From: Centroscyllium fabricii
Lineage: Eukaryota
Direction of reading: 5' to 3'
Length of the DNA stretch: 64,000 nt
Assembly: GCA_051313645.2 (NCBI GenBank)
Contig: JBNRSN020000038.1
Location: forward strand, 1,984,001 to 2,048,000
Position 1 is the stretch's first letter, and every line of letters starts with the position of its first letter. The translations under genes were made by a program, and so were the position numbers. Below, in pieces: positions 1 to 64,000 of this stretch. The notes beneath the pieces were generated by a model that was not told the origin of the DNA, searched no databases, and saw nothing but the letters and a program-made list of their open reading frames with translations.

Positions 1-560
1 TATAAAATTCTAACAGGTCTGGACAGACTTGATGCAGGAAAAATGTTCCCGATGGTAGGAGAGTCCAGAACCAGGGGCCATAGTCTAAGGATAAGGGGTG
101 ACTCATTTAGGACAGAGATGAGGAGGAATTTCTTCACCCAGAGGGTGGTGGGGCTGTGGAATTTGCTGCCCCAGAGAGCTGTGGAAGCTACTACTTTGAA
201 TAGTTTTAAAACAGAGATAGACAGTTTCCTGGAAGAAAAGGGAATTAGGGGTTATGGTGAGCGGGCAGGCAAGTGGACGTGAGGATAGGTTCAGATCGGC
301 CATGTGATCTCCTGGACCAGTTTTCGATCGCCTAGATGGGTCGGAGAGGAATTTCCCAGATTTTTTCTCCCAAATTGGCTACTGGGTTTTTTATCTGGTT
401 TTTCGCCTCTCCCAGGTGATCACATGGGTTTGGGTGGGGTGGAGAGTTAAAATAAAATTGAGGTTAGGATCAGATCAGCCATGATCTTGTTGAATGGCGG
501 AGCAGGCTCGAGGGGCCGATTGGCCTACTCCTGCTCCTATTTCTTATGTTCTTATGTTCT
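1..560 (+). mobile_element. CR1 LINE 3' fragment
   Basis: RT C-terminus (TRGHSLRI...RRNFFTQRVV..WN.LP), CR1 3' UTR, (TTCTTATG)n tail. Confidence 0.9.
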
Positions 561-822
561 TATTTAGCACAGAGATGAGGAGGAATTTCTTCACCCAGAG
601 AGTGGTGAACCTGTGGAATTCTCTACCACAGAAGGCCGTAGAGGCCAATTCATTAAATATATTCAAGAAGGAGTTAGATATATTTCTTAAGGCTAAAGGG
701 ATATGAGGAGAAAACAGGGACCGGGTACTGAATTTGGATGATCAGCCATGATCTTGTTAAATGGCAGAACAGGCTCGAGGGACCAAATGGCCTACTCCTG
801 CTCCTGTCTTCTATGTTTCTAT
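561..822 (+). mobile_element. CR1 LINE 3' fragment (second, tandem)
   Basis: Restart of TEMRRNFFTQRVV, 3' UTR, TTCTATGT tail. Confidence 0.88.
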
Positions 823-1326
823 TTATCTGTTCACTATTAACTCAACATTAATTTGTATTTGAAGAGAATTCATTGGTGTGAATTTTATAATTTGAATCTA
901 CACATAATTTCTACACTGTCATGTACACACTACTTTGTAACCTCCGCCCCAATTGAGTGCTACAAACAAGAAGCAAAAAATAAATCACACTACCTGTAGT
1001 AAATTCAACACTTGGAAAGAGCAGCTGATTTTCAGCCTATGATGATGTGAATTGGGCCCTTCTCTCTCTCTTTTGCTGACTGCTGAGCTTTCTGTGGCAG
1101 ACTGCCTTCAATTCCTGACTGGCAGTGCTGAGTTTACTTCTCCTTTCCCTTTACGTTGTTACCTTTCCAGGCTTCTCTGCAATTTCCTGTTGTCGTCATG
1201 AATTACAAAGTTGCACAATCTTGTATTCTTATTTTGGCTGTGCATGCAAGAAAGTAATTTTTACAATGTCCACTTTGTAAATTTGAAGACTTAAGGCAAA
1301 ACTGGATTTTTTTTGTGCTGTCAATA

Positions 1327-1680
1327 CAGGTTGAGCACCATTAATCCGTTACCCGAAAAATCGGCAACTTCAAAAGTCCGGCAATAATTTCCTCGACAGC
1401 CCCACGCATGCGCAGATCATTCACATTGGTCTCTCCGAGCCGATCGCGGGCTGGGCCGGGACTCCCCGATCGCGGGCTGGGACGGGACTCCCCGATCGAG
1501 GGCCGGGACTTGCCGAACGATAAGCGCATGTGCAGACCACTCAAAATGGCTGCCGGCCTTTCGCGGCAGCCATTTTGAATGGTCTGCGCATGCGCTCACC
1601 GAAGCTTCAATCGTTTGGGATTTTCACTTTCCTGGCATGGGCCTGGTCCCGCCTGTGCCGGATTAACGGTGCTCAACCTG
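1327..1680. mobile_element. Tigger/pogo-like MITE (NRF1-motif-rich family), copy 1
   Basis: TIR CAGGTTGAGCACCRTTAATCCG at both ends, TA on both flanks. Confidence 0.88.
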
Positions 1681-2367
1681 TAGTGTTATTACTCCGCATT
1701 TGTGTTGTATGTTCAAATTACTGCTAGATGGCTTTCCATCCAGTTTTATTTGGAGGGGGGCTGGGGTGGAAATTACACAGGGTTTAACATGTCTTTATTT
1801 GGGCAATTTTGCCTCTTTACTGTGCTACAAATGCACAGAATAATATTGGTGTGGGAGCTGTGTAGTATTTCCAGTATGACTTACTTACTTGCTGTCCATA
1901 AAGTTATTGGAGCTGAAACTGACGGCATTGGGGTAAAATAGGATACTGTGACTGAAATGGGGGCAATATTATGGTTTTTAATGTATACTGAGATTTGTTT
2001 TTACTTCTTTAGATTTGTTGCAATCTCTAACACCCAAGCCCCCTCCCTGTATGTCTGTGGCCTGATCTTAACAATGAGATTTGACTTCCTCTCTATCAGT
2101 TGTTTGTTTAAAGTAAGTAAGTATGTAAAATGTTTATTGTCACACCACTGAAAATAAACAATAAATTCAGAAGGTGAAATGCTTACTGCAGTTTCACGCA
2201 CTATATAACAACTAAACAACTACAACTAAACAACAAAGAACAAAGACACACAGCGCGTGAGAACCCACAAGACGTCAAGCCATTTTTCCGGCGCCATCGT
2301 TGAGGGTCCGCATGTGCTCCGGTTCCTAGATTCGACATTATTAAAAAAATCTTCAACCAATTCAATA

Positions 2368-2898
2368 CAGGTTGAGCACCGTTAATCCGCCACGGGCGGG
2401 ACCAGGCCCGTGCCGGGAAATGGAAAAAACCGGGAGAACGAGTTTGGACACTGCGCATGCGCGCCATTCAAAATGGCCGCGCGCATGCGCGCAGCATTGC
2501 GATTGGCTGGCGCGCGCATGCGCAGATCGGGCACGGGTCCGCGTTCCCTCTCCATCGCCTTTCGGGTTGCTGCTGCCGCCGAGCCGGACTCAGGCTGACA
2601 GCTGTTGCCTAGTGACTGTCCGCCTCAGTCACGGGGCTCAGCTGTCGAGAAAATAACGGGCGGCCGTATTGAATTATCTGCGCATGCGCTAACCGTCCGG
2701 TGACGCATGCGCAGATCATTCAAAACACCCGCAGCTGTTTTGAATGATCTGCGCATGCGCTCGGCGCATGCGCAGATCATTCGCTGAAGCCACGATGGGG
2801 GCTGCCATTTTGCGCATGCGCAGTGCAGTCGGGGCAATTTGTGCCGGCAGACTGAAGCTGCCGGCTATTAGGGACACGGATTAACGGTGCTCAACCTG
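2368..2898. mobile_element. Tigger/pogo-like MITE, copy 2
   Basis: Perfect TIR CAGGTTGAGCACCGTTAATCCG, TA TSD; reverse orientation relative to the copies at 13474 and 20804. Confidence 0.9.
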
Positions 2899-3089
2899 TA
2901 TATATAAATATGTTAAAGTTAATCAATGTTTAAGGGAGTCCAGAAGGCGACCCGATCACCGACCATCCATCCGACCGTAGACCACGCAGGCCAAACCAAT
3001 TTCTCAGCTCCTGGATTGAAGAAACTAGTCCCCGACTTCGACCACTGCTCCATGAATGTCCATAGAATCTTCTGGAAGAAAGTGAAGGA

Positions 3090-3850
3090 GTCCACGTACA
3101 GCCAACGGCCCGATGCACGCCCGACAAATTCCTCTTGCTCCCGCATCTCTGGAGCAAAGGGACAACGCCCGACAACGACAACGGCCCGATGAAGGCCCGA
3201 CGACCTCCTCTACCTTCCACACCTCTGGAGAGATGGAACAGCGCTCGACGCCGACCAACGGCCCGATAAGGGCCCGACTACCTCTTCTACCTCCCACACC
3301 ACGTGAACAAGGAGCAGCGCCCGACACCGACCAGCGGCCCGACCCAGGCCGGCGAGATCTTCCTGCTCCCGCACCTCGGGAACAAAGGTGCAGCGCTCGA
3401 CGCCCACCAACGGCCCGACCCAGGCCGCCGAGATCTTCCCGCTCCCGCACCTCAGGAACAAAGGTGCAGCGCTCGACGCCCACCAACGGCCTAACCCAGG
3501 CCGCCGAGATCTTCCTGCTCCCGCACCACGGGAGCAAAGGAGCAGCCCCCGATGTCGATCTTCCTGCTCCCGCACTTCGGGAGCGAAGCACCAGCCCCCG
3601 ACGTCGACCAATGGCCCGACCCAGGCCGCCGAGATCTTCCTGCTCCCGCACCTCGGGAGTGAGGCACCAGCCCCCGACGTCGACCAACGGCCCGACCCAA
3701 GCCGCCGAGATCTTCCTGCTCCCGCACCTCGGGAGCGAAGCACCAGCCCCCGACGTCGACCAACGGCCCGACCCAGGCCGCCGAGATCTTCCTGCTCCCG
3801 CACCTCGGGAGCGAAGAAACAGTGCCCGACGTCGACCAACGGCCAACAGT
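3090..3850. repeat. GC-rich 76-bp minisatellite inside an unclassified repeat (~2915-4190)
   Basis: Unit gacgtcgaccaacggcccgacccaggccgccgagatcttcctgctcccgcacctcgggagcgaagcaccagccccc; starts at 3600, 3676, 3752 and 3828; about 10 copies, more degenerate at the left end. Confidence 0.85.
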
Positions 3851-4894
3851 GAGTAGAACGGAGATCTGGGGCCTACCCTTCGGCCAGATCTCCCAAAAAC
3901 ATCGAAATTCAAAAAGAACATAAAAAACTTGAAATCTAAATTTAAAATTCAAATCTAAACCATCGGTCCAACTCTCAGCTACTTCCAAGGGGCCGATGTT
4001 TTAAATTTAAGTTAAAAAAAGAGATGGAATTTTAAATTTTAAATTACATTATGAGGAGCTCCCTCCAATAACGTCTACTCCAACCGGAGCACAGCGCCCC
4101 CCCAAAGTACATAGGAAATGAGCAAGGATTTTCCCTTTTTCAACCACCTATCTTCCTTTCTTACGGGTTTTTGCAAACATTTTTTTTAATGATTTATTTA
4201 CCATGAGGAACAATTGTTTAATTTTGAAACATAATTTGGGTGAAATTCGTCTTGGGCCCAAAACAGACTATGTTCTTTTCCACCATTTGAAAAAGAAAAT
4301 CGTCAGGAGTGTAAAATGGGTGGCTGATGTGCTATTGCCCGTTTTGTGCTACTGCCCAAGATGGATTTCAGCCCCGATATGTTTGCGTTCAGGGGAAGAC
4401 AAATCCTGAAGCAACTCCCTCGGTCAGTGGGGGAGAAAAATTTCAGTTCTAGGGTAAAAAAGTACACGTGATAGAAAAATGGGGAATTGACCTAAAGTGG
4501 TTCAAATGTGCAGTTTTGTAGATAGTTTCAAATAGGCAACGTCTCTTTTTGACTTCCAAAACAAGAGCTTGTACAAAGTTAGCTATTGGAGAGAAAGTAT
4601 GTAGAGATTCCATGACATGGGCCAAGTGCAAAATGTAATAGCAAGACTGATGGTGGGGGAGAAGGGAATTACATATAAGCTATTGACATAGCATCCATTG
4701 ATAACTCTTAATATATACGGTGCTGTTCACATCCAAAATAATAATCCCAAAAATGCACTCATTCCGCCAATGTCAAGTTACGTTGAGATTTCCGCCAAAT
4801 CGTATTCGAATACGCTCAAATGTAAAATGGGCGGAAATAGTTGTTAATCAGAATAAACAATCTGGGTCCAAGGAAAGCATTGAACTCACACTAT

Positions 4895-5527
4895 GGGCTG
4901 GATTTTCATTCTGGAGGCGTGTAGGAGGCGGGACTACAACTTTCGGGTTTGTAGTCCCGCCTCCATCGAGTTGTGGCCAACCTGTGGATTTCCACTTGAT
5001 TGACTTTGAGCCCACCCAGTGGGCTCAGCAGGCCAATTCAGGGCCACCCGGCAACAGGTGATGTCATAGACATTTCACCTGTCAAGATTTTTTGACAGAT
5101 GAAATATCAGCGTTTCACAGCTGTTTGAAGCTGTCAAACACTGACAATCTGTGCACTTCGTTAATTCCTTCCTCTCAGGCTGATTTAGAGATCTCTCCGG
5201 AACAGAAAGCTGAATGCTGCAACTTTTAACAGCTGGCAGCCATTCTGCTTTCTGTGCCAGTGAGATGAGGGACTCCCGAGACCTGAAGGAAGGAAGGCTG
5301 TAAAAGTAACTAAAGGTTAGTAGAACTTCTTTAAACACTTTACACACACCAAACACACTTACCTCTGCACTCATACACCCATCACTCACCTGAACACCAG
5401 ACATCTGGAACCCTCCAAGTCCTTCAGCCCGACAGTCCGCCTCGCTAACGTCGGACCCCCGATTCCGAGATTTTAACCCCCATACTTCTCCAATCCCGCC
5501 TCCACGGCCCAATGAAAATCCTGCCCT
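4895..5527. mobile_element. PIF/Harbinger-type MITE
   Basis: TIR GGGCTGGATTTTCATT / AATGAAAATCCTGCCC, 3-bp TSD TAT. Confidence 0.85.
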
Positions 5528-7119
5528 ATATGTTTCTTGAAGTTTGAAACTTAAAGTTTCAACTCATTTAACCATCATTCATGCACAGCATGTTTAAGAA
5601 TCTGCAATCGGGAAAGGCTTTCCATTTTTAATGTGCCATAAAAATACATTCAAAGTAACAGGAAACAAACTACAGGTCTTGGTGAGGATAAAATAAAAAA
5701 ACAAAACAACCAAAATTGCAATAAAACACAGAAAATGACTGCTGTCTGCTGCCCATGAAAATGTGGTTGGAATTTGGAGAGCCTTTGAGAAAGCGCAGTT
5801 GCCAAAAACCCGCATACAAGGCTCTAACCTGGGGGCGGGCCCATTATTATGGGCAGAGATGTGTTAGGGTGAAGGGATTAATGGACGATCGTCGAAGATC
5901 AAGGAGATTTGAATGTAAATACCGTGTTCCTTTAGGCCGTGTATTTGATTTGTGCCCAGATTCAATGTCTCTGGCTGCAAATACGCGGGAAGTTCCAGGC
6001 CCTGCTGTTTTTCGATGGAAGTACTAATAAGACACCTTTATAACTATATTTGCATCGGAACGCCAATGTCACTATGGTTTTGGTGTTCTCTGCAGCCACC
6101 TGTTTTATACTTCTCAATATTGGGAGATTATTTTAATTGTCATCAAAATCCTTGCGTTCATTGTTTACACAGGAGCTGTTGGAACTTGTGAATGGATCTG
6201 TAGCAGTTTCCCTTTTTAATGAGCATAAATTTAAGTTGCGCTTGGTGAGGGGAAGCAGCGATCCAGGATTTGCATGTGTTACTTTTGGATACCTTACTCA
6301 GCTGCCGGTGAAAGTTGAAGGCTGCGTTTTGACATGTTTACTGCAAGTATCCCGGTGTTCAACCCTGGAGCAAGTTTAACAAAAAAATCAAAGGATAGAT
6401 TGCTGAAATTGGCAAGTTGTAGCAAAGCCTTTGAACCTTGTATTTCAGGTAGTAATTCTTACACATTGAAAAGTCCCATTTTGTGAGGAAGTCTTTGTGA
6501 CTTGAGTGTGATCATTTGCTGTTGTATATTCATACTTTGTATTGTGTGTACTTTATTATTCCAGTGTAACAGAAAATACCATATACAATTAACAGTTCTC
6601 AAAAATGTGCACATTCCCTATACTCTTCCAGTCTATCTCCCAATCCAAGTCCAAAGGGGAGGCCTCTGACTGCTATTAAAAATCATTCCAGTCCAGACAT
6701 CCTTTCATACTGGGGCTTAACTCTGCTTTAATACTGTTCAAACTGGTTACTGCTTTGTGAATTTGCAAATCTACGCTGTTCCTTTCAGCAGATTAAGTCT
6801 GATTTGATAAGTGTTGGGTTTGAAGTTTTGATTTGCTGAGGGTAATAATGTTGGTTCCTTTTAATAATCTCAGATGTACTAACAACTAGGAGCTAAATCT
6901 ATGGTTGGGAATGGAGGGAGGGATTTGTCTAAGCGTAGTGACATCTGTGCTGGAAGCTGAATGTCTTAAAGGTAAATTGCGCGCTCCTCTTTCTCTTTCT
7001 CTTTTTCTCTTCCTACTCCTCTCTCTTTTCTCCTCCCCCCCCCCCCCCCCCCCCCCCGGCCACAATCCTGGCCGATTTGTTGTATGTTTGGTATTTGTGT
7101 ATGTAGGCACAGCCACCAA

Positions 7120-7332
7120 TGCTGGGCTGAAAAGGGGGGGAGGGATTCATACACAATCGTCCAGGGGAGGGGAGTTGTAGGGCTGGAGGAGGCTAGAGAA
7201 AAGGTAGGGCAAGTCCATGAAGTGATGTTGAACGCAAGGATGAGAATTTAAAATTTGAAGTGTTCGTGGATTGGGTGCCAATGTAGGTCAGCGAGCACAG
7301 GGGTGATGCGTGAGCGGGACTTGGTGCAGGAT
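7120..7332 (-). mobile_element. L2-like LINE fragment
   Basis: Degenerate text resembling the 3' end of L2 RT (ccaatgtaggtcagcgagcacaggggtgatg...gacttggtg). Confidence 0.5.
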
Positions 7333-7333
7333 C

Positions 7334-7893
7334 AGAACATAAAGGAGGCCCCTCGAGCCTGCTCTGCCATTCAATAAAATCATGGCTGATCTTCGACCTC
7401 AAATCCACTTTTCCGCCTGAACCCCATATCTCTTGATTCCTTAGAGTCTAAAACTCTCTTGATCTCCGCCTTTAATATACTCAACGACTGAGCTTGCACA
7501 GCTCTCTGGGGTCGAATTCCAAAGAAAATCAACCCTCTGAGTAAAGAAATATTTCCTCGCCTCAGTCCTAAATGGCCTGCCCCTTATGCTGAGACTATGC
7601 CCCCTACCGAGACTCTCCAGCCAGGGGAAACAGACTCTCGGCATCTACCCTGTCAATTCCCCTCAGAATCTTGTATGTTTCAATGAGATCACCTCTCATT
7701 CTTCTAAACTCCAGAGCACATAGGCCTAATCCACTCAATCGCTCCTCGTAGGACAACCCTCTCGTCGTAGAAATCAATCTGTTGACCCTTTGTTGCCCCC
7801 CCCTCAAGACAAGAATATCCTTCCTTGGGTATGGAGACCAAAACTGTACATGGCACTCCAGGTGTGGTCTCGCCAAAGCCCTGTACAGTTGCC
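7334..7893 (-). mobile_element. CR1 LINE 3' fragment
   Basis: LYRALARPHLE..VQFWSP, LEFRRMRGDLIETYKIL on the minus strand. Confidence 0.9.
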
Positions 7894-7895
7894 AT

Positions 7896-8450
7896 GATGT
7901 GGAGCTGCTGGTGTTGGACTGGGGTGGACAAATGTAAGAGGTCACACAACACCATGTTATAGTCCAACAGTTTTATTTTAAATCACAAGCTCTTGGAGCG
8001 CTGCTCCTTCGTCAGGTGAAGTGAAGAGATGCACAGAGGCACAGCATATATAGTCAGAAAACAATGCTAGATGATTACAGGTGATTTTTCTAACTGCCCT
8101 TTATCACACCTCGGCAGAGAGATAATCACCGCAATCATAGGAGTAAATGGTGTCCAAACAGGTCAGTCAGCAAAACATTCCATCAAAGAACAATGAGGTG
8201 GGGTCACGAGGTCAAATATTGCACATGCTGTATGAAAAACAAAAAACAAACAAAGCAATAAACGATAAAATGAAATTAAAATGTTTTGCTGGAAATCATA
8301 GCAGGTCCCGCCGCATCTGTGTAGAGAGAACAAGCCAACGACGACTCGAGTCTGGATGACTCCACGTCAGGTGGGGTTACATGTAGCGTGACATGAACCC
8401 AAGATCCCGGTTGAGACCGTCCTCATGAGTGCGGAACTTGGCTATCAGAA
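7896..8450 (-). mobile_element. Penelope-like element 3' fragment (GIY-YIG ORF end plus pseudo-LTR)
   Basis: Minus strand LIAKFRTHEDGLNRDLGFMSRYM* (~8448-8377), typical of the PLE endonuclease C-terminus; terminal sequence shared with the palindrome at 21149; CTGACGA core at 8009-8015. Confidence 0.75.
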
Positions 8451-8619
8451 ACTGATAACCCTGTTGCCAGGATTTGAGTTGGGGTCATGGCGAGGCCAAA
8501 CTGGCAAGTGGAAGTTCAGCTCTGCTCCACTGCACTTCTTTGGCACAACAGTACTAATGGAATTTCTAGGCTGCTTTGTTTAAACACCAAGCACCTATAT
8601 CCGATGCTGCAATATGCAG

Positions 8620-10008
8620 TCAGAATCGGGAATTTATAATGGGGAGCAAAGAAATGGCTGACCAATTAAATACATACTTAGTCTTCACAAAGGAGGACAC
8701 AAATAACCTCCCAGAGATGTTGAGGAACATGGGGTCTAATGAGAGAGACGAACTGAATAAAATCAGTATTTGTAGAGAAATGGTGTTAGGGAAATTGACG
8801 AGATTGAAGGCCGATAAATCCCCAGGGCCTGATAATCTACATCCTAGGGTACTTAAGGAAATGGCCCTAGAAATAGTGGATGCATTGCTGGTCATCTTCC
8901 AAAATTCTATAGACTTTGGAACATTTTCCATGGATTGGAGGGTAGCTAATGTAACCCCACTATTTAAAAAAAGGTGGTAGAGAGAAAACGGGGAATTGTA
9001 AGCATGACATCGGCAGTGGGGAAAATGCTAGAGTTCATTATAAAAGATATAATAGCAGAGCACTTGGAAAACAGTGACGGAATCGGACAAAGTCAACATG
9101 GATTTACAAAAGCTAAATTGTGCTTGACTAATCTACTGGAATATTTGGAGGATGTAACTGGTAGAATAGATGAGGGAGAATCAGTGGATGTGGTGTATTT
9201 GGACTTTCAGAAGGCTTTCGATAAGGTCCCGCGTAAGAGATTAGCATGTAAAGTTAAAGCACATGGGATTGGGGGTAAGGTACTGACTTGGATGGAGACC
9301 TGGTTGGCAGACAGGAAGCAAAGAGTTGGAATAAACGGGTCTTTTTCTGAGTGGCGGGCAGTGACTAGTGGGGTACCGCAGGCAAATGGTATGTTGGCCT
9401 TCATAGCGAAAGCATTTGAGTACAGGAGCAAGGATGTTTTGCTGCGGTTGTACAGGGTCTTGGTGAGACCACACCTCGAGTATTGTGTGCAGTTTTGGTC
9501 ACCTTATCTGAAGATCGATGTTCTTGCCATGGAAGGAGTGCAGCGAAGATTCACCAGACTGATACCTGGGATGGCAGGAATGACGTATGAGGAGCGATTG
9601 GGCTTATATTCGCTGGAGTTTAGAAGAATGAGTGGGGATCTCATTGAAACTTAATTCTAACAGGACTGGACAGACTAGATGCAGGAAGAATGTTCCCGAT
9701 GCCCAGGGAGTCCAGAACCAGGGGTCACAGTCCAAGGATAAGGGGTAAGCCATTTAGGACAGAGATGAGGAATTTCTTCACCCAGAGAGTGGTGAACCTG
9801 TGGAATTCTCTACCACAGAAGGCAGTTGAGGCTAATTCATTAAATATATTCAAGGAGGAGTTAGATATATTTCTTAAGGCTAAAGGGATATGGGGAGAAA
9901 GCAGGGACAGGGTACTGAAATTGGATGATCAGCCATGATCTCATCAAATGGCAGAGCAGGCTCGAGGGGCCGAATGGCCTACTCCTCCTATCTTCTATGT
10001 TTCTATGT
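8620..10008 (+). mobile_element. CR1 LINE, 5'-truncated with internal deletion
   Basis: KSPGPD, YLDFQKAFDKVP, GVPQ fused directly to ANGML (FADD region missing), 3' UTR and tail. Confidence 0.9.
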
Positions 10009-10486
10009 GATCAATGTGTATCTGAGACCTGGCTGATATTGTATCCACCTGCATAAGGTACTTAATTAACATGTTGGTCTTGCCATGTGCAAAGGAAAAG
10101 TTACTGAGCTGGATCCACCTTGTTGCTTAGAAGTTAGAATTCTAGTTACCCATATCCTGCTGAATAAAGAAAGTTCACACTACTAGCACTTCACACTAGT
10201 AGCAAACAGCATATCCCAACCCAGGACAACTTCTCTTTTGTAGATAATAAACACTATTCCACTATTCAGATGTTACAATATGCCTTAATCATTCACTTAA
10301 ATAGCCAGTGCTGCCATGGCTGATAGTAACCAGAAAGCCAGAACCTGAATGTGAAGATGTTGGCCATCTAGTTCAGTGGGTGAAGAATGAAGCAGTGGTA
10401 GTGTGAATGCGTTTGACACAAGACCAAAATTGTTTCGCTGTAAGAAAATGAAACACTGGACAGAGTCTAATGGAACCCATCAAATA

Positions 10487-11060
10487 CAGGTTGAAGACCG
10501 TTAATCCGTTACCCGAAAAACCGGCAACTTCGAACGTCCGGCAATAATTTCCCCGACTGCCCCGCGCATGCGCAAAATGGCTGCCGCGATTGATGCTTCG
10601 GCGAATGATCTGCGCATGTGCTGCCGAACGGCGAGTGCGTGCGCAGATCATTCACGATGGTCTCTCCGAGCCGATCGCGGGCCAGGACTCCCCGAACGAT
10701 GCTGGTCTGCGACTCCCTGACAGATGCTGGACTGGGACTCCCTGATCGCGGGCCAGGCCGGGACTCCCCGAATGATGCTGGGCCGGGACTCCCCCATTGC
10801 GGGCCGGGCTGGGACTCCCCCCATCGAGGGCCGGGCTGGGACTCCCCCATCAAGGGCCGGGCCGGGACTCCCCCATCGCGGGCCGGGACTGCCTGAACGA
10901 TAAGCGCATGCACAGATCATTCAAAATGGCTGCCGCGAAAGGCCGGCGGCCATTTTGAGTGGTCTGCGAATGCGCTCGCCGACGCTTCAATCGTTCGGGA
11001 TTTTCACTTTGCCGGCACGGGCCTGGTCCCGCCCGTGCCAGATTAACGGTGCTCAACCTG
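10487..11060. mobile_element. Tigger/pogo-like MITE, copy 3 (internal gggccgggactcccc repeats)
   Basis: TA-CAGGTTGAAGACCGTTAATC ... GATTAACGGTGCTCAACCTG-TA. Confidence 0.88.
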
Positions 11061-11086
11061 TAGGAATATTTTTTTTGATTTAAGTA

Positions 11087-11754
11087 CAGGTTGTGCACCG
11101 AAAATCCGTGTCCCGAAAAGCCGGCAGCTTCAGTCTGCTGGCACAAATTGCCCCGATTGCACTGCGCATGCGCAAGATGGCAGCCGCCATCGTGGCTTCG
11201 GCGAATGATCTGTGCATGCGCCGAGCGAATGCGCAGATCATTCAAAACGGCTGCCGGGTGTTTTGAATGATATGCGCATGCGTCGCCGGACGGCCAGCGC
11301 ATGCGCAGATAATTCAATACGGCCGCCGGTTATTATCTCGACAGCTGAGCCCCGTGACTGAGGCGGACAGTCACTAGGCAACAGCTGTCAGCCTGAGTCC
11401 GGCTCGGCGGCAGCAGCAACCCGAAAGGCGATGGAGAGGGAAGGCGGACCTACTGGGCCCGACCCACGCCCGCACAACCCTCCTTCCCCGCCCCCCTGCA
11501 AGACCGGCCTTTCACTGCTGCCCGACAGCCCTAAAAGGCAAACGGAACGCCACACAAACCTGAGCCCCTCAAAATACTTCGCGGCGGCCATTATTGGTTG
11601 ATCTGCGCATGCGCGCGCCAGCCAATCCCAATGTTATGCGCGCGACCATTTTGAATGGTGCGCATGCGCAGTGTCCAACTTCGTTTTCCCGGTTTTTTCA
11701 GTTTCCCGGCACGGGCCTGGTCCTGCCCGTGGCGGATTAATGGTGCACAACCTG
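11087..11754. mobile_element. Tigger/pogo-like MITE, copy 4 (long variant)
   Basis: TA-CAGGTTGTGCACC ... GGTGCACAACCTG-TA. Confidence 0.88.
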
Positions 11755-11893
11755 TACTCTGATGCACCCATCTGCTACATGTGGTTACAAAGTTGAAAGA
11801 ATGTGTATTTCCACTGTTCTTTCCACGTTATATCTTCGTGCCATCTCTTTACAAGTTTCTTAAGGGTGGAGAATCAATGGATTTCATATACCA

Positions 11894-12527
11894 TTGTGCA
11901 CCATTAATCCGCCACGGGCGGGACCAGGCCCGTGCCGGGAAACTGAAAAAACCGGGAGAACGAAGTTGGACACTGCGCATGCGCACCATTCAAAATGGCC
12001 GCGCGCATGCGCACAACATTGGTATTGGCTGGCGCGCGCATGCGCAGATCAACCAATAATGGCCACCGCGAAGTTTTTTGAGGGGCTCAGGCTTGTGTGG
12101 CGTTCCGTTTGCCTTTTAGGGCTGTTGGGCAGCAGTGAAAGGCCGGTCTTGCAGGGGGGGGGGGGAAAGGAGGGTTGTGCTGGCGCGGGTCGGGCCCAGT
12201 AGGTCCGCCTTCCCTCTCCATCGCCTTTCGGGTTGCTGCTGCCGCCGAGCCGGACTCAGGCTGACAGCTGTTGCCTAGTGACTGTCCGCCTCAGTCACGG
12301 GGCTCAGCTGTCGAGAAAATAACCGGCGGCCGTATTGAATTATCTGCGCATGCGCTAGCCGTCCGGCGACGCATGCGCAGATCATTCAAAACACCCAGCA
12401 GCCGTTTTGAATGATCTGCGCATGCGCTCGCCGTTCAGTGGCGCATGCGCAGATCATTCGCCGAAGCCGCGATGGCGGCAGCCATCTTGCGCATGCGCAG
12501 TGCAGTCGGGGCAATTTGTGCCGGCGG
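11894..12527. mobile_element. MITE copy 5, inverted relative to copy 4 and lacking both termini
   Basis: Near reverse complement of ~11135-11750; starts at TTGTGCACC without CAGG. Confidence 0.85.
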
Positions 12528-12589
12528 AAACCATTTGATAATTAATCACTTGAGAGATTGCTAGCTAAAATCAAAGCACATGAAATTGG

Positions 12590-12803
12590 AAAGCAAAATA
12601 CTGCGGATGCTGGAAATCGGAAATAAAAACAGAAAATGTTGGAAATACTCAGCAGGTCAGGCAGCATCTGTGGAGAAAGAAACAGAGTTAACGTTTCAGG
12701 TCGATGACCCTGCGTCAGAACTGGGTCATCGACCTGAAACGTTAACTCTGTTTCTCTTTCCACAGATGCTGCCTGACCTGACTATTTCCAGCATTTTCTG
12801 TTT
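12590..12803. repeat. Penelope-derived palindromic repeat
   Basis: Arms aaacagaaaatg..cagcatctgtgga..gagttaacgtttcaggtcgatgaccc and its reverse complement around a short loop (~12711-12722). Confidence 0.75.
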
Positions 12804-13473
12804 ATACATCACATGAAATTGGAGGTAGGCTTGTGGCATGGTCTGGAAACTGGGGTAATAGTGAATTGAGAGTAAAGGGACGTTCTTTTAGATGCATAAT
12901 CTAAGTACTTTTTTTCTCGAATGGACCCCTACTCACTGTACATATTTCTTATTTTCTCTTCCAATGTGTAGTACCCAATATTTTTACACACTTTCTTAAC
13001 CCATCAGCTTAATTTGTCTTGACTGAGTATTTGTTTATATTGGTCAACTGGCAACAGAACTTGGTGTCATAAGTAAATACAATATGTAGGAGGATACTTG
13101 TAATGTTCACACATGCTGTGTGTGTGGCTGCCAAATAAGTTCCTATAGTGCTTAATTGTCTCCTAGACACACCTTTTTTATGTTTCTCATTGTCTGCTTT
13201 CTGTTGTCAAGCCAGTTTTCAATCCAGCCATTCATTCCATGTATCATTGTTGTCTTGCATTGAGTTCTGATTGCTAGATGCACCTAACTTGGAAATGTAG
13301 GAAACTTCAAAATACAAATATGACAATCCATGTCCACAATTCCCAGAATCCTGTCACTGGAGCAACTAAATTGCAAGGGTAATAAGTCTGACCACTGCCT
13401 TTCAGCCCTACTAAAAGAAACATGCTTGTAAATAACCACCTTGTGTACAACAAAAACTGGTTCTGTTATTGTA

Positions 13474-13994
13474 CAGGTTGTGCACCGAAAATCCGTGTCC
13501 CGAATAGCCGGCAGCTTCAATCTGCCGGCACAAATTGCCCCGACTGCACTGCGCATGCGCAAAATGGCAGCCGCCATCGTGGCTTCAGCGAATGATCTGC
13601 GCATGCGCCGAGCGCATGCGCAGATCATTCAAAACAGCTGCGGGTGTTTTGAATGATCTGCGCATGCGTCACCGGACGGTTAGCGCATGCGCAGATAATT
13701 CAATACGGCCGCCCGTTATTTTTGACAGCTGAGCCCCGTGACTGAGGCGGACAGTCACTAGGCAACAGCTGTCAGCCTGAGTCCCGCTCGGCGGCAGCAG
13801 CAACCCCAAAGGCGATGGAGAGGGACGGCGGACCCGGGCCCGATCTGCGCATGCGCGCACCAGCCAATCGCAATGATGCGCGCGGCCATTTTGAATGGTG
13901 CGCATGCGCAGTGTCCAAACTCGTTCTCCCGGTTTTTTCCATTTCCCGGCACGGGCCTGGTCCCGCCCGTGGCGGATTAATGGTGCACAACCTG
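13474..13994. mobile_element. Tigger/pogo-like MITE, copy 6
   Basis: TA-CAGGTTGTGCACC ... GGTGCACAACCTG-TA. Confidence 0.9.
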
Positions 13995-14327
13995 TATAGC
14001 CAACTAGTGATAGAATTTCTGGATGTTGGCAAACTTGCATCGTTCAGAACGATTGTTTCACCGAGTTGTGGTGTTTGATGGCTAAAGCTTAAACAAGTGG
14101 TTAACTATTTACAAGCATAAAAGAATTGTCAAAGTTTATTATGTATTTCATTTGACAGTTCAAGCCTGGCTTATGGTAATCCAGTGAACCATTTTATAGT
14201 TTTTAGTTTCAAATTCTATCCAAAAATGATTTGATAACCCCCATTAACAGACGTCTCTAGCTTCTATCCTTTTGCACCATTCATGTCTGGTCACCAGTGC
14301 AGGAAACTGATTTGTGCTTTCCCAGTA

Positions 14328-14767
14328 CAGGTACACAACCCTTTATCCGAAAACCTCGGGACCGGGTGGGTCTCGGTTTTCAGATAATTTCGGTTTTTAG
14401 AGTTGGCCCAGTGTGCATGCGCAGATCACATGCTCATGCACATTGACGTGTTTGCGGCCCAGTTCGCAGTCGGGGAACGGCATATCGGCCGTTTATTTCC
14501 TCAGCACGGCATCAACAGCACGAAATCAAGGTAAAATGCACAGATCACATGCGCATGCACATTGGCGTGTTTGTGGCCCAGTTCGCAGTCGGAGAACGGC
14601 ATATCGGCCGTTTATTTCCTCAGCACGGCATCAACAGCACGAAATCAAGGGAAAAACATATTTTTTCTGCTGCAGCTTCAATTTATTTGAGAAAAAAATG
14701 GTTATTTTGGCGCAACTCGGGATGGAGGTTTTTGGAGTTGCGGATAAGGGGTTGTGTATAACCCCTG
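14328..14767. mobile_element. Related Tigger-like MITE with an internal ~119-bp tandem duplication
   Basis: TA-CAGGTACACAACCCTTTATCCG ... CGGATAAGGGGTTGTGTA(taacc)CCTG-TA; duplicated block ~14421-14531 and ~14540-14650. Confidence 0.8.
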
Positions 14768-15411
14768 TATAAAGACTGCCATTCAACTGTTAAGTGATGC
14801 ACAAGATAGTGCTGTGGGAAGGGGGAAGAATCTTTCTTATCCCCCTTCCCAGTGGAGAAACGTGCAAATTTCAACTCTGCACCACCCTTGATTGCAGTCA
14901 AGATCTTGTGTCCTTGGCACAACAAAATAGAGAGAGAATATAGCACCTTTCCCCAGCTCGGGAAGTCCCAAAGTGCTTTTACAGACACTCCATTAATTCT
15001 AAAGTGTACTCACTTGTGAGCAATATACTGCATTACCCTGTCAGCATCTTTGACATTTCAGTTGTTAGATGTATATTTCTGGTACTACATCATTTTTCAA
15101 AGTTGTGTGGTTTTTCCAATGTGGTACATGGTGTCTCTTTGCCCCCCCCCCCCCCATGTTTTGTAGTTTTTAGCTGCCAATTAAACATTTTGGTAAGCTT
15201 GGAAATAAAATTAGTTGCATGCAACATTGTGTGAAATGTTAAAGTGCAGGTGGTGTTTCCTGTATCCGTGTACTGGTTCAATCCCAAAGTCATCTGCTTC
15301 CCATGAAAGTAACTTTACATCAGATGTTTTGACATCCATCCAAAAATCTTCTATTACAGGTACCTTTCTTTCACCTACAGAAAAGCAGCAAAGTTTCTTG
15401 TCAGTGTAGAG

Positions 15412-15656
15412 CAGCGGTCCCCAACCTTTTTTGTACCATGGACCATTTGATGCTAGACAATTTTTCCACGGACCGGGGGCGGGGGGGAAGAATCACGCGC
15501 ATAACACTCTCACTCTGCCTCCGCAATATTTGGCTTTTGTTTTAAAGGTGGGCTCGCAGCGGCATTTGCATTCCGCCTGCGTCTCCTTCTGTGCGGCCCG
15601 GTAAAAATGTTCCACGGCCCGGTACCGGTCCGCGGCCCGGCGGTTGGGGACCCCTG
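15412..15656. mobile_element. hAT-Charlie (MER1-like) MITE
   Basis: TIR CAG(C/G)GGTCCCCAACC; perfect 8-bp TSD GTGTAGAG (15404-15411 and 15657-15664). Confidence 0.92.
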
Positions 15657-17969
15657 GTGTAGAGCACATGATGATCAAATCCACTTATGCAGTCCTGTTA
15701 CAAAACAAATATAACTTTTTTTAAAGGAGGAAAAATGCTGATCGGATTGTTTACTGTAGCATCACAATTGCAAGCACAAGGAGGTGTTTACATTGGTTTG
15801 TATTGGATAAATAATGCTTGATCAATTTACTTATTTGGTTACTTTCCTAACCATATTTACTTGTTCACATTTTATGTGCACTTATGGCATTGTATTTTTC
15901 TGTGAACATAGAGGGTGGTGGGAAGAGGACCTGAATGTAAATTTGCTGAAAATCTAATTAAGCCCATTTCTAAATATTTCATGTTGCTATCAAACCACGT
16001 TAATTAAAATCAGGTGAGTGAGATGTGAAATCCTTTTTTTTTAAAACTGGAGAATTTGCTTAATGAATGCATGGTTTATACTTTATTGTTAATACAAATT
16101 GTATCGGTCATTGTAGCTATTAAGACACCTATCCTGATTGAAGGCCTGCAGCTTAGTTTGCAAATGGGCCTGTCTAGATTCGGTCCACACTTGTTCGCTG
16201 GAGGGTCTTGCTCTGTTTATTGTAACAGTAAACCTAGGGAGTTTTGCAGTTGCAGCATTCTGTCAAATTTAATGATTAGTGAAAACTATCTTGTTGATCT
16301 TGTAATGTGATTTAGCAGAGTCCTTTGAGAAGATGCATTATCTGGTGGTTATGATCAGGATGATAAATGGCAGGCATAGAATTTCAAACTGCTGGACTGA
16401 ACTTGTGCACCAGAGTCGTATATAACTGGTTTGTGTAAGTCAGCAGAACTCCTGAGATTAAAATAATGACCTATTATGTTGGAATTTTAATTTTGTTTGG
16501 TAGCCATTTCTAGCATAGTATGACGTATGTGAAAGGGTAATACAGTTGTGACCTGAAGGTGTATTAGAGGATTTAGGGCAGTAGATTCCTGGGAGATGGA
16601 TGGTTTCTTACTGGCCATAAAATGTAGTAATGCAGAATATTACAACAGAAACGAAGGCCATTCAGAACATTATGTCTGCACCAACTCTCTGGAGAAAGCT
16701 GTCCAATTAGGTCTGTTCCCTGCCCATTTCCCGATTAAGTTTTTCTTTTTCCAAAATATGAATGTTGTAGTACAGTATCTGCTTCATGATCTCTCCCTCC
16801 TTTGCTAATCTAAAATTTATTTTATTTTCTGTATTCAAATAAGGAAATTTAGCTTTTGCTGCACCACTTCTCCCCCTTTTTACCTCTTTTGTGTGAATTT
16901 GTAGATTATTTATTCATCTATTCAAAGTTTCCATTGATCAGTAAGAGATCAAAAAGATATAAAGACATTTAAAGATAACAGAATCCTTACAGATAATAGA
17001 AAAAACATAAAACTGAAAATATAATGGTCAGCATGGATTTCAAAAGGTAAAGCTGTGCTTGACCAACCTTATTGAATAAAGAAGTAACAAAGGTAGGAAG
17101 TGTTCCACAAGGATTGGAGCTGTGCCTCTGCTGGCTCAAAACTGGGCCAAGTCTGAATTGGGTCGTCCTGTAAAATTAATACATTATATTTATAGCTAAT
17201 AGCTGGAGTTGTCACAAGGCAATTGTCTATTGGAATTTTGATGACTGCAGCACCATTTGAGTTTTGTTCTCACTGTTTGACATAAGTCTCTAAGTTAAGT
17301 AGGGACATCAATCTATGATGAATATTGTGTAATACACTACAGGTATATTGTCTAGATTTTTGGAGTAATTCTTCAACTGCCTTGTAAACTATGTCTAACA
17401 AAGCGGTAATGTTCCAAATATAAATTTAGTTTACTCTATACTTTTATCATTCCATAATTATGCTGTAAATACGGAACCATAATGCTGCTTCATTGTATGG
17501 TATATATGGACTTTCAGAAGGCATTTGACAAAGTACCACACAGGAGGCTTGTTCAGCAGATAGAAGCCCATGGAATTGAGGGGTAAGTGGCGATATGGAT
17601 ACGGAATTCGCTCAGTGACGGGAAGCTAAGGGTGGTGGTGAATGGCTCTTTTTCAGACTGGTTTGCAGGGATGTTCCCTCAGGGTCAGTTTTGGCTCCAT
17701 TACTCTTCGCAATTTTTATAAATGGCCTAGACTCGGGTGTAGGGAGCAGAATTATGAATTTTGCAGATGATATGAAACTTGGCAACATTGCAGTTAGTGA
17801 TGAGGATAGTTGTAGACTTCAGGATAACCTGCGCAGGATGGTGAATTGGGCAGAAGCATGGCAGATGGGATTCCATGTGGAGAAGTGTGAAGTGATGCAC
17901 TTTGGGAGGACTAAGATGGAAAGACAGTATACTATAACTGGCTGACTTTGAAAAGTGTAGATGAGCAGA

Positions 17970-19088
17970 CAGGGCGTGACAAAACTGCTTGCCCGGGGCA
18001 AGCAAAATGCGCCGTCGGGCAAGCAAAACAAAATTGGACTTGCCCGACCGGGCAAGTGCTGTGGATCCCACCCTGGAGGCGAGTGCGGATTGGCCGGGGG
18101 TTGCGGCGGCGATTGGAGGAGGCGGCGTGTCAATCGCGAGGGGCAGCAATCATGTTAGGTGGAGCGGGCTGGTGGCAGCAACAGTGGGTCGGTAACAACA
18201 GCAGAAAGTGCGGGGGGGGGGGGGGGGGTGGGCTCAGCGTGCCGGGCAGCATCGGGGGGGCTCGGTGGGCCAGGCAGCGTCGGCAGGCGGGGGTTCGGCG
18301 GGCCAGGCAGCATCGGGGAGAGAGGTGTGGAGTCGGATGTTTCGGGTTGGGACCCTTTGAGAGGCGCTGGGATTCCTGCTCCTCCAGGCAGCTGGGAGTG
18401 TCCAAGTGCCGGGTTCAATCCCTTTGTGAGGTTCAGGGGCACTGACACCCAGCGACCGCGTCCAGGAACACTGGCACCCAGAGACCGAATCCAGGGACAC
18501 TGGCATCCAGGGACACTGGCACCCAGAGACCAAATCCAGGGACATTGACTGACTCCCAGAGACCACATCCAGGGACACTGACACCCAGAGACCAAATCCT
18601 GGGACAGTCCAGGGCGCGACAAAACCGCTTGCTCGCTCGATGATCGAGGGCATGGGTGGGTGGATCCCGCCCTGGAGGTGGGTGCGGATTGGCCGGCGGG
18701 GCCGGGCGGTACGGCGGGGATTGGAGGAGGTGGTGTGTCAATCGGGGCGGGGCAGCATTTGGGTTAGGTGGAGTGGGCTGGTGGCGTGCGGCAAGAGTGG
18801 GTCGGCGCCGTCGACTGCTGGACGAAGGTAGGTGGAAAGAGAGTGAGGGGGCCTGCGGAGGCTTCACAGAAAGTTTGGTAAATGAGGGAAGAGTAGAGAG
18901 AGAGAGACCCTGGCAGAGAGGGGTAGAAACCAGGCCATCGCAACTAAAGGCACAATCCCAATTTAGGGCTTTATATTGAAGCATTTTAATAAAAATGTAA
19001 AATCTTTATTTATTTCTTAAAAAATTTCAGGCAAGTGAAATTTGTGCTCGGGCAAGTGTTTTAGAAATGTTTGTTTTGTAGCAACCTG
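17970..19088. mobile_element. Non-autonomous DNA transposon with 5-bp TSD (hAT5-like?)
   Basis: Imperfect TIR CAGG-N5-ACAAAAC, TSD GCAGA (17965-17969 and 19089-19093), GGGCAAG subterminal repeats, internal ~29-bp minisatellite 18440-18610. Confidence 0.75.
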
Positions 19089-19453
19089 GCAGAGACCTTG
19101 GTGTCCATATACACAAATCATTAAATGTGGCAGGGCAAGTTGACAAGGTGGTTAAAAAGCATATGGGTTACTTGGGTTACTTGGAGGAATAGAATATAAA
19201 AGCAAATAGATCATGCTAGAACTTTATAAATCACTGGTTAGACCTCAGCTGGAGTATTGTGGACAATTCTGGGCAGCACACTTCAGGAAAGATGTAAAGG
19301 CCTTAGAAAGGGTACAGAGGAGGTTTACCAGGGATGAAGGACTTCAGTTATGAGGAGAGGTTGGAAAAGCTAGGACTGTTCTCCTTGGAACAGAGAAGGT
19401 TAAGAGGTGACCTAATAGAGGTTTTCAAGATGGTGTGAGGTTTTGATAGAGTA

Positions 19454-19878
19454 CAGGTTGAGCACTGTTAATCCGTTACCCGAAAAACCAGCAACTTCGA
19501 ACGTCCGACAATAATTTCCCCGACTGCCCTATGCATGCGCAAAATGGCCACCGCGATCGATGCTTCGGTGAATTATCTGCGCATGCACCGCCGAACGGCA
19601 AGCGCATGCACACATCATTCACAATGGCCGAGCCAATCCCAAGCCGAGCCTCCCCGAGCCTGGCTGCTGCGAGCCTCCCCGAGCCTGGCCGCTGCGAGCC
19701 TCCCCGAGCCGGGTCTCCCCGAACGATAAGCGTGTGCGCAGACCGCTCAAAATAGCCGCCGGCCTTTCGCGGTGGCCATTTTGAATGGTCTGCGCTCGCC
19801 AAAGCTTCAATCGTTCGGGATTTTCACTTTCCTGGCACGGGCCTGGTCCCGCCCGTGCCGGATTAACTGCTCAGCCTG
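19454..19878. mobile_element. Tigger/pogo-like MITE, copy 7 (inserted in CR1)
   Basis: TA-CAGGTTGAGCACTGTTAATC ... GATTAACTGCTCAGCCTG-TA. Confidence 0.85.
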
Positions 19879-20803
19879 TAGTTAGAGAAAAACTTCCCTC
19901 TGGCGAGTGGGTCAATAGGCCATAGATTTAAAATCATTGGCAAAAGATCTAGAGGGGAGATGAGGAGAATTATTTTCACCAGAGTTGTCGGGGTCCTGAA
20001 AAGGTGGTGGAAGCTGATAACATAATTTTAAAAGGGAGCTGGACAGGTACTTGAGGATGAGCAACTTACAGGGTTACGGATAAAAAGTGCAGATGTGAGG
20101 CTAAGCTCTTTCAAAGAGCCAGAACAGGCACGACCAGCCGAATGGCCTCCTCCTGTGCTGTAAGTTTCTATGAATTTGTTAACCAGTATTAAATGATCAA
20201 ATATAATTTTACAGTTGCGTTGTGCCTGATACTGCCAAATTATTGCGCAATGACAGCAGTTCACTTCATTTGAGTATGAGGGAGACCTGCATTGTTGGAG
20301 CATCTTTCAGATGAGACTTTAAAACCATTTGCCTGTTCAGGTGGATGTAAAATGTATGTTTTTTTGGAAGCCGAGTAGGAACAGGGAGACCTCTGGGTCT
20401 TGGCCAACATGCCTCAGATTGTCTAGTCATTCATCTCTTCACAGTTTCACTTGGATCGTGAACTGTTTGACCATGAAGGGCATCACAGCCAAGCCTCGTT
20501 CTATCTCCAGGTGGTGCTCTTGGCTCTGCATTTTCCAGCAGGAGCCAGTCGAGCTACTGCGAATTATGGGTGACTTCTCTCTAACCCAGGGACACATTGA
20601 CCCATTGTTAAATATTTGTATTTGTGTATATATAATACAATTTTGGTGATGTACTAGTGAACTATAAAGTGTTGAATACTTGGCATATTGTCCTCTGGAT
20701 TTGAGCATACAACTATGATGATGTGGCTGTAATGGGCTTACTTGATTCTCATTTTCAGAATAATTTGCCTGAGAATTGTGCATGGTTCTACTAAATAGTA
20801 ATA

Positions 20804-21519
20804 CAGGTTGAGCACCGTTAATCCGTGTCCCGAATACCCGGCAGCTTCAGTCTGCCGGCACAAATTGCCCCGGCTGCACTGCGCATGCGCAAAATGGCAG
20901 CCCCCATCGTGGCTTCAGCGAATGATCTGCGCATGCGCCGAGCGCATGCGCAGATCATTCAAAACAGCTGCGGGTGTTTTGAATGATCTGCGCATGCGTC
21001 ACCGGACGGTTAGCGCATGCGCAGATAATTCAATACGGCCGCCCGTTATTTTCTCGACAGCTGAGCCCCGTGACTGAGGCGGACAGTCACTAGGCAACAG
21101 CTGTCAGCCTGAGTCCCGCTCGGCGGCAGCAGCAACCCCAAAGGCGATAATGCGGAGGTGCCGGTGTTGGACTGGGGTGGACAAATGCAAAAAGTCTCAC
21201 AACACCAGGTTTAAAGTCCAACGTTTTATTTTAAATCACAAGCTTTCGGAGCTCCGAAAGCTTGTGATTTAAAATAAAACGTTGGACTTTAAACCTGGTG
21301 TTGTGTGACTTTTTGCATTTGTCCAAAGGCGATGGAGGGGGACGGCGGACCCGGGCCCGATCTGCGCATGCGCGCGCCAGCGAATCGCAATGCTGCGCGC
21401 ATGCGCGCAGCCATTTTGACTGGCGCGCATGCGCAGTGTCCAAACTCGTTCTCCCGGTTTTTTCCATTTCCCGGCACGGGCCTGGTCCCGCCCGTGCCCG
21501 ATTAACGGTGCTCAACCTG
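20804..21519. mobile_element. Tigger/pogo-like MITE, copy 8, with nested Penelope palindrome
   Basis: Perfect TIRs and TA TSD; nearly identical to copy 6 except for the insertion. Confidence 0.9.
21149..21322. mobile_element. Penelope-derived inverted-repeat insertion
   Basis: Near-perfect palindrome centred on ttcggagctccgaa (~21252); CCAAAGGCGAT duplicated at 21138-21148 and 21323-21333. Confidence 0.8.
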
Positions 21520-23620
21520 TAGTGTTAATGCATAAGCTCCAGTTTATAAAATGTGTTGGTTTATGTTTACAGCATCATTAAAAATATCACTTCGTGTGGT
21601 GTGTGTTTTTGCAGTGTAAGTGTGCTCAATGTTCAGTGTGGCTCTGACTACTTGGATTAGTGCAAAAGCGCTGGTGTATTAAGGTTACTAAATTTAAGAT
21701 TGCTAAATTAATGTTGAAAGTACTTCATAGCTTGCCCAAACTACCACACTACCTTTGCTGAGCTTTGGTAGTAAGTTGCAGGGCAATACAATCACAAATT
21801 TGATGTGTAACATTTTTGTGACTGGTAGACTGCTGGTGTGAAAATGGTGCTGTAAACCAAAGTGGTTTAGACGCATAATATGTGTCACTCCAAAAATGCG
21901 CGGTATTTAAAATGTTGGTGCCAAGTCTGACCTGGCTATTCAGCCTTCAACATACTCGGCGTGTTGTTTTAGAGGGACATCTGTTGACAAAACTTAAAAA
22001 TGAAGAGCGCTTTTAAAAACTTTTGAAATTAAGGTGGTTTTGTAGGCGTTGATAACTGTAACACTCCGGTTTTGAGCAGGTTAACCACAGGCCTTTTCAA
22101 CTGTCGCAAATTAAAAAAGGCATGTTGATGTACATTATGCTGTATCAGCATTTGTCTTTCTAGAAATTATATTTCTTGTATTGCTTTACCCAATTATGTG
22201 TTTTACTGCCTGAAAAGTATTCACTTCACATGAAGCCTTATGTAAAATTAATAGTTCTTATATTAAAATGGTGGGAATTAAATATGAACATACTTCGTTA
22301 AATATATTTCGAAGTGCGTAGTGATTGCATTCTGCAGCTCAGATGCATGGGTGCATTAAGGCTTGCAGAATTGATGAAGCTAGTGTTTTCATACCTTAAA
22401 TCAAATCCTGTGCTTCCAACCACAGCAGTGTGAAAACTAGCCAGGTTAATCACTTGCCGAATGTTTCCCACAGATCAACACCCTCCCTCTGTGCACTGAG
22501 AAGTTTAATTGAATACTGATGATTGGCAGAGATTAGGGGCTGGATTTTGACACTGGGGTGGGCTGGGGTTGTGTAATCCGCATTTCGTGTTAGCTACCCG
22601 ATTCTACATCGATGTGGGAAAATGATGCTATTTTAACTTAATTGACCAATTGAGTTCCAACGTGTGGGAACCCATGGCCAATGAGTTTTTCCAGTCTGAA
22701 AGTTACCCCCGATGATGTCATCATTGCTGCTGCATTTAAGGTCTGCAACAAGCCTTGCTTCTTCTGCAGACTGCCAACCTTTTGACCTTTGCAGTGAGAG
22801 GCACCTGCAGGAAGAATGGCCAGCCAGAGACCCAGGTCTGAACCCCACTTCGATAACGTTGCCCTGCAGGCTTTAGCAGAGGGAGCAAGTGCACATAAAG
22901 AGGTGCTCTTCCCTTCTTCAGGGAGGAAGAAGCCTCCCCAGCAAACCAAGGCTGTGCGGATCCAGGTGGCAGAGGAGATCAACTCTTTGTCAGTAACCTG
23001 CAGAACCTGGATTCAGTGCAGGAAGAGATTTCATGACCTTCTGCGCACTGGAAAAGTGAGAATTTCCCATCACCCTCAATCTGATCCCCATTGCCTCTCC
23101 TCACCACTCAGCTTTTGGAATCTCTTCTTCCACATCCCACTTGACACTGACACCCACTTGACACTGACATCCATGCACCCTTATCCATTCCCTCGCTCTC
23201 TATGGTCACATACACCTAACTATCTGACTATGCAGCCCTCACACTCCCTATCACTGTGATGCTATGAAAGCAACTTGCAACACACAGGGAGGGCCCTTGG
23301 TCTTGCCACCTCACTCCATATTTGTCGTCTCCTAAGCATCTATGCTATGGATTCTCTACACTCACTACTTCTTTCTCACTCAACCTCCACTTGTCTCCCT
23401 CACTGCAGGAAAAGAGAGCTCTCAATAAGAGATAAAGAGCGAGGACAGGAGGAGGGCTACCCTCAGTAGCCCACCTCACCCCCTGAGAGGAAGCGGTCCT
23501 GAAGATCGTGGGACTGGAGGACGATGCACAAGTGGGGGACAGACAGACTGGTGCATCACAGCAAGCTGGTGACAGAATAGTTTTCCATCTCTCTCATTGA
23601 CATTGCATGAGTCGCTGATA

Positions 23621-26600
23621 ATCATAGAATCATAGAATCATAGAAATTTTACAGTGCGGATAAGGGCCATTCGGCCCATCCAGTCCGCACCGGCCCAGGA
23701 AACTCCTCGCTATACTAACCCCATTTGCCCGCACCTGGCCCATAACCCTGTATGTTATGGTCCTTCATGTGCTGGTCCAAATATTTTTTAAATGTTGCGA
23801 TGGTTTCTGTTTCCACCACCCTTACAGGCAGGGAGTTCCAGACTTCCACCACCCTCTGGGTAAAGAAATTTCTCCTTACCTCCCCCCTAAACCTCCCTCC
23901 CCTAATCTTGAATCTATGTCCCCTAGTACTTGACTCTCCCACCAATGGAAACAATGCCCCTTTATCTACCCTATCGTGTCCTCTCATGATCTTGTAGACC
24001 TCAATCATGTCACCCCTCCACCTTCTCTTCTCCAGGGCAAACAACCCCAGCCTGTCCAGCCTCTCTTCGTAGCATAAGTCCCCCAGACCAGGTATCATCC
24101 TGGTAAACCTTCTCTGCACCCTTTCCAGGGCAACCACGTCCTTCCTGAAGTGCGGTGACCAGAACTGCACACAGTACTCCAGCTGGGGTCTCACCAGTGT
24201 ATTATACAAGTTTAACATTACCTCCCTACTTTTGTATACTATGCCCTGGTTAATAAAGGCCAGAATTCCGTATGCCTTCTTAACCACCTTGTTAACGTGT
24301 CCAGCAACCTTCAGGGAGCTGTGCACCTGTACCCCTAGGTCCCTCTGTTCCTCGGTCCTATTTAACGTTTTGTTGTTCATGGTATATTCCCTTACCCCAT
24401 TTGGTCTACCGAATTGAATGACCTCGCATTTCTCTGGGTTGAACTCCATTTGCCATTTTTCTGCCCAATTAACCATTAGATCTATATCCTCCTGAAGCCC
24501 CTTACTGTCCTCATCGTTGTTTACCACCCTTCCGATTTTCGTATCATCAGCGAATTTGCTGATCATACCCCCTACTCCCATATCCAAATCGTTGATGTAT
24601 ACTAGAAACAGTAAGGGTCCCAAAACCGATCCCTGGGGGACACCACTGGTTACTGGTTTCCAGTCACAGAAGCAGCCCTCTACCATTACCCTCTGTCTCC
24701 TATCCCCTAGCCAATTTTCGATCCACTGTGCCAAGTTGCCCTGAATCCCGTGCGCTCTAACCTTTGTTATTAGTCTCCTATGTGGGACTTTATCAAAAGC
24801 TTTGCTAAAGTCCATATACACTACGTCCACAGTACTCCCTTCATCCACCCTCTTTGTTACCTCCTCAAAGAATTCCAACAGGTTAGTCAGGCACGACTTA
24901 CCTTTGACGAAGCCATGCTGACTGTCCCTTATGAGACCCTGTTTGTCCAAATGCGAGCTGATTTTGTCCCTCAGAATTTTTTCCATTACTTTCCCTACTA
25001 CAGATGTAAGACTGATTGGCCTATAGTTACCCGGTTTGTCCCTACTACCCTTTTTAAACAGGGGTACTACATTAGCCGTTCTCCAGTCCTCAGGTACATC
25101 CCCTGACGCGAGAGAGGTCCTGAAGATTTGAGACAGGGGGCCCGCAAGCTCTTCCCTGGCCTCGAACAGCAGCCTGGGGAACATTGCGTCCGGCCCTGGT
25201 GATTTGTCCACCTTTAAGCCTCCCAAGATTTCTAAAACTTCTTCCCTTGTAGTGGTAATATCCTTGATTACCCCCCCTACACTCTGTCCGATTTCGATGT
25301 CGGTATCGTCCCTCTCTTTTGTGAATACTGAAGAGAAGAATTCATTTAGTACCTCCCCCACCTCCTCAGGCTCGACGCACAGCTTTCCGCTATCGTCCTT
25401 AATGGGCCCCACTCTTTCCCTCGTGATCCTTTTGTTTTTTATATAACCATAAAAAGCCTTAGGGTTTTCCTTGATTTTACTGGCCATTGTAATCTCATGA
25501 CCTCTCTTGGCTTTTCTTATCTCCTTCTTTAAATCACCCCTATATTTCTTATACTCCCCTAGTGCCTCCTCGGTTTTTAGCCGTTTATATTCATTGAAAG
25601 CCCCCCTTTTTTTCTTCATTAATTTACATATATCCCTAGACATCCAAGGTTCCCTTTGTTTGCCTCCCCCACCCTTAATTTTTGCAGGAACATGTTCCTC
25701 CTGTATCTTCCCGACTTCCCTTCTGAAGGCCTCCCACTGCTCTGATGCAGATCTTCCTCTGAGAAGATGGCCCCAGTCTACTGCGGCTAAATCGTTCCTA
25801 ATTTTATTGAAATCCGCCTTCCCCCAGTTTAGTACTTTTACCCCTGGTCCATTTTTATCTTTCTCCATTACAATTTTGAAACTAACTGAATTGTGGTCGC
25901 TATCCCCGAAGTGCTCCCCCACTGTTACCTCCTCAATCTGACCACCCTCGTTCCCAAGTATTAGGTCTAGTACCGCCCCCCCCCTTGTAGGTGACCCAAC
26001 ATATTGTTTCAAAAAATTTTCCTGGCTGCATTGTAAAAATGCTGAACCTTCCGTGCCCCTCACACTTTGATTTTCCCAGTTGATATTGGGGAAATTGAAG
26101 TCCCCTAATATTGTTACTTTATTATTTTCACTTATCTTCGTGATTTGTTCACATATCTTATCCTCTACCTCCCCTTTACTGTTTGGTGGTCTATAATATA
26201 CTCCCAGTAAGGTGCCCCCCCCCCCTTTTTATTTTTTACCTCCACCCATAGTGCCTCGTTTGAGGATTCGTCCATTAGGTCGACCCGCCTAATGGCTGTG
26301 ATTGAATCCTTAATCAGTATCGCTACCCCCCCTCCCCTTTTTCCCTCGTCTCTGTCCCGCCTGAAAATTCTATACCCCGGAATGTTTAGCTGCCATTCTT
26401 GCCCCTCTTTTAGCCACGTCTCCGTGATAGCTACTATATCATATTCCCATGAGTCAACCAATACCTTTAACTCATCCACTTTGTTAGTCAGACTCCTTGC
26501 GTTAAAGTATATGCCTTTCATTCTCTGTCCTAACACTACCTTGTTTTGCTGTCTAGTCTGCTTTCCTTTATTAGGTTGTGTTCCCCTATCCATTATACCT

Positions 26601-26630
26601 TCCATCTGGGTCCCCAATGATTCTGAAGCT
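23621..26630 (-). mobile_element. Young CR1 LINE with near-complete ORF2 (APE endonuclease plus RT)
   Basis: YFNARSL, ITETWL, GDFN, SDHN, KSPGPD, FADD; single frameshift at an 11-nt G run (26215-26225); (TTCTATGA)n tail at 23621-23646. Confidence 0.95.
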
Positions 26631-27440
26631 CTAACAGATGGACTTATGATCATCTGCAATGTGCATGTAACCTTGGCATCACATCTCTGACTCTTTCCTT
26701 TACTGCCCCCACAGGACCATCACAAACACCCATCCCCACTAGCCAAGAGGAAGAGTCTGAGCATCTAGACTCCTCCGAGAAAGCTGCAACCTCTGAGGGC
26801 ACAGTGTCAGCAGAATTAAGTGCACCCTGCACCAGCGCAGACACACTCAACTCGGTGGGACCTTCGGGACATAGAGTAGTGTTGTCACCTGGTGTATCAC
26901 AGCTCACAAGGGAGCATCAGCAGATGGTGGAGACAGGGACAGCAGTGGAGAGTCCTAGTCGGAGGGCACAGGACTCGCCTCGCTCAGCTCAGTTGCATGT
27001 CGACCCTCTGCCTCTGGGTCCATCCACAAGATCAGCGGTGCTGGAACTCCAGGAACAGATGCAGGAGTCTCTGGCAGGTTTTGTCTCCAAGGTTGCTGCG
27101 AGTGTGGAGCGAATGGAGGAGTCCATCGCGAACATGAGCAGAGCCTTTGTGGAGTCATTGGCGCATGAACGCGTCACCATGTAAAGGATGGCAACCTCCA
27201 TGGAGGTGATAAGTCGCCAGAGTGCAGAAAACATGGTGAGTGTTCAGAATAGAATGACATCTCGTGAGGAGCGATGGGCATCTATTGAGCAGAGAAACCA
27301 GGCCTTCATGGAAGTCCTTCTGAGTAGGACTGCCAATGCAGATATGGGTCCTCATGGCCCCCCTGATGTGCAGCAAGGTGCTCTCAAGCCACTTGCAAGT
27401 GCTGAGGGGGACCTGACCCATGAGAGGGAAGTTGGTGGCA

Positions 27441-28256
27441 GACATCAAGGGTGGATAAATGCAAGGTTATCCACTGGTGTCAAAAACAGGAAGGCAGATT
27501 ATTATCTGAACGGCAACAGATTGGGAGAAGGGGAAGTGCAACGAGACCTGGGTGTCCTTGTGCACCAGTCGCTGAAGGTAAGCATGCAGGTGCAGCAGGC
27601 GGTTAAGAAGGCAAATGGTGTGTTGGCCTTCGTAGCAAGAGGGTTTGAGTACAGGAACAAGGATGTCTTGCTGCAGTTGTACAGGGCCTTGGTGAGACCA
27701 CATCTGGAGTATTGTGTGCAGTTTTGGTTGCCTTATCTGAGGAAGGATGTTCTTGCCATGGCGGGAGTGCAACGAAGATTCACCAGGCTGATACCTGGGA
27801 TGGCAGGAATGACATATGAGGAGAGATTGGGTCGATTGGGCTTATACTCGCTGGAGTTTAGAAGAATGAGAGGGGATTTCATTGAAACTTATAAAATTCT
27901 AACTGGACTGGACAGACTAGATGCAGGAAGGATGTTCCCGATGGTAGGGCAGTCTAGAACCAGGGGTCACAGTCTAAGGGTAAGGGGTAAGCCAATTAGG
28001 ACAGAGATGAGGAGGAATTTCTTCACCCAGAGAGTGGTGAACCTGTGGAATTCTCTACCACAGAAGGCTGTAGAGGCCAATTCATTAAATATATTCAAGA
28101 AGGAGTTCAATATATTTCTTAAGGCTAAAGGGATATGGGGAGAAGGCAGGGACAGGGTACTGAATTTGGATGATCAGCCATAATCTCATTGAATGGTGGA
28201 GCAGGCTCGAGGGGCAGCATGGCCTATTTCTGCTCCTATCTTCTATGTTTCTATGT
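27441..28256 (+). mobile_element. CR1 LINE 3' fragment nested in the Harbinger Myb gene
   Basis: QRDLGVLV, RPHLEYCVQFW, 3' UTR and TTCTATGT tail. Confidence 0.9.
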
Positions 28257-28779
28257 AAGTGGGGACTCCTCTCCAAGCACTCACACCTCCATGCCACTGC
28301 AGATCCCTCGGTCCGAACCCCACCAGAGCCCACACCCAACTGAGATTGGCGTCTCAACTCCTGCACAGGAGCAGCAGACTGTTGGCGAGCCCTTCACAGG
28401 TTCGCAACCCCAGAGGACGCCCGCCAAAGGTGTCGAGACAGGAGCAGCAAGAAACTGAGTAAGGGGCCTCCACATCTGCTGACGCCACAGGGGCCACGTA
28501 GGAGCACGCGTAAGAGAAAGATACTGCACAAATAGCCACAAGGGTAGTCACTTTGATGTTTTATATTAAAAAGCCATCAAATGATTACTGTAAATACAAA
28601 ATCTGATGGCTAATGCTGTAGTTCTGGTGTGTGTCATTTTGCGATTGGGACTTCCTCATTGAGGGCTTAGGATTACTTGCAATTGTCAGTATGGTGGTCA
28701 AATTACAAGGAATCCGCTGGTTCTTAGCCATTGTCGATGCTTAGGTAAGAAGCTGCGAGGCAAAAGTGCTTGATTGGCT

Positions 28780-29840
28780 AGGCTAAGCAAATCTGGCCAA
28801 GATGAGTGCATTCCTTGCATCCTGGGCAGCAATGTTCTCGTGTACTGCAGCCACTGGTTGATGGGCCTCTGCAAGATGTTTGTTTTCGCTCTCCTCCGCC
28901 ACCGCTGCCGGGCTTCACCTGATCTATCCAAGCATCTGAAGGGAATCTTCAGCAAACCGATGATTTGCTCAATTATGGCTCTGGTGGACATGTGGCTGCA
29001 GTTGTAGCTCTCCTCAGCTTCGTTGGATGGGCTCCTCAACGGCATCATTAGCCACGTCTTCATGGGATAGCCCTTGTCTCCAAGTAGCCATCCGTTAAGT
29101 TGGTCTGATGGACTGAATAGCGGAGGCACACTAGACTGGCGCAGTATGAAGGAGTCATGGCAACTGCCAGGGTACTTGGTACAAACATGCAAAATTTTCT
29201 TTTTGTGGTTCCACACCAGCTGAACGATAAGCGAGTGGAAGCCCCTGTCGTTGACAAAAATACCTGGATTGCGATGGGATGCCTTAAGGGCCACGTGTGC
29301 AGTCAACGATGCCCTGCACCCTTGGAAAGCTTGCCAGATTAGCTAATCCAGCCGCACACGCCGTGACACTTGCTTGATCCTTGGTGAAATGGATGTGATT
29401 GTGCACGAGGGCATCGGTTACCTGCGTGATGCAAGTGTGTGCGGCTTCCTGGGAGATGCCGCTGATGTCTGCTACTGATCCCCGGAATGAGCCTGAGGCA
29501 AAATAGTTGAGTGCGGTGGTGACTTTGATGGCCACTGGTAAGGGTTATCCACCTGGTCCTCTGGTCTGCAGGTCTTGTTGCAGCATTGCGCAGATGTCAC
29601 CAACTACCTCTCGCCAAAGTCGGAGCTGCCTTTGGCACTGCTGCTCAGACATGTTGAGGTAGCTGACGCTGTGTCTGTAGACCCTGTTTGGGGGTTATCT
29701 CCTGCACCAACAGGCTTCCATGCGCTGGCCCCTTCTGGCCTGTGCAGCTTCAGGTGGGTGAGCAGCAACTTGGCGCTCCTGTTGGTGCTGCTGCTGTTCC
29801 TGGTTCTGCTGCTGCCATGGCTGGTCTTCATCCTCATCTA
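28780..29840 (-). pseudogene. Harbinger (HARBI1-like) DDE transposase
   Basis: [55 protein letters not shown]; frameshifted. Confidence 0.9.
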
Positions 29841-30879
29841 ATGTCCAGGAGAAAAGGAAATAATTCCCATAGTTCCCATGCTTCTGGTATATGCCTCAGT
29901 TGAGGAAGCGCTCAGTGAAGGTGGCGAGAGGGGTTTCCCAGGCAGTCACACTGGAGATGGGTGTCAGGCTCCAAACTTCCACAGCTGTGGTTATGCCTGC
30001 TAAAAGTTCCCCAGACCTGAGAAAACAAAGTCCTGCCACCTGCAAATGATGGCTGATCAAATCTCCTATTTAAAAGTTGAGCTGCAGCTAATAGACAGCA
30101 ATCCAATTGTGCTCCCGCCAGGTTTCACCGTCGTGTTTCAGAACAGGCGTGCTTCACGTGGGAAAAGGGTTAACATCACCAAGACCTATCAAAATGGCAT
30201 TATAGAGGCAATTTAGTGCTGGTTAAGGACCTTAACGGCCTATCCCACCTCTTGGAGGCAGGACGGTGACGGGACCAGTCGACACGATTTAATGAAAATT
30301 GCTTGGAGGCGAGGTTGGGCCCGTCCGCCAGTTTTTGCAATTTTAATCCCCCACACGCCTCCAATCACACCTCAATGGCCTGGTGAAATTCGAGCCCATG
30401 GTGTTTGTAAATCTTTTTGCTTTTGTATTTCTGAAGCGTGTAAAATATTAGGCCACTTTGAAACTTAGCAGCAATGACAATCTGGTTCTGTGCGATTTAT
30501 CAGTTACTGCTGTACCCTGTATAATTGACAGCTTAGTAAATTACAATTTGGAAGCAACTATACTTGCACTGCAAGTGCTGATGGAGCTCATGATTGGTAT
30601 AAATTTTAAAACAAAGCATAGTGTTACGGAGGTGACTGCCTCATTATTTTGTCTGTTGTGCAGTCACAGTCACCAATTCTGAAAGTTGTAGCATCTAAAG
30701 CCTTTTTCCCCCAGAGTCTTAATTAAACTGGCTGATTTTTGCCTATTTCTTGCCAGTTTTCTCTAAGGGGGAAATGTGAGAGCCAATTTTAATCTCTCCG
30801 ATTTTAACAGTATGATATTTTGTCATTGAAAGTTGCTGCATATTTAATGTATTACAAGGGCACTTCTACTTGTGCAGTA

Positions 30880-31622
30880 CAGGTTGAAGTTCGTTAATCC
30901 GGCAGGGTCAGGACCAGGCCCGTGCCGGAATACTGAAAAACCCGAATGAATGAAGCTGCCCCGAGCGCATGCGCGGACCATTCAAAATGGCCACGCGCAT
31001 GCGCAGAACATTCGAAATGCTTGCAGCACGCGCAGACCAGTGCAGGTGGCCGCAGCGCGCAGGTGGAGGCAGAGCACGGGGTGATTTCCGGGTGGAGCAG
31101 TACAACTCCCCACAGCTCGCGGGTGGAACAGATCACACAGTACAGGGGCGATTTCCAGGTGGAGCAGTCCAACTGCCTGCAGTGCGCGGGTGCAACAGAT
31201 CACACAGTACAGGGGCGATTTCCAGGTGGAACAGTCCAACTGCCTGCAGCGCGTGAAACTAGCACTACAGCACAGTCCAACCGTCGGGACACACCCCAGA
31301 AGTTCGGGTGCGGCTGAAGCCATGCCTCCGGGACACGCCCCGGAAGTTCGGGTGCGGCTGAAGCCACGCCGTCGGGACCAGTGTGCATTCGGGAAAGGCC
31401 CCGGGAGGGAGCCCGGTCCAACAGTTCACTGGGCCCGAGCTTCACGTCAGGTACGGGGTTTTTTGTAAAGCGTCGAAGAGCGCCGCTGCGCATGCGCAGG
31501 CCAGTCGGGGATTGCGGATGGTGAGGAGCACCTCTGCGCAGGCGCCGACCACTCGAGGAAATCTGTGCCGGACGTCTGAAGCTGCCAGTTTTTCGGGTGC
31601 CGGATTAACGAACTTCAACCTG
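30880..31622. mobile_element. Tigger/pogo-like MITE, copy 9 (distinct TIR subfamily, internal tandem repeats)
   Basis: Perfect TIR CAGGTTGAAGTTCGTTAATCCGGCA, TA TSD. Confidence 0.9.
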
Positions 31623-31818
31623 TACCATGTTTCTCTTGCATTGTGCAAGGACAACTGACAGCTCCAGCAAAGTATTGCCCTCAGATTACATTTGACCAAA
31701 AGTTGCTTTATATACTGAGCATCTAAGGCATTGTCGAGTTGGACTAGACATGTAAGGTAAAGCATTTACACTATAAATTGTCTACAGTTTTACTTATTTT
31801 CACTGTCTTCTCTTTCAG

Positions 31819-31884
31819 CTCAACAAATGGGCCCAGTACAGGCATCTTGCATTTTAAGCCTCAACTGCTGGATTTTGGTATACA
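31819..31884 (+). CDS. TMEM131L: TMEM131-like (KIAA0922) internal coding exon
   Basis: Polypyrimidine tract tcttctctttcAG acceptor and GTAAGT donor; 66 nt encoding STNGPSTGILHFKPQLLDFGIQ, resembling TMEM131L LHFxPxxLDFGIQ; phase compatible with the next exon. Confidence 0.88.
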
Positions 31885-32061
31885 GTAAGTGCCTTTATTA
31901 ATAATCACACTGCCTCCAATACTATAGGTCAGGAGAAGTAGAGTTGATGCTGTCTGCAGTGTCTTCAGGTGAAATATAGTTGGAGTAAGAAAGCTGATCT
32001 AAAAAGAGTGGTTTTAGATGGATTCTGCAGTGTGGGAGTTCTAAATGATGCATGTTGCAAT

Positions 32062-32185
32062 CAATGTTCCCTCTAAGCTCTCTGCCAGTCCCGCACAGCC
32101 CAGGATTGGCTCTTCCAATGAAGTTTTGCGCATGCACAAAACTGTGAATGGACTGCACACCCCCAAAAAATTAGGGGGAACATTG
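32062..32185. mobile_element. Small hAT MITE
   Basis: TIR CAATGTTCCC(T/C)CTAA; 8-bp TSD G(T/C)TGCAAT. Confidence 0.85.
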
Positions 32186-32299
32186 GCTGCAATCATGGTT
32201 TACTTTATCCATGTATTTCTTGGCGAAATCCCAGATTTTAAATTATATCATTGTTGCCTTTTATATTATGGCACCCTTTTAAGGGGTTCCAGAACAGAG

Positions 32300-32720
32300 A
32301 AAGACTTGGATTTATACAGCACAGCGCCTTTCACAATCTCATGACGTCCCAAAGTGCTTTACAGCCAATGAAGTACTTTTGAAATGTAGTCACTGTTTGT
32401 AATGTAGAAAACATGGCATTTGCACACAGCAATGTGATAATGATCAGATAATCTTTTGTTGATGTTGATTGAGGGATACATATTGGCCACGACACCAGGG
32501 ATAACTCTCCTGCTCTTTGAAATAGCGCCATAGGATCTTTTACGTCGACCTGAGAGCAGACGGGGCCTCGGTTTAACGTCTCATCCAAAAGACCGCACTC
32601 CCTCAGTACTGCACTGGACTGTCTGTCTAGATTTTTGTGCTCCAGTTTCCGGAGTGGGACTTGAACCCACAACCTTCTGACTTGGAGGCGAGTGTGCTAC
32701 CAACTGAGCCACAGCTGACA
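32300..32720 (-). mobile_element. tRNA-derived Deu-domain SINE (SacSINE1-like)
   Basis: Minus strand A-box TGGCTCAGTTGG and B-box GGTTCAAGTCC; Deu-like core; tail GTAAAGCACTTTGGGACG. Confidence 0.8.
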
Positions 32721-33191
32721 TTGCCTGTAAAAAGTTGGCTTGCAACAATCTGGGAAAAAAGCTTCTCTCTCTTTCTGTAGCATTTATGTTGCTGTAGGAA
32801 GTGTTCCTGCCACTGGAAACGTGCCCCTTTAGGTTGGGTCTTGGAGCCTCTTTGCCTTATTTACTTTACACTGCTACTGTAGCTGGGGCTACTGGCAGTG
32901 TAGTGAAGGGGATTCATTTCATATTGAGAAATGTTTTGGTTGGGGGCAGGGGGTGGAAATACCTATCTAGTAGTCATGAGAAAATCAGCCTCAGTTTAAG
33001 TTTCGATTCTTGGGTTTTATATAATTTTTATAATGTGTTAAATACCATTAACTCTAAGGCTTAGAGTTACAGATATAAATTCAAGATGAATAAATTCCTC
33101 AAGATTTAAAACCTCTCTGAATTTTTTTGCTAAAGTATTCACTAAGGAATTCATAGAAAATGTTTGATTTGTCTAAAACAGTTATGATTCC

Positions 33192-36100
33192 TGTGGTGAA
33201 CCACTGTTTGTACATAGTTGCCTCTTGCTTGTGTTTATGCATGCCTGAAGCTGACTCCGCCCCCAGCCTACCTGATATAGGCCCAGACTCTGGGAGCTTG
33301 GCCCACTACAAGGAGTTGCCAGTCAGCCTAAGGATGTTCCAGGGTTCTTAGTGAATAAAAGCCTCAGTTGTATTCTCAACTTCGTCTCGAGTATAATTGA
33401 TCGTGCATCAATTTTATTCACTAAAAGTTTCGAGATGGAAGAACTCCTGATGCCATCCACCCTGGAACTCGACCCGAGCGCACCTGAGGCGCCAAGCGGC
33501 TTCTCCCACTGGCTAACTTGTTTCGAGTGATTCCTGACGGCCTCCGCCAACACTGTCCAGACGGACGCCCACAAACTCTCGCTCCTGCAGTCTCGGGTCC
33601 ATCACTGAGTGTTCCAACTCATCAAGGGAGTGACCTCCTACGCATCTGCGATGGCCCTCCTCGCGGAACAGTACGAGCGCCCGACCAACACGGTTTTCGC
33701 CAGGCACCTCCTGCTGACCCACAAACAACGGCCCGGTGAGAGTTTCGCTAGTTTTGTGCGGGCACTGACAGAGCTCAGCAGAGCCTGCAACTGCGAAACG
33801 GCCTCGGCAGATGAGCACAGGGAGCTGCTGGTCTGGGACGCCATTGTCGCGGGCGTACAATCTGATTACACCCGGAAGAGACTGCTGGAACTGAGCAAAC
33901 TGTCCCTGAAGAAGGCCACAGACATCGGACTCTCACTCGAGGGGGCCCATACTCCGATGGGCCCCCTCGAGGGTCCTAGGCCCAACCATCTTCAGCTGTT
34001 TCATCAATGACCTTCCCTCCATCATAAGGTCAGAAGTGGGGATGTTCGCTGATGATTGCACACTGTTCAGCACCATTCGAGACTCGTCAGATACTGACGC
34101 AGTCCGTGTCCATATGCAGCAAGACCCGGACAACATTCAGACTTGGGCTGACAAGTGGCAAGTAACATTCGCACCACACAAGTGCCAGGCAATGACCATC
34201 TCCAACAAGCGAGACTCTAACCATCTCCCCTTGACATTCAATGGCATTATCATCGCTGAATCCCCCACTATCAACATCCTGGGGGTTACCATTGATCGGA
34301 AACTGAACTGGACCAGCCATATAAATACTGTGGCTACAAGAGTAGGCCAGAGGCTGGGAATTCTGCGGCGAGTGTCTCACCTCCTGACTCCCCAAAGTCT
34401 TTCCACCATCTACAAGGCACAAGTCAGGAGTGTAATGGAATACTCTCCACTTGCCTGGATGAGTGCAGCTCCAACAACACTCAAGAAGCTCGACACCATT
34501 CAGGATAAAGGAGGCCGCTTGATTGGCACGCCATCCATCACCTTCAACATTCACTCCCTCCACCACCGGCGCACTGTGGCTGCAGTGTGTACCATCTACA
34601 AGATGCACTGCAGCAACTCGCCAAAGCTCCTTCAACAGCACCTTCCAAACCCGCGACCTCTACCACTAGAAGGACAAGGGCAGCAGACGCATGGGAACAG
34701 CACCACCTACAAGTTCCCCTCCAAGCCACACACCATCCTGACTTGGACCTGTATCGCCGCTCCTTCACTGTTGCTGGGCCAAAATCCTGGAACTCCCTTC
34801 CTAACAACATTGTGGGTGTACCTACACCATACGGACTGCAGCGGTTCAAGAAGGCGGCTCACCACCATCTTCTCAAGGGCAATTAGGGATGGGCACTAAA
34901 TGCAGGCCTAGCCAGCCAGCGACGCCCACATCCCATCAATGAATAATATATATTTTTTTAAATGGAGGCGTACGCACCCAGCCACATGGCCGCCCCGTGG
35001 ACCTTGCGGGAGCCGCCAGCTTGGAACACGCTAGGCCCGACTCCCTACGCCGCGCCACCCTCGCCTCGCCTCACCCCGCGAACGGCCTGACCACTGCGGC
35101 AGTGTCCCGGAGCCAGAAGTGCTATTTCTGTGGCCAAGCAAAGCACTCCAGACAGTGCTGTCCGGCGAAGGACGCTATGTGCACGAGTTGCCAGAAGAAG
35201 GGACACTACGCGAGCGTCTGCAAGCCGTCCCCCAGGCCCAGCAGCGCCGCGTGCGAACTGACCTCGCGGCCATCTTGGACACCCTCCCCACCATGTGCGA
35301 CTCGTGGGCGCCGCCATCTTGTCCGGCGGACCGACCTGGCTCCCCTGCTAGCTGCGATGCGCCACCACTCTCGGTACTGGCCTCCATTACCTTGAACCAG
35401 TACCAGCCCCACCACCTCACGAAGTCCATGATGGATATTAAGGTAAACGGCTGCGCCATGAACTGCCTGTTTGACTCAGGCAGCACGGCAAGTTTTATCC
35501 ACCCCGACACGGTGTTCCGCCACTCGCTCTCCACTCGGCCCATGCACCAGCGCATCTCCCTCGCTTCCAAATCCCAGACCGCGGATGTCAGCGGCTACTG
35601 CGTGGTAACCCTGTCGGTGAAAGGCGCAGTGTACAAGGATTTCAAACTCCAAGTCCTGCCCAATCTCTGCGCTGCCGTCCTCCTGTGGTTAGACTTCCAA
35701 ACCCACCTTAACAGCATTACGATGGCGTACGGGGCCCCCCCCCACTGTCTGCAGCCAGCAGCCCTTAAACCGCGCACTGTCTGCAGCCTCTCGACTCTGA
35801 AGGTCTCTCCTCCCCCACTGCTCGCTAACCTCACCTCAGACTGTTAACCCATAGCCACTAAGAGCAGGAGATACAGTGCTGGGGACAGGGCTTTCATCAA
35901 GTCCGAGGTACAGCGGCTCCTGAAGGAGGGGGTGATTGAGGCTAGCACCAGCCCCTGGAGGGCCCAGGTAGTCGTCGTTAAGACCGGTGAAAAGCACCGA
36001 TTGGTCATCGACTACAGCCAGACCATCAACCGCTTTACGCAGTTGGACGCGTACCCCCTTCCCCGCATATCTGACGTGGTCAATCAGATTGCGCAGTATA

Positions 36101-37520
36101 AGGTGTTCTCCACCATTGACCTGAAATCAGCATATCACCAACTCCCCATCTGCCCCACGGACCGCCGATATACTGTCTTTGAGGCTAACGGCCGCCTCTA
36201 CCACTTTCTCAGGGTTCCCTTCGGGGTCACCAATGGTGTCTCGGTTTTCCAATGGAAGATGGACCGTATGGTTGACCGGCACGGGCTGCTGACCACGTTC
36301 CCGTACCTAGACAACGTCCCCATCTCCGGCCATGACCTGCAGGACCATGACGCCAATCTTGAAAAATTCCTTCGCACGGCCCAACTCCTCAACATCACCT
36401 ATAACAAGGAGAAATGCATGTTCCGCACAACCCGCCTTGCTATTCTTGGCTGTGTCGTGGAAAACGGGGTCATCGGCCCCGACCCAGACCACATGCGCCC
36501 CCTCATGGAACTCCCCCTCCCCCATTGCCAAAAGGCCCTGAGAAGATGCCTGGGCTTCTTTTCCTACTACGCCCAGTGGGTCCCTAACTTTGTGGACAAG
36601 GCCTGCCCGCTCCTTAAGTCTACCTCCTTCCCCCTAACGACAGAGGCCCATCTGGCCTTCAGCCGCATCAAAGGGGACATCGCTAAGCCCACCATGGACG
36701 CGGTGGACGAATCCGCCCCGTTTCAGGTGGAGAGCAATGCGTCCGACTTTGCCCTGGCCGCCACCCTTAACCATGCGGGCAGACCCGTGGCCGCCTTCTC
36801 ACGAACCCGCCAAGGCCCCGAGACTAGATACTCCTCTGTCGAGAAGGAGGCCCAGGCCATAGTGGAAGCTGTGCGCCACTGGAGGCATTACCTGGCCGGT
36901 CAACGGTTTACCCTGCTCACCGACCAGCGCTCAATTGCTTTTATGTTTAGCAACAAGCAGCGGGGTAAAATCAAAAACGACAAGATATTGAGGTGGAGAA
37001 TTGAACTCTCCACCTACAACTACGACATCTTGTATTGGCCCGGGAGGTTCAGCAAGCCCCCAGACGTGCTATCCCGGGGAGAATGCGCCAGCGCGCAGGT
37101 GGATCGACTGTAGTCCCTCCACAATGACCTCTGCCCCAAGGGCCCGACCGCCGACTGCCCCCGTATGGACGAAGACATGGGACCTGCACCGCAGCCGGAG
37201 CTACGATGATCGCAGAGGCGTACCAGACCTCCTGAAAGACTCATGTACACTTGACCTTGTCTCACTTCACCCCGCTGGACTCATTTCTAAAGAAGGGGTG
37301 AATATGTTTGTACATAGTTGCCCCTTGCCTGTGTGTCTACATGCCTGGGCATGCCTGAAGCTGACTCCACCCCCAGCCTACCTGATATGGGCCCAGACTC
37401 TGGGAGCCTGGCCCACTACAAGGAGTTGCCAGTCAGCCTAAGGATGTTCCAGGGTGCTTAGTGAATAAAAGCCTCAGTTGTATTCTCAACTTCGTCACGA
37501 GTATAATTGATCGTGCATCA
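33192..37520 (+). mobile_element. Gypsy LTR retrotransposon 1 (degenerate, integrase deleted)
   Basis: LTRs 33192-33410 and ~37303-37520, 5-bp TSD ATTCC; gag from 33435 with two Zn knuckles; protease LFDSGS; RT/RNase H 35932-37113; PPT agaaggggtgaa. Confidence 0.92.
33972..34960 (+). mobile_element. LINE family B (CR1/L2-group RT) 3' fragment nested in gag
   Basis: FADDCT, WADKWQVTFAP, KAQVRSVMEYS; 3' end gcaattagggatgggc. Confidence 0.85.
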
Positions 37521-39435
37521 ATTCCTTTATATGCAGAAATGTTTTTCATTGTAGGGAGACCCAACCTATTTTCCATATGCTAATTTGGAAGGAGTTTCCA
37601 ATCAGTCCAACTGTATCAGCATAACTTTATGGAATGGGGTGTTGCAGAGAAACAGGGAAACGAGAGTGTTTATATAAATTAACTCATGCATTTATTTAAT
37701 TGTACAAATCATAATCAATTACATGATTAAAATGGGATATATACCCTGTGAGATTTAATTGTGCTATGTTAATAATTCAGTTTCATCCTTTACCTAAATA
37801 ATCAGCTTTTTATTTGAAATTAAGTTGAGTTTAATTTGTGCGTAAAACTTCAGTAGAAGCTGAAGTGCTACTTCATCAAATTGTTTCTTTTAAATAGCTT
37901 GATTTACATATCTAATTTTTAAAACAATTGTTTTTAATTGATAAAGTTGTTTGGCTGCCCTTGTTTTACTACAGTAATTGCATAGATCAATGTAAGCAAG
38001 TATTTTTGCTTCACAAAGTAGCTTGCGCAAATTTTGGGTTTTGATATTCTTGAGTTCAGAATTACCAGTCACTCCCGTAAGTGGACCTCGTGTCCCCCTG
38101 TGGTTTGGACTGCTCCCTTTTTCTGCGCAATATCTAGTTAAATGCTAATGACGCTGGGAACATGAGGGAACCCTTACTCCATACACCGGCTACTGAAATA
38201 GAACTAGTGCTACCACGTGAATTATTTTCTTTTTTGTGAAAGGTGGACTGAATAACCACTCTCCAGAGACGAGGTACGGGCTTTGGACCAGTCGCTCGTT
38301 TATTGACCTGAAGTGTTCCAATGAACAGTTGATAAAATGAGAGCGCATATTCTCCTCCACTCCTCGGGATATGTAACCAATTAGCGCCACTTGCTTTTGC
38401 TCTAAAAGTTGTCTTTTATGGTAGAAGATTTCTCTACCTTTAACCCTTCAAAGTTAAGCTGGTTCAGACTTTTAAAAATATAGACCGCCCTTTTCTGCTG
38501 GCCACAGAACCACAGACCTCTGTGACTGAGAGCGATACTCCTTAAGCCATACTCCTTAAGCCCATCAGTTAGGATACCCATCCACTGATCTGTGACTCTG
38601 AGGTTTCAGACTGGGGTCTGCTTGTAGAATGGTGGGTAGATAATATACCTTTCATGATTTTCCAATATTGAATGAAGATAATTTTATTGATGGGGCAAGA
38701 TGCTTATCAGTGAATTTGAGGATTCCAGTGACTGACCCCTAGGGAGTTACCCATTGTTGACAGATTCAGTAACTTCCATATAAGCAGCATCGATGCAACA
38801 TGTTTAACCATTTACCACTTCAGAACACCATTGTGGGCCTAAATGAACTTTTGGGCTCTGGGCCTGCTGGGTGGAATACTGAATGGAGTTAACCCCTTGC
38901 ATACTGAATCTAGCAATGCAATGATGTACAATCCAATGCAGACAACCCAAGCAAAAAAAAATCAATTTTGCCGCAGTTTTGTCACAATAGAATTTGGGTA
39001 CTTGTGTGCAAAACTTCTTGTATGTTAAGTTTAGATTTTTGTAAAGTGTTCTCCTTGTGCTACTTGTGTGCCTCCCCTGCACCTTAAACCGCTACATGAT
39101 TGAGCACTTGAAGGAAGATGATCTCTTGCCAATGCTCTATCTACATATTTTGGCTCATTCTTGCATTTATTTCCACTCTTCCTCTCGGGAAGTCTCCACT
39201 GTCTTTGAGGGTTTACTATTTGAGAAATCATGTAGAAACTCTGCAGGCCTAACAGTCCATGCAACAATACATTTGTTTGAAGCTTATTTGCCATTGAACA
39301 AGCAAATTTTTAAATAATGAAATTATATTTGATAATTTTCAGAACCTTTTGGAACAGGTTTTCATTTTGTTTGCATTGCTGCATTACCATATATGCGGCC
39401 TAGATGAACTGAAGAATTAATTGAAATCATACTCT

Positions 39436-42400
39436 TGTGGCGACACGCCCACCGGCAGCCACGAAACCGCGCTGGGAAGGCTGCAAAGCGGCCCCGCCCG
39501 TCGGAGGACGCACGGACTTCCCCGACGTGATGACGTCACCAGGTGGCCAGCCGGCAGTGACGTCCCCAGCGGCGGGACCTTTAAATACCTGAGCACCAGG
39601 TGGCTCAGTCTCTTTCTCCCTCTCTGGCCCTAGCTGTAACAAGTAGTTAATAAAAACTCTGCTTTTAACCCCTCTGTGTCCAGCGTGGTCCTTCAGCCTT
39701 GCAGGCCTCAACACTGGTGACCCCGATACCTGAGACGTTTCTCAGGTGAACAATGAAGCAGCCACTGCAGGACTGAGGGCCAAGCTGCCGCAGCCGAATC
39801 GCTACCACCATGCCAGCAGCAAACGACTCAGCACGCCAAGGCAGACGGGGCCAAGTTTACCTCCCGGTCACAACCATACCACAATTCTGGGAGCTCCGTC
39901 CAGCGGCTTGGTTTCGCAACACCGAGAACACCTTCCGCATCCATGGCGTGCACGCAGACGACCGCTACAGCCTGCTCTTCGCAGCCCTCGCACAGTCCAC
40001 CATCGACAGAATGTGGGACAGCATCGAGGAAGACACTTCTGCAGGCAGGTACGAATCGCTAAATGCCGCGCTGCTCGCAAAATTTACCCCAACCATTTTC
40101 GAGCGTGATTGCCAGGTCATTAACCTCCCCGACCTGGGAGATGCAGACCCCACCGACTTGTGGGCCCAGTTCGAGGCGCTCAATCGCGACTCAAGACACC
40201 CTTAAGCGCGCCCTCTACCTCCTTAAGCTGCCGCCCTCCATCAGACCGACACTGACGGTCTTGGAGCACCTCTCAAACAGGCAGCTAGCTCAGGAGGCAG
40301 ACAAGCTCATTAAGGCCGAGCGCACCCGCGCCACCATGCACCGCCACGCTGCCGCTCAACAAGAGCAGCACCAACCACAACCCCGGCCCCAACCCCAACT
40401 CAGAGCCGCGCGGACCCACAAAAAGCCACGCACCGCGGCAACCGGCTGGTGCTACTACCATACCAGGTTTGAGGCCAAAGCGCAGCGCTGCGTTCCGCCC
40501 TGCAACTTCAAACCCCAAACCTGCCCCAGCCCCACCATGTGCGTCGGCCGCTCCGGAGCGCTGCTCTTCGTTACAGACAGTGTCTCAGGCCTCCGTTTCC
40601 TCTGCGACACAGGCGCGCAGCACAGCATCGTGCCAGCCTCCCCCGCAGAATCCAAGCAGGGCACCCAAGGCCCACCACTCGAAGCCGCAAACGGCTCCGA
40701 GATACTCACGTTCGGTACCCGCCAGCTTACCATTAAACTAGCAGGCCACAGGTATACGTGGGACTTCATCACCGCGCAGGTTAACACGCCCCTACTCGGA
40801 GCCGACTTTCTGTGCGCCCACGGGCTCCTTGTCGATGTTACCCGGCGCCGCCTGGTCGACATCCAAATCATGTCGACCATTCCGTGCTCCACAGCCCCAG
40901 CACACCAGACCCACGCGGCAGCTCACTGCCGGGCCCGCAACTCCGACACGTACGCCACGCTGCTCGCCGAGTTCCCCACCCTAACCAACCCCACCTTCAC
41001 AGCCCGCTCCGCCAAGCACGGCGTAGAGCACCACATCACCACCACAGGCCCCCCGGTCCACGCCCACGCACGCAGGCTGGACCCGGCCAAGCTAGAGATC
41101 GCTCGAGCCGAGTTCCACATCATGGAACAGCTCGGCATCATCCGCCGCTCCAGCAGCCCCTGGGCCTCCCCCCTCCACATTGCCCCCAAACCCGATGGCG
41201 GCTGGCGCCCCTGCGGAGACTACCGCCGCCTCAACAACGCCACCACCCCGGATAGGTACCCAGTCCCCCACATCCAGGATTTTTCCGTGAGGCTAGCCGG
41301 CTGCACGGTCTTTTCAAAGATCGACCTGGTACGGGGCTACCACCAAGTTCCAGTGCACCCGGCGGATGTCCCTAAGACAGCCGTCATCACCCCATTCGGC
41401 CTATTTGAATTTCTCCGGATGCCCTTCGGACTCAAAAACGCGGCCCAGGCTTTCCAGCGCCTCATGGACTCAGTCCTCCGGGACCTCCAGTTCACATTCG
41501 TCTATCTCGACGACATCCTGGTGGCCAGCGCCTCCCCCCGGGAACACCTCATCCACCTCAGAACCCTTTTTAAACGCCTGGCCGACCACGGCCTCATATT
41601 AAGCCCCTCCAAGTGCCGATTCGGCCTCGAGGCTATTGACTTCCTCGGCCACCACATCTCCCACACCGGGGCCATACCCCTGCCCTCCAAGGTGCAGGCG
41701 GTCCAGGAATTCCCCCGCCCGCACTCCATCAAGGGGCTGCAGGAATTCCTTGGAATGGTTAATTTTTACAACCGTTTCATCCCCGGCGCAGCCGCCCTCA
41801 TGGCCCCCCTCTACCAGGCCACCCACGGGCAATCCAACAAGACCGCGGTCGAGTGGACGGCCGAAGCCGCCACCGCCTTCACCGCAACCAAAACGGCCCT
41901 TGCCAAAGCCACCCTCCTCAGCCACCCCAGGCCCAACGCCAGAGTAGCCCTCACCACCGACGCCTCCGACCACGCTGTCGGAGCAGTCTTCGAGCAGTGG
42001 TCGGGCGACTCATGGCAACCACTGGCCTTTTTCAGCCGCCGCCTCCGGCCCCCAGAGGTCAAGTACAGCGCCTTCGATAGGGAGCTACTCGCTCTCTACC
42101 TCGCAGTGCGCCACTTCCGCTTCCTTTTAGAGGGCCGCCACTTTACAGCATTTGTGGACCACAAACCATTAGTCTCCGCAATGGCTAAGCTCTCCGAACC
42201 CTGGTCAGCCAGGCAGCAGCGCCAGCTCGCGGCCGTGTCCGAGTTCACGACCGACATCCAGCACATTGCCGGCCGCGACAACGTGGTCGCCGACTGCCTC
42301 TCACGACCCGCCATTCACAAGCCCAACCCCGACCACCCCGCGGGCCCTGCCATCAGCAGCGCAGGCACAACCGGCACCCAAACCGCCGACCACCCCCCAA

Positions 42401-44248
42401 CCCCAGCCACCAACCGCGCCTGCGCACACTGCTGCGCATTCCCAACCACCAACACTGTCCAGACCGCGGTCGACTACGTCAAAATGGCGGCCGACCAACT
42501 CAGCGACCCCGACCTCCTCGACCCCACCAACAAACTTCCCGGACTACTCTTGGCCACCGTAGCACACGGACCCACAGCCACGGCGGTCCGCTGCGACGTC
42601 ACCCTGCCCCAACCCAGGCCCGTGGTGCCCCCCGCGTGGAGGCAGCACATCTTCCAGACCCTCCACGGCCTCTCCCACCCCGGCGTCCGCGCATCCACCA
42701 AGCTCATCTCTGCGCGATTCGTTTGGCGCGGCCTAAAACAAGATGTCCACGCCTGGACCACCTCGTGCAATGCCTGCCAGCGAGCCAAGGTGCACAAACA
42801 CATCAAAGCACCGCTCCAACCAATCGCCATCCCAGCTAGACGCTTCAGCCACGTGCACATCGACCTGGTTGGACCACTACCCCCATCACGTGGACACTCG
42901 TACCTCCTCACAATGGTCGACCGCACCACCCGCTGGCCTGAAGCGGTCCCCCTCAACACGACCACCACCGCCGAACTGGCCAGGGCCTTCATCGCCACCT
43001 GGGTCGCCCGCTTCGGCGTCCCCAACGACATTACTTCAGACAGGGGCCCCCAATTCACTTCAACTCTATGGTCAACCATCGCTCACGACCTTGGGGTAAC
43101 CCTGCACCGAACCACTGCCTACCACCCGCAAGCCAACGGCCTCTGCGAACGGTTCCACCGAACTTTTAAAACATCCCTGCGGGCCAGCCTCCAGGACGCA
43201 ACCTGGACGGACCGCCTGCCCTGGGTAATGCTCGGCCTCCGCACAGCGGCCAAAGAAGATCTACACGCCTCGGCAGCCGAACTCGTTTACGGCCAACCAC
43301 TAACCGTACCAGGCGAGTTCGTCGCAGAAACAAACGAACCCTGGTCGGCCGAGCGCTGCCTCAGGGAATTCAACAACCAGGCAGCAGAATTCAAACCACT
43401 TCCGGTGGCCCGCCACGGTCAACCGGCGACACGCGTCCCCAACACCATTCAGGACGCCAAGTACGTGTTTGTCCGCCATGACTCTCACAAACCACCGCTG
43501 CAGGCACCGTACGACGGGCCATTCAGAGTGCTTCGGGCGGGACCCAAGACTTTTGACATTCAAATGGGCAACAGAACTGAGACCGTATCCATTGACCGGC
43601 TCAAACCAGCACACGTAATGGCGGGCGAGACAACAGTCCCCGCACAACCACCTAAACGCGGCCGCCCTACCGCACCAAAACCCGCCCACACTCCCACACA
43701 GACCAACAAGCAACACATCACACGTGCCGGCCGTACCATCAGGCCACCTAAGCGCCTCGCCTGAGGCGACACGGGCAGAGCATTGACGGCCCGCCACAAC
43801 ACCATCTTTCGAACCACGGAACAGCACACAACACCTGCCGGCCACAACACCAGGCCATTGCGGCAAACTGTCGGACATTCTGTGTGTAATCGAAATGTGT
43901 GTCTGCTCTCTTTTTTGTCTCCCTCCTCTAGGAAACTACACTTCCCCTCGCGGATTCTGGGGGGGAGCTGTGTGGCGACACGCCCACCGGCAGCCACGAA
44001 ACCGCGCTGGGAAGGCTGCAAAGCGGCCCCGCCCGTCGGAGGACGCACGGACTTCCCCGACGTGATGACGTCACCAGGTGGCCAGCCGGCAGTGACGTCC
44101 CCAGCGGCGGGACCTTTAAATACCTGAGCACCAGGTGGCTCAGTCTCTTTCTCCCTCTCTGGCCCTAGCTGTAACAAGTAGTTAATAAAAACTCTGCTTT
44201 TAACCCCTCTGTGTCCAGCGTGGTCCTTCAGCCTTGCAGGCCTCAACA
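39436..44248 (+). mobile_element. CsRn1-clade-like Gypsy LTR retrotransposon 2, very recent
   Basis: 278-bp TG..CA LTRs at 39436-39713 and 43971-44248, no difference seen by eye; TSD CTCT; tRNA-Trp PBS TGGTGACCCCGA; PPT; CHCC knuckle CYYH..C...C. Confidence 0.95.
39810..43764 (+). CDS. Gag-Pol polyprotein of Gypsy 2 (one +1 frame break near 40190-40205)
   Basis: Gag N-terminus 39810-40205; ORF 40063-43764 with CHCC, protease LCDTGA, RT YLDD, RNase H TDAS..ELLA, integrase HHCC/DDE and GPY/F. Confidence 0.9.
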
Positions 44249-44499
44249 CTCTCCCTGTTTGCTAGTTACTTTTTTAAATTGTCAACATTGTTGAAAATTT
44301 CTACGGCTTATCAAAATGGTTCATGCTAAAGAAAGCCAGTAAAAACAAAATGCATTACACTTCCAAGTTTAGATGAGACAAATTGCAAAGCAACAATGTC
44401 GACTGTACAAATGCATTGATCTACCTTGCATAAAATATTAATTACTGCTTTCAAGCTCTTCGGTTGAAGATCTGATTATGTAGTCTGTTGGGGGGCTTA

Positions 44500-44760
44500 C
44501 TTTTTTGCACACTACAGTACTAAGGGAATTCTGCACTCTTGGAGGTGTGGTCTTTTGGATGAGATGTTCAACCAAGACCCAGTCTGCCTGTTCAGGTGGA
44601 TGTAAAAATATCCCGTGGCCTATGGCGCGTCCTCGTCTACATTTATCCCACAACCAGCACCTAAAACCGGTTATCTGGTAATTTATCTCATTGCTGGTTG
44701 TAGGACTTTGTGCACAAATTGGGTTCAGTGTTTGCCGATATTGCAGCAGCGATTACACTT
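44500..44760 (+). mobile_element. Deu-SINE fragment
   Basis: Similar to the reverse complement of 32400-32620 (ggatgagatgtt..ggtggatgtaaaa). Confidence 0.65.
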
Positions 44761-45525
44761 CGGTAGGAACAACAGAAAGGCAGAGTATTATTTAAATGGT
44801 GATAGATTAAAAAATGTTGATGTACAGAGGGACCTGGGTGTCCTTGTACACCAGTCACTGAAAGCAAACATGCAGGTGCAGAAAGCAGTTAGGAAGGCAA
44901 ATGGTATGTTGGCCTTCATTGCAAGAGGATTTGAGTACAGGAGCAAGGATGTCTTACTACAGTTGTACAGGGCCTTGGTAAGACCACACCTGGAGTACTG
45001 TGTGCAGTTTTGGTCTCCTTACCCAAGAGAGGATATACTTGCCATGGAGGGTGTGCAGCGAAGGTTCACCAGACTGATTCCTGGGATGGCAGGACTGTCG
45101 TATGAGGAGAGATTAGATCGATTAGGCCTTTATTCACTGGAGTTTAGAAGAGTGAGAGGGGATCTAATTGAAACGTGTAAAATTCTAGACAGACTGGATG
45201 CAGGGAGGATGTTTCCCCTGGCTGGGGGGGTCTAGAACGACGGGGCACAGTCTCAGGATACAGGCTGGGACATTTAGGACTGAGATGAGGAGAAATTTCT
45301 TCGCTCAGAGGGTGGTGAACCTGTGGAATTTACTACCACAGAAGGCAGTGGAGGCCAAGCCATTGAATATATTTAAGATGGAGATAGATAGATTTCTAGA
45401 CACAAAAGGCATCAAGGGGTACGGGGAGAGAGGAGAAATATAGTGTTGAGATAGAGGATCAACCATGATCATGTTGAATGGCGGAGCAGGCTCCAGTGGC
45501 CTACTCATGCTCCTATGTTTCTATG
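44761..45525 (+). mobile_element. CR1 LINE 3' fragment
   Basis: QRDLGVLV, RPHLEYCVQFWSP, 3' UTR and tail. Confidence 0.9.
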
Positions 45526-45685
45526 AACTATGCTCTACACTCTCCAAGTGTGGGTTATGCACAGTTGTGAATTATATCCCACACACACAGTATGAGCAAC
45601 CCATGGATGTGAACCGCGTCCTACACTGCTCCAACTGCTCCTCTCTGACCATTTTATTTCTGTATGGCACTATCTGGAAGACGTT

Positions 45686-46523
45686 GGGCCAGGTTTTCCT
45701 CTGCTCCAGAGGAGCTGCACACGCACGGAGGGGGGTCCGAAATGCCCCGTGGGTGTGCAGCACGGGGGATGCCCACGAACGGGAATTTCCTCTGCTGAGG
45801 GAGAAGGGCCCTCAGCATCAAACGCAGGAGTGAGTTGCACCCAGAATTTGCAATCCAAAAGGGTGATTTTTGGAGAGTGATTCCGTGTGCAACTGGCTCA
45901 CAAGCTGCACCCAGAAAAACCAGTAGTAAAGTCGTGCGTGAGGGACAAGATTTAGTTACTAAAGCAGGTAAGTTAATTTTTTAACTTTAATTTAATTTTT
46001 TTACAGTTTTTGGGAGTAATGTGGCCAGATCGGTAGCGTTAAATTTTTAAGTTAAAGTTTAAAAAAAAAAAAATTACAAATCCGATTTTAAGTTAATTTA
46101 CCTGTTTCAAATCGCTAATTTTTAAAGTTAAATTTCTGAAATGTTTAACTCTCTAGCTATTAAAAAATCTAAGAGGAAAAAATGGCAGACTTACCTTCCG
46201 TTTCTTCCTGAGAAGCTGCTCTGCCCGCGCTGCTCCCCCGCCGAGTCTGTGAGTGCAGCTCCACACTTCCCTGCTCTCACAAAGGTCCGACTCGGGATCT
46301 GTGTGCATTTTTTAATTTAAATTAGGGATCGGGGGTGTTTTTTATTTAAATTTGGGATCTGTGGGCGGGGCATACACTGCGCACCTAGCGTGGCTGGACT
46401 GCCACGCAGCGCAGGAACGGGGAGGAAAGTCAGGGAACAACTTCTGTGCGATGTTGGTGCGTGCGATAGGTGTCCGCAGGGTCCTAGCGCACGCACTAAC
46501 CTGCACAGAGGAAAACCTGGCCC
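45686..46523. mobile_element. PIF/Harbinger-type MITE
   Basis: Perfect 18-bp TIR GGGCCAGGTTTTCCTCTG, 3-bp TSD GTT. Confidence 0.88.
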
Positions 46524-47009
46524 GTTAAGTTTAAAGTGACATATTTGAGGTAAGTTTTTCTTTTGAAGGGGCAAAATAGAAATGTGAATGGCAAAAACTG
46601 CAACCATTTTCAAGCCAGTGTTTATGAACAAAGGGTGGCGGAAGTTATTGTTGTAATTTTGAAATGGATGGCCTTTGTAAATGCTCGGCAACGTGTGTTG
46701 TAACTTGCAGTCTTAATATGGTGGCTGCTTTCCCCATCGTTATGGATCATGTCCTCTTCGAGTTTGTTTTTGAAGAAATGTCTCAGTGGATTCTTGGAAT
46801 TTCTCCTAATCTAGTGAGTCTTCAGTAAAGGATTATTAAAGCTAGTCTTGTTTTTCTTGGTTCAACTTTTAAAACAATTTTATGTCTGACTTTATGTAAC
46901 AAATCAGGATGTTATATTGGGGGGAAAAATAATTTTCATCGCTTAACTGCTTCAGGTTTTCATTTTTTAGTAGTGCTATGGACCCTGGTAAAAGCGAGAC
47001 TAAAACATT

Positions 47010-47115
47010 GCATTGACTTGGTGCCTTTCATGACCCCAAAAATGTCCCAAAGTGCTTTACAGCCAGTGAAATACTTGAGTGTAGTCACTGTTGTAATGTA
47101 GGGAAATGTGGCGGT
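47010..47115 (-). mobile_element. Deu-SINE 3' fragment
   Basis: gtcccaaagtgctttacagcca...gtagtcactgttgtaatgtag, as at 32345-32410. Confidence 0.65.
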
Positions 47116-47234
47116 CAATAGAGGAATGTTTTGACGTGTATTTGGTTTCAATATTTGCACCTTGTTGCTGTACGCTGACCAGATATCTAACTTTAATCAG
47201 TTCCTTATTTTAATTTTTCTTCTCTTGTCTCTAG

Positions 47235-47358
47235 GCCACTGGGGCAGCCAAGGGTTGAAGAGTTTTTCATCCAGAACCCTAGCTGGGAGTTGCCAGTCAC
47301 ACTGGTTTCAGTGTTTACGTTGAGTAGACATTTCCATGTACCTCCTGTAGATAGCATG
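47235..47358 (+). CDS. TMEM131L: TMEM131-like internal coding exon
   Basis: tctcttgtctctAG acceptor, GTGAGT donor; 124 nt completes the split Gln codon (CA|G), then PLGQPRVEEFFIQNPSWELPVTLVSVFTLSRHFHVPPVDSM (NPS...HFHVPP as in TMEM131L). Confidence 0.92.
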
Positions 47359-48618
47359 GTGAGTATCCACAATCCTGCTGACAGAAACTTTCAATTGTCA
47401 GTGTTTTGATGTGAAAATTAATATCCATATTGACAATGCTTACTCATTCATGAACTATTCGTTAACCAAAAAAGTCTAATGATAAATAGTTAAAACTATT
47501 TCTAGATTTGGAAAGTAATATTGAAGGCTTATTGATGAGATTTATATGTAATGGTTTAAAGGAGCTGCTAATTTTTTATTAACTCACTACAGACTGCAGT
47601 TTTTAATTTCAAAATGTCAGTTTAAGGTGAAAGTGTGGCCTATATATGAGTGAATTTATTTTTCTTGTGGGATGAAAACATGCACAGTGTCGACCAGCAT
47701 GGCATCACTTAGCTGCTCTGCTGCTGTTATTGAGAACAGCATTTTGAGCCATTCAATAATTATTGAATAAGTTAAAGGGATGAATAAAGATTGCCGCCTT
47801 CATTCTCCCATACTAAACATGTTTGCTGCTTTGCAGCTTTTGTGGGCCAAAAGTTAGCAGTAGTATAGTTTATTCCTGTTCTTTGGGTCTTCAGTGTCTA
47901 ATTTAAATGCATAGAGGATATATAGCAAGTAAGCATGAAATATTGTTTTATACCATCAGTAGCTTGCAATTTTGTTTTATTCTTTTCAGAGTTGCAAAAT
48001 GGATTCATCTTTTGATTAGTACCTAACATTTTTGCGTACTTTCAAATAGTTTTCAGTGAAGATGGTGCTAGATGTGCCGCATTCCAGTAATACATAATTG
48101 TGATACAAGCCTGTTGTCCTATTTAATGCATGTTGTGAAGCTGTTCATGGACCAGTAACATGGAAATGGTTTAGATGGTCATCCCGCCCCCAACTGAGTT
48201 CCTGATACAATTGCGTAATGCAATTGCCAGGAAGCTTTCTAATGGCTCGTTCGAAGCACTATTGATCGAGGCTTGGGAGCTTCTCCATTGTTCTGTTTGC
48301 AAATATGTGAGGAAGGGAGACCAAGGATCCAATCGTATCCTCACTTGAGGTGCACGTGGGTGCACTTCCCATTAATGGCCAATCAATAGTAATCCGGAGC
48401 AGGTATTTTTCTCTCCCTTCGTCGTCCTGGGATACCCAGATAAAAAAGCTGGTTACTTTCATCGTAAACTGATCCTGGTCTCCTTCCACTGCTTTTTTAA
48501 CCACCGGCTTGGAGTTATACAAGCAAAATCATGGTTGAATTTTTTCCCTTGATAACCTGGCTAAAACTGATATCGATATGAAGAATTGTAGACATGCACG
48601 ACCCAATTAATTGCAATA

Positions 48619-49092
48619 CAGGTCCGACACCGATAATCTGGCACTGGCGGAACCAGGCCGGTGCTGGATTAGTGAAAAATCCGAGCGATTGAAGCTTCGG
48701 CGAGCGCATGCGCTGACCATTCAAAATGGCCGCCGCGAAGGCCGGCGGCCATGTTGAATGGTCTGCACATGCGCTTGCCGAAGCATCAATCGTTCGGGGA
48801 GAGGCCCGGGCATGCGCAGCCAAGCGTGGCGGCCATTTTGCGCATGCACAGCCAAGTGCGACGACCATTTTGCGCATGCGCAGACCAGTCGGGGAGAGGC
48901 CCGGACATGCGCAGCCAAGCGCGACGGCCATTTTGCGCATGCACAGACAAGTCTGGTAGTCGGGGAGAGGCCTGGGCATGCGCAGCCAAGCGCGGCGGCC
49001 ATTTTGCGCATGTGCAGACTAGTTGTCCGGATTCATTCCGGACGACTGAAGTTTGCGGATTACCGGTGTCCGGATTAACGGTGCCGGACCTG
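48619..49092. mobile_element. Tigger/pogo-like MITE, copy 10 (CAGGTCCG TIR subfamily)
   Basis: TA-CAGGTCCGACACCG ... CGGTGCCGGACCTG-TA; internal repeats of gcatgcgcagccaagcg..ggccattttgcgcatg. Confidence 0.85.
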
Positions 49093-50690
49093 TACTAGGT
49101 TTCCATGTTCCTTCCCTTGCACGCACAACCACACTCCAAGACATTTTAATTGTAAAGAATCTAATTGATTTTCTTTGTCATTTTTTCGAGCTCAAATTTC
49201 TCCACGTTGCCTCTAAGTTCCATATTACAGTCTTAACCTTTTAATGTGGTTTAATTTGGTCAATCACAGAATTAAGTATTATTCACACTGCAAATTATTC
49301 TATGTTCTAGGATGTTGTTTTAAGATTACAAATCCGTGTGATCTTTTGATCTGGCAGTTTGTCTATAAAGTTCAGTGCACAGTGAAAGCTGTGAAGCATC
49401 CGACAGGTGGATTATAATTTGCAACCTTTGATCTCTGTCTGTCTTGGTCTCTGTCTCCTTGCCCTGTGGGGAGAAAGACAAACCACTAAATATCTGCAAG
49501 TAATACTATTTTTGCATGTTAGTACCTCACAAAAGAAAGTAAATGTATTGTGTGACCTGCATAAACTGCTGCATACCACTTCATATTTAACTACTTCCTT
49601 TTTGGCACTGAGAACCAGTTTACAACCTTGTTTTTGAAGTGTGCATTCTTTAATTAAACCTCGAGGGGGAATGTATACACTTGCAACACAACTAAGCAGT
49701 CCTGACTTATTAAATTTATCTTGATTACTGGATTTCTGTTTATTTTGTTTAGATCCATCTGTATGGAATGTATTTTTCATATTTTTCTGGTTCATTCATG
49801 TTAATTCGATTGAGTTTAAACAGGGGCTTGTATACAGTTTCCATGAGAAATGCTGTGTCTAACATTTAATATTCAGGGCACTTGTTTAATACATGCTTGG
49901 ACTGATGCTTTTTTAAGGAATCGTATTTGCAGTTTTTGATGCTAGCTTAATTTTCATCGATATTGAGCATTGTTCAGTTGCTGAACGGCAGAATGCTTTA
50001 TAAGGTCGTCCCACTGATGAGATACCTTTTTAATTGTCCCAGTTATGTTTTTGTTCCTGACCGGATTTGACTTGGATCAGGTTTTCACTTGTTGGCGCTT
50101 AGTTTGTCCTGAGACAGTTGTTGGAAATTGTGTTCTGTGCCTTCAATGTGCAGGAAACCATAGATCCACCATTCAAGGGAGTGGTGTGTGCTGTTCCTTG
50201 TAGATTGCATGCAGATGAGTTTTCTGAAAAGGTAGCTGCACTCTAACCAAGGGGTACATTTTATTGTGGACTAGCATGTTGGCATCCATTTAATACGCTG
50301 CACCTCAGGGCACTTGCTTTTATTAGGTGCAAAGTGCCATTTATGTGCAGCTGATTAAGTCAGTTTAACCCTTCGACTGTTGCCAGTTTCAGTGAAACTC
50401 CTGTCTGGACCAAGCAGATTAGCTGACACAACGACCTAGAAAATCATCCTAATATAACAGTACTCAACATCTGCAATAGTTCTATTATTGTAAAATAGTT
50501 CATAAATAATGAATGAAACCCTTAAAGCAATTTTACGTAGAAAAATATAAACAATTTATTCACTCTTTTATTCTCTTCCCCTTTCTCTCTGCTTTCTTAT
50601 TTTAACTCTAAATGTATTACGGGGTGCATTACAAATTTCCTTCTTGAGAAAAAATAGCTATTTAAAATATGTGACAACATTCCATGATAT

Positions 50691-50819
50691 GGGGTAGACG
50701 TTCAGCTTTGCGTCTGGGCGTTGTGGATTGAAATTAGATGAAAATTGGGTGGTTTTTATGATGGGCGTCCAATCCTCAACATGGGTTTAACGCCCGAGCG
50801 ATAAGTTAAAAATCTACCC
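50691..50819. mobile_element. Small Harbinger-type MITE
   Basis: GGGTAGA / TCTACCC ends, TAT flanks, internal gggcgtt/aacgccc symmetry. Confidence 0.6.
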
Positions 50820-51149
50820 TATGTGTAGATTTATCAATTTGTTTTTTGTAAGTTATATATGTAGTCAAACCTCTTATTTCATGTTCATGATGGCAGCTGG
50901 TGTAACATCTTCAATTAAAGATAAATGCATCTTCTGCCCTTTCTTAGTGCTGTGGCATAGAAACGTGGAGATAGGCTGAGTTTATGGTAGTGGCAAAAAA
51001 TGGGGAAAATGCACATTTGCTGTGACACTTAATGAATAAAATTCAGATATTTAAATTAAAAAATTTGTGAAAACCTAATTGTGACACACTGCCTGAGCAC
51101 TGCAGGAGGGTTGCAAAGAAACCTGGCAACAGTTGCAGCAAAAGAAAAC

Positions 51150-53132
51150 CCAAACATGACTTCCTGATAGCCAGACATCTGAAGACTGTACAGTCGAGCG
51201 CAGATGCAGCAGCAGAATTGTATTCCACCACAATCTTTAACCTCATTGCCTGGCATATCCCTCACTCTACCATTACCATCACGCCAGGGGACCAACCCTG
51301 GTTCAATGAGTGTAGAAGAGCATGGCAGGAGCAGCATCAGGCGTACCTAAAAATGAAGTGCCAACCTGGTTAAGCTATAACACAGCACTACATGCATGCT
51401 AAACAATAGAAACAGCATACTATAGACAAAGCTAAGTGATCCCACAATCAACGAATCAGATCAAAGCTCTGCAGTCCTGCCACACCATCTTCAGCCCAAA
51501 GTGCCGAGTGGATGATCCATCTTGGCCTCCACCATCACAGAAGCCAGTCTTCAGCCAATTCGATTCACTCCATGTGATATCAAGAAACTGCTGAGTACAA
51601 TGGATGCAGCAAAGACTGTGGGCCCTGACAACATCCCGGCTGTAGTGCTGAAAACTTGTGCTCTAGAACTAGCTGCGCCTCTAGCCAAGCTGTTCCAGTG
51701 CAGCTACAAGACTGACATCTACCTGACAATGTGGAAAACTACCTTGGTATGTCCTGTCCACAAAAAACAGGACAAATTTAATCCGGCCAATTACCGCCCC
51801 ATCAGTCTACAAAGTGATGGAAGGCGTCGTCGACAGTGCTCTCAAGCGGCACTTGCCAATAACCTGCGCAACGATGCTCAGTGGGTTCTGTTATGACCAC
51901 TCTTCTCCAGGCCTCATTACAGACTTGGTCCAAACATGGATAAAGGAGCTGAATTCCAGAGGTGAGGTGAGATTGACTGCCCTTGACATCAAGGCAGCAT
52001 TTGACAGTCAAGGAGCCCCAGTAAAATTGAAGTCAATGGGAATCTGGGGGAAAACTTTCCACTGGCTAGAGTCATACCTAGCACAAAGGAAGATGGCTGT
52101 GGTTGTTGGAGGTCAATCATCTCGACCCCAGTGCATCCTCAGTTTCTCAGGGTAGTGTTCTAGGTCCAAACATCTATCATCATCTGCTGCATCAATGACT
52201 TTCCCTCCATCATAAGGTCAGAAATGGGGATGTTCGCTGATGACTGCAGTGTTCAGTGCCATTCACTACTCCTCAGATAATGAAGCAGTCCATGCCTGCA
52301 TGCAACAAGACCTGGATGACGTTCAGGCTTGGGCAGTTGAGTGGCAAGCCACATTAACGCCACACAAGTGCCAGGCAATGACTATCCAACAAACTAGTCT
52401 AGCCACTGCCCCTTAACATTCAGTGGCCTTGATATTGCTGAATCCCATCAACATCCTGGGGGGTGGGGGGGGGTGGTGTTCACCATTGACCAGAAACTTA
52501 ACTGGACTAGCCACATAAGTACTGTGGCTGCAAGAGCAGGTCAGAGGCTGGGTATTCTGCGGCGAGTGTCTCACCTCCTGACTCCCCAAAGCCTTTCCAC
52601 CATCTACAAGGCACAAGTCAGGAGTGTGATGGGCTACCCTCCACTTGCCTGGATGAGTGCAGCTCCAACAGTCAAGAGGCTCGACACCATCCAAGAGAAA
52701 GCAGCCCATTGATTACCACCCCATCCACCACCTTAAACATTTTCTCTCTCTCCACCATTGTTGCACCATGTCTGTCTTGTGTACCATCCACAAGATACAC
52801 TGCAGCATCTCGCCAAGGCTTCTTCGTCAGCACCCCCTAAACCCGCGGCCTTTACCACCGAGAAGGACAAGGACAGCAGGCACATGGGAACACCATCACC
52901 TCCAAGTTACATGCCATCTTGACTTGGAAATATATAGCTGTTCCATCATCGTCACTGGGTCAATATCCTGGAACTCCCTCCGTAACAGCACTGTGGGAGT
53001 ACCTTCACCACACGGACTGCAGCGGTTCAAGAAGGCAGCTCACCACCACCTTTTCGAGGACAATTGGAGATGGGCAATAAATGATGGCCTTGCCAGCGAC
53101 TCCCACATCCCATGAACGAATATTTAAAAAAA
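51150..53132 (+). mobile_element. LINE family B, degenerate
   Basis: GPDNIP, NYRPISL, LDIKAAFD, FADD; same 3' end as 34900; A-tail. Confidence 0.85.
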
Positions 53133-53565
53133 ACTGAGCCTGACATTAGGTCCTAATGCATCTGTTTTATAATTGTGGAGATTTTGCATGTGCTGGGTTT
53201 GTGATCCTAAACAAACATTTTGAAAATGTCAGACATGGGGCAGCTCCTGTGTTGGAAAAAACTTGAATTGTCCTTCTAAAAACTTTGGAAAAACCTCTTT
53301 CTCAAATTGTCTACTATTGACAGTAACTCAGGTTGTTTGGAGAAAACATAACACATTGTAATCTAATGGTGTAAGGTGTTGGTAAAATAATGGTCTTTCA
53401 TTCTGCTGCATTGATGACATTAACAGTTGCAGGTATGGCAAAACCACATTAGCAACATTTAAACTATGGATTAAGTGTGACTGATCATGCGAAGGAGACA
53501 TGAGCAATGTATAGACTGTAATTATCCTTGAGAACTTTTAACATTTTTTGTTTTCTCTCCTCCAG

Positions 53566-53682
53566 GTAATTCCAGCAGGAGGAAGCGTTCTATTTAGAAT
53601 TGTCTTCCTACCCACAGAAGAAGGCAATGTGCAGAATTCTTTATTTATAAATACTTCTACCCACGGGACTCTTTCATATCAG
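53566..53682 (+). CDS. TMEM131L: TMEM131-like internal coding exon
   Basis: ttttctctcctccAG acceptor, GTTGGT donor; 117 nt encoding [39 protein letters not shown]; FLPTEEG and LFINTS match TMEM131L rather than TMEM131. Confidence 0.93.
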
Positions 53683-53873
53683 GTTGGTATATGGGCTTAA
53701 TTCCAGAGCACCCTATCTGAAAATCCCCGCACAAAGTGCACATGAGGTACAGGTGGATCTGCTGCATTGTACAGTGTTTTAATACTTAGCAAATAAAATT
53801 ATGCATACTTTATGCTCAATTTTGTACGGCATTTGAAAGTGCAGTTATTTTGTTGTAGTGAAGAGGCAATTCA

Positions 53874-54603
53874 GGGCACTCAGTTAAATGGGTTTAAGTG
53901 GTGTTGAGGCCTGCAGATAAAACTGGTATTTCCATGAAGGCCATTGAAGTTGATGTGTGAAGAGTGGCCACATTATGTTGCCCACCATATTCTCATTTTA
54001 AATGATTGAATATACAGACTTGGCTAACTGGTGAGTTTAATTTCTTTAACTTCACACATCAACTTCAATGGCCTTCATGGAAATACCAGTTTTATCTGCA
54101 GGCCTCAACACCACTTAAACCCATTTAACTGAGTGCCCAGTTGTGTGAATGAAAAATTATGAAATTAGGCTGCATTTAAAATAATTAGAATGTGCAGCAG
54201 TATCATTTCACATATATAATCTTTCATTTATCGATATAACTCAACAAATACAAAAATCAGTACAGAAAACAAATCGGGGTGGGGGGGAGAAAGAGGAGCG
54301 AGAATTAAAGGTCGTGAGCCACTGAGTTTGAATGAGCAAACTTGGCAATTAGCTGCCAACAGGTACAAGTGATGAAGAGCAGAATTCCCACATGAAATCT
54401 AAACTACATTTACCAACAGACTTCTCCGCTAACTTCATCAGGCTGAAGTTATTTGATTACCCAGGTCTTCATTTACTTAAATAGCCAATACATAAGAAAT
54501 GAAAGAAAAAGAAAAGCTCTATTTATGTTGCCCACCATATTCTCATTTTAAATGATTGAATATACAGACTTGGCTAACTGGTGAGTTTAATTTCTTTAAC
54601 TTC
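53874..54603. repeat. Local complex duplication (89-bp inverted plus 81-bp direct)
   Basis: 53874-53962 is the reverse complement of 54050-54138; 53973-54053 is identical to 54523-54603. Confidence 0.9.
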
Positions 54604-54756
54604 TTGGTCGCTCAGAAAATCCCTTGTTTTGTTTAAGATTTGGTGAATGTATCTTCAGATTTAATATATCTTGGCAAGTAGGTTTATCTATCTTTTTAAA
54701 TAATCAAAACACAATAGTTACTTTTTTTCTATATAAAGGAGTAGATAGTAAGGGGA

Positions 54757-55228
54757 GGCTGTGGCGTAGTGGTTATGTCACTAGACTAATAAGCCAGAGG
54801 CTCAGTCAAATGCTGTGAGGATATGGGTTCAAATCCCACCACAGCAGCTGGTGGAATTTAAATTCAATTCAATTCAATTTAATTCTGGAATTAAATGTTA
54901 GTCTTAGTAATGGTGACCATGATACCATTGTCGATTGTTGCAAAAACCCATCTGGTTCACTGATGTCCTTTAGGGAAGGAAATCTGCCGTCCTTACCTGG
55001 TCTGGCCTACATGTGACTCCAGACCCACAGCAATATGGGTGACTCTTAATGCCCTCTGAAATGGCCTAGCAAGCCACTCAGTTGTAAACAACCGCTACAC
55101 CATATGGACTGCAGCGGTTCAAGAAGGTGGCTCACCACCATCTTCTCAAGGGCAATTAGGAATGGGCACGAAATGCAGGCCTAGCCAGCCAGCGACGCCC
55201 ACACCCCATCAATGGATAAAAAAAAAAG
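54757..55228 (+). mobile_element. tRNA-derived SINE with LINE family B 3' tail
   Basis: A-box TGGCGTAGTGG, B-box GGTTCAAATCC; last ~110 nt nearly identical to 34828-34940; poly-A. Confidence 0.85.
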
Positions 55229-55604
55229 AAACAAAATCACACTTGTATAATTGTGTATCGGCATTTGGTGTATTGCTGAATTGTCCTTTGTTCATTTTTT
55301 AAAACAGATGTTTGGTGTTGGAGGTTCCAGTACCCAGGTGGTAATGAATGATCAACATTACTCAGCTGACAAACTCATACTTTTTCCACGCATCCAAAAT
55401 GTTGAATTAACATATCAGGTTGGTGCACATGTAGTATTTGAAGGCTGTCGAAAGCTTGAATAATTTTGTATAAACTAAATGATCAGCATTAGGATATATC
55501 TTTGGCTGTATATTATTTCTTCATTGCCCACTCCTTATTGAAGTTCTTATTTGATGTATTGAAATTGCTAGTACACGCTCTGGTGGAATCGGATCTCTCT
55601 TTCC

Positions 55605-55921
55605 TCCTCGTGGGGGAATCTAGAACTAGAGGGCATAGTTTCAGGATAAGGGGGTCGCCCATTTCAAACTGAGATGAGGAGGAATTTCTTCTGAGGGTCA
55701 TGAATCTCTGGAATTTTTTTCCCCCAGAGAGGTGTGGTGGCGGAGTCATTGAATATATTCAAGGTGGAGATAGACATTAATTTGAGCTACGGGGGGTCGA
55801 GGATTATGGGGAGTGGGCGAGAAAGTGGCGTTGAGGCCAAGATTAGATCAGCCATGTTCTTATTGAATGGTGGGGCAGGTTCAAAGGGCCAAATGGCCTA
55901 CTCCTCCTATTTCTTATGTTT
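55605..55921 (+). mobile_element. CR1 LINE 3' fragment
   Basis: gaatctagaactagagggcatag.., CR1 3' UTR, ttcttatgtt tail. Confidence 0.85.
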
Positions 55922-56284
55922 CCCCCACCCCCCACACTTTATTTGGTGATTGGGGATGGATCTGCCCTTGCTCAATTTGATGAGGCTTAACCCTTTTCAT
56001 TTTAATATGATCCCTACAAGCACAGGGAGCCAGCATGGCAGCACCATTAGCTGGGGCAGGAAATTGGGCAATTGAGCAGCTGTTAAGGGGCTGCTGTATG
56101 CCATTTAAAGGGGAGAGTACTTTGTCCAAGTGCTAAAGACAAAAGGATAATTTGCTTCCTGTTGGAACAACTGTAACTTCAAATTAAAAAAAAAAACCTC
56201 AAAGGGTGAACACTTCCCATTTAATGAAAATTCCTTGGAAGTGCTGCTACAGGCTGACTTTTCTTTTGGTAAAGTTGTGCAGCA

Positions 56285-57850
56285 TGGCAGCACTGTCCTG
56301 CTCCGAGGTAAGAGGTGCTCTACGTGGAGTGAACGCACGGAAGGCCGCGGGTCCTGATGGCATCACCGACCGGGCACTTGAAGACTGTGCCAACCAACTG
56401 GCTGAAGTCTTCACTGACATCTTCAACCTGTCACTGGCGAAGGCAGCTGTCCCTACCTGCTTCAAGACCGCTACCATCATCCCTGTGCCCAAGAAAACGG
56501 CCGTGACGTACATGAACGACTACCGCCCTGTCGCACGTACACCCATTATCATGAAGTGTTTCGAGCGGCTGCTCCTGGCCCACATCAAAGCCAGCATCCC
56601 CGCCGCCCTGGACCAATACCAGTTCGCCTACTGTGGGAACAGATCTACGGAAGATGCTATCACTACGGCTCTTCACTCTGCACTAAACCACCTGGATAGC
56701 AAAGATACGTATATCAGAATGCTGTTTATTGACTACAGCTTAGCATTCAACACCATCGTCCCCAGCAAATTGTCTAACAAACTCCTCACCCTCGGCCTGA
56801 ACACCTCCCTCTGCAACTGGACCCTGGACTTCCTAACCAACAGACCACAGTCTGTGAAGTTAGGCAACCTCACCTTCCACCCCCCCCCCCCTTACCCTGA
56901 ACACAGGGGCCCCACAAGGCTGTGTGCTGAGCCCCCTCCTCTACTCCCTCTTCACTCACGACTGTGCGGCTGTCCATGGCTCCAACACAGTCATCAAGTT
57001 TGCGGATGACACCACGGTGGTTGGCCAGATCACCAACAATGACGAATCAGCCTACAGGGATGAGATCCAGCGCCTTGTGGGATGGTGTGCCGACAACAAC
57101 CTGGCACTGAACACCAAGAAAACTAAGGAGATCATAGTGGACTTCCGGAGGACTGGAAGCAGAAGACACACCCCCATCTTCATCCAAGGGGCTGAGGTGG
57201 AAAGGGTGTCCAGCGTCAAGTTCCTCGGGCTCCACATCTCGGAAGATCTTTCCTGGTCACGAAGGCCCAACAGCGCCTGTACTTCCTAAGGAAGCTGAAG
57301 AAAGCCAGGCTGTCATCCGGCATCCTCTCCAACTTCTACCGCTGCACAATCGAAAGCATACTGACAAGCTGCATCACAGTCTGGTATGGAAATTGCACTA
57401 TCTCGGACCGGAAGACCCTGCAGCGGGTAGTCAAAATGCCCAACGAATCACCGGTACCCAGCTACCGTCAATGGAAAGCATCTACCTCAAACGCTGCTTA
57501 CGGAGGTCTCTGAACATTATTAAAGACCCCACACACCCCAGCCACAGTCTGTTCACCCCCCCTGCCCTCCGGGAGACGCTACAGATCAATTCGCACCCGC
57601 ACGACTAGATTTAAGAACAGCTTCTTCCCCAGGGCTGTCAGCCTCCTGAACTCTTTAAAAAAAAATAAAAAAAATAATAATAATAAAAAAATAAAAATAA
57701 TAAACTCTGGTACCTGCACACCTGATAATGTACTTTACTGTATGCAATTTGCATGTAATTTATTTGCACTACTCTCGGCAGCGTCGAGTCTTCGTCTCGT
57801 TGTATTGTACTAGTACTCTGCAATGACAATAAAACTTGAATTGAATTGAT
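56285..57850 (+). mobile_element. Rex1/Babar LINE, 5'-truncated and frameshifted
   Basis: [42 protein letters not shown]; tail caatgacaataaa(TTGAA)n. Confidence 0.88.
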
Positions 57851-58119
57851 TTGAAATGATGATTTTTGATGCCTTGACTAAGGTATATAGCGGGAGCTGA
57901 CCTGAGCAATCCAGACAGTAGAATCCTTCCTTCAGCTTATCGGTGGTTTGCTCCACAGTAACTCCAGTTGGGATGTATGTCTCGTATTTATGTTAAGATG
58001 CTGTTCAGAAATTTCTTAGGAAAGGGAAGAGGGTGGGAATTGAGGCTATCTGTGAACATTGCACCTGGCCTCTACCAACCATCTAACCAGTCTCCCTGTA
58101 TCTGTGGTTATGCAACCCC

Positions 58120-59801
58120 TGTCATACCTCGCACAAAGGAAGATGGTTGTCGTGGTTGAAGGTCAATCACCACAGCCCCAGGATATCGCTGCAGGAGTTC
58201 CTCAGGGCAGCGTCCTAGGCCCAACCATCTTCAGCTGCTTCATCAATGACCTTCCCTCCAACATAAGGTCAGAAATGGGGATGTTCACTGATGACTGCAC
58301 AGTGTTCAGCGCCATTCACAACTCCTCAGATAATGAAGCAGTCCATGCCTGCATGCAACAAGACCTGGACGATATTCAGGCTTGGGCTGATAAGTGGCAG
58401 GTAACATTCGCACCACACAAGTGCCAGGCAATGACTATCTCCAACAAGCGAGAGTCTAACCACCGCCCCATGACATTCAACGGCATTACCATTGTGGAAT
58501 CCCCCACCATTAGCATCCTGGGGGTCACCATTGACCAGAAACTTAACTGGACTAGCCACATAAATACTGTGGCAACAAGAGCAGGTCAGAGGTTAGGTAT
58601 TCTGCGATGAGTGTCTCCCCTCCTGACTTCCCAAAGCCTTTCCACCATCTACAAGACACAAGTCAGGAGTGTGATGGAATACTCTCCACTTGCCTGGGTG
58701 AGTGAAGCTCCAACAACCCTGAAGAAGCTCGACACCATCCAGGGCACAGCAGCTGGCTTGATTGGCACCCTGTCCACCACCTTAAACATTCACTCCCTCC
58801 ACCACCGGCACACCATGGCTGCAGTGTGTACCATCTACAATATGCACTGCAACAACTTGCCAAGGCTTCTTCGGCAGCACCTCCCAAACCCGCGACATTC
58901 ATACCGAGAGGATTCGAGTACAGGAGCAAGGATATCTTGCTGCAGTTGTACAGACCTTGAGTATTGTGTGCAGTTTTGGTCGCCTTATCTGAAGAAGGAT
59001 GTTCTTGCCATGGAGGGAGTGCAGCGAAGATTCACCAGACTGATACCTGGGATGGCAGGAATGACGTATAAGGAGAGATTGGGTCGATTAGGCTTATATT
59101 CGCCAGAGTTTAGAAGAATGAGAGGGGATCTTATTGAAACTTATATCATTCTAACAGGACTAGACAGACTAGATGCAGGAAGGATGTTCCCGATGGTCGG
59201 GGAGTCCAGAACCAGGGGTCACAGTCTAAGGATAAGGGGTAAGCCATTTAGGACTGAGATGAGGGGGAATTTCTTCACCCAGAGAGTGGTGAACCTGTGG
59301 CAATCTCTACCACAGAAGGCAACAGAGGCCAATTCATTAAATATATTCAAGAAGGAGTTAGATATATTTCTTAAGGCTAAAGGGATCATGGGATATGGGG
59401 AGAAGGCAGGGTACTGGGTTTGGATGATCAGCCATGATCTCATTGAATGGCGGAGCAGGCTCGAGGGGCTGAATGGCCTACTCCTGCTCCTATCTTCTAT
59501 GTTTCTAGAAGGACAAGGGCAGCAGGTGCAAGGGAACGCCACCACCTGTAAGTTCCCCTCCAAGTCACACACCATCCTGACTTGGGAAGTATATCACCAA
59601 TCCTTCATTGTCGCCGGATCAAAATCCTGGAACTCGCTCCCTAACAGCACTGTGGGAGTACCTTCACCACACGGACTGCAGCGGTTCAAGAAGGCAGCTC
59701 AGCACCACCTTCTCTCGGGAAACTAGAGATGGGGAAAAAATGCTGGCCTTGCCAATGATGCCCACATCCCATGAATGAATGGATTAAAAAATAAATAAAA
59801 A
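58120..59801 (+). mobile_element. LINE family B 3' part interrupted by CR1
   Basis: GVPQGSVLGP, WADKWQV; resumes at ~59506 after the CR1 insertion. Confidence 0.85.
58907..59505 (+). mobile_element. CR1 3' fragment nested in LINE B
   Basis: LEYCVQFWSPYLKKD ... TTCTATGT tail. Confidence 0.88.
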
Positions 59802-60325
59802 TTAATAGGTTGAACCCTGATGCCCGATTGAGTGCCATCCATCGTACCTGGTACTCTTGGAAAACCTGCCACTTGTTAGAAATTCTGTGCCATGTCTAGC
59901 TGTTGCCTGCTTTCCACAGGGGAAATTATGCAAACAGTGCATCGTTTGCTTGCTTAAGGCATCTAGAAAGCAGACTGGATAATTTGGCACATTGCCTGCG
60001 GTGGTTTTGAAAGGTCTGATGGTACAGAAGCTGCAAGAAGAGCTGTCTCTGATAGAAGTGACCTGCAGGTTAACCTGGAGGAGATGCATAGCTCTGTGGA
60101 TCTGAGCTCATTTTTGTGACCTGGATGTGCCTTCAGCAGAACCTTTCAAAATCAGACTTAAATCATGCCACTTGTGATGCAATTATGTCTCTTTAGGATC
60201 CCATCTTTACTAATGTTAAAATCTATTCATCCTACCAGTGGCTCTTCAGAAACGTGCTCGATGTACTCTCTGAGCACCCTGTCTCAGTTGGAAAGTGCAA
60301 ACCTTTCCTCTTTTTCCATACAAAT

Positions 60326-63300
60326 CATAGAAATTTACAGCACAGAAGGAGGCCATCATGTTTGTGCCGGCCAAAAAAGAGCTATCCAGCCGAATCCCAC
60401 TTTCCATCTTTTGATCCGTAGCCTTGTAGGTTGTGACACTTCAAGTGCTTTTCCAAGCACTTTTTAAATGTGATGAGGGTTTCTGCCTCGACCACCCTTT
60501 CAGGCAGTGAATTCCAGACCCCCACCACCCTCTGGGTAAAAAAAGTTCTCCTCAACCCCCCTCTAACCTTTCTACCAATTACTTTAGATCTATGCCCCCT
60601 GGTTATTGATCTCTCTGCTCAGGGAAATAGGTCCTTTCTATCCACTCTATCTCCATCAAGTCACCCTTCAACCTCCTCTGTTCCAAAGAAAACAAACACA
60701 GCCTATCCAATCTTTTCTCAGCTAAAAGTATCCAGTCTTGGCAACATCCTTGTAAATCTCCTCTGTACCCACTCTAGCAATCACATCTTTTCTGTAATGT
60801 GGTGACCAGAACTGTACACAGTGCTCTAACTGTGGCCTAACTAGTGTTTTATACAGTTCAAGCATAACCTCCCTGCTCTTGTATTCTATGCCTCGACTAA
60901 TACAGGAAAGTATCCCGTACGACGCCTTAACTACCTTATCTACTTAGAAACATAGAAGATAGGAGCAGGAGTAGGCCATTCGGCCCTTCGAGCCTGCTCC
61001 GCCATTCAATGAGATTATGGTTGATCATCCAAACCTAGTACCCTGTCCCTGCCTTGTCCCCATATCCCTCGATCCCTATCGAGCCTGCACCGACACATAT
61101 CCCACCCTATCCCCGTAACCCCACACATTTAATCCCCCTAACACTAAGGGTCAATTTATCATGGCCAATCAACCTAACCCGCACATACTTGTCTTGCTAC
61201 CTTCAGGAATCTGAACTTGTACTCCAAGATGTCTCTGCTCCTCTACACTTGTATCCTACCATTTATTGTGTATTCTCTTGCTTTGTTAGCCCTCCCCAAA
61301 TGCATTACCTCACACTTCTCTGGATTGAATTCCATTTGCCACTTTTCTGCCCACCTGACCAGTCCATTGATATCTTCCTGCAGTCTACAGCTTTCTTCCT
61401 CACTATCAACCACGCGGCCAATGTTTGTATCATCTGCAAATTTAATCATGCCCCCTATATTGAAATCTCAATCATTGATGTATGCCACAAAAAGCAAATG
61501 ACCTAGTACTGAGCCCTGTGGAACCCCACTAGAAACAGCTTTCCAGTCACACAAACATCCATCGACCATTACCCTTTGCTTCCTGCCACTGAACCAATTT
61601 TGGATCCAACTTGCCACCTTCCCTTGGATCCCATCTTTTCTGACCAGTCTGCCATGTGGGACCTTGTCAAAAGCCTTGCTAAAATCCATGTAGACTGCAT
61701 CAAATGCGCTACCTCATCAAACCTCCTTGTTACCTCAAAAAATCCAATCCGGTTAGTCAGACACGACACTCTCTTAACAAATCCATGCTGACTGTCCTTG
61801 ATTAATCCGTGTCTTTCTAAATGACGATTAATACTGTCTCGGAATTTTGTCTCAGAATTTTTTCCCAACAATTTGCACACCACCGAGGTTAGGCTGACCC
61901 TGTAATTACTTGGTCTATCCCTTTTTAAACAATGGTACTACGTTAGCAGTCCTCCAGTCCGCTGGCACCACACCTGTAGCCAGAAAGGATTGGAAAATGA
62001 TGGTCAGAGCCTCCGCTATCCTTGCTTCTTTAACAGCCTGGGATACATTTCATCCGGGCCTGCCGATTTATCTACTTTCAAAGATGCTAAACCCCTTAAT
62101 ACTTTCTCTCTCACTATGTTTATCTCATCTAAATGTTCACACTCCTCCTCAACTACAATGTCTGCATCGTCCCTCTCTTTTGTGAAGACAGATGCAAAGT
62201 ATTCATTAAGAACCGTACTCTTCTGCCTCCATGCGCAAACTTGCTTTTTGGTCCCTTATGGGCCCTACTCTTTCTTTTAGTTATCCTCTTGCTCTTCGTG
62301 TATTTTTAAAACATCTTTGGGTTTTCCTTGATTTTATATTTTTTCATGCCCTCTCTTTGCTTTCCTAATTTCCTTTTTTGCTTCACCCCTGCACTTTCTA
62401 TACTCCTCTAGGCTTTCTGCAGTATTTAGCTCTCTAACTGACGTAAGCTTCTCTCTTTTTGCCTTATCCTACTTGACATCCAGGGGGCTCTAGATTTGGG
62501 AGTCCCACACTTTTTCTCTGTGGGGACATATTTGTTCTGAACCCTTGCTGTCGCCTCCTTGAATGCCTCCCATGACTCTGACACTGATTTACCTTCAAGT
62601 AGCTGTTTCCAGTCCACCTTTGCTAAATGACATCTCAGTTTAGTAAAATTGGCCTTTCCCCAATTGAGAGCTTTTACACCCAGTCTATCTTTATCCTTTT
62701 CCATAACTACGCTAAATCTAACTGAATTATGATCACTACCACCAAAATGCTCTCCCACTGATACCCCTTCCAGCTGCCCAACCTCATTCCCTAAAACTAA
62801 ATCCAGAATCGCCCATCTCTTGTTGGGCTTGTTATGCACTGGCTAAACATTTTTAAGAATTTTGCATTCTCTATACTTTTTACTCGGATTCTATCCTAGC
62901 TAATGTTAGGGTAGTTGAAATCCCCTACTATTACTGCCCTATTGTTTTTGCACTTCTCAGAAATGTGCCTACATATTTGCTCTTCTATCTTCCTCTGACT
63001 ATTTGGGGTCTATAGTACACACCCAGCAGTGTAATTACCCCTTTTTTGTTCAGTTCAATCCATGTGGCCTCATTTGATGATCCTTCTAACATATCATCCT
63101 TCTTCACAGCTGTAATTGTTTCTTTAACCAATATTGCAACCTCACCATCCTTTATTATCCCCCTCTTTATCTTGTCTGAAAACCCTGAAGCAGGAATGTT
63201 GAGCTGCCATTCCTGCCCTCCTTTCAGCCATGTTTCAGTAACAGCTATGATATTATACTTCCACGTGTCTCTCTGCTCATCTGCCTTATTCACTAGACTC

Positions 63301-63860
63301 CTTGCATTGAAGGATATACCATTAAGCATTGCCAAACACCTTTGTTGTCTATTTTCTAGCCTTTGTTTCTTCTGCCTTCCAAACTCACTTACTAATTTTC
63401 TGCCTTCCATTTCCAGTTTTGCTTCTCTCCCTTCTGAATCTACGCTCAGGTTCCCATCCCCCTGCCAAACTAATTTAAACATTCCCAACAGCACTAGCAA
63501 ACCTCCCCATGAGGATATTAGTCCCGGCTATGTTGAGGTGCAACCCTTCCAGCTTGAACAGGCCCCACCTCCCCCAGAACCAGTCCCAATGCCTCCGGAA
63601 TCTAAAGCCCTCCCTCCTGCACCATCTCTCCAGCAATGTATTCACCTGCTCTATCCTCCTATTTCTGTAAATAAATGTGTGTGGCACCAGGAGTAATCCA
63701 GAGATTGCTACCTTTTTGAAATCCTGCTTATTAATCTCTTTCCTAGCTCCCTAAAATCTGTGTGCAGGACTTTGTCATTGATATCGATATAGACCACGAC
63801 CCCTGGCTGTTCACCGTTTCCCCCCCACCCCCATCCAAATGTCCTGCAGCCGCTCAGTGA
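60326..63860 (-). mobile_element. Degenerate CR1 LINE with ORF1 SGNH-esterase remnant and ORF2
   Basis: ORF1 C-terminus WCRREGFRF..HW..FWGR..L...GLHL (63475-63690); FNARSL, TETWL, SDHN, MDFSKAFDKVP, FADD. Confidence 0.9.
60946..61185 (-). mobile_element. Chimeric V-SINE (HE1-like)/CR1-tail retrocopy
   Basis: V-domain-like text ggttaggttgattggccatgataaattgacccttagtgt joined to a CR1 3' UTR; TACTT on both flanks. Confidence 0.7.
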
Positions 63861-64000
63861 CTTCTTTCTCCTTCAAGACTGAGTGATAGCAGTTCTGCAA
63901 ATGTTACTTGTCTAGATTGGTTAGTGTATCAAAGCTAAAGTAGAGCCATCCACCCATCTCAATAGCAGAGGTGTTAAGGGTCAGGCAGACTGAAGATGGG

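Follow-up and report, generated by a model that had tools for sequence, protein, structure and literature searches.

Non-coding TA-flanked elements of the window

The analysed window, a stretch of 64,000 nt of Centroscyllium fabricii DNA, contains eleven related elements of 354-743 bp with inverted ends of about 22 bp, which together account for 9.5% of its length. All ten element starts given in the original prediction were recovered, as were both TA-flanked inverted ends in the nine elements for which they had been claimed (all of those listed below except the ones starting at 11894 and 14328); an eleventh, diverged relative had been overlooked. TA is present on both sides of 10 of the 11 elements, and a GGGACC-like word lies at nt 31 in 7 of 10 elements and at nt 29 in one more, always at one end only. 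Strands are given by the convention that the GGGACC-bearing end is 5', the presumed parental orientation; palindrome refers to the motif described in the next section.

1327..1680, (-): MITE of subfamily B, 354 bp, both ends present and TA-flanked
2368..2898, (+): MITE of subfamily A, short form, 531 bp, with 7 perfect palindromes and an RFX-like word at 2604
10487..11060, (-): MITE of subfamily B, 574 bp, with a 25-26-bp tandem repeat inside
11087..11754, (-): MITE of subfamily A, long form, 668 bp, its interior enlarged by about 145 bp
11894..~12528, (+): MITE of subfamily A, long form, inverted relative to the element at 11087; both ends are truncated, and one has lost its outer bases
13474..13994, (-): MITE of subfamily A, short form, 521 bp, with 6 perfect palindromes
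14328..14767, (+): diverged relative, subfamily E, TA-flanked, with GGGACC at nt 31, a decayed palindrome at nt 86 and a 119-bp internal duplication; multi-copy in public runs X1, X3 and X6
19454..19878, (-): MITE of subfamily B, 425 bp, palindromes decayed, 2-nt deletion in the right inverted end
20804..21519, (-): MITE of subfamily A, short form, with a hairpin insertion at 21149-21324 flanked by a 9-bp target duplication
30880..31622, (+): MITE of subfamily C, 743 bp, with a unique interior and 67-bp and 44-bp tandem repeats
48619..49092, (+): MITE of subfamily D, 474 bp, in which the module of palindrome and YY1-like word is repeated internally in 71-bp tandem copies

The elements are non-coding, TA-flanked MITEs with pogo-type ends. 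No Pfam domain was found in ORFs of at least 95 aa overlapping them, six-frame translations of 7 of the 11 elements gave no sign of a transposase either, and none of the 149 ORFs of the window carries a pogo or Tc1 domain, so that the window holds no autonomous partner. Neither a host gene nor any Rfam match was detected in it. Two length-limited protein searches with two frames of the subfamily A interior returned no matches; a full HMMER search with this interior gave two weak matches to repetitive, apparently bacterial proteins, which were rejected as sums of chance stretches. The interiors of subfamilies B-E were checked for host-gene cargo against Pfam only. The element end pattern had no match in viral contigs, and seven metagenome contig loci were treated as chance because only the 22-nt pattern matched, without palindrome and without a second end.

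Pogo superfamily elements, including Tigger and pogoR, share with these MITEs the TA duplication, inverted ends of up to 40 bp starting with CAGGT, and, at one end, GGGACC close to nt 30-31 (Gao et al. 2020, PMC7386202). Among 20 autonomous pogo rows examined by eye in Table S1 of that paper, GGGACC begins at nt 30-31 of the first end in 5, and GGGAC(C) does so in all four pogoR rows among those listed. TA duplication and short inverted ends starting with CAG, both expected of the superfamily, are present here. In contrast to the tabulated elements, however, the MITEs lack a transposase, no listed row matches their ends beyond short words, and the single cartilaginous-fish row has unlike ends (PMC7386202). 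The non-autonomous anole element TcMar-N17_AC with Tigger4-like ends has its first 20 nt identical at 13-16 of 20 positions to 18 of the 20 ends of our two-ended elements, and also shares the TA duplication, the 350-740 bp size class and the lack of a recognised partner; this comparison covers ends and size, and the anole family is old and low in copy number (137), unlike the MITEs described here (PMC3014272). The ends of the MITEs thus resemble a Tigger4-like element, but the position of GGGAC(C) is also that of the listed pogoR rows, and a placement in either family would be tentative.

That the elements represent a high-copy, TA-targeting MITE family with pogo/Tigger-like ends, as originally proposed, is borne out by their ends, their TA flanks and the contigs of public runs. 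These runs were used as DNA-like contigs, and no RNA dataset was listed among them, which speaks neither for nor against expression; eleven runs with shares of 0.07-0.11 were excluded, and one of these, X10, gave only 56 low-depth contigs. In runs X1 and X3, 719 and 695 contigs, respectively, leave the element at 10487 just past its end plus the TA at 11061-11062 and continue into unrelated flanks, which amounts to at least 719 different flanks at one element end in X1. Summed contig depth reaches 1 × 10^5 to 2 × 10^6 over the elements versus 10-40 in unique flanks; this depth is not a copy number, and arithmetic on it, allowing for up to 31-fold overlap inflation, only brackets the family between roughly thousands and 2 × 10^5 copies. 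No single-TA empty-site joint was present among the 15 joints listed of 982. Within the window the density is uneven, with 9 of 11 copies in the first 22 kb (post hoc p=0.002), and pairwise identities of 83-97%, together with three more diverged types, point to several successive waves of amplification and not to the single genome-wide burst that had been suggested from about one copy per 6 kb.

A duplicated module in fixed register

The perfect palindrome GCGCATGCGC occurs 38 times inside the elements and nowhere else in the window, and exceeds dinucleotide-shuffled controls (500 shuffles) at p<=0.01 in 9 of 11 elements. As predicted, it agrees exactly with the NRF1 consensus (PMC10810270); with only 10 occurrences of the full 12-mer TGCGCATGCGCA, to speak of arrays of it was an overstatement. 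Words that we take to be YY1-like are likewise above shuffles (p<0.05 in 9 of 11 elements), but a strict YY1 pattern is not enriched in the elements. As a palindrome is found at a distance of 0, 7 or 9 nt for 22 of the 24 YY1-like words, both words belong to one duplicated module, multiplied in the inverted arms. CCAAT, the NF-Y word, is above shuffles in none of the 11 elements (1.8/kb inside versus 2.2/kb outside), the RFX-like 13-mer represents a single homologous site in five subfamily A copies, and ETS, CRE, USF and BANP words amount to 0-2 sites inside the elements. The shuffle comparison thus upheld the NRF1-type palindrome and the YY1-like words and failed for CCAAT, and what had been described as the four-factor grammar of a CpG-island promoter reduces to one module plus one RFX-like site. 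CpG islands are defined by a GC content above 50% and a CpG o/e above 0.6 over at least 200 bp, which holds for 10 of the 11 elements (49-64% GC and CpG o/e 0.9-1.16 overall, against a CpG o/e of 0.59 for the whole window), but also for equally CpG-rich, motif-free young repeats of the window, a Gypsy element (o/e 0.89) and a 76-bp array (1.03).

The position of the outermost palindrome is constant. Counted from the GGGACC end it starts at nt 86 in 9 of 10 elements, covering five subfamilies, and from the other end at nt 78 in 9 of 10 elements, covering four subfamilies, as in the following examples.

2453..2477, (+): module at the GGGACC end, palindrome at element nt 86, YY1-like word 7 nt later
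13551..13568, (+): module of the opposite end, with its palindrome at nt 78 and the YY1-like word directly after it

In an alignment of subfamilies A-D, 18 of 20 palindrome columns but only 53 of 118 spacer columns are invariant (Fisher p=1.6e-4, with one copy per subfamily and a motif selected beforehand); palindrome CpGs were kept in 15 of 16 cases, whereas 2 of 12 shared spacer CpGs were kept in all four subfamilies. This better conservation suggests that the palindrome matters to the transposing lineage, and some weight is thereby added, together with its fixed position, to the proposed use of the NRF1-type motif by host factors. Other spacer blocks of the alignment are invariant too, and the palindrome may therefore be one of several transposase-bound blocks. 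One palindrome variant in subfamily C reads GCGCCTGCGC, which is a natural NRF1 site as well (PMC10810270). The perfect palindrome does not occur in the searched text of the pogo table (PMC7386202), and so is not a general pogo feature. While the MITEs as such are of an ordinary kind, it is this fixed NRF1-type site across five subfamilies that is the point of interest.

CpG decay in inserted copies

Private transitions affect 25 of 696 CpG positions compared with 17 of 1300 other C/G positions, a 2.7-fold excess (p=0.0015) that is matched by a 2.9-fold excess in neighbouring LINEs, a control available for this one of three decay tests. Inside palindromes with a single mismatch, CpG transitions number 12 versus 0, although some of these changes lie in tandem duplicates and are hence not independent; and among the matches listed from public runs, 13 of 16 changes relative to the family majority are CpG transitions (p=6e-5). 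Samples are small in all cases: subfamily A alone gives p=0.09, with 1 of 125 CpGs inside palindromes changed, and a first-pass alignment of subfamily B gave a 1.5-fold excess (p=0.26). In the population mutation spectrum of 2440-2700, 8 of 261 positions exceed 2% of summed depth, most of them high-frequency subfamily variants and one a CpG transition; we consider this spectrum uninformative, its denominator being inflated by consensus contigs that are short and overlap. An approximately 3-fold CpG excess is modest and close to the value for unmethylated CpGs in mammals.

NRF1 binding is sensitive to methylation, and the copies had been suggested to escape methylation through it. The excess of CpG-to-TpG changes in all three tests, palindromes included, argues against such an escape, and the germline-unmethylated, CpG-protected state of a CpG-island promoter is not what the copies display, as judged indirectly from this excess in small samples. 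With CpG loss as in methylated DNA, the inserted copies are probably not working promoters. Transposons of the elephant shark show hypermethylation (PMC5437953). We hold the MITE identity of the elements and the CpG decay of their copies, taken jointly, to be very likely correct.

Possible roles of the NRF1-type site

The explanation that fits best overall, to which we assign a probability of roughly 0.5, is that of MITEs with pogo ends in which an NRF1-type end site would aid mobilisation, while inserted copies would be methylated passengers. A transposase encoded elsewhere likely moves the MITEs by cut-and-paste into TA sites. The module may derive from the subterminal or promoter region of the parent, whose 5' (promoter) end would correspond to the GGGACC-bearing end, and would have been multiplied by fold-back or template-switch duplication and retained through selection for transposition rather than for a function in the host. 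Host NRF1, with YY1, is the putative factor likely to bind the end palindrome at its fixed distance and could keep a few master copies accessible for mobilisation, a step that we regard as tentative, its odds falling a little short of even. Most inserted copies are likely methylated passengers, and their CpG loss would be an effect of germline methylation. In a bolder form, which we consider rather doubtful, the vertebrate DNA-transposon lineage would have acquired host NRF1/YY1 sites in its ends, at a fixed spacing, and would depend on them; the factors would keep master ends open and free of methylation in the germline, or bridge the two ends, and this might account for a very high copy number without an own transposase and for latent NRF1 promoters active where methylation is lost.

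A rival explanation, possible but somewhat unlikely in our view, is that the palindrome is a subterminal transposase site or the structural core of a hairpin, preserved because the transposase binds it or through self-repair of the hairpin and exchange between subfamilies, its likeness to NRF1 sites being incidental. The fixed end distance without indels and the several further invariant spacer blocks are in line with this, as is the strong fold-back of the elements (folding z of -8 to -14 in the three elements folded; 7-61% of each element self-inverted), and Harbinger and Kolobok MITEs of Xenopus are reported to have interiors that are palindromic (PMC12676858). Against it, the palindrome has no word in common with the inverted ends in the alignment, is coupled to what we take for a YY1-like word, and is the exact NRF1 optimum, with the subfamily C variant likewise a natural site (PMC10810270). 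Alternatively, the module might be a neutral relic, with no present function, that stems from the promoter of the parent or from host promoter DNA captured in the manner of Pack-type elements. The promoter-like look of the interiors and their variation between subfamilies agree with such an origin; Tc1/mariner ends work as promoters (PMC6446368), a whale-shark Tigger row has words resembling CCAAT and YY1 sites close to its first end (by eye, PMC7386202), and multicopy Pack-TIRs are known in animals (PMC8277862). The palindrome is, however, better conserved than the adjacent spacer across subfamilies, the described Tc1/mariner promoters are AT-rich, not CpG-rich (PMC6446368), and two frames of the subfamily A interior have no credible protein relative, which is weak evidence; animal Pack-TIRs (PMC8277862) resemble the MITEs in their shared ends around variable interiors, but no host-gene cargo was identified in our 11 copies. 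A relic appears distinctly improbable.

The original view, in which the bulk of the copies would serve as mobile mini CpG-island promoters or enhancers or would use NRF1 to escape methylation, we judge very improbable. The presence of as many as 7 perfect NRF1 sites in an element, a CpG o/e of about 1 and nearly intact palindromes in the youngest copies speak for it, as do the use of three tandem NRF1 sites as a reporter promoter module and the tendency of human promoters towards repeated copies of a single motif (PMC3820735). NRF1-driven CpG-island promoters indeed share several exact consensus copies, a CpG o/e of about 1 and a GC content of about 60% with the elements (PMC10810270, PMC3820735), which are nevertheless mobile, lose their CpGs, are not enriched in CCAAT and have no detected gene or start site. 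The CpG transition excess, the equal CpG richness of motif-free young repeats and a window without a detected host gene weigh against bulk promoter function, and for some fish it has been proposed that recent CpG-rich repeats rich in CGC/GCG are under heavy methylation (PMC9842680). The hAT-N16, Harbinger-N12A and Kolobok-N2 MITEs of Xenopus, for which enhancer co-option is described, are also MITEs of a vertebrate in which the interior is repeated or palindromic and contains transcription-factor motifs; they belong to other superfamilies, and their enhancer evidence comes from a small minority of copies that overlap open chromatin in ATAC data (e.g. 47 of 7,230 copies at liver-specific sites; PMC12676858). 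In the literature covered, which excludes most subscription papers, Dfam and Repbase, we found neither a published description of this MITE family nor one of pogo MITEs with NRF1/YY1 sites in their ends, from which absence from print does not follow.

Orphan pogo-type MITEs are common in vertebrates, and the main interest of the family lies in an NRF1-type site whose spacing from the ends is constant in five subfamilies even as individual copies lose its CpGs. If mobilisation truly needs a methylation-sensitive housekeeping factor, this would explain why, in methylated genomes, some MITEs multiply more than others. Motif, CpG-island and reduced-representation methylation analyses of the Centroscyllium fabricii genome would be confounded by multi-NRF1 cassettes numbering thousands or more, a minority of which could be co-opted.

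The elements and their setting

Repeats are dense in this animal DNA: the window has 48% GC and a CpG o/e of 0.59, and 35% of it is repeated internally. Among its 149 ORFs of at least 95 aa, Pfam recognised LINE reverse transcriptases and endonucleases, two Gypsy-type retrotransposons, Harbinger-type remains and, inside a LINE region, ALKBH8_N; one further match was sub-threshold and put down to chance. Neither a pogo/Tc1 transposase nor a clear host gene was found among these ORFs, a survey that short exons would escape, and Rfam gave no match to the window. The LINE 3' ends presumably resemble those of cartilaginous fish LINEs.

Other repeats of the window
3071-3844: GC-rich tandem array of 76-bp units (about 10), with transitions about 9 times as frequent at CpG as at other C/G positions (5/96 versus 1/168)
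17915-18805: GC-rich; contains a direct repeat of 130 bp (18061, 18660) as well as tandem repeats of 28-29 bp
22798-23259 (+) and 28698-29342 (-): mutually facing Myb/SANT-like and DDE_Tnp_4 fragments, probably a single Harbinger element divided by LINE insertions
34943-37438: fragmented Gypsy-type element whose protease, reverse transcriptase and RNase H do not share a frame; a direct repeat of 210 bp (33205, 37305) flanks it
39436-44250: Gypsy-type retrotransposon whose two 280-bp terminal repeats match at every position, with an open frame of 1233 aa (reverse transcriptase, RNase H, integrase); evidently a very recent insertion

The original prediction described ten Tigger-like MITEs, nine with both TA-flanked ends. 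All ten are present and nine have both ends, the remaining one (11894-12528) being truncated; an eleventh relative (14328-14767) had been overlooked. The elements have no coding capacity and comprise five types.

MITE types (start positions)
Type A: 2368, 11087, 11894, 13474, 20804; pairwise identity 91-97%
Type B: 1327, 10487, 19454; pairwise identity 83-87%
Types C, D and E: 30880 (C), 48619 (D), 14328 (E); one copy each

Judging from their inverted ends, they would belong to the pogo superfamily, in which TA duplications prevail, along with ends no longer than 40 bp (PMC7386202); within it, Tigger and pogoR are both candidate families. The first 20 nt match the anole TcMar-N17 end, called Tigger4-like (PMC3014272), at 13-16 of 20 positions in 18 of 20 ends, the two others having indels. 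A GGGACC-like word stands at nt 31 of one end in 7 of 10 elements and at the opposite end in none. Among the rows listed from Table S1 of PMC7386202, a selection by search terms counted by eye, GGGACC starts at nt 30-31 of the first end in 5 of 20 autonomous rows, and each of the 4 pogoR rows carries GGGAC or more at that place. We infer that the GGGACC-bearing end is the parental 5' end. No autonomous partner was found in window ORFs, viral contigs or metagenome contigs, and the lineage was not found described in the literature searched, whose coverage was partial, with Dfam and Repbase outside its scope.

At least a third of the words of 10400-14100 occur in 9 of 20 listed public runs; a single study produced the four best-matching runs, and the assembly may have been built from them. 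Depth in one run (X1) was 10-40 over unique flanks versus 1.3e5-2.3e6 over element bins, about half that of the neighbouring short repeat (depth is not copy number). Since at least 719 contigs in X1 and at least 695 in a second run (X3) diverge from the element at one point, immediately past the inverted end and the TA at 11062, the family is high-copy and TA-specific, a real pogo-type MITE lineage. The predicted rate of one copy per 6 kb does not extrapolate, because 9 of 11 copies sit in the first 22 kb, and in place of a genome-wide burst the spread of pairwise identities indicates that copies would have arisen in successive waves.

Two long-form type A elements within 11087-12528 are inverted and 140 bp apart, and 26 bp separate 10487 from 11087; the close spacing of 10487, 11087 and 11894 may reflect local clustering or preferred insertion near own copies. 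A short inverted-repeat element (12585-12806) adjoins the truncated MITE and begins after TA in many flanks; in public runs no other repeat of the stretch reaches its depth. MITE 20804 holds a near-perfect 148-bp hairpin insertion (21149-21324) with a 9-bp target duplication, formed by a short repeat present twice in inverted orientation (related copy, 7891-7999). We take this repeat to be possibly a Penelope-type retroelement end; the insertion junction recurs in one contig of run X6. The unique type C interior (31033-31535), with 67-bp and 44-bp repeats and what we take to be ETS-like, CRE-like and splice-donor-like words, is a candidate for captured DNA.

A module in fixed register

All 38 perfect sites in the window of the palindrome GCGCATGCGC, the consensus best bound by NRF1 (PMC10810270), lie inside the elements, which occupy 9.5% of the window. 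Relative to 500 dinucleotide shuffles per element, enrichment was found for the palindrome in 9 of 11 elements, for a YY1-like word in 9 of 11 and for CCAAT in 0 of 11, and the RFX-like word amounts to a single homologous site of type A; YY1, NF-Y and RFX are labels that we assume for these words. Because a distance of 0, 7 or 9 nt separates 22 of 24 YY1-like words from a palindrome, the interior is one palindrome and YY1-like module repeated in alternating orientation, and not the predicted grammar of four independently gathered promoter motifs. Long hairpins were present in all three elements folded (z -8, -11 and -14 against 25 shuffles). CpG richness is not special to the MITEs: o/e is 0.89 in the Gypsy element and 1.03 in the 76-bp array, both of which are motif-free.

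The outermost palindrome stands in a gap-free register. Counted from the GGGACC end, it starts at nt 86 in 9 of the 10 two-ended elements, spanning all five types; counted from the opposite end, it starts at nt 78, again in 9 of 10, spanning four types. When one copy each of types A-D was compared, 18 of 20 columns were invariant in the palindrome versus 53 of 118 in the spacer (p=1.6e-4), with 26 of 44 in the inverted ends; palindrome CpGs were retained in 15 of 16 cases, and 2 of 12 shared spacer CpGs in all four copies. The excerpted text of the pogo table (PMC7386202 Table S1) contains no perfect copy of the palindrome, which, judged against that excerpt, appears to be lineage-specific.

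CpG decay in the copies

Private changes in types A and B comprise transitions at 25/696 CpG versus 17/1300 other C/G positions (2.7-fold, 95% CI 1.5-5.1, p=0.0015); the control, made up of the window's LINE fragments, gave 17/154 versus 74/1923 (2.9-fold, 1.7-4.7). Type A alone gave p=0.09, with 1/125 within palindromes. In a first-pass alignment the excess was 2.7-fold in type A (p=0.02) and 1.5-fold in type B taken together with the D end (p=0.26). There are 66 palindrome sites with at most two mismatches, the 38 perfect ones included; among those with a single mismatch, the four CpG positions account for 12 transitions and the four central positions for 0 (p=0.0005), and the counts are 16 versus 3 when two mismatches are allowed, a few mismatched sites being tandem duplicates. 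Against the family majority in X1, 13 of 16 C/G-to-T/A changes among the rows listed fall at CpG (p=6e-5; expected share 31%, the proportion of C/G at CpG); 36 of the 40 rows listed of 165 were MITE rows, four from the neighbouring short repeat being left out; a further 4 were excluded as minority or low-depth, and 16 were other change types. A population variant attempt, biased against detection, gave 1 CpG transition among 8 variants above 2%.

Because these tests taken together show an excess of CpG transitions, palindromes included, germline methylation is indirectly favoured for the copies collectively, not for single copies or tissues, and the suggested escape from methylation is not. 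This reading agrees with the transposon hypermethylation of elephant shark (PMC5437953) and the heavy methylation proposed for recent CGC/GCG-rich repeats in some fish (PMC9842680).

Origin and maintenance of the module

Since this CpG-rich word decays in copies yet survives between lineages, it is most simply read as selected in master elements. A pogo transposase would mobilise the MITEs in trans, and the module may have originated in the end region of the parent element and been multiplied through fold-back repair. Tc1/mariner ends can serve as promoters, though those are AT-rich (PMC6446368). Host NRF1/YY1 binding would favour accessible master copies, a tentative reading to which we give a probability of roughly 45%. 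That further spacer blocks are likewise invariant keeps alive a use of the palindrome by the transposase or for structure, which we consider rather unlikely. It is improbable that the module is a neutral relic or cargo. A Pack-type origin of the interiors (PMC8277862) is a possibility; protein searches gave no credible relative for two frames of the type A interior, those of B-E being scanned with Pfam only.

Slightly more doubtful still is that the copies function in bulk as promoters, as the proposed mobile CpG-island promoter would have it. Under any reading, a minority of copies may possibly have been co-opted, by analogy with MITEs in Xenopus (PMC12676858). The part of the finding worth testing is the conserved, fixed NRF1-type end module.

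Follow-up and report, generated by a model that had tools for sequence, protein, structure and literature searches.

Tf1 of fission yeast reportedly primes reverse transcription by annealing the first ~11 nt of its own RNA onto the PBS (primer-binding site). It belongs to the Tf1/sushi group, together with Tf2, Tj1, Maggy, skippy, Tcn1 and sushi-ichi, and the accessible part of PMC10085805 describes these elements as chromoviruses that self-prime through a pretzel of three duplexes. According to the available text of PMC6317226, self-priming is reported for Tf1/sushi elements of both fungi and vertebrates, and there are predictions of it for Tcn1 and for the TAR lineage of Copia elements, the rule behind such predictions being an LTR complement of at least 10 nt that starts 0-5 nt after the LTR. 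For Tf1/sushi, self-priming in vertebrates has thus been published (PMC6317226 and PMC10085805, in the portions available), and the trait has so far been treated as a mark of these chromoviruses, with one predicted Copia case.

Here we describe a Ty3/Gypsy element in a window of 64,000 nucleotides, the whole stretch of DNA that was analysed, and judge from its sequence and that of its relatives that it likely primes reverse transcription from its own RNA and not from a tRNA, with a probability of roughly 0.8. The copy in the window is dead. It is a decayed element on the forward strand, flanked by a 5-bp target-site duplication, ATTCC, at 33187-33191 and 37521-37525, and as this duplication is found on both sides, the element extends from 33192 to 37520 and its 5' LTR ends at 33410. 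The 5' LTR (33192-33410, 219 bp, TG...CA) is identical to the 3' LTR at 200/219 positions over the part aligned by BLAST; the 3' LTR (37303-37520), whose left end is altered, is preceded by a polypurine tract (37289-37302), and comparable tracts ending in GGTGAA are present in four of the related loci described below (L002, L004, L005 and L007). Between the LTRs we find the 5' part of gag (33435-33969), which starts with an ATG at 33435, contains stop codons and shows 38% identity to the gag of L002; a 5'-truncated non-LTR (LINE) insertion within gag that is foreign to the element (about 33970-34945, with other copies at 52154-53122 and 58209-58896); the 3' part of gag with a zinc-knuckle-like region and the aspartic protease, with frame changes (34946-35847); the reverse transcriptase with a YLDN motif and RNase H (35848-37113); and a remnant of the integrase region (37114-37288), where similarity to L002 ends near 37149. 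With the L002 integrase as a query no match was obtained in the window element, most of this domain being deleted. The element thus has the two TG...CA LTRs, the target-site duplication and the polypurine tract of Ty3/Gypsy, with the reservation of the altered left end of the 3' LTR, and the domain order is gag followed by PR-RT-RH-IN, with the integrase after RNase H read in L001-L003 and deleted in the window copy. Among solved structures, its reverse transcriptase is closest to that of Ty3 (E=3.5e-45).

Within the 5' LTR, the segment 33348-33360 (TTAGTGAATAAAA), hereafter the arm, is the exact reverse complement over 13 nt of 33412-33424, the site, with 51 nt between the two. As the LTR ends at 33410, the spacer between the terminal CA and the site is exactly one base (33411), and we consider the site the equivalent of a PBS, with the arm as the candidate self-primer. 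An earlier note on this DNA had described such a complement in place of a TGG-starting PBS, and an arm that is present in both LTRs and holds a poly(A) signal. Both descriptions hold: none of 3000 dinucleotide shuffles of the LTR gave a complement of at least 13 nt (mean 4.7, maximum 10), and the arm, with its AATAAA hexamer at 33354-33359, recurs at 37458-37470. This second copy has no downstream partner, the longest such match after the 3' LTR being 5 nt. No TGG directly follows the 5' LTR, and the first one overlaps the gag ATG at 33435; ARAGORN detected no tRNA genes in the window, and Rfam gave no matches there.

A second, unrelated Gypsy element in the window (39436-44248, forward strand) serves as an internal control, as it carries a TGG-starting PBS that is also placed 1 nt after the CA. 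Its longest complement is 7 nt, and the flanks of five 3' LTRs reach 3-6 nt. Its LTRs are identical (280/280) and its pol is an open frame of 1233 codons, which marks it as a very young insertion; it is flanked by a 4-bp CTCT duplication, and we take it to be CsRn1-like. Other features of the window include LINE elements with endonuclease and reverse transcriptase on the minus strand (23715-26228, with an open frame of 837 codons, and 60397-63039), besides many fragments, a DDE_Tnp_4 transposase fragment (28701-29342, minus strand) and a Myb/SANT-like fragment (22798-23256, plus strand). The latter two form a pair that is presumably typical of Harbinger transposons, by which we do not imply that they belong to one element. 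Dispersed repeats that abound in GCGCATGCGC palindromes and contain internal inverted repeats lie at about 1300-2800, 10480-13990, 19450-21520 and 48738-48798 and are possibly non-autonomous DNA transposons. At about 12677-12755, within a repeat-like segment, a short loop separates the halves of a perfect 32-bp inverted repeat, and a GC-rich tandem array with a period of 76 bp is found at 3157-3911.

Relatives of the element were obtained by scanning a collection of prokaryotic genomes, which yielded ten loci (L001-L010). These are repeat-rich contigs with Gypsy elements inside bacterial MAG records, and we read them as animal contaminants. The plasmid collection contained three distant records and no clade member, and the phage collection none. 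Note that one entry filed as a Wolbachia plasmid is in fact a Gypsy retrotransposon from a different clade (L011, 1-5332); this outgroup element has no match of at least 10 nt at its LTR end. L001-L003 resemble whole elements in collapsed form, with gag and pol in one long frame in L002, and in L008 another Gypsy element with a TGG-starting PBS is nested in the reverse transcriptase of a clade member (2277-7896, minus strand). The junction between LTR and gag is kept in seven of the ten loci; not scorable were L006, which begins inside gag, L008, with no recognisable 5' junction, and L010, an RT fragment only. All seven junctions share one layout: the LTR arm stops with a poly(A)-type hexamer or 1 nt beyond it, and a sequence perfectly complementary to the arm follows 1 nt after the CA. 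The duplex measures 14 nt in L002, L004, L007 and L009, 13 nt in L001, 15 nt in L003 and 10 nt in the decayed copy L005, lengths that were matched by 0/3000 shuffles for L002, L003, L004, L007 and L009, by 1/3000 for L001 and by 7/3000 for L005. With the window element included, the spacer after the LTR-terminal CA is 1 nt in 8/8 elements and a TGG start is found at 0/8 post-LTR junctions, and all eight conform to the rule for predicted self-priming, with a complement of at least 10 nt located 0-5 nt after the 5' LTR and no tRNA PBS.

The end of the LTR was set independently by the LTR pair for the window element, L004, L005, L007 and L009, and in four of the five a 5-bp duplication fixes it as well. 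In L001-L003, collapsed contigs that contain a single LTR copy, the LTR ends were read from the polypurine tract and CA, and for L001 the end was taken from the CA adjoining the site, which is partly circular. A blind scan of 350,922 strand-bases for CA, one nucleotide and a complement of at least 11 nt recovered 7/8 junctions, with L005 missed since its duplex is below the cut-off, and the remaining matches were palindromic repeats and microsatellites. L004, L005 and L007 constitute one family with LTRs that are 91-97% identical, so that six families including that of the window are available, represented in the following by the window element, L004, L009, L001, L002 and L003. As the arm of L009 is close to that of L004 (12/13), the six families amount to fewer than six independent events.

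The complementarity of arm and site is real, conserved and covarying. Covariation had been proposed earlier as a check on the pairing, and it was found: in each of six families with differing sequences, the site is perfectly paired to the family's own LTR. When every family is represented by a single element, Watson-Crick pairs are present at 83/83 duplex positions, without any G-U pair, and the 13 positions common to all six families are paired in 78/78 cells. With 3'-end anchoring, 10/13 columns contain at least two types of pair, in part due to a 1-nt difference in register; with anchoring on the hexamer, 7/13 columns (-6 to +6) vary and no pair is broken. Each arm matches its own site at 13/13 positions and the sites of other families at 6-12/13, and as the hexamer switches among AATAAA, ATTAAA and AGTAAA its partner changes along. 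In a MAFFT alignment of five families, 7/12 pairs were changed on both sides, a result reached in 0/500 shuffles, although the shuffle ignores relatedness. Paired cells in this alignment amount to 88% versus 27-47% in slid controls, and fall short of full pairing because L003 is out of register. An eight-junction alignment misplaced L001, and pairs were therefore counted by coordinate anchoring and in the five-sequence alignment. The edges of the duplex are sharp: on the inner side the next base is mismatched in 6/6 families, and on the outer side, at position 16, a Watson-Crick pair is found in 0/6.

This covarying match in six families, in the register of a primer-binding site, supports the self-priming that the earlier note had inferred from the window alone. 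Transcription would start at the 5' end of the arm or slightly inside it (33348-33350), and the first 11-15 nt of the RNA would bend back and pair with the post-LTR site. Cleavage immediately 3' of the hexamer, probably by the RNase H of the element on the analogy of Tf1, would free a 3'-OH from which the reverse transcriptase would copy U5 and the rest of R before jumping to the 3' LTR. The homology for this jump would be provided by the 15-25 nt that remain between the cut and the poly(A) site, a role that we assign to the rest of R/U5 at 33361-33410. Plus-strand synthesis would then restore the binding site by copying the primer, a step reported for Tf1, where the primer is copied into the PBS strand at the cDNA end (PMC11042837, in its accessible part). 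Such copying would hold the arms strictly to Watson-Crick pairing. G-U pairs are absent from the primer duplex but present in 4/5 predicted neighbouring hairpins, which favours templated copying over selection for RNA shape alone. The hairpins are short and are predicted to start at the first base after the arm in 5/6 families (33361-33401 in the window, 386-399 in L002, 3761-3775 in L003, 6654-6669 in L004 and 3288-3299 in L001). At the predicted cut site, the primer duplex could be extended by their stacking, but they are weak, with calculated energies of -1.5 to -11.4 kcal/mol for the region.

The arm could also act as a primer without being the 5' end of the RNA, if transcription started upstream and the primer were excised or carried a 5' tail, or if the arm that anneals to the site came from the 3' LTR or a second RNA. 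We consider this unlikely. A TATA box 25-35 nt upstream of the arm is found in none of the six families, while TATA-like words occur at -41 to -72 in 4/6, none of them at -30, so that an earlier start could be envisaged. In each of the six arms the first base is a pyrimidine located 1-3 nt ahead of the first YA, a poor fit to a single A start; starts at these YA dinucleotides inside the arms would yield primers of 11-14 nt, but AT-rich DNA contains many dinucleotides of this kind. The start of the arm had been called initiator-like, and this likeness is weak, as TTAGTG agrees with four of the six letters of the TCAKTY consensus (PMC3601003, in the part available). Folding from the start of the LTR, in whole-LTR context, predicts the duplex equally well, with a probability of 0.91-0.99. 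In the window element only, 33336-33345 in U3 pairs with 33459-33468 and 33361-33370 with 33481-33490, over 10 nt each, and the first of these pairings would require a transcript that starts upstream of the arm. This U3 pairing is not seen in five relatives, where 63-285/300 shuffles were as good. The extra pairings between LTR and the start of gag comprised 24 tests, and a conserved pretzel of the Tf1 type, with the two additional duplexes flanking the PBS that Tf1 requires, was rejected, as the 3'-side duplex was matched by 15/300 shuffles in the window and by 41-229/300 in five relatives, and the 5'-side duplex was significant only in L001 (1/300). An upstream start is also at odds with the sharp outer edge of the duplex and its length of 13-15 nt in six families, as if the RNA ended there, and if the 3' copy were cut after AAUAAA, the R region that is needed for strand transfer would be lost.

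Priming from an arm at the 5' end of the RNA, the reading that we prefer, would place the poly(A) signal inside the duplex. In whole-LTR context the hexamer has a predicted unpaired probability of 0.00-0.06 at the 5' LTR, versus 0.44-0.80 for the 3' LTRs of five elements; when L001 is folded from the arm, the duplex probability is 0.70 and the hexamer is unpaired at 0.28. Since the partner is present only at the 5' end, the 5' AAUAAA is predicted to be hidden and the 3' copy to be open. Hiding the 5' signal would probably be a secondary benefit of the duplex. That it should be the sole function, with priming carried out by something else, is improbable. The predicted occlusion is specific to the 5' end, and in 6/6 families the arm reaches to the end of a poly(A)-type hexamer or 1 nt past it, as masking alone would have it, but neither the fixed 1-nt register to the LTR end nor the lack of G-U pairs is required for masking, and the partner is found at the only position where priming yields a correct LTR end. 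The gag ATG follows only 2-13 nt beyond the site, which leaves no room for another PBS. Note that a second AATAAA is located 15 nt downstream of the arm hexamer and outside the duplex in L004 (6663-6668), and likewise in L005 and L007; as it is not covered, masking may be incomplete or secondary in this family.

It is very improbable that a host tRNA fragment, comparable to the half-tRNA priming of some Copia lineages, or another small RNA acts as the primer, with the match to the LTR being incidental. Half-tRNA priming exists and does not need a TGG, but among plant elements such primers are given for Copia only (PMC6317226, available text), and the present sites differ among families at up to 7/13 positions while tracking their own LTR, which a conserved host RNA cannot do. 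Judged by the sequences, a single tRNA or tRNA fragment could hardly explain six diverging sites. A chance AT-rich inverted repeat, as might be suspected from an arm with 11/13 A or T and from inverted repeats of at least 11 nt after CA in unrelated palindromic repeats and microsatellites, is ruled out by the identical register and compensatory changes in 7/7 junction-bearing relatives, in addition to the 0/3000 shuffles.

The reverse transcriptase of the window element belongs to a lineage with a characteristic active-site motif. In a pattern search over whole proteins, among the best 120 of 1370 homologues, 75 contained a YxDN word and 29 a YxDD word, and YLDN in the window is a trait of the clade, not decay. 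An asparagine at this position raises a question on polymerase activity that is discussed for other elements in the accessible part of PMC554778. Among these best 120 of 1370, the closest named matches are from rays and sharks, with 65-78% identity, which points to a cartilaginous fish as the probable host, and further named matches are from cnidarians, a sea slug (mollusc), flatworms, nematodes, a spider, a cockroach, a shrimp and hagfish. The lineage, earlier taken to be a vertebrate one, is thus not specific to vertebrates but metazoan. Its description as lacking a chromodomain was borne out on the relatives, the integrase of the window copy being mostly deleted: a chromodomain was detected in 0/6 integrase-bearing clade proteins at E up to 1, and PF00385 was found in 0/20 long clade proteins (P0121-P0140).

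Trees were calculated on RT/RNase H, with FastTree for 89 rows and with IQ-TREE in quick mode for 35 of those, leaving out L009, for which only an RT fragment matched. The window element, L001-L005 and L007 fall into one clade with a support of 100, a long stem and a YLDD sister group. This clade stands apart from three chromodomain-bearing rows and is not nested among them (P0194 and P0199 are chromodomain-bearing proteins). An AU test on a topology joining the clade, its sister group and the chromodomain-bearing rows gave p=0.363, a value that does not reject the arrangement and was obtained with no named Tf1/sushi sequence among the rows. The RT phylogeny that had been proposed earlier places the element in a clade of its own, and is compatible with a sister relation of this clade to the chromodomain-bearing rows. 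Together with its sister group, the clade joins K02A2.6-like rows at weak support (83). An origin of self-priming independent from the chromoviruses is plausible. More tentatively, and at somewhat less than even odds, we suggest that an animal-wide YxDN Gypsy clade evolved self-priming independently of Tf1/sushi with a primer whose 3' end is formed by the poly(A) signal, such that one duplex of 13-15 bp would initiate reverse transcription and at the same time keep the 5' poly(A) site silent, without a pretzel.

The clade may already carry a MolGy or Repbase name. The PBS is not mentioned in the main texts of PMC6238403 and PMC8556966 on metazoan Gypsy clades, and the motifs of the clade were not found in the readable supplements of either. 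In the literature, Repbase and most subscription journals aside, we found no account of self-priming in a non-chromodomain animal Gypsy clade and no description of a primer that ends at a poly(A) signal, and a search of the literature for YLDN with retrotransposon returned nothing. What appears to be new is the lineage and the ending of the primer at the poly(A) hexamer; self-priming itself is known. A non-chromodomain clade with a host range that extends from cnidarians up to hagfish and rays would add another large lineage that does without tRNA primers and thereby presumably escapes silencing by tRNA fragments, and it bears on whether hairpin priming is ancestral or was invented repeatedly, a question raised in the available part of PMC3601003. 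The arrangement would also be a compact answer to how an LTR avoids polyadenylation at its 5' copy. Its layout is a simple sequence rule with exact predictions for the 5' and 3' ends of the RNA, and tools that require a TGG-starting PBS would miss or misjudge such elements.

In comparison to known systems, the clade resembles Tf1/sushi as a Ty3/Gypsy lineage with no tRNA PBS and a post-LTR site complementary to an internal segment of the LTR. The complement is 11 nt in Tf1 (PMC7175516, accessible text) versus 13-15 nt here, and unlike Tf1/sushi the present clade has no chromodomain, no conserved flanking duplexes of a pretzel and a mostly YxDN reverse transcriptase. Its primer ends at the poly(A) hexamer, a feature that we have not seen described for Tf1 in the portions of the sources available. 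The mechanism has been demonstrated by experiment only for Tf1, while the present clade is known from sequence; we infer that the element works like Tf1 and do not class it as a member of Tf1/sushi. Host range and the lack of a chromodomain are shared with the metazoan non-chromovirus Gypsy clades (the Mag lineage, MolGy1-16, Cigr-1 and CsRN1). For the TAR lineage of plant Ty1/copia elements (Houba, Osr-1), self-priming is predicted by the same rule (PMC6317226, available text), but these belong to the Copia superfamily, reside in plants and have a different domain order, and their self-priming implies that the trait arose more than once. The fungal GalEa Copia elements and the bivalve biv-TRIMs also have no canonical PBS and instead an inverted repeat at its position (PMC5445492 and PMC6934838, in their accessible parts). 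In these, both arms are internal and about 9-10 bp long, with no partner in the LTR, whereas in the present clade one arm is located in the LTR and covaries with the site.
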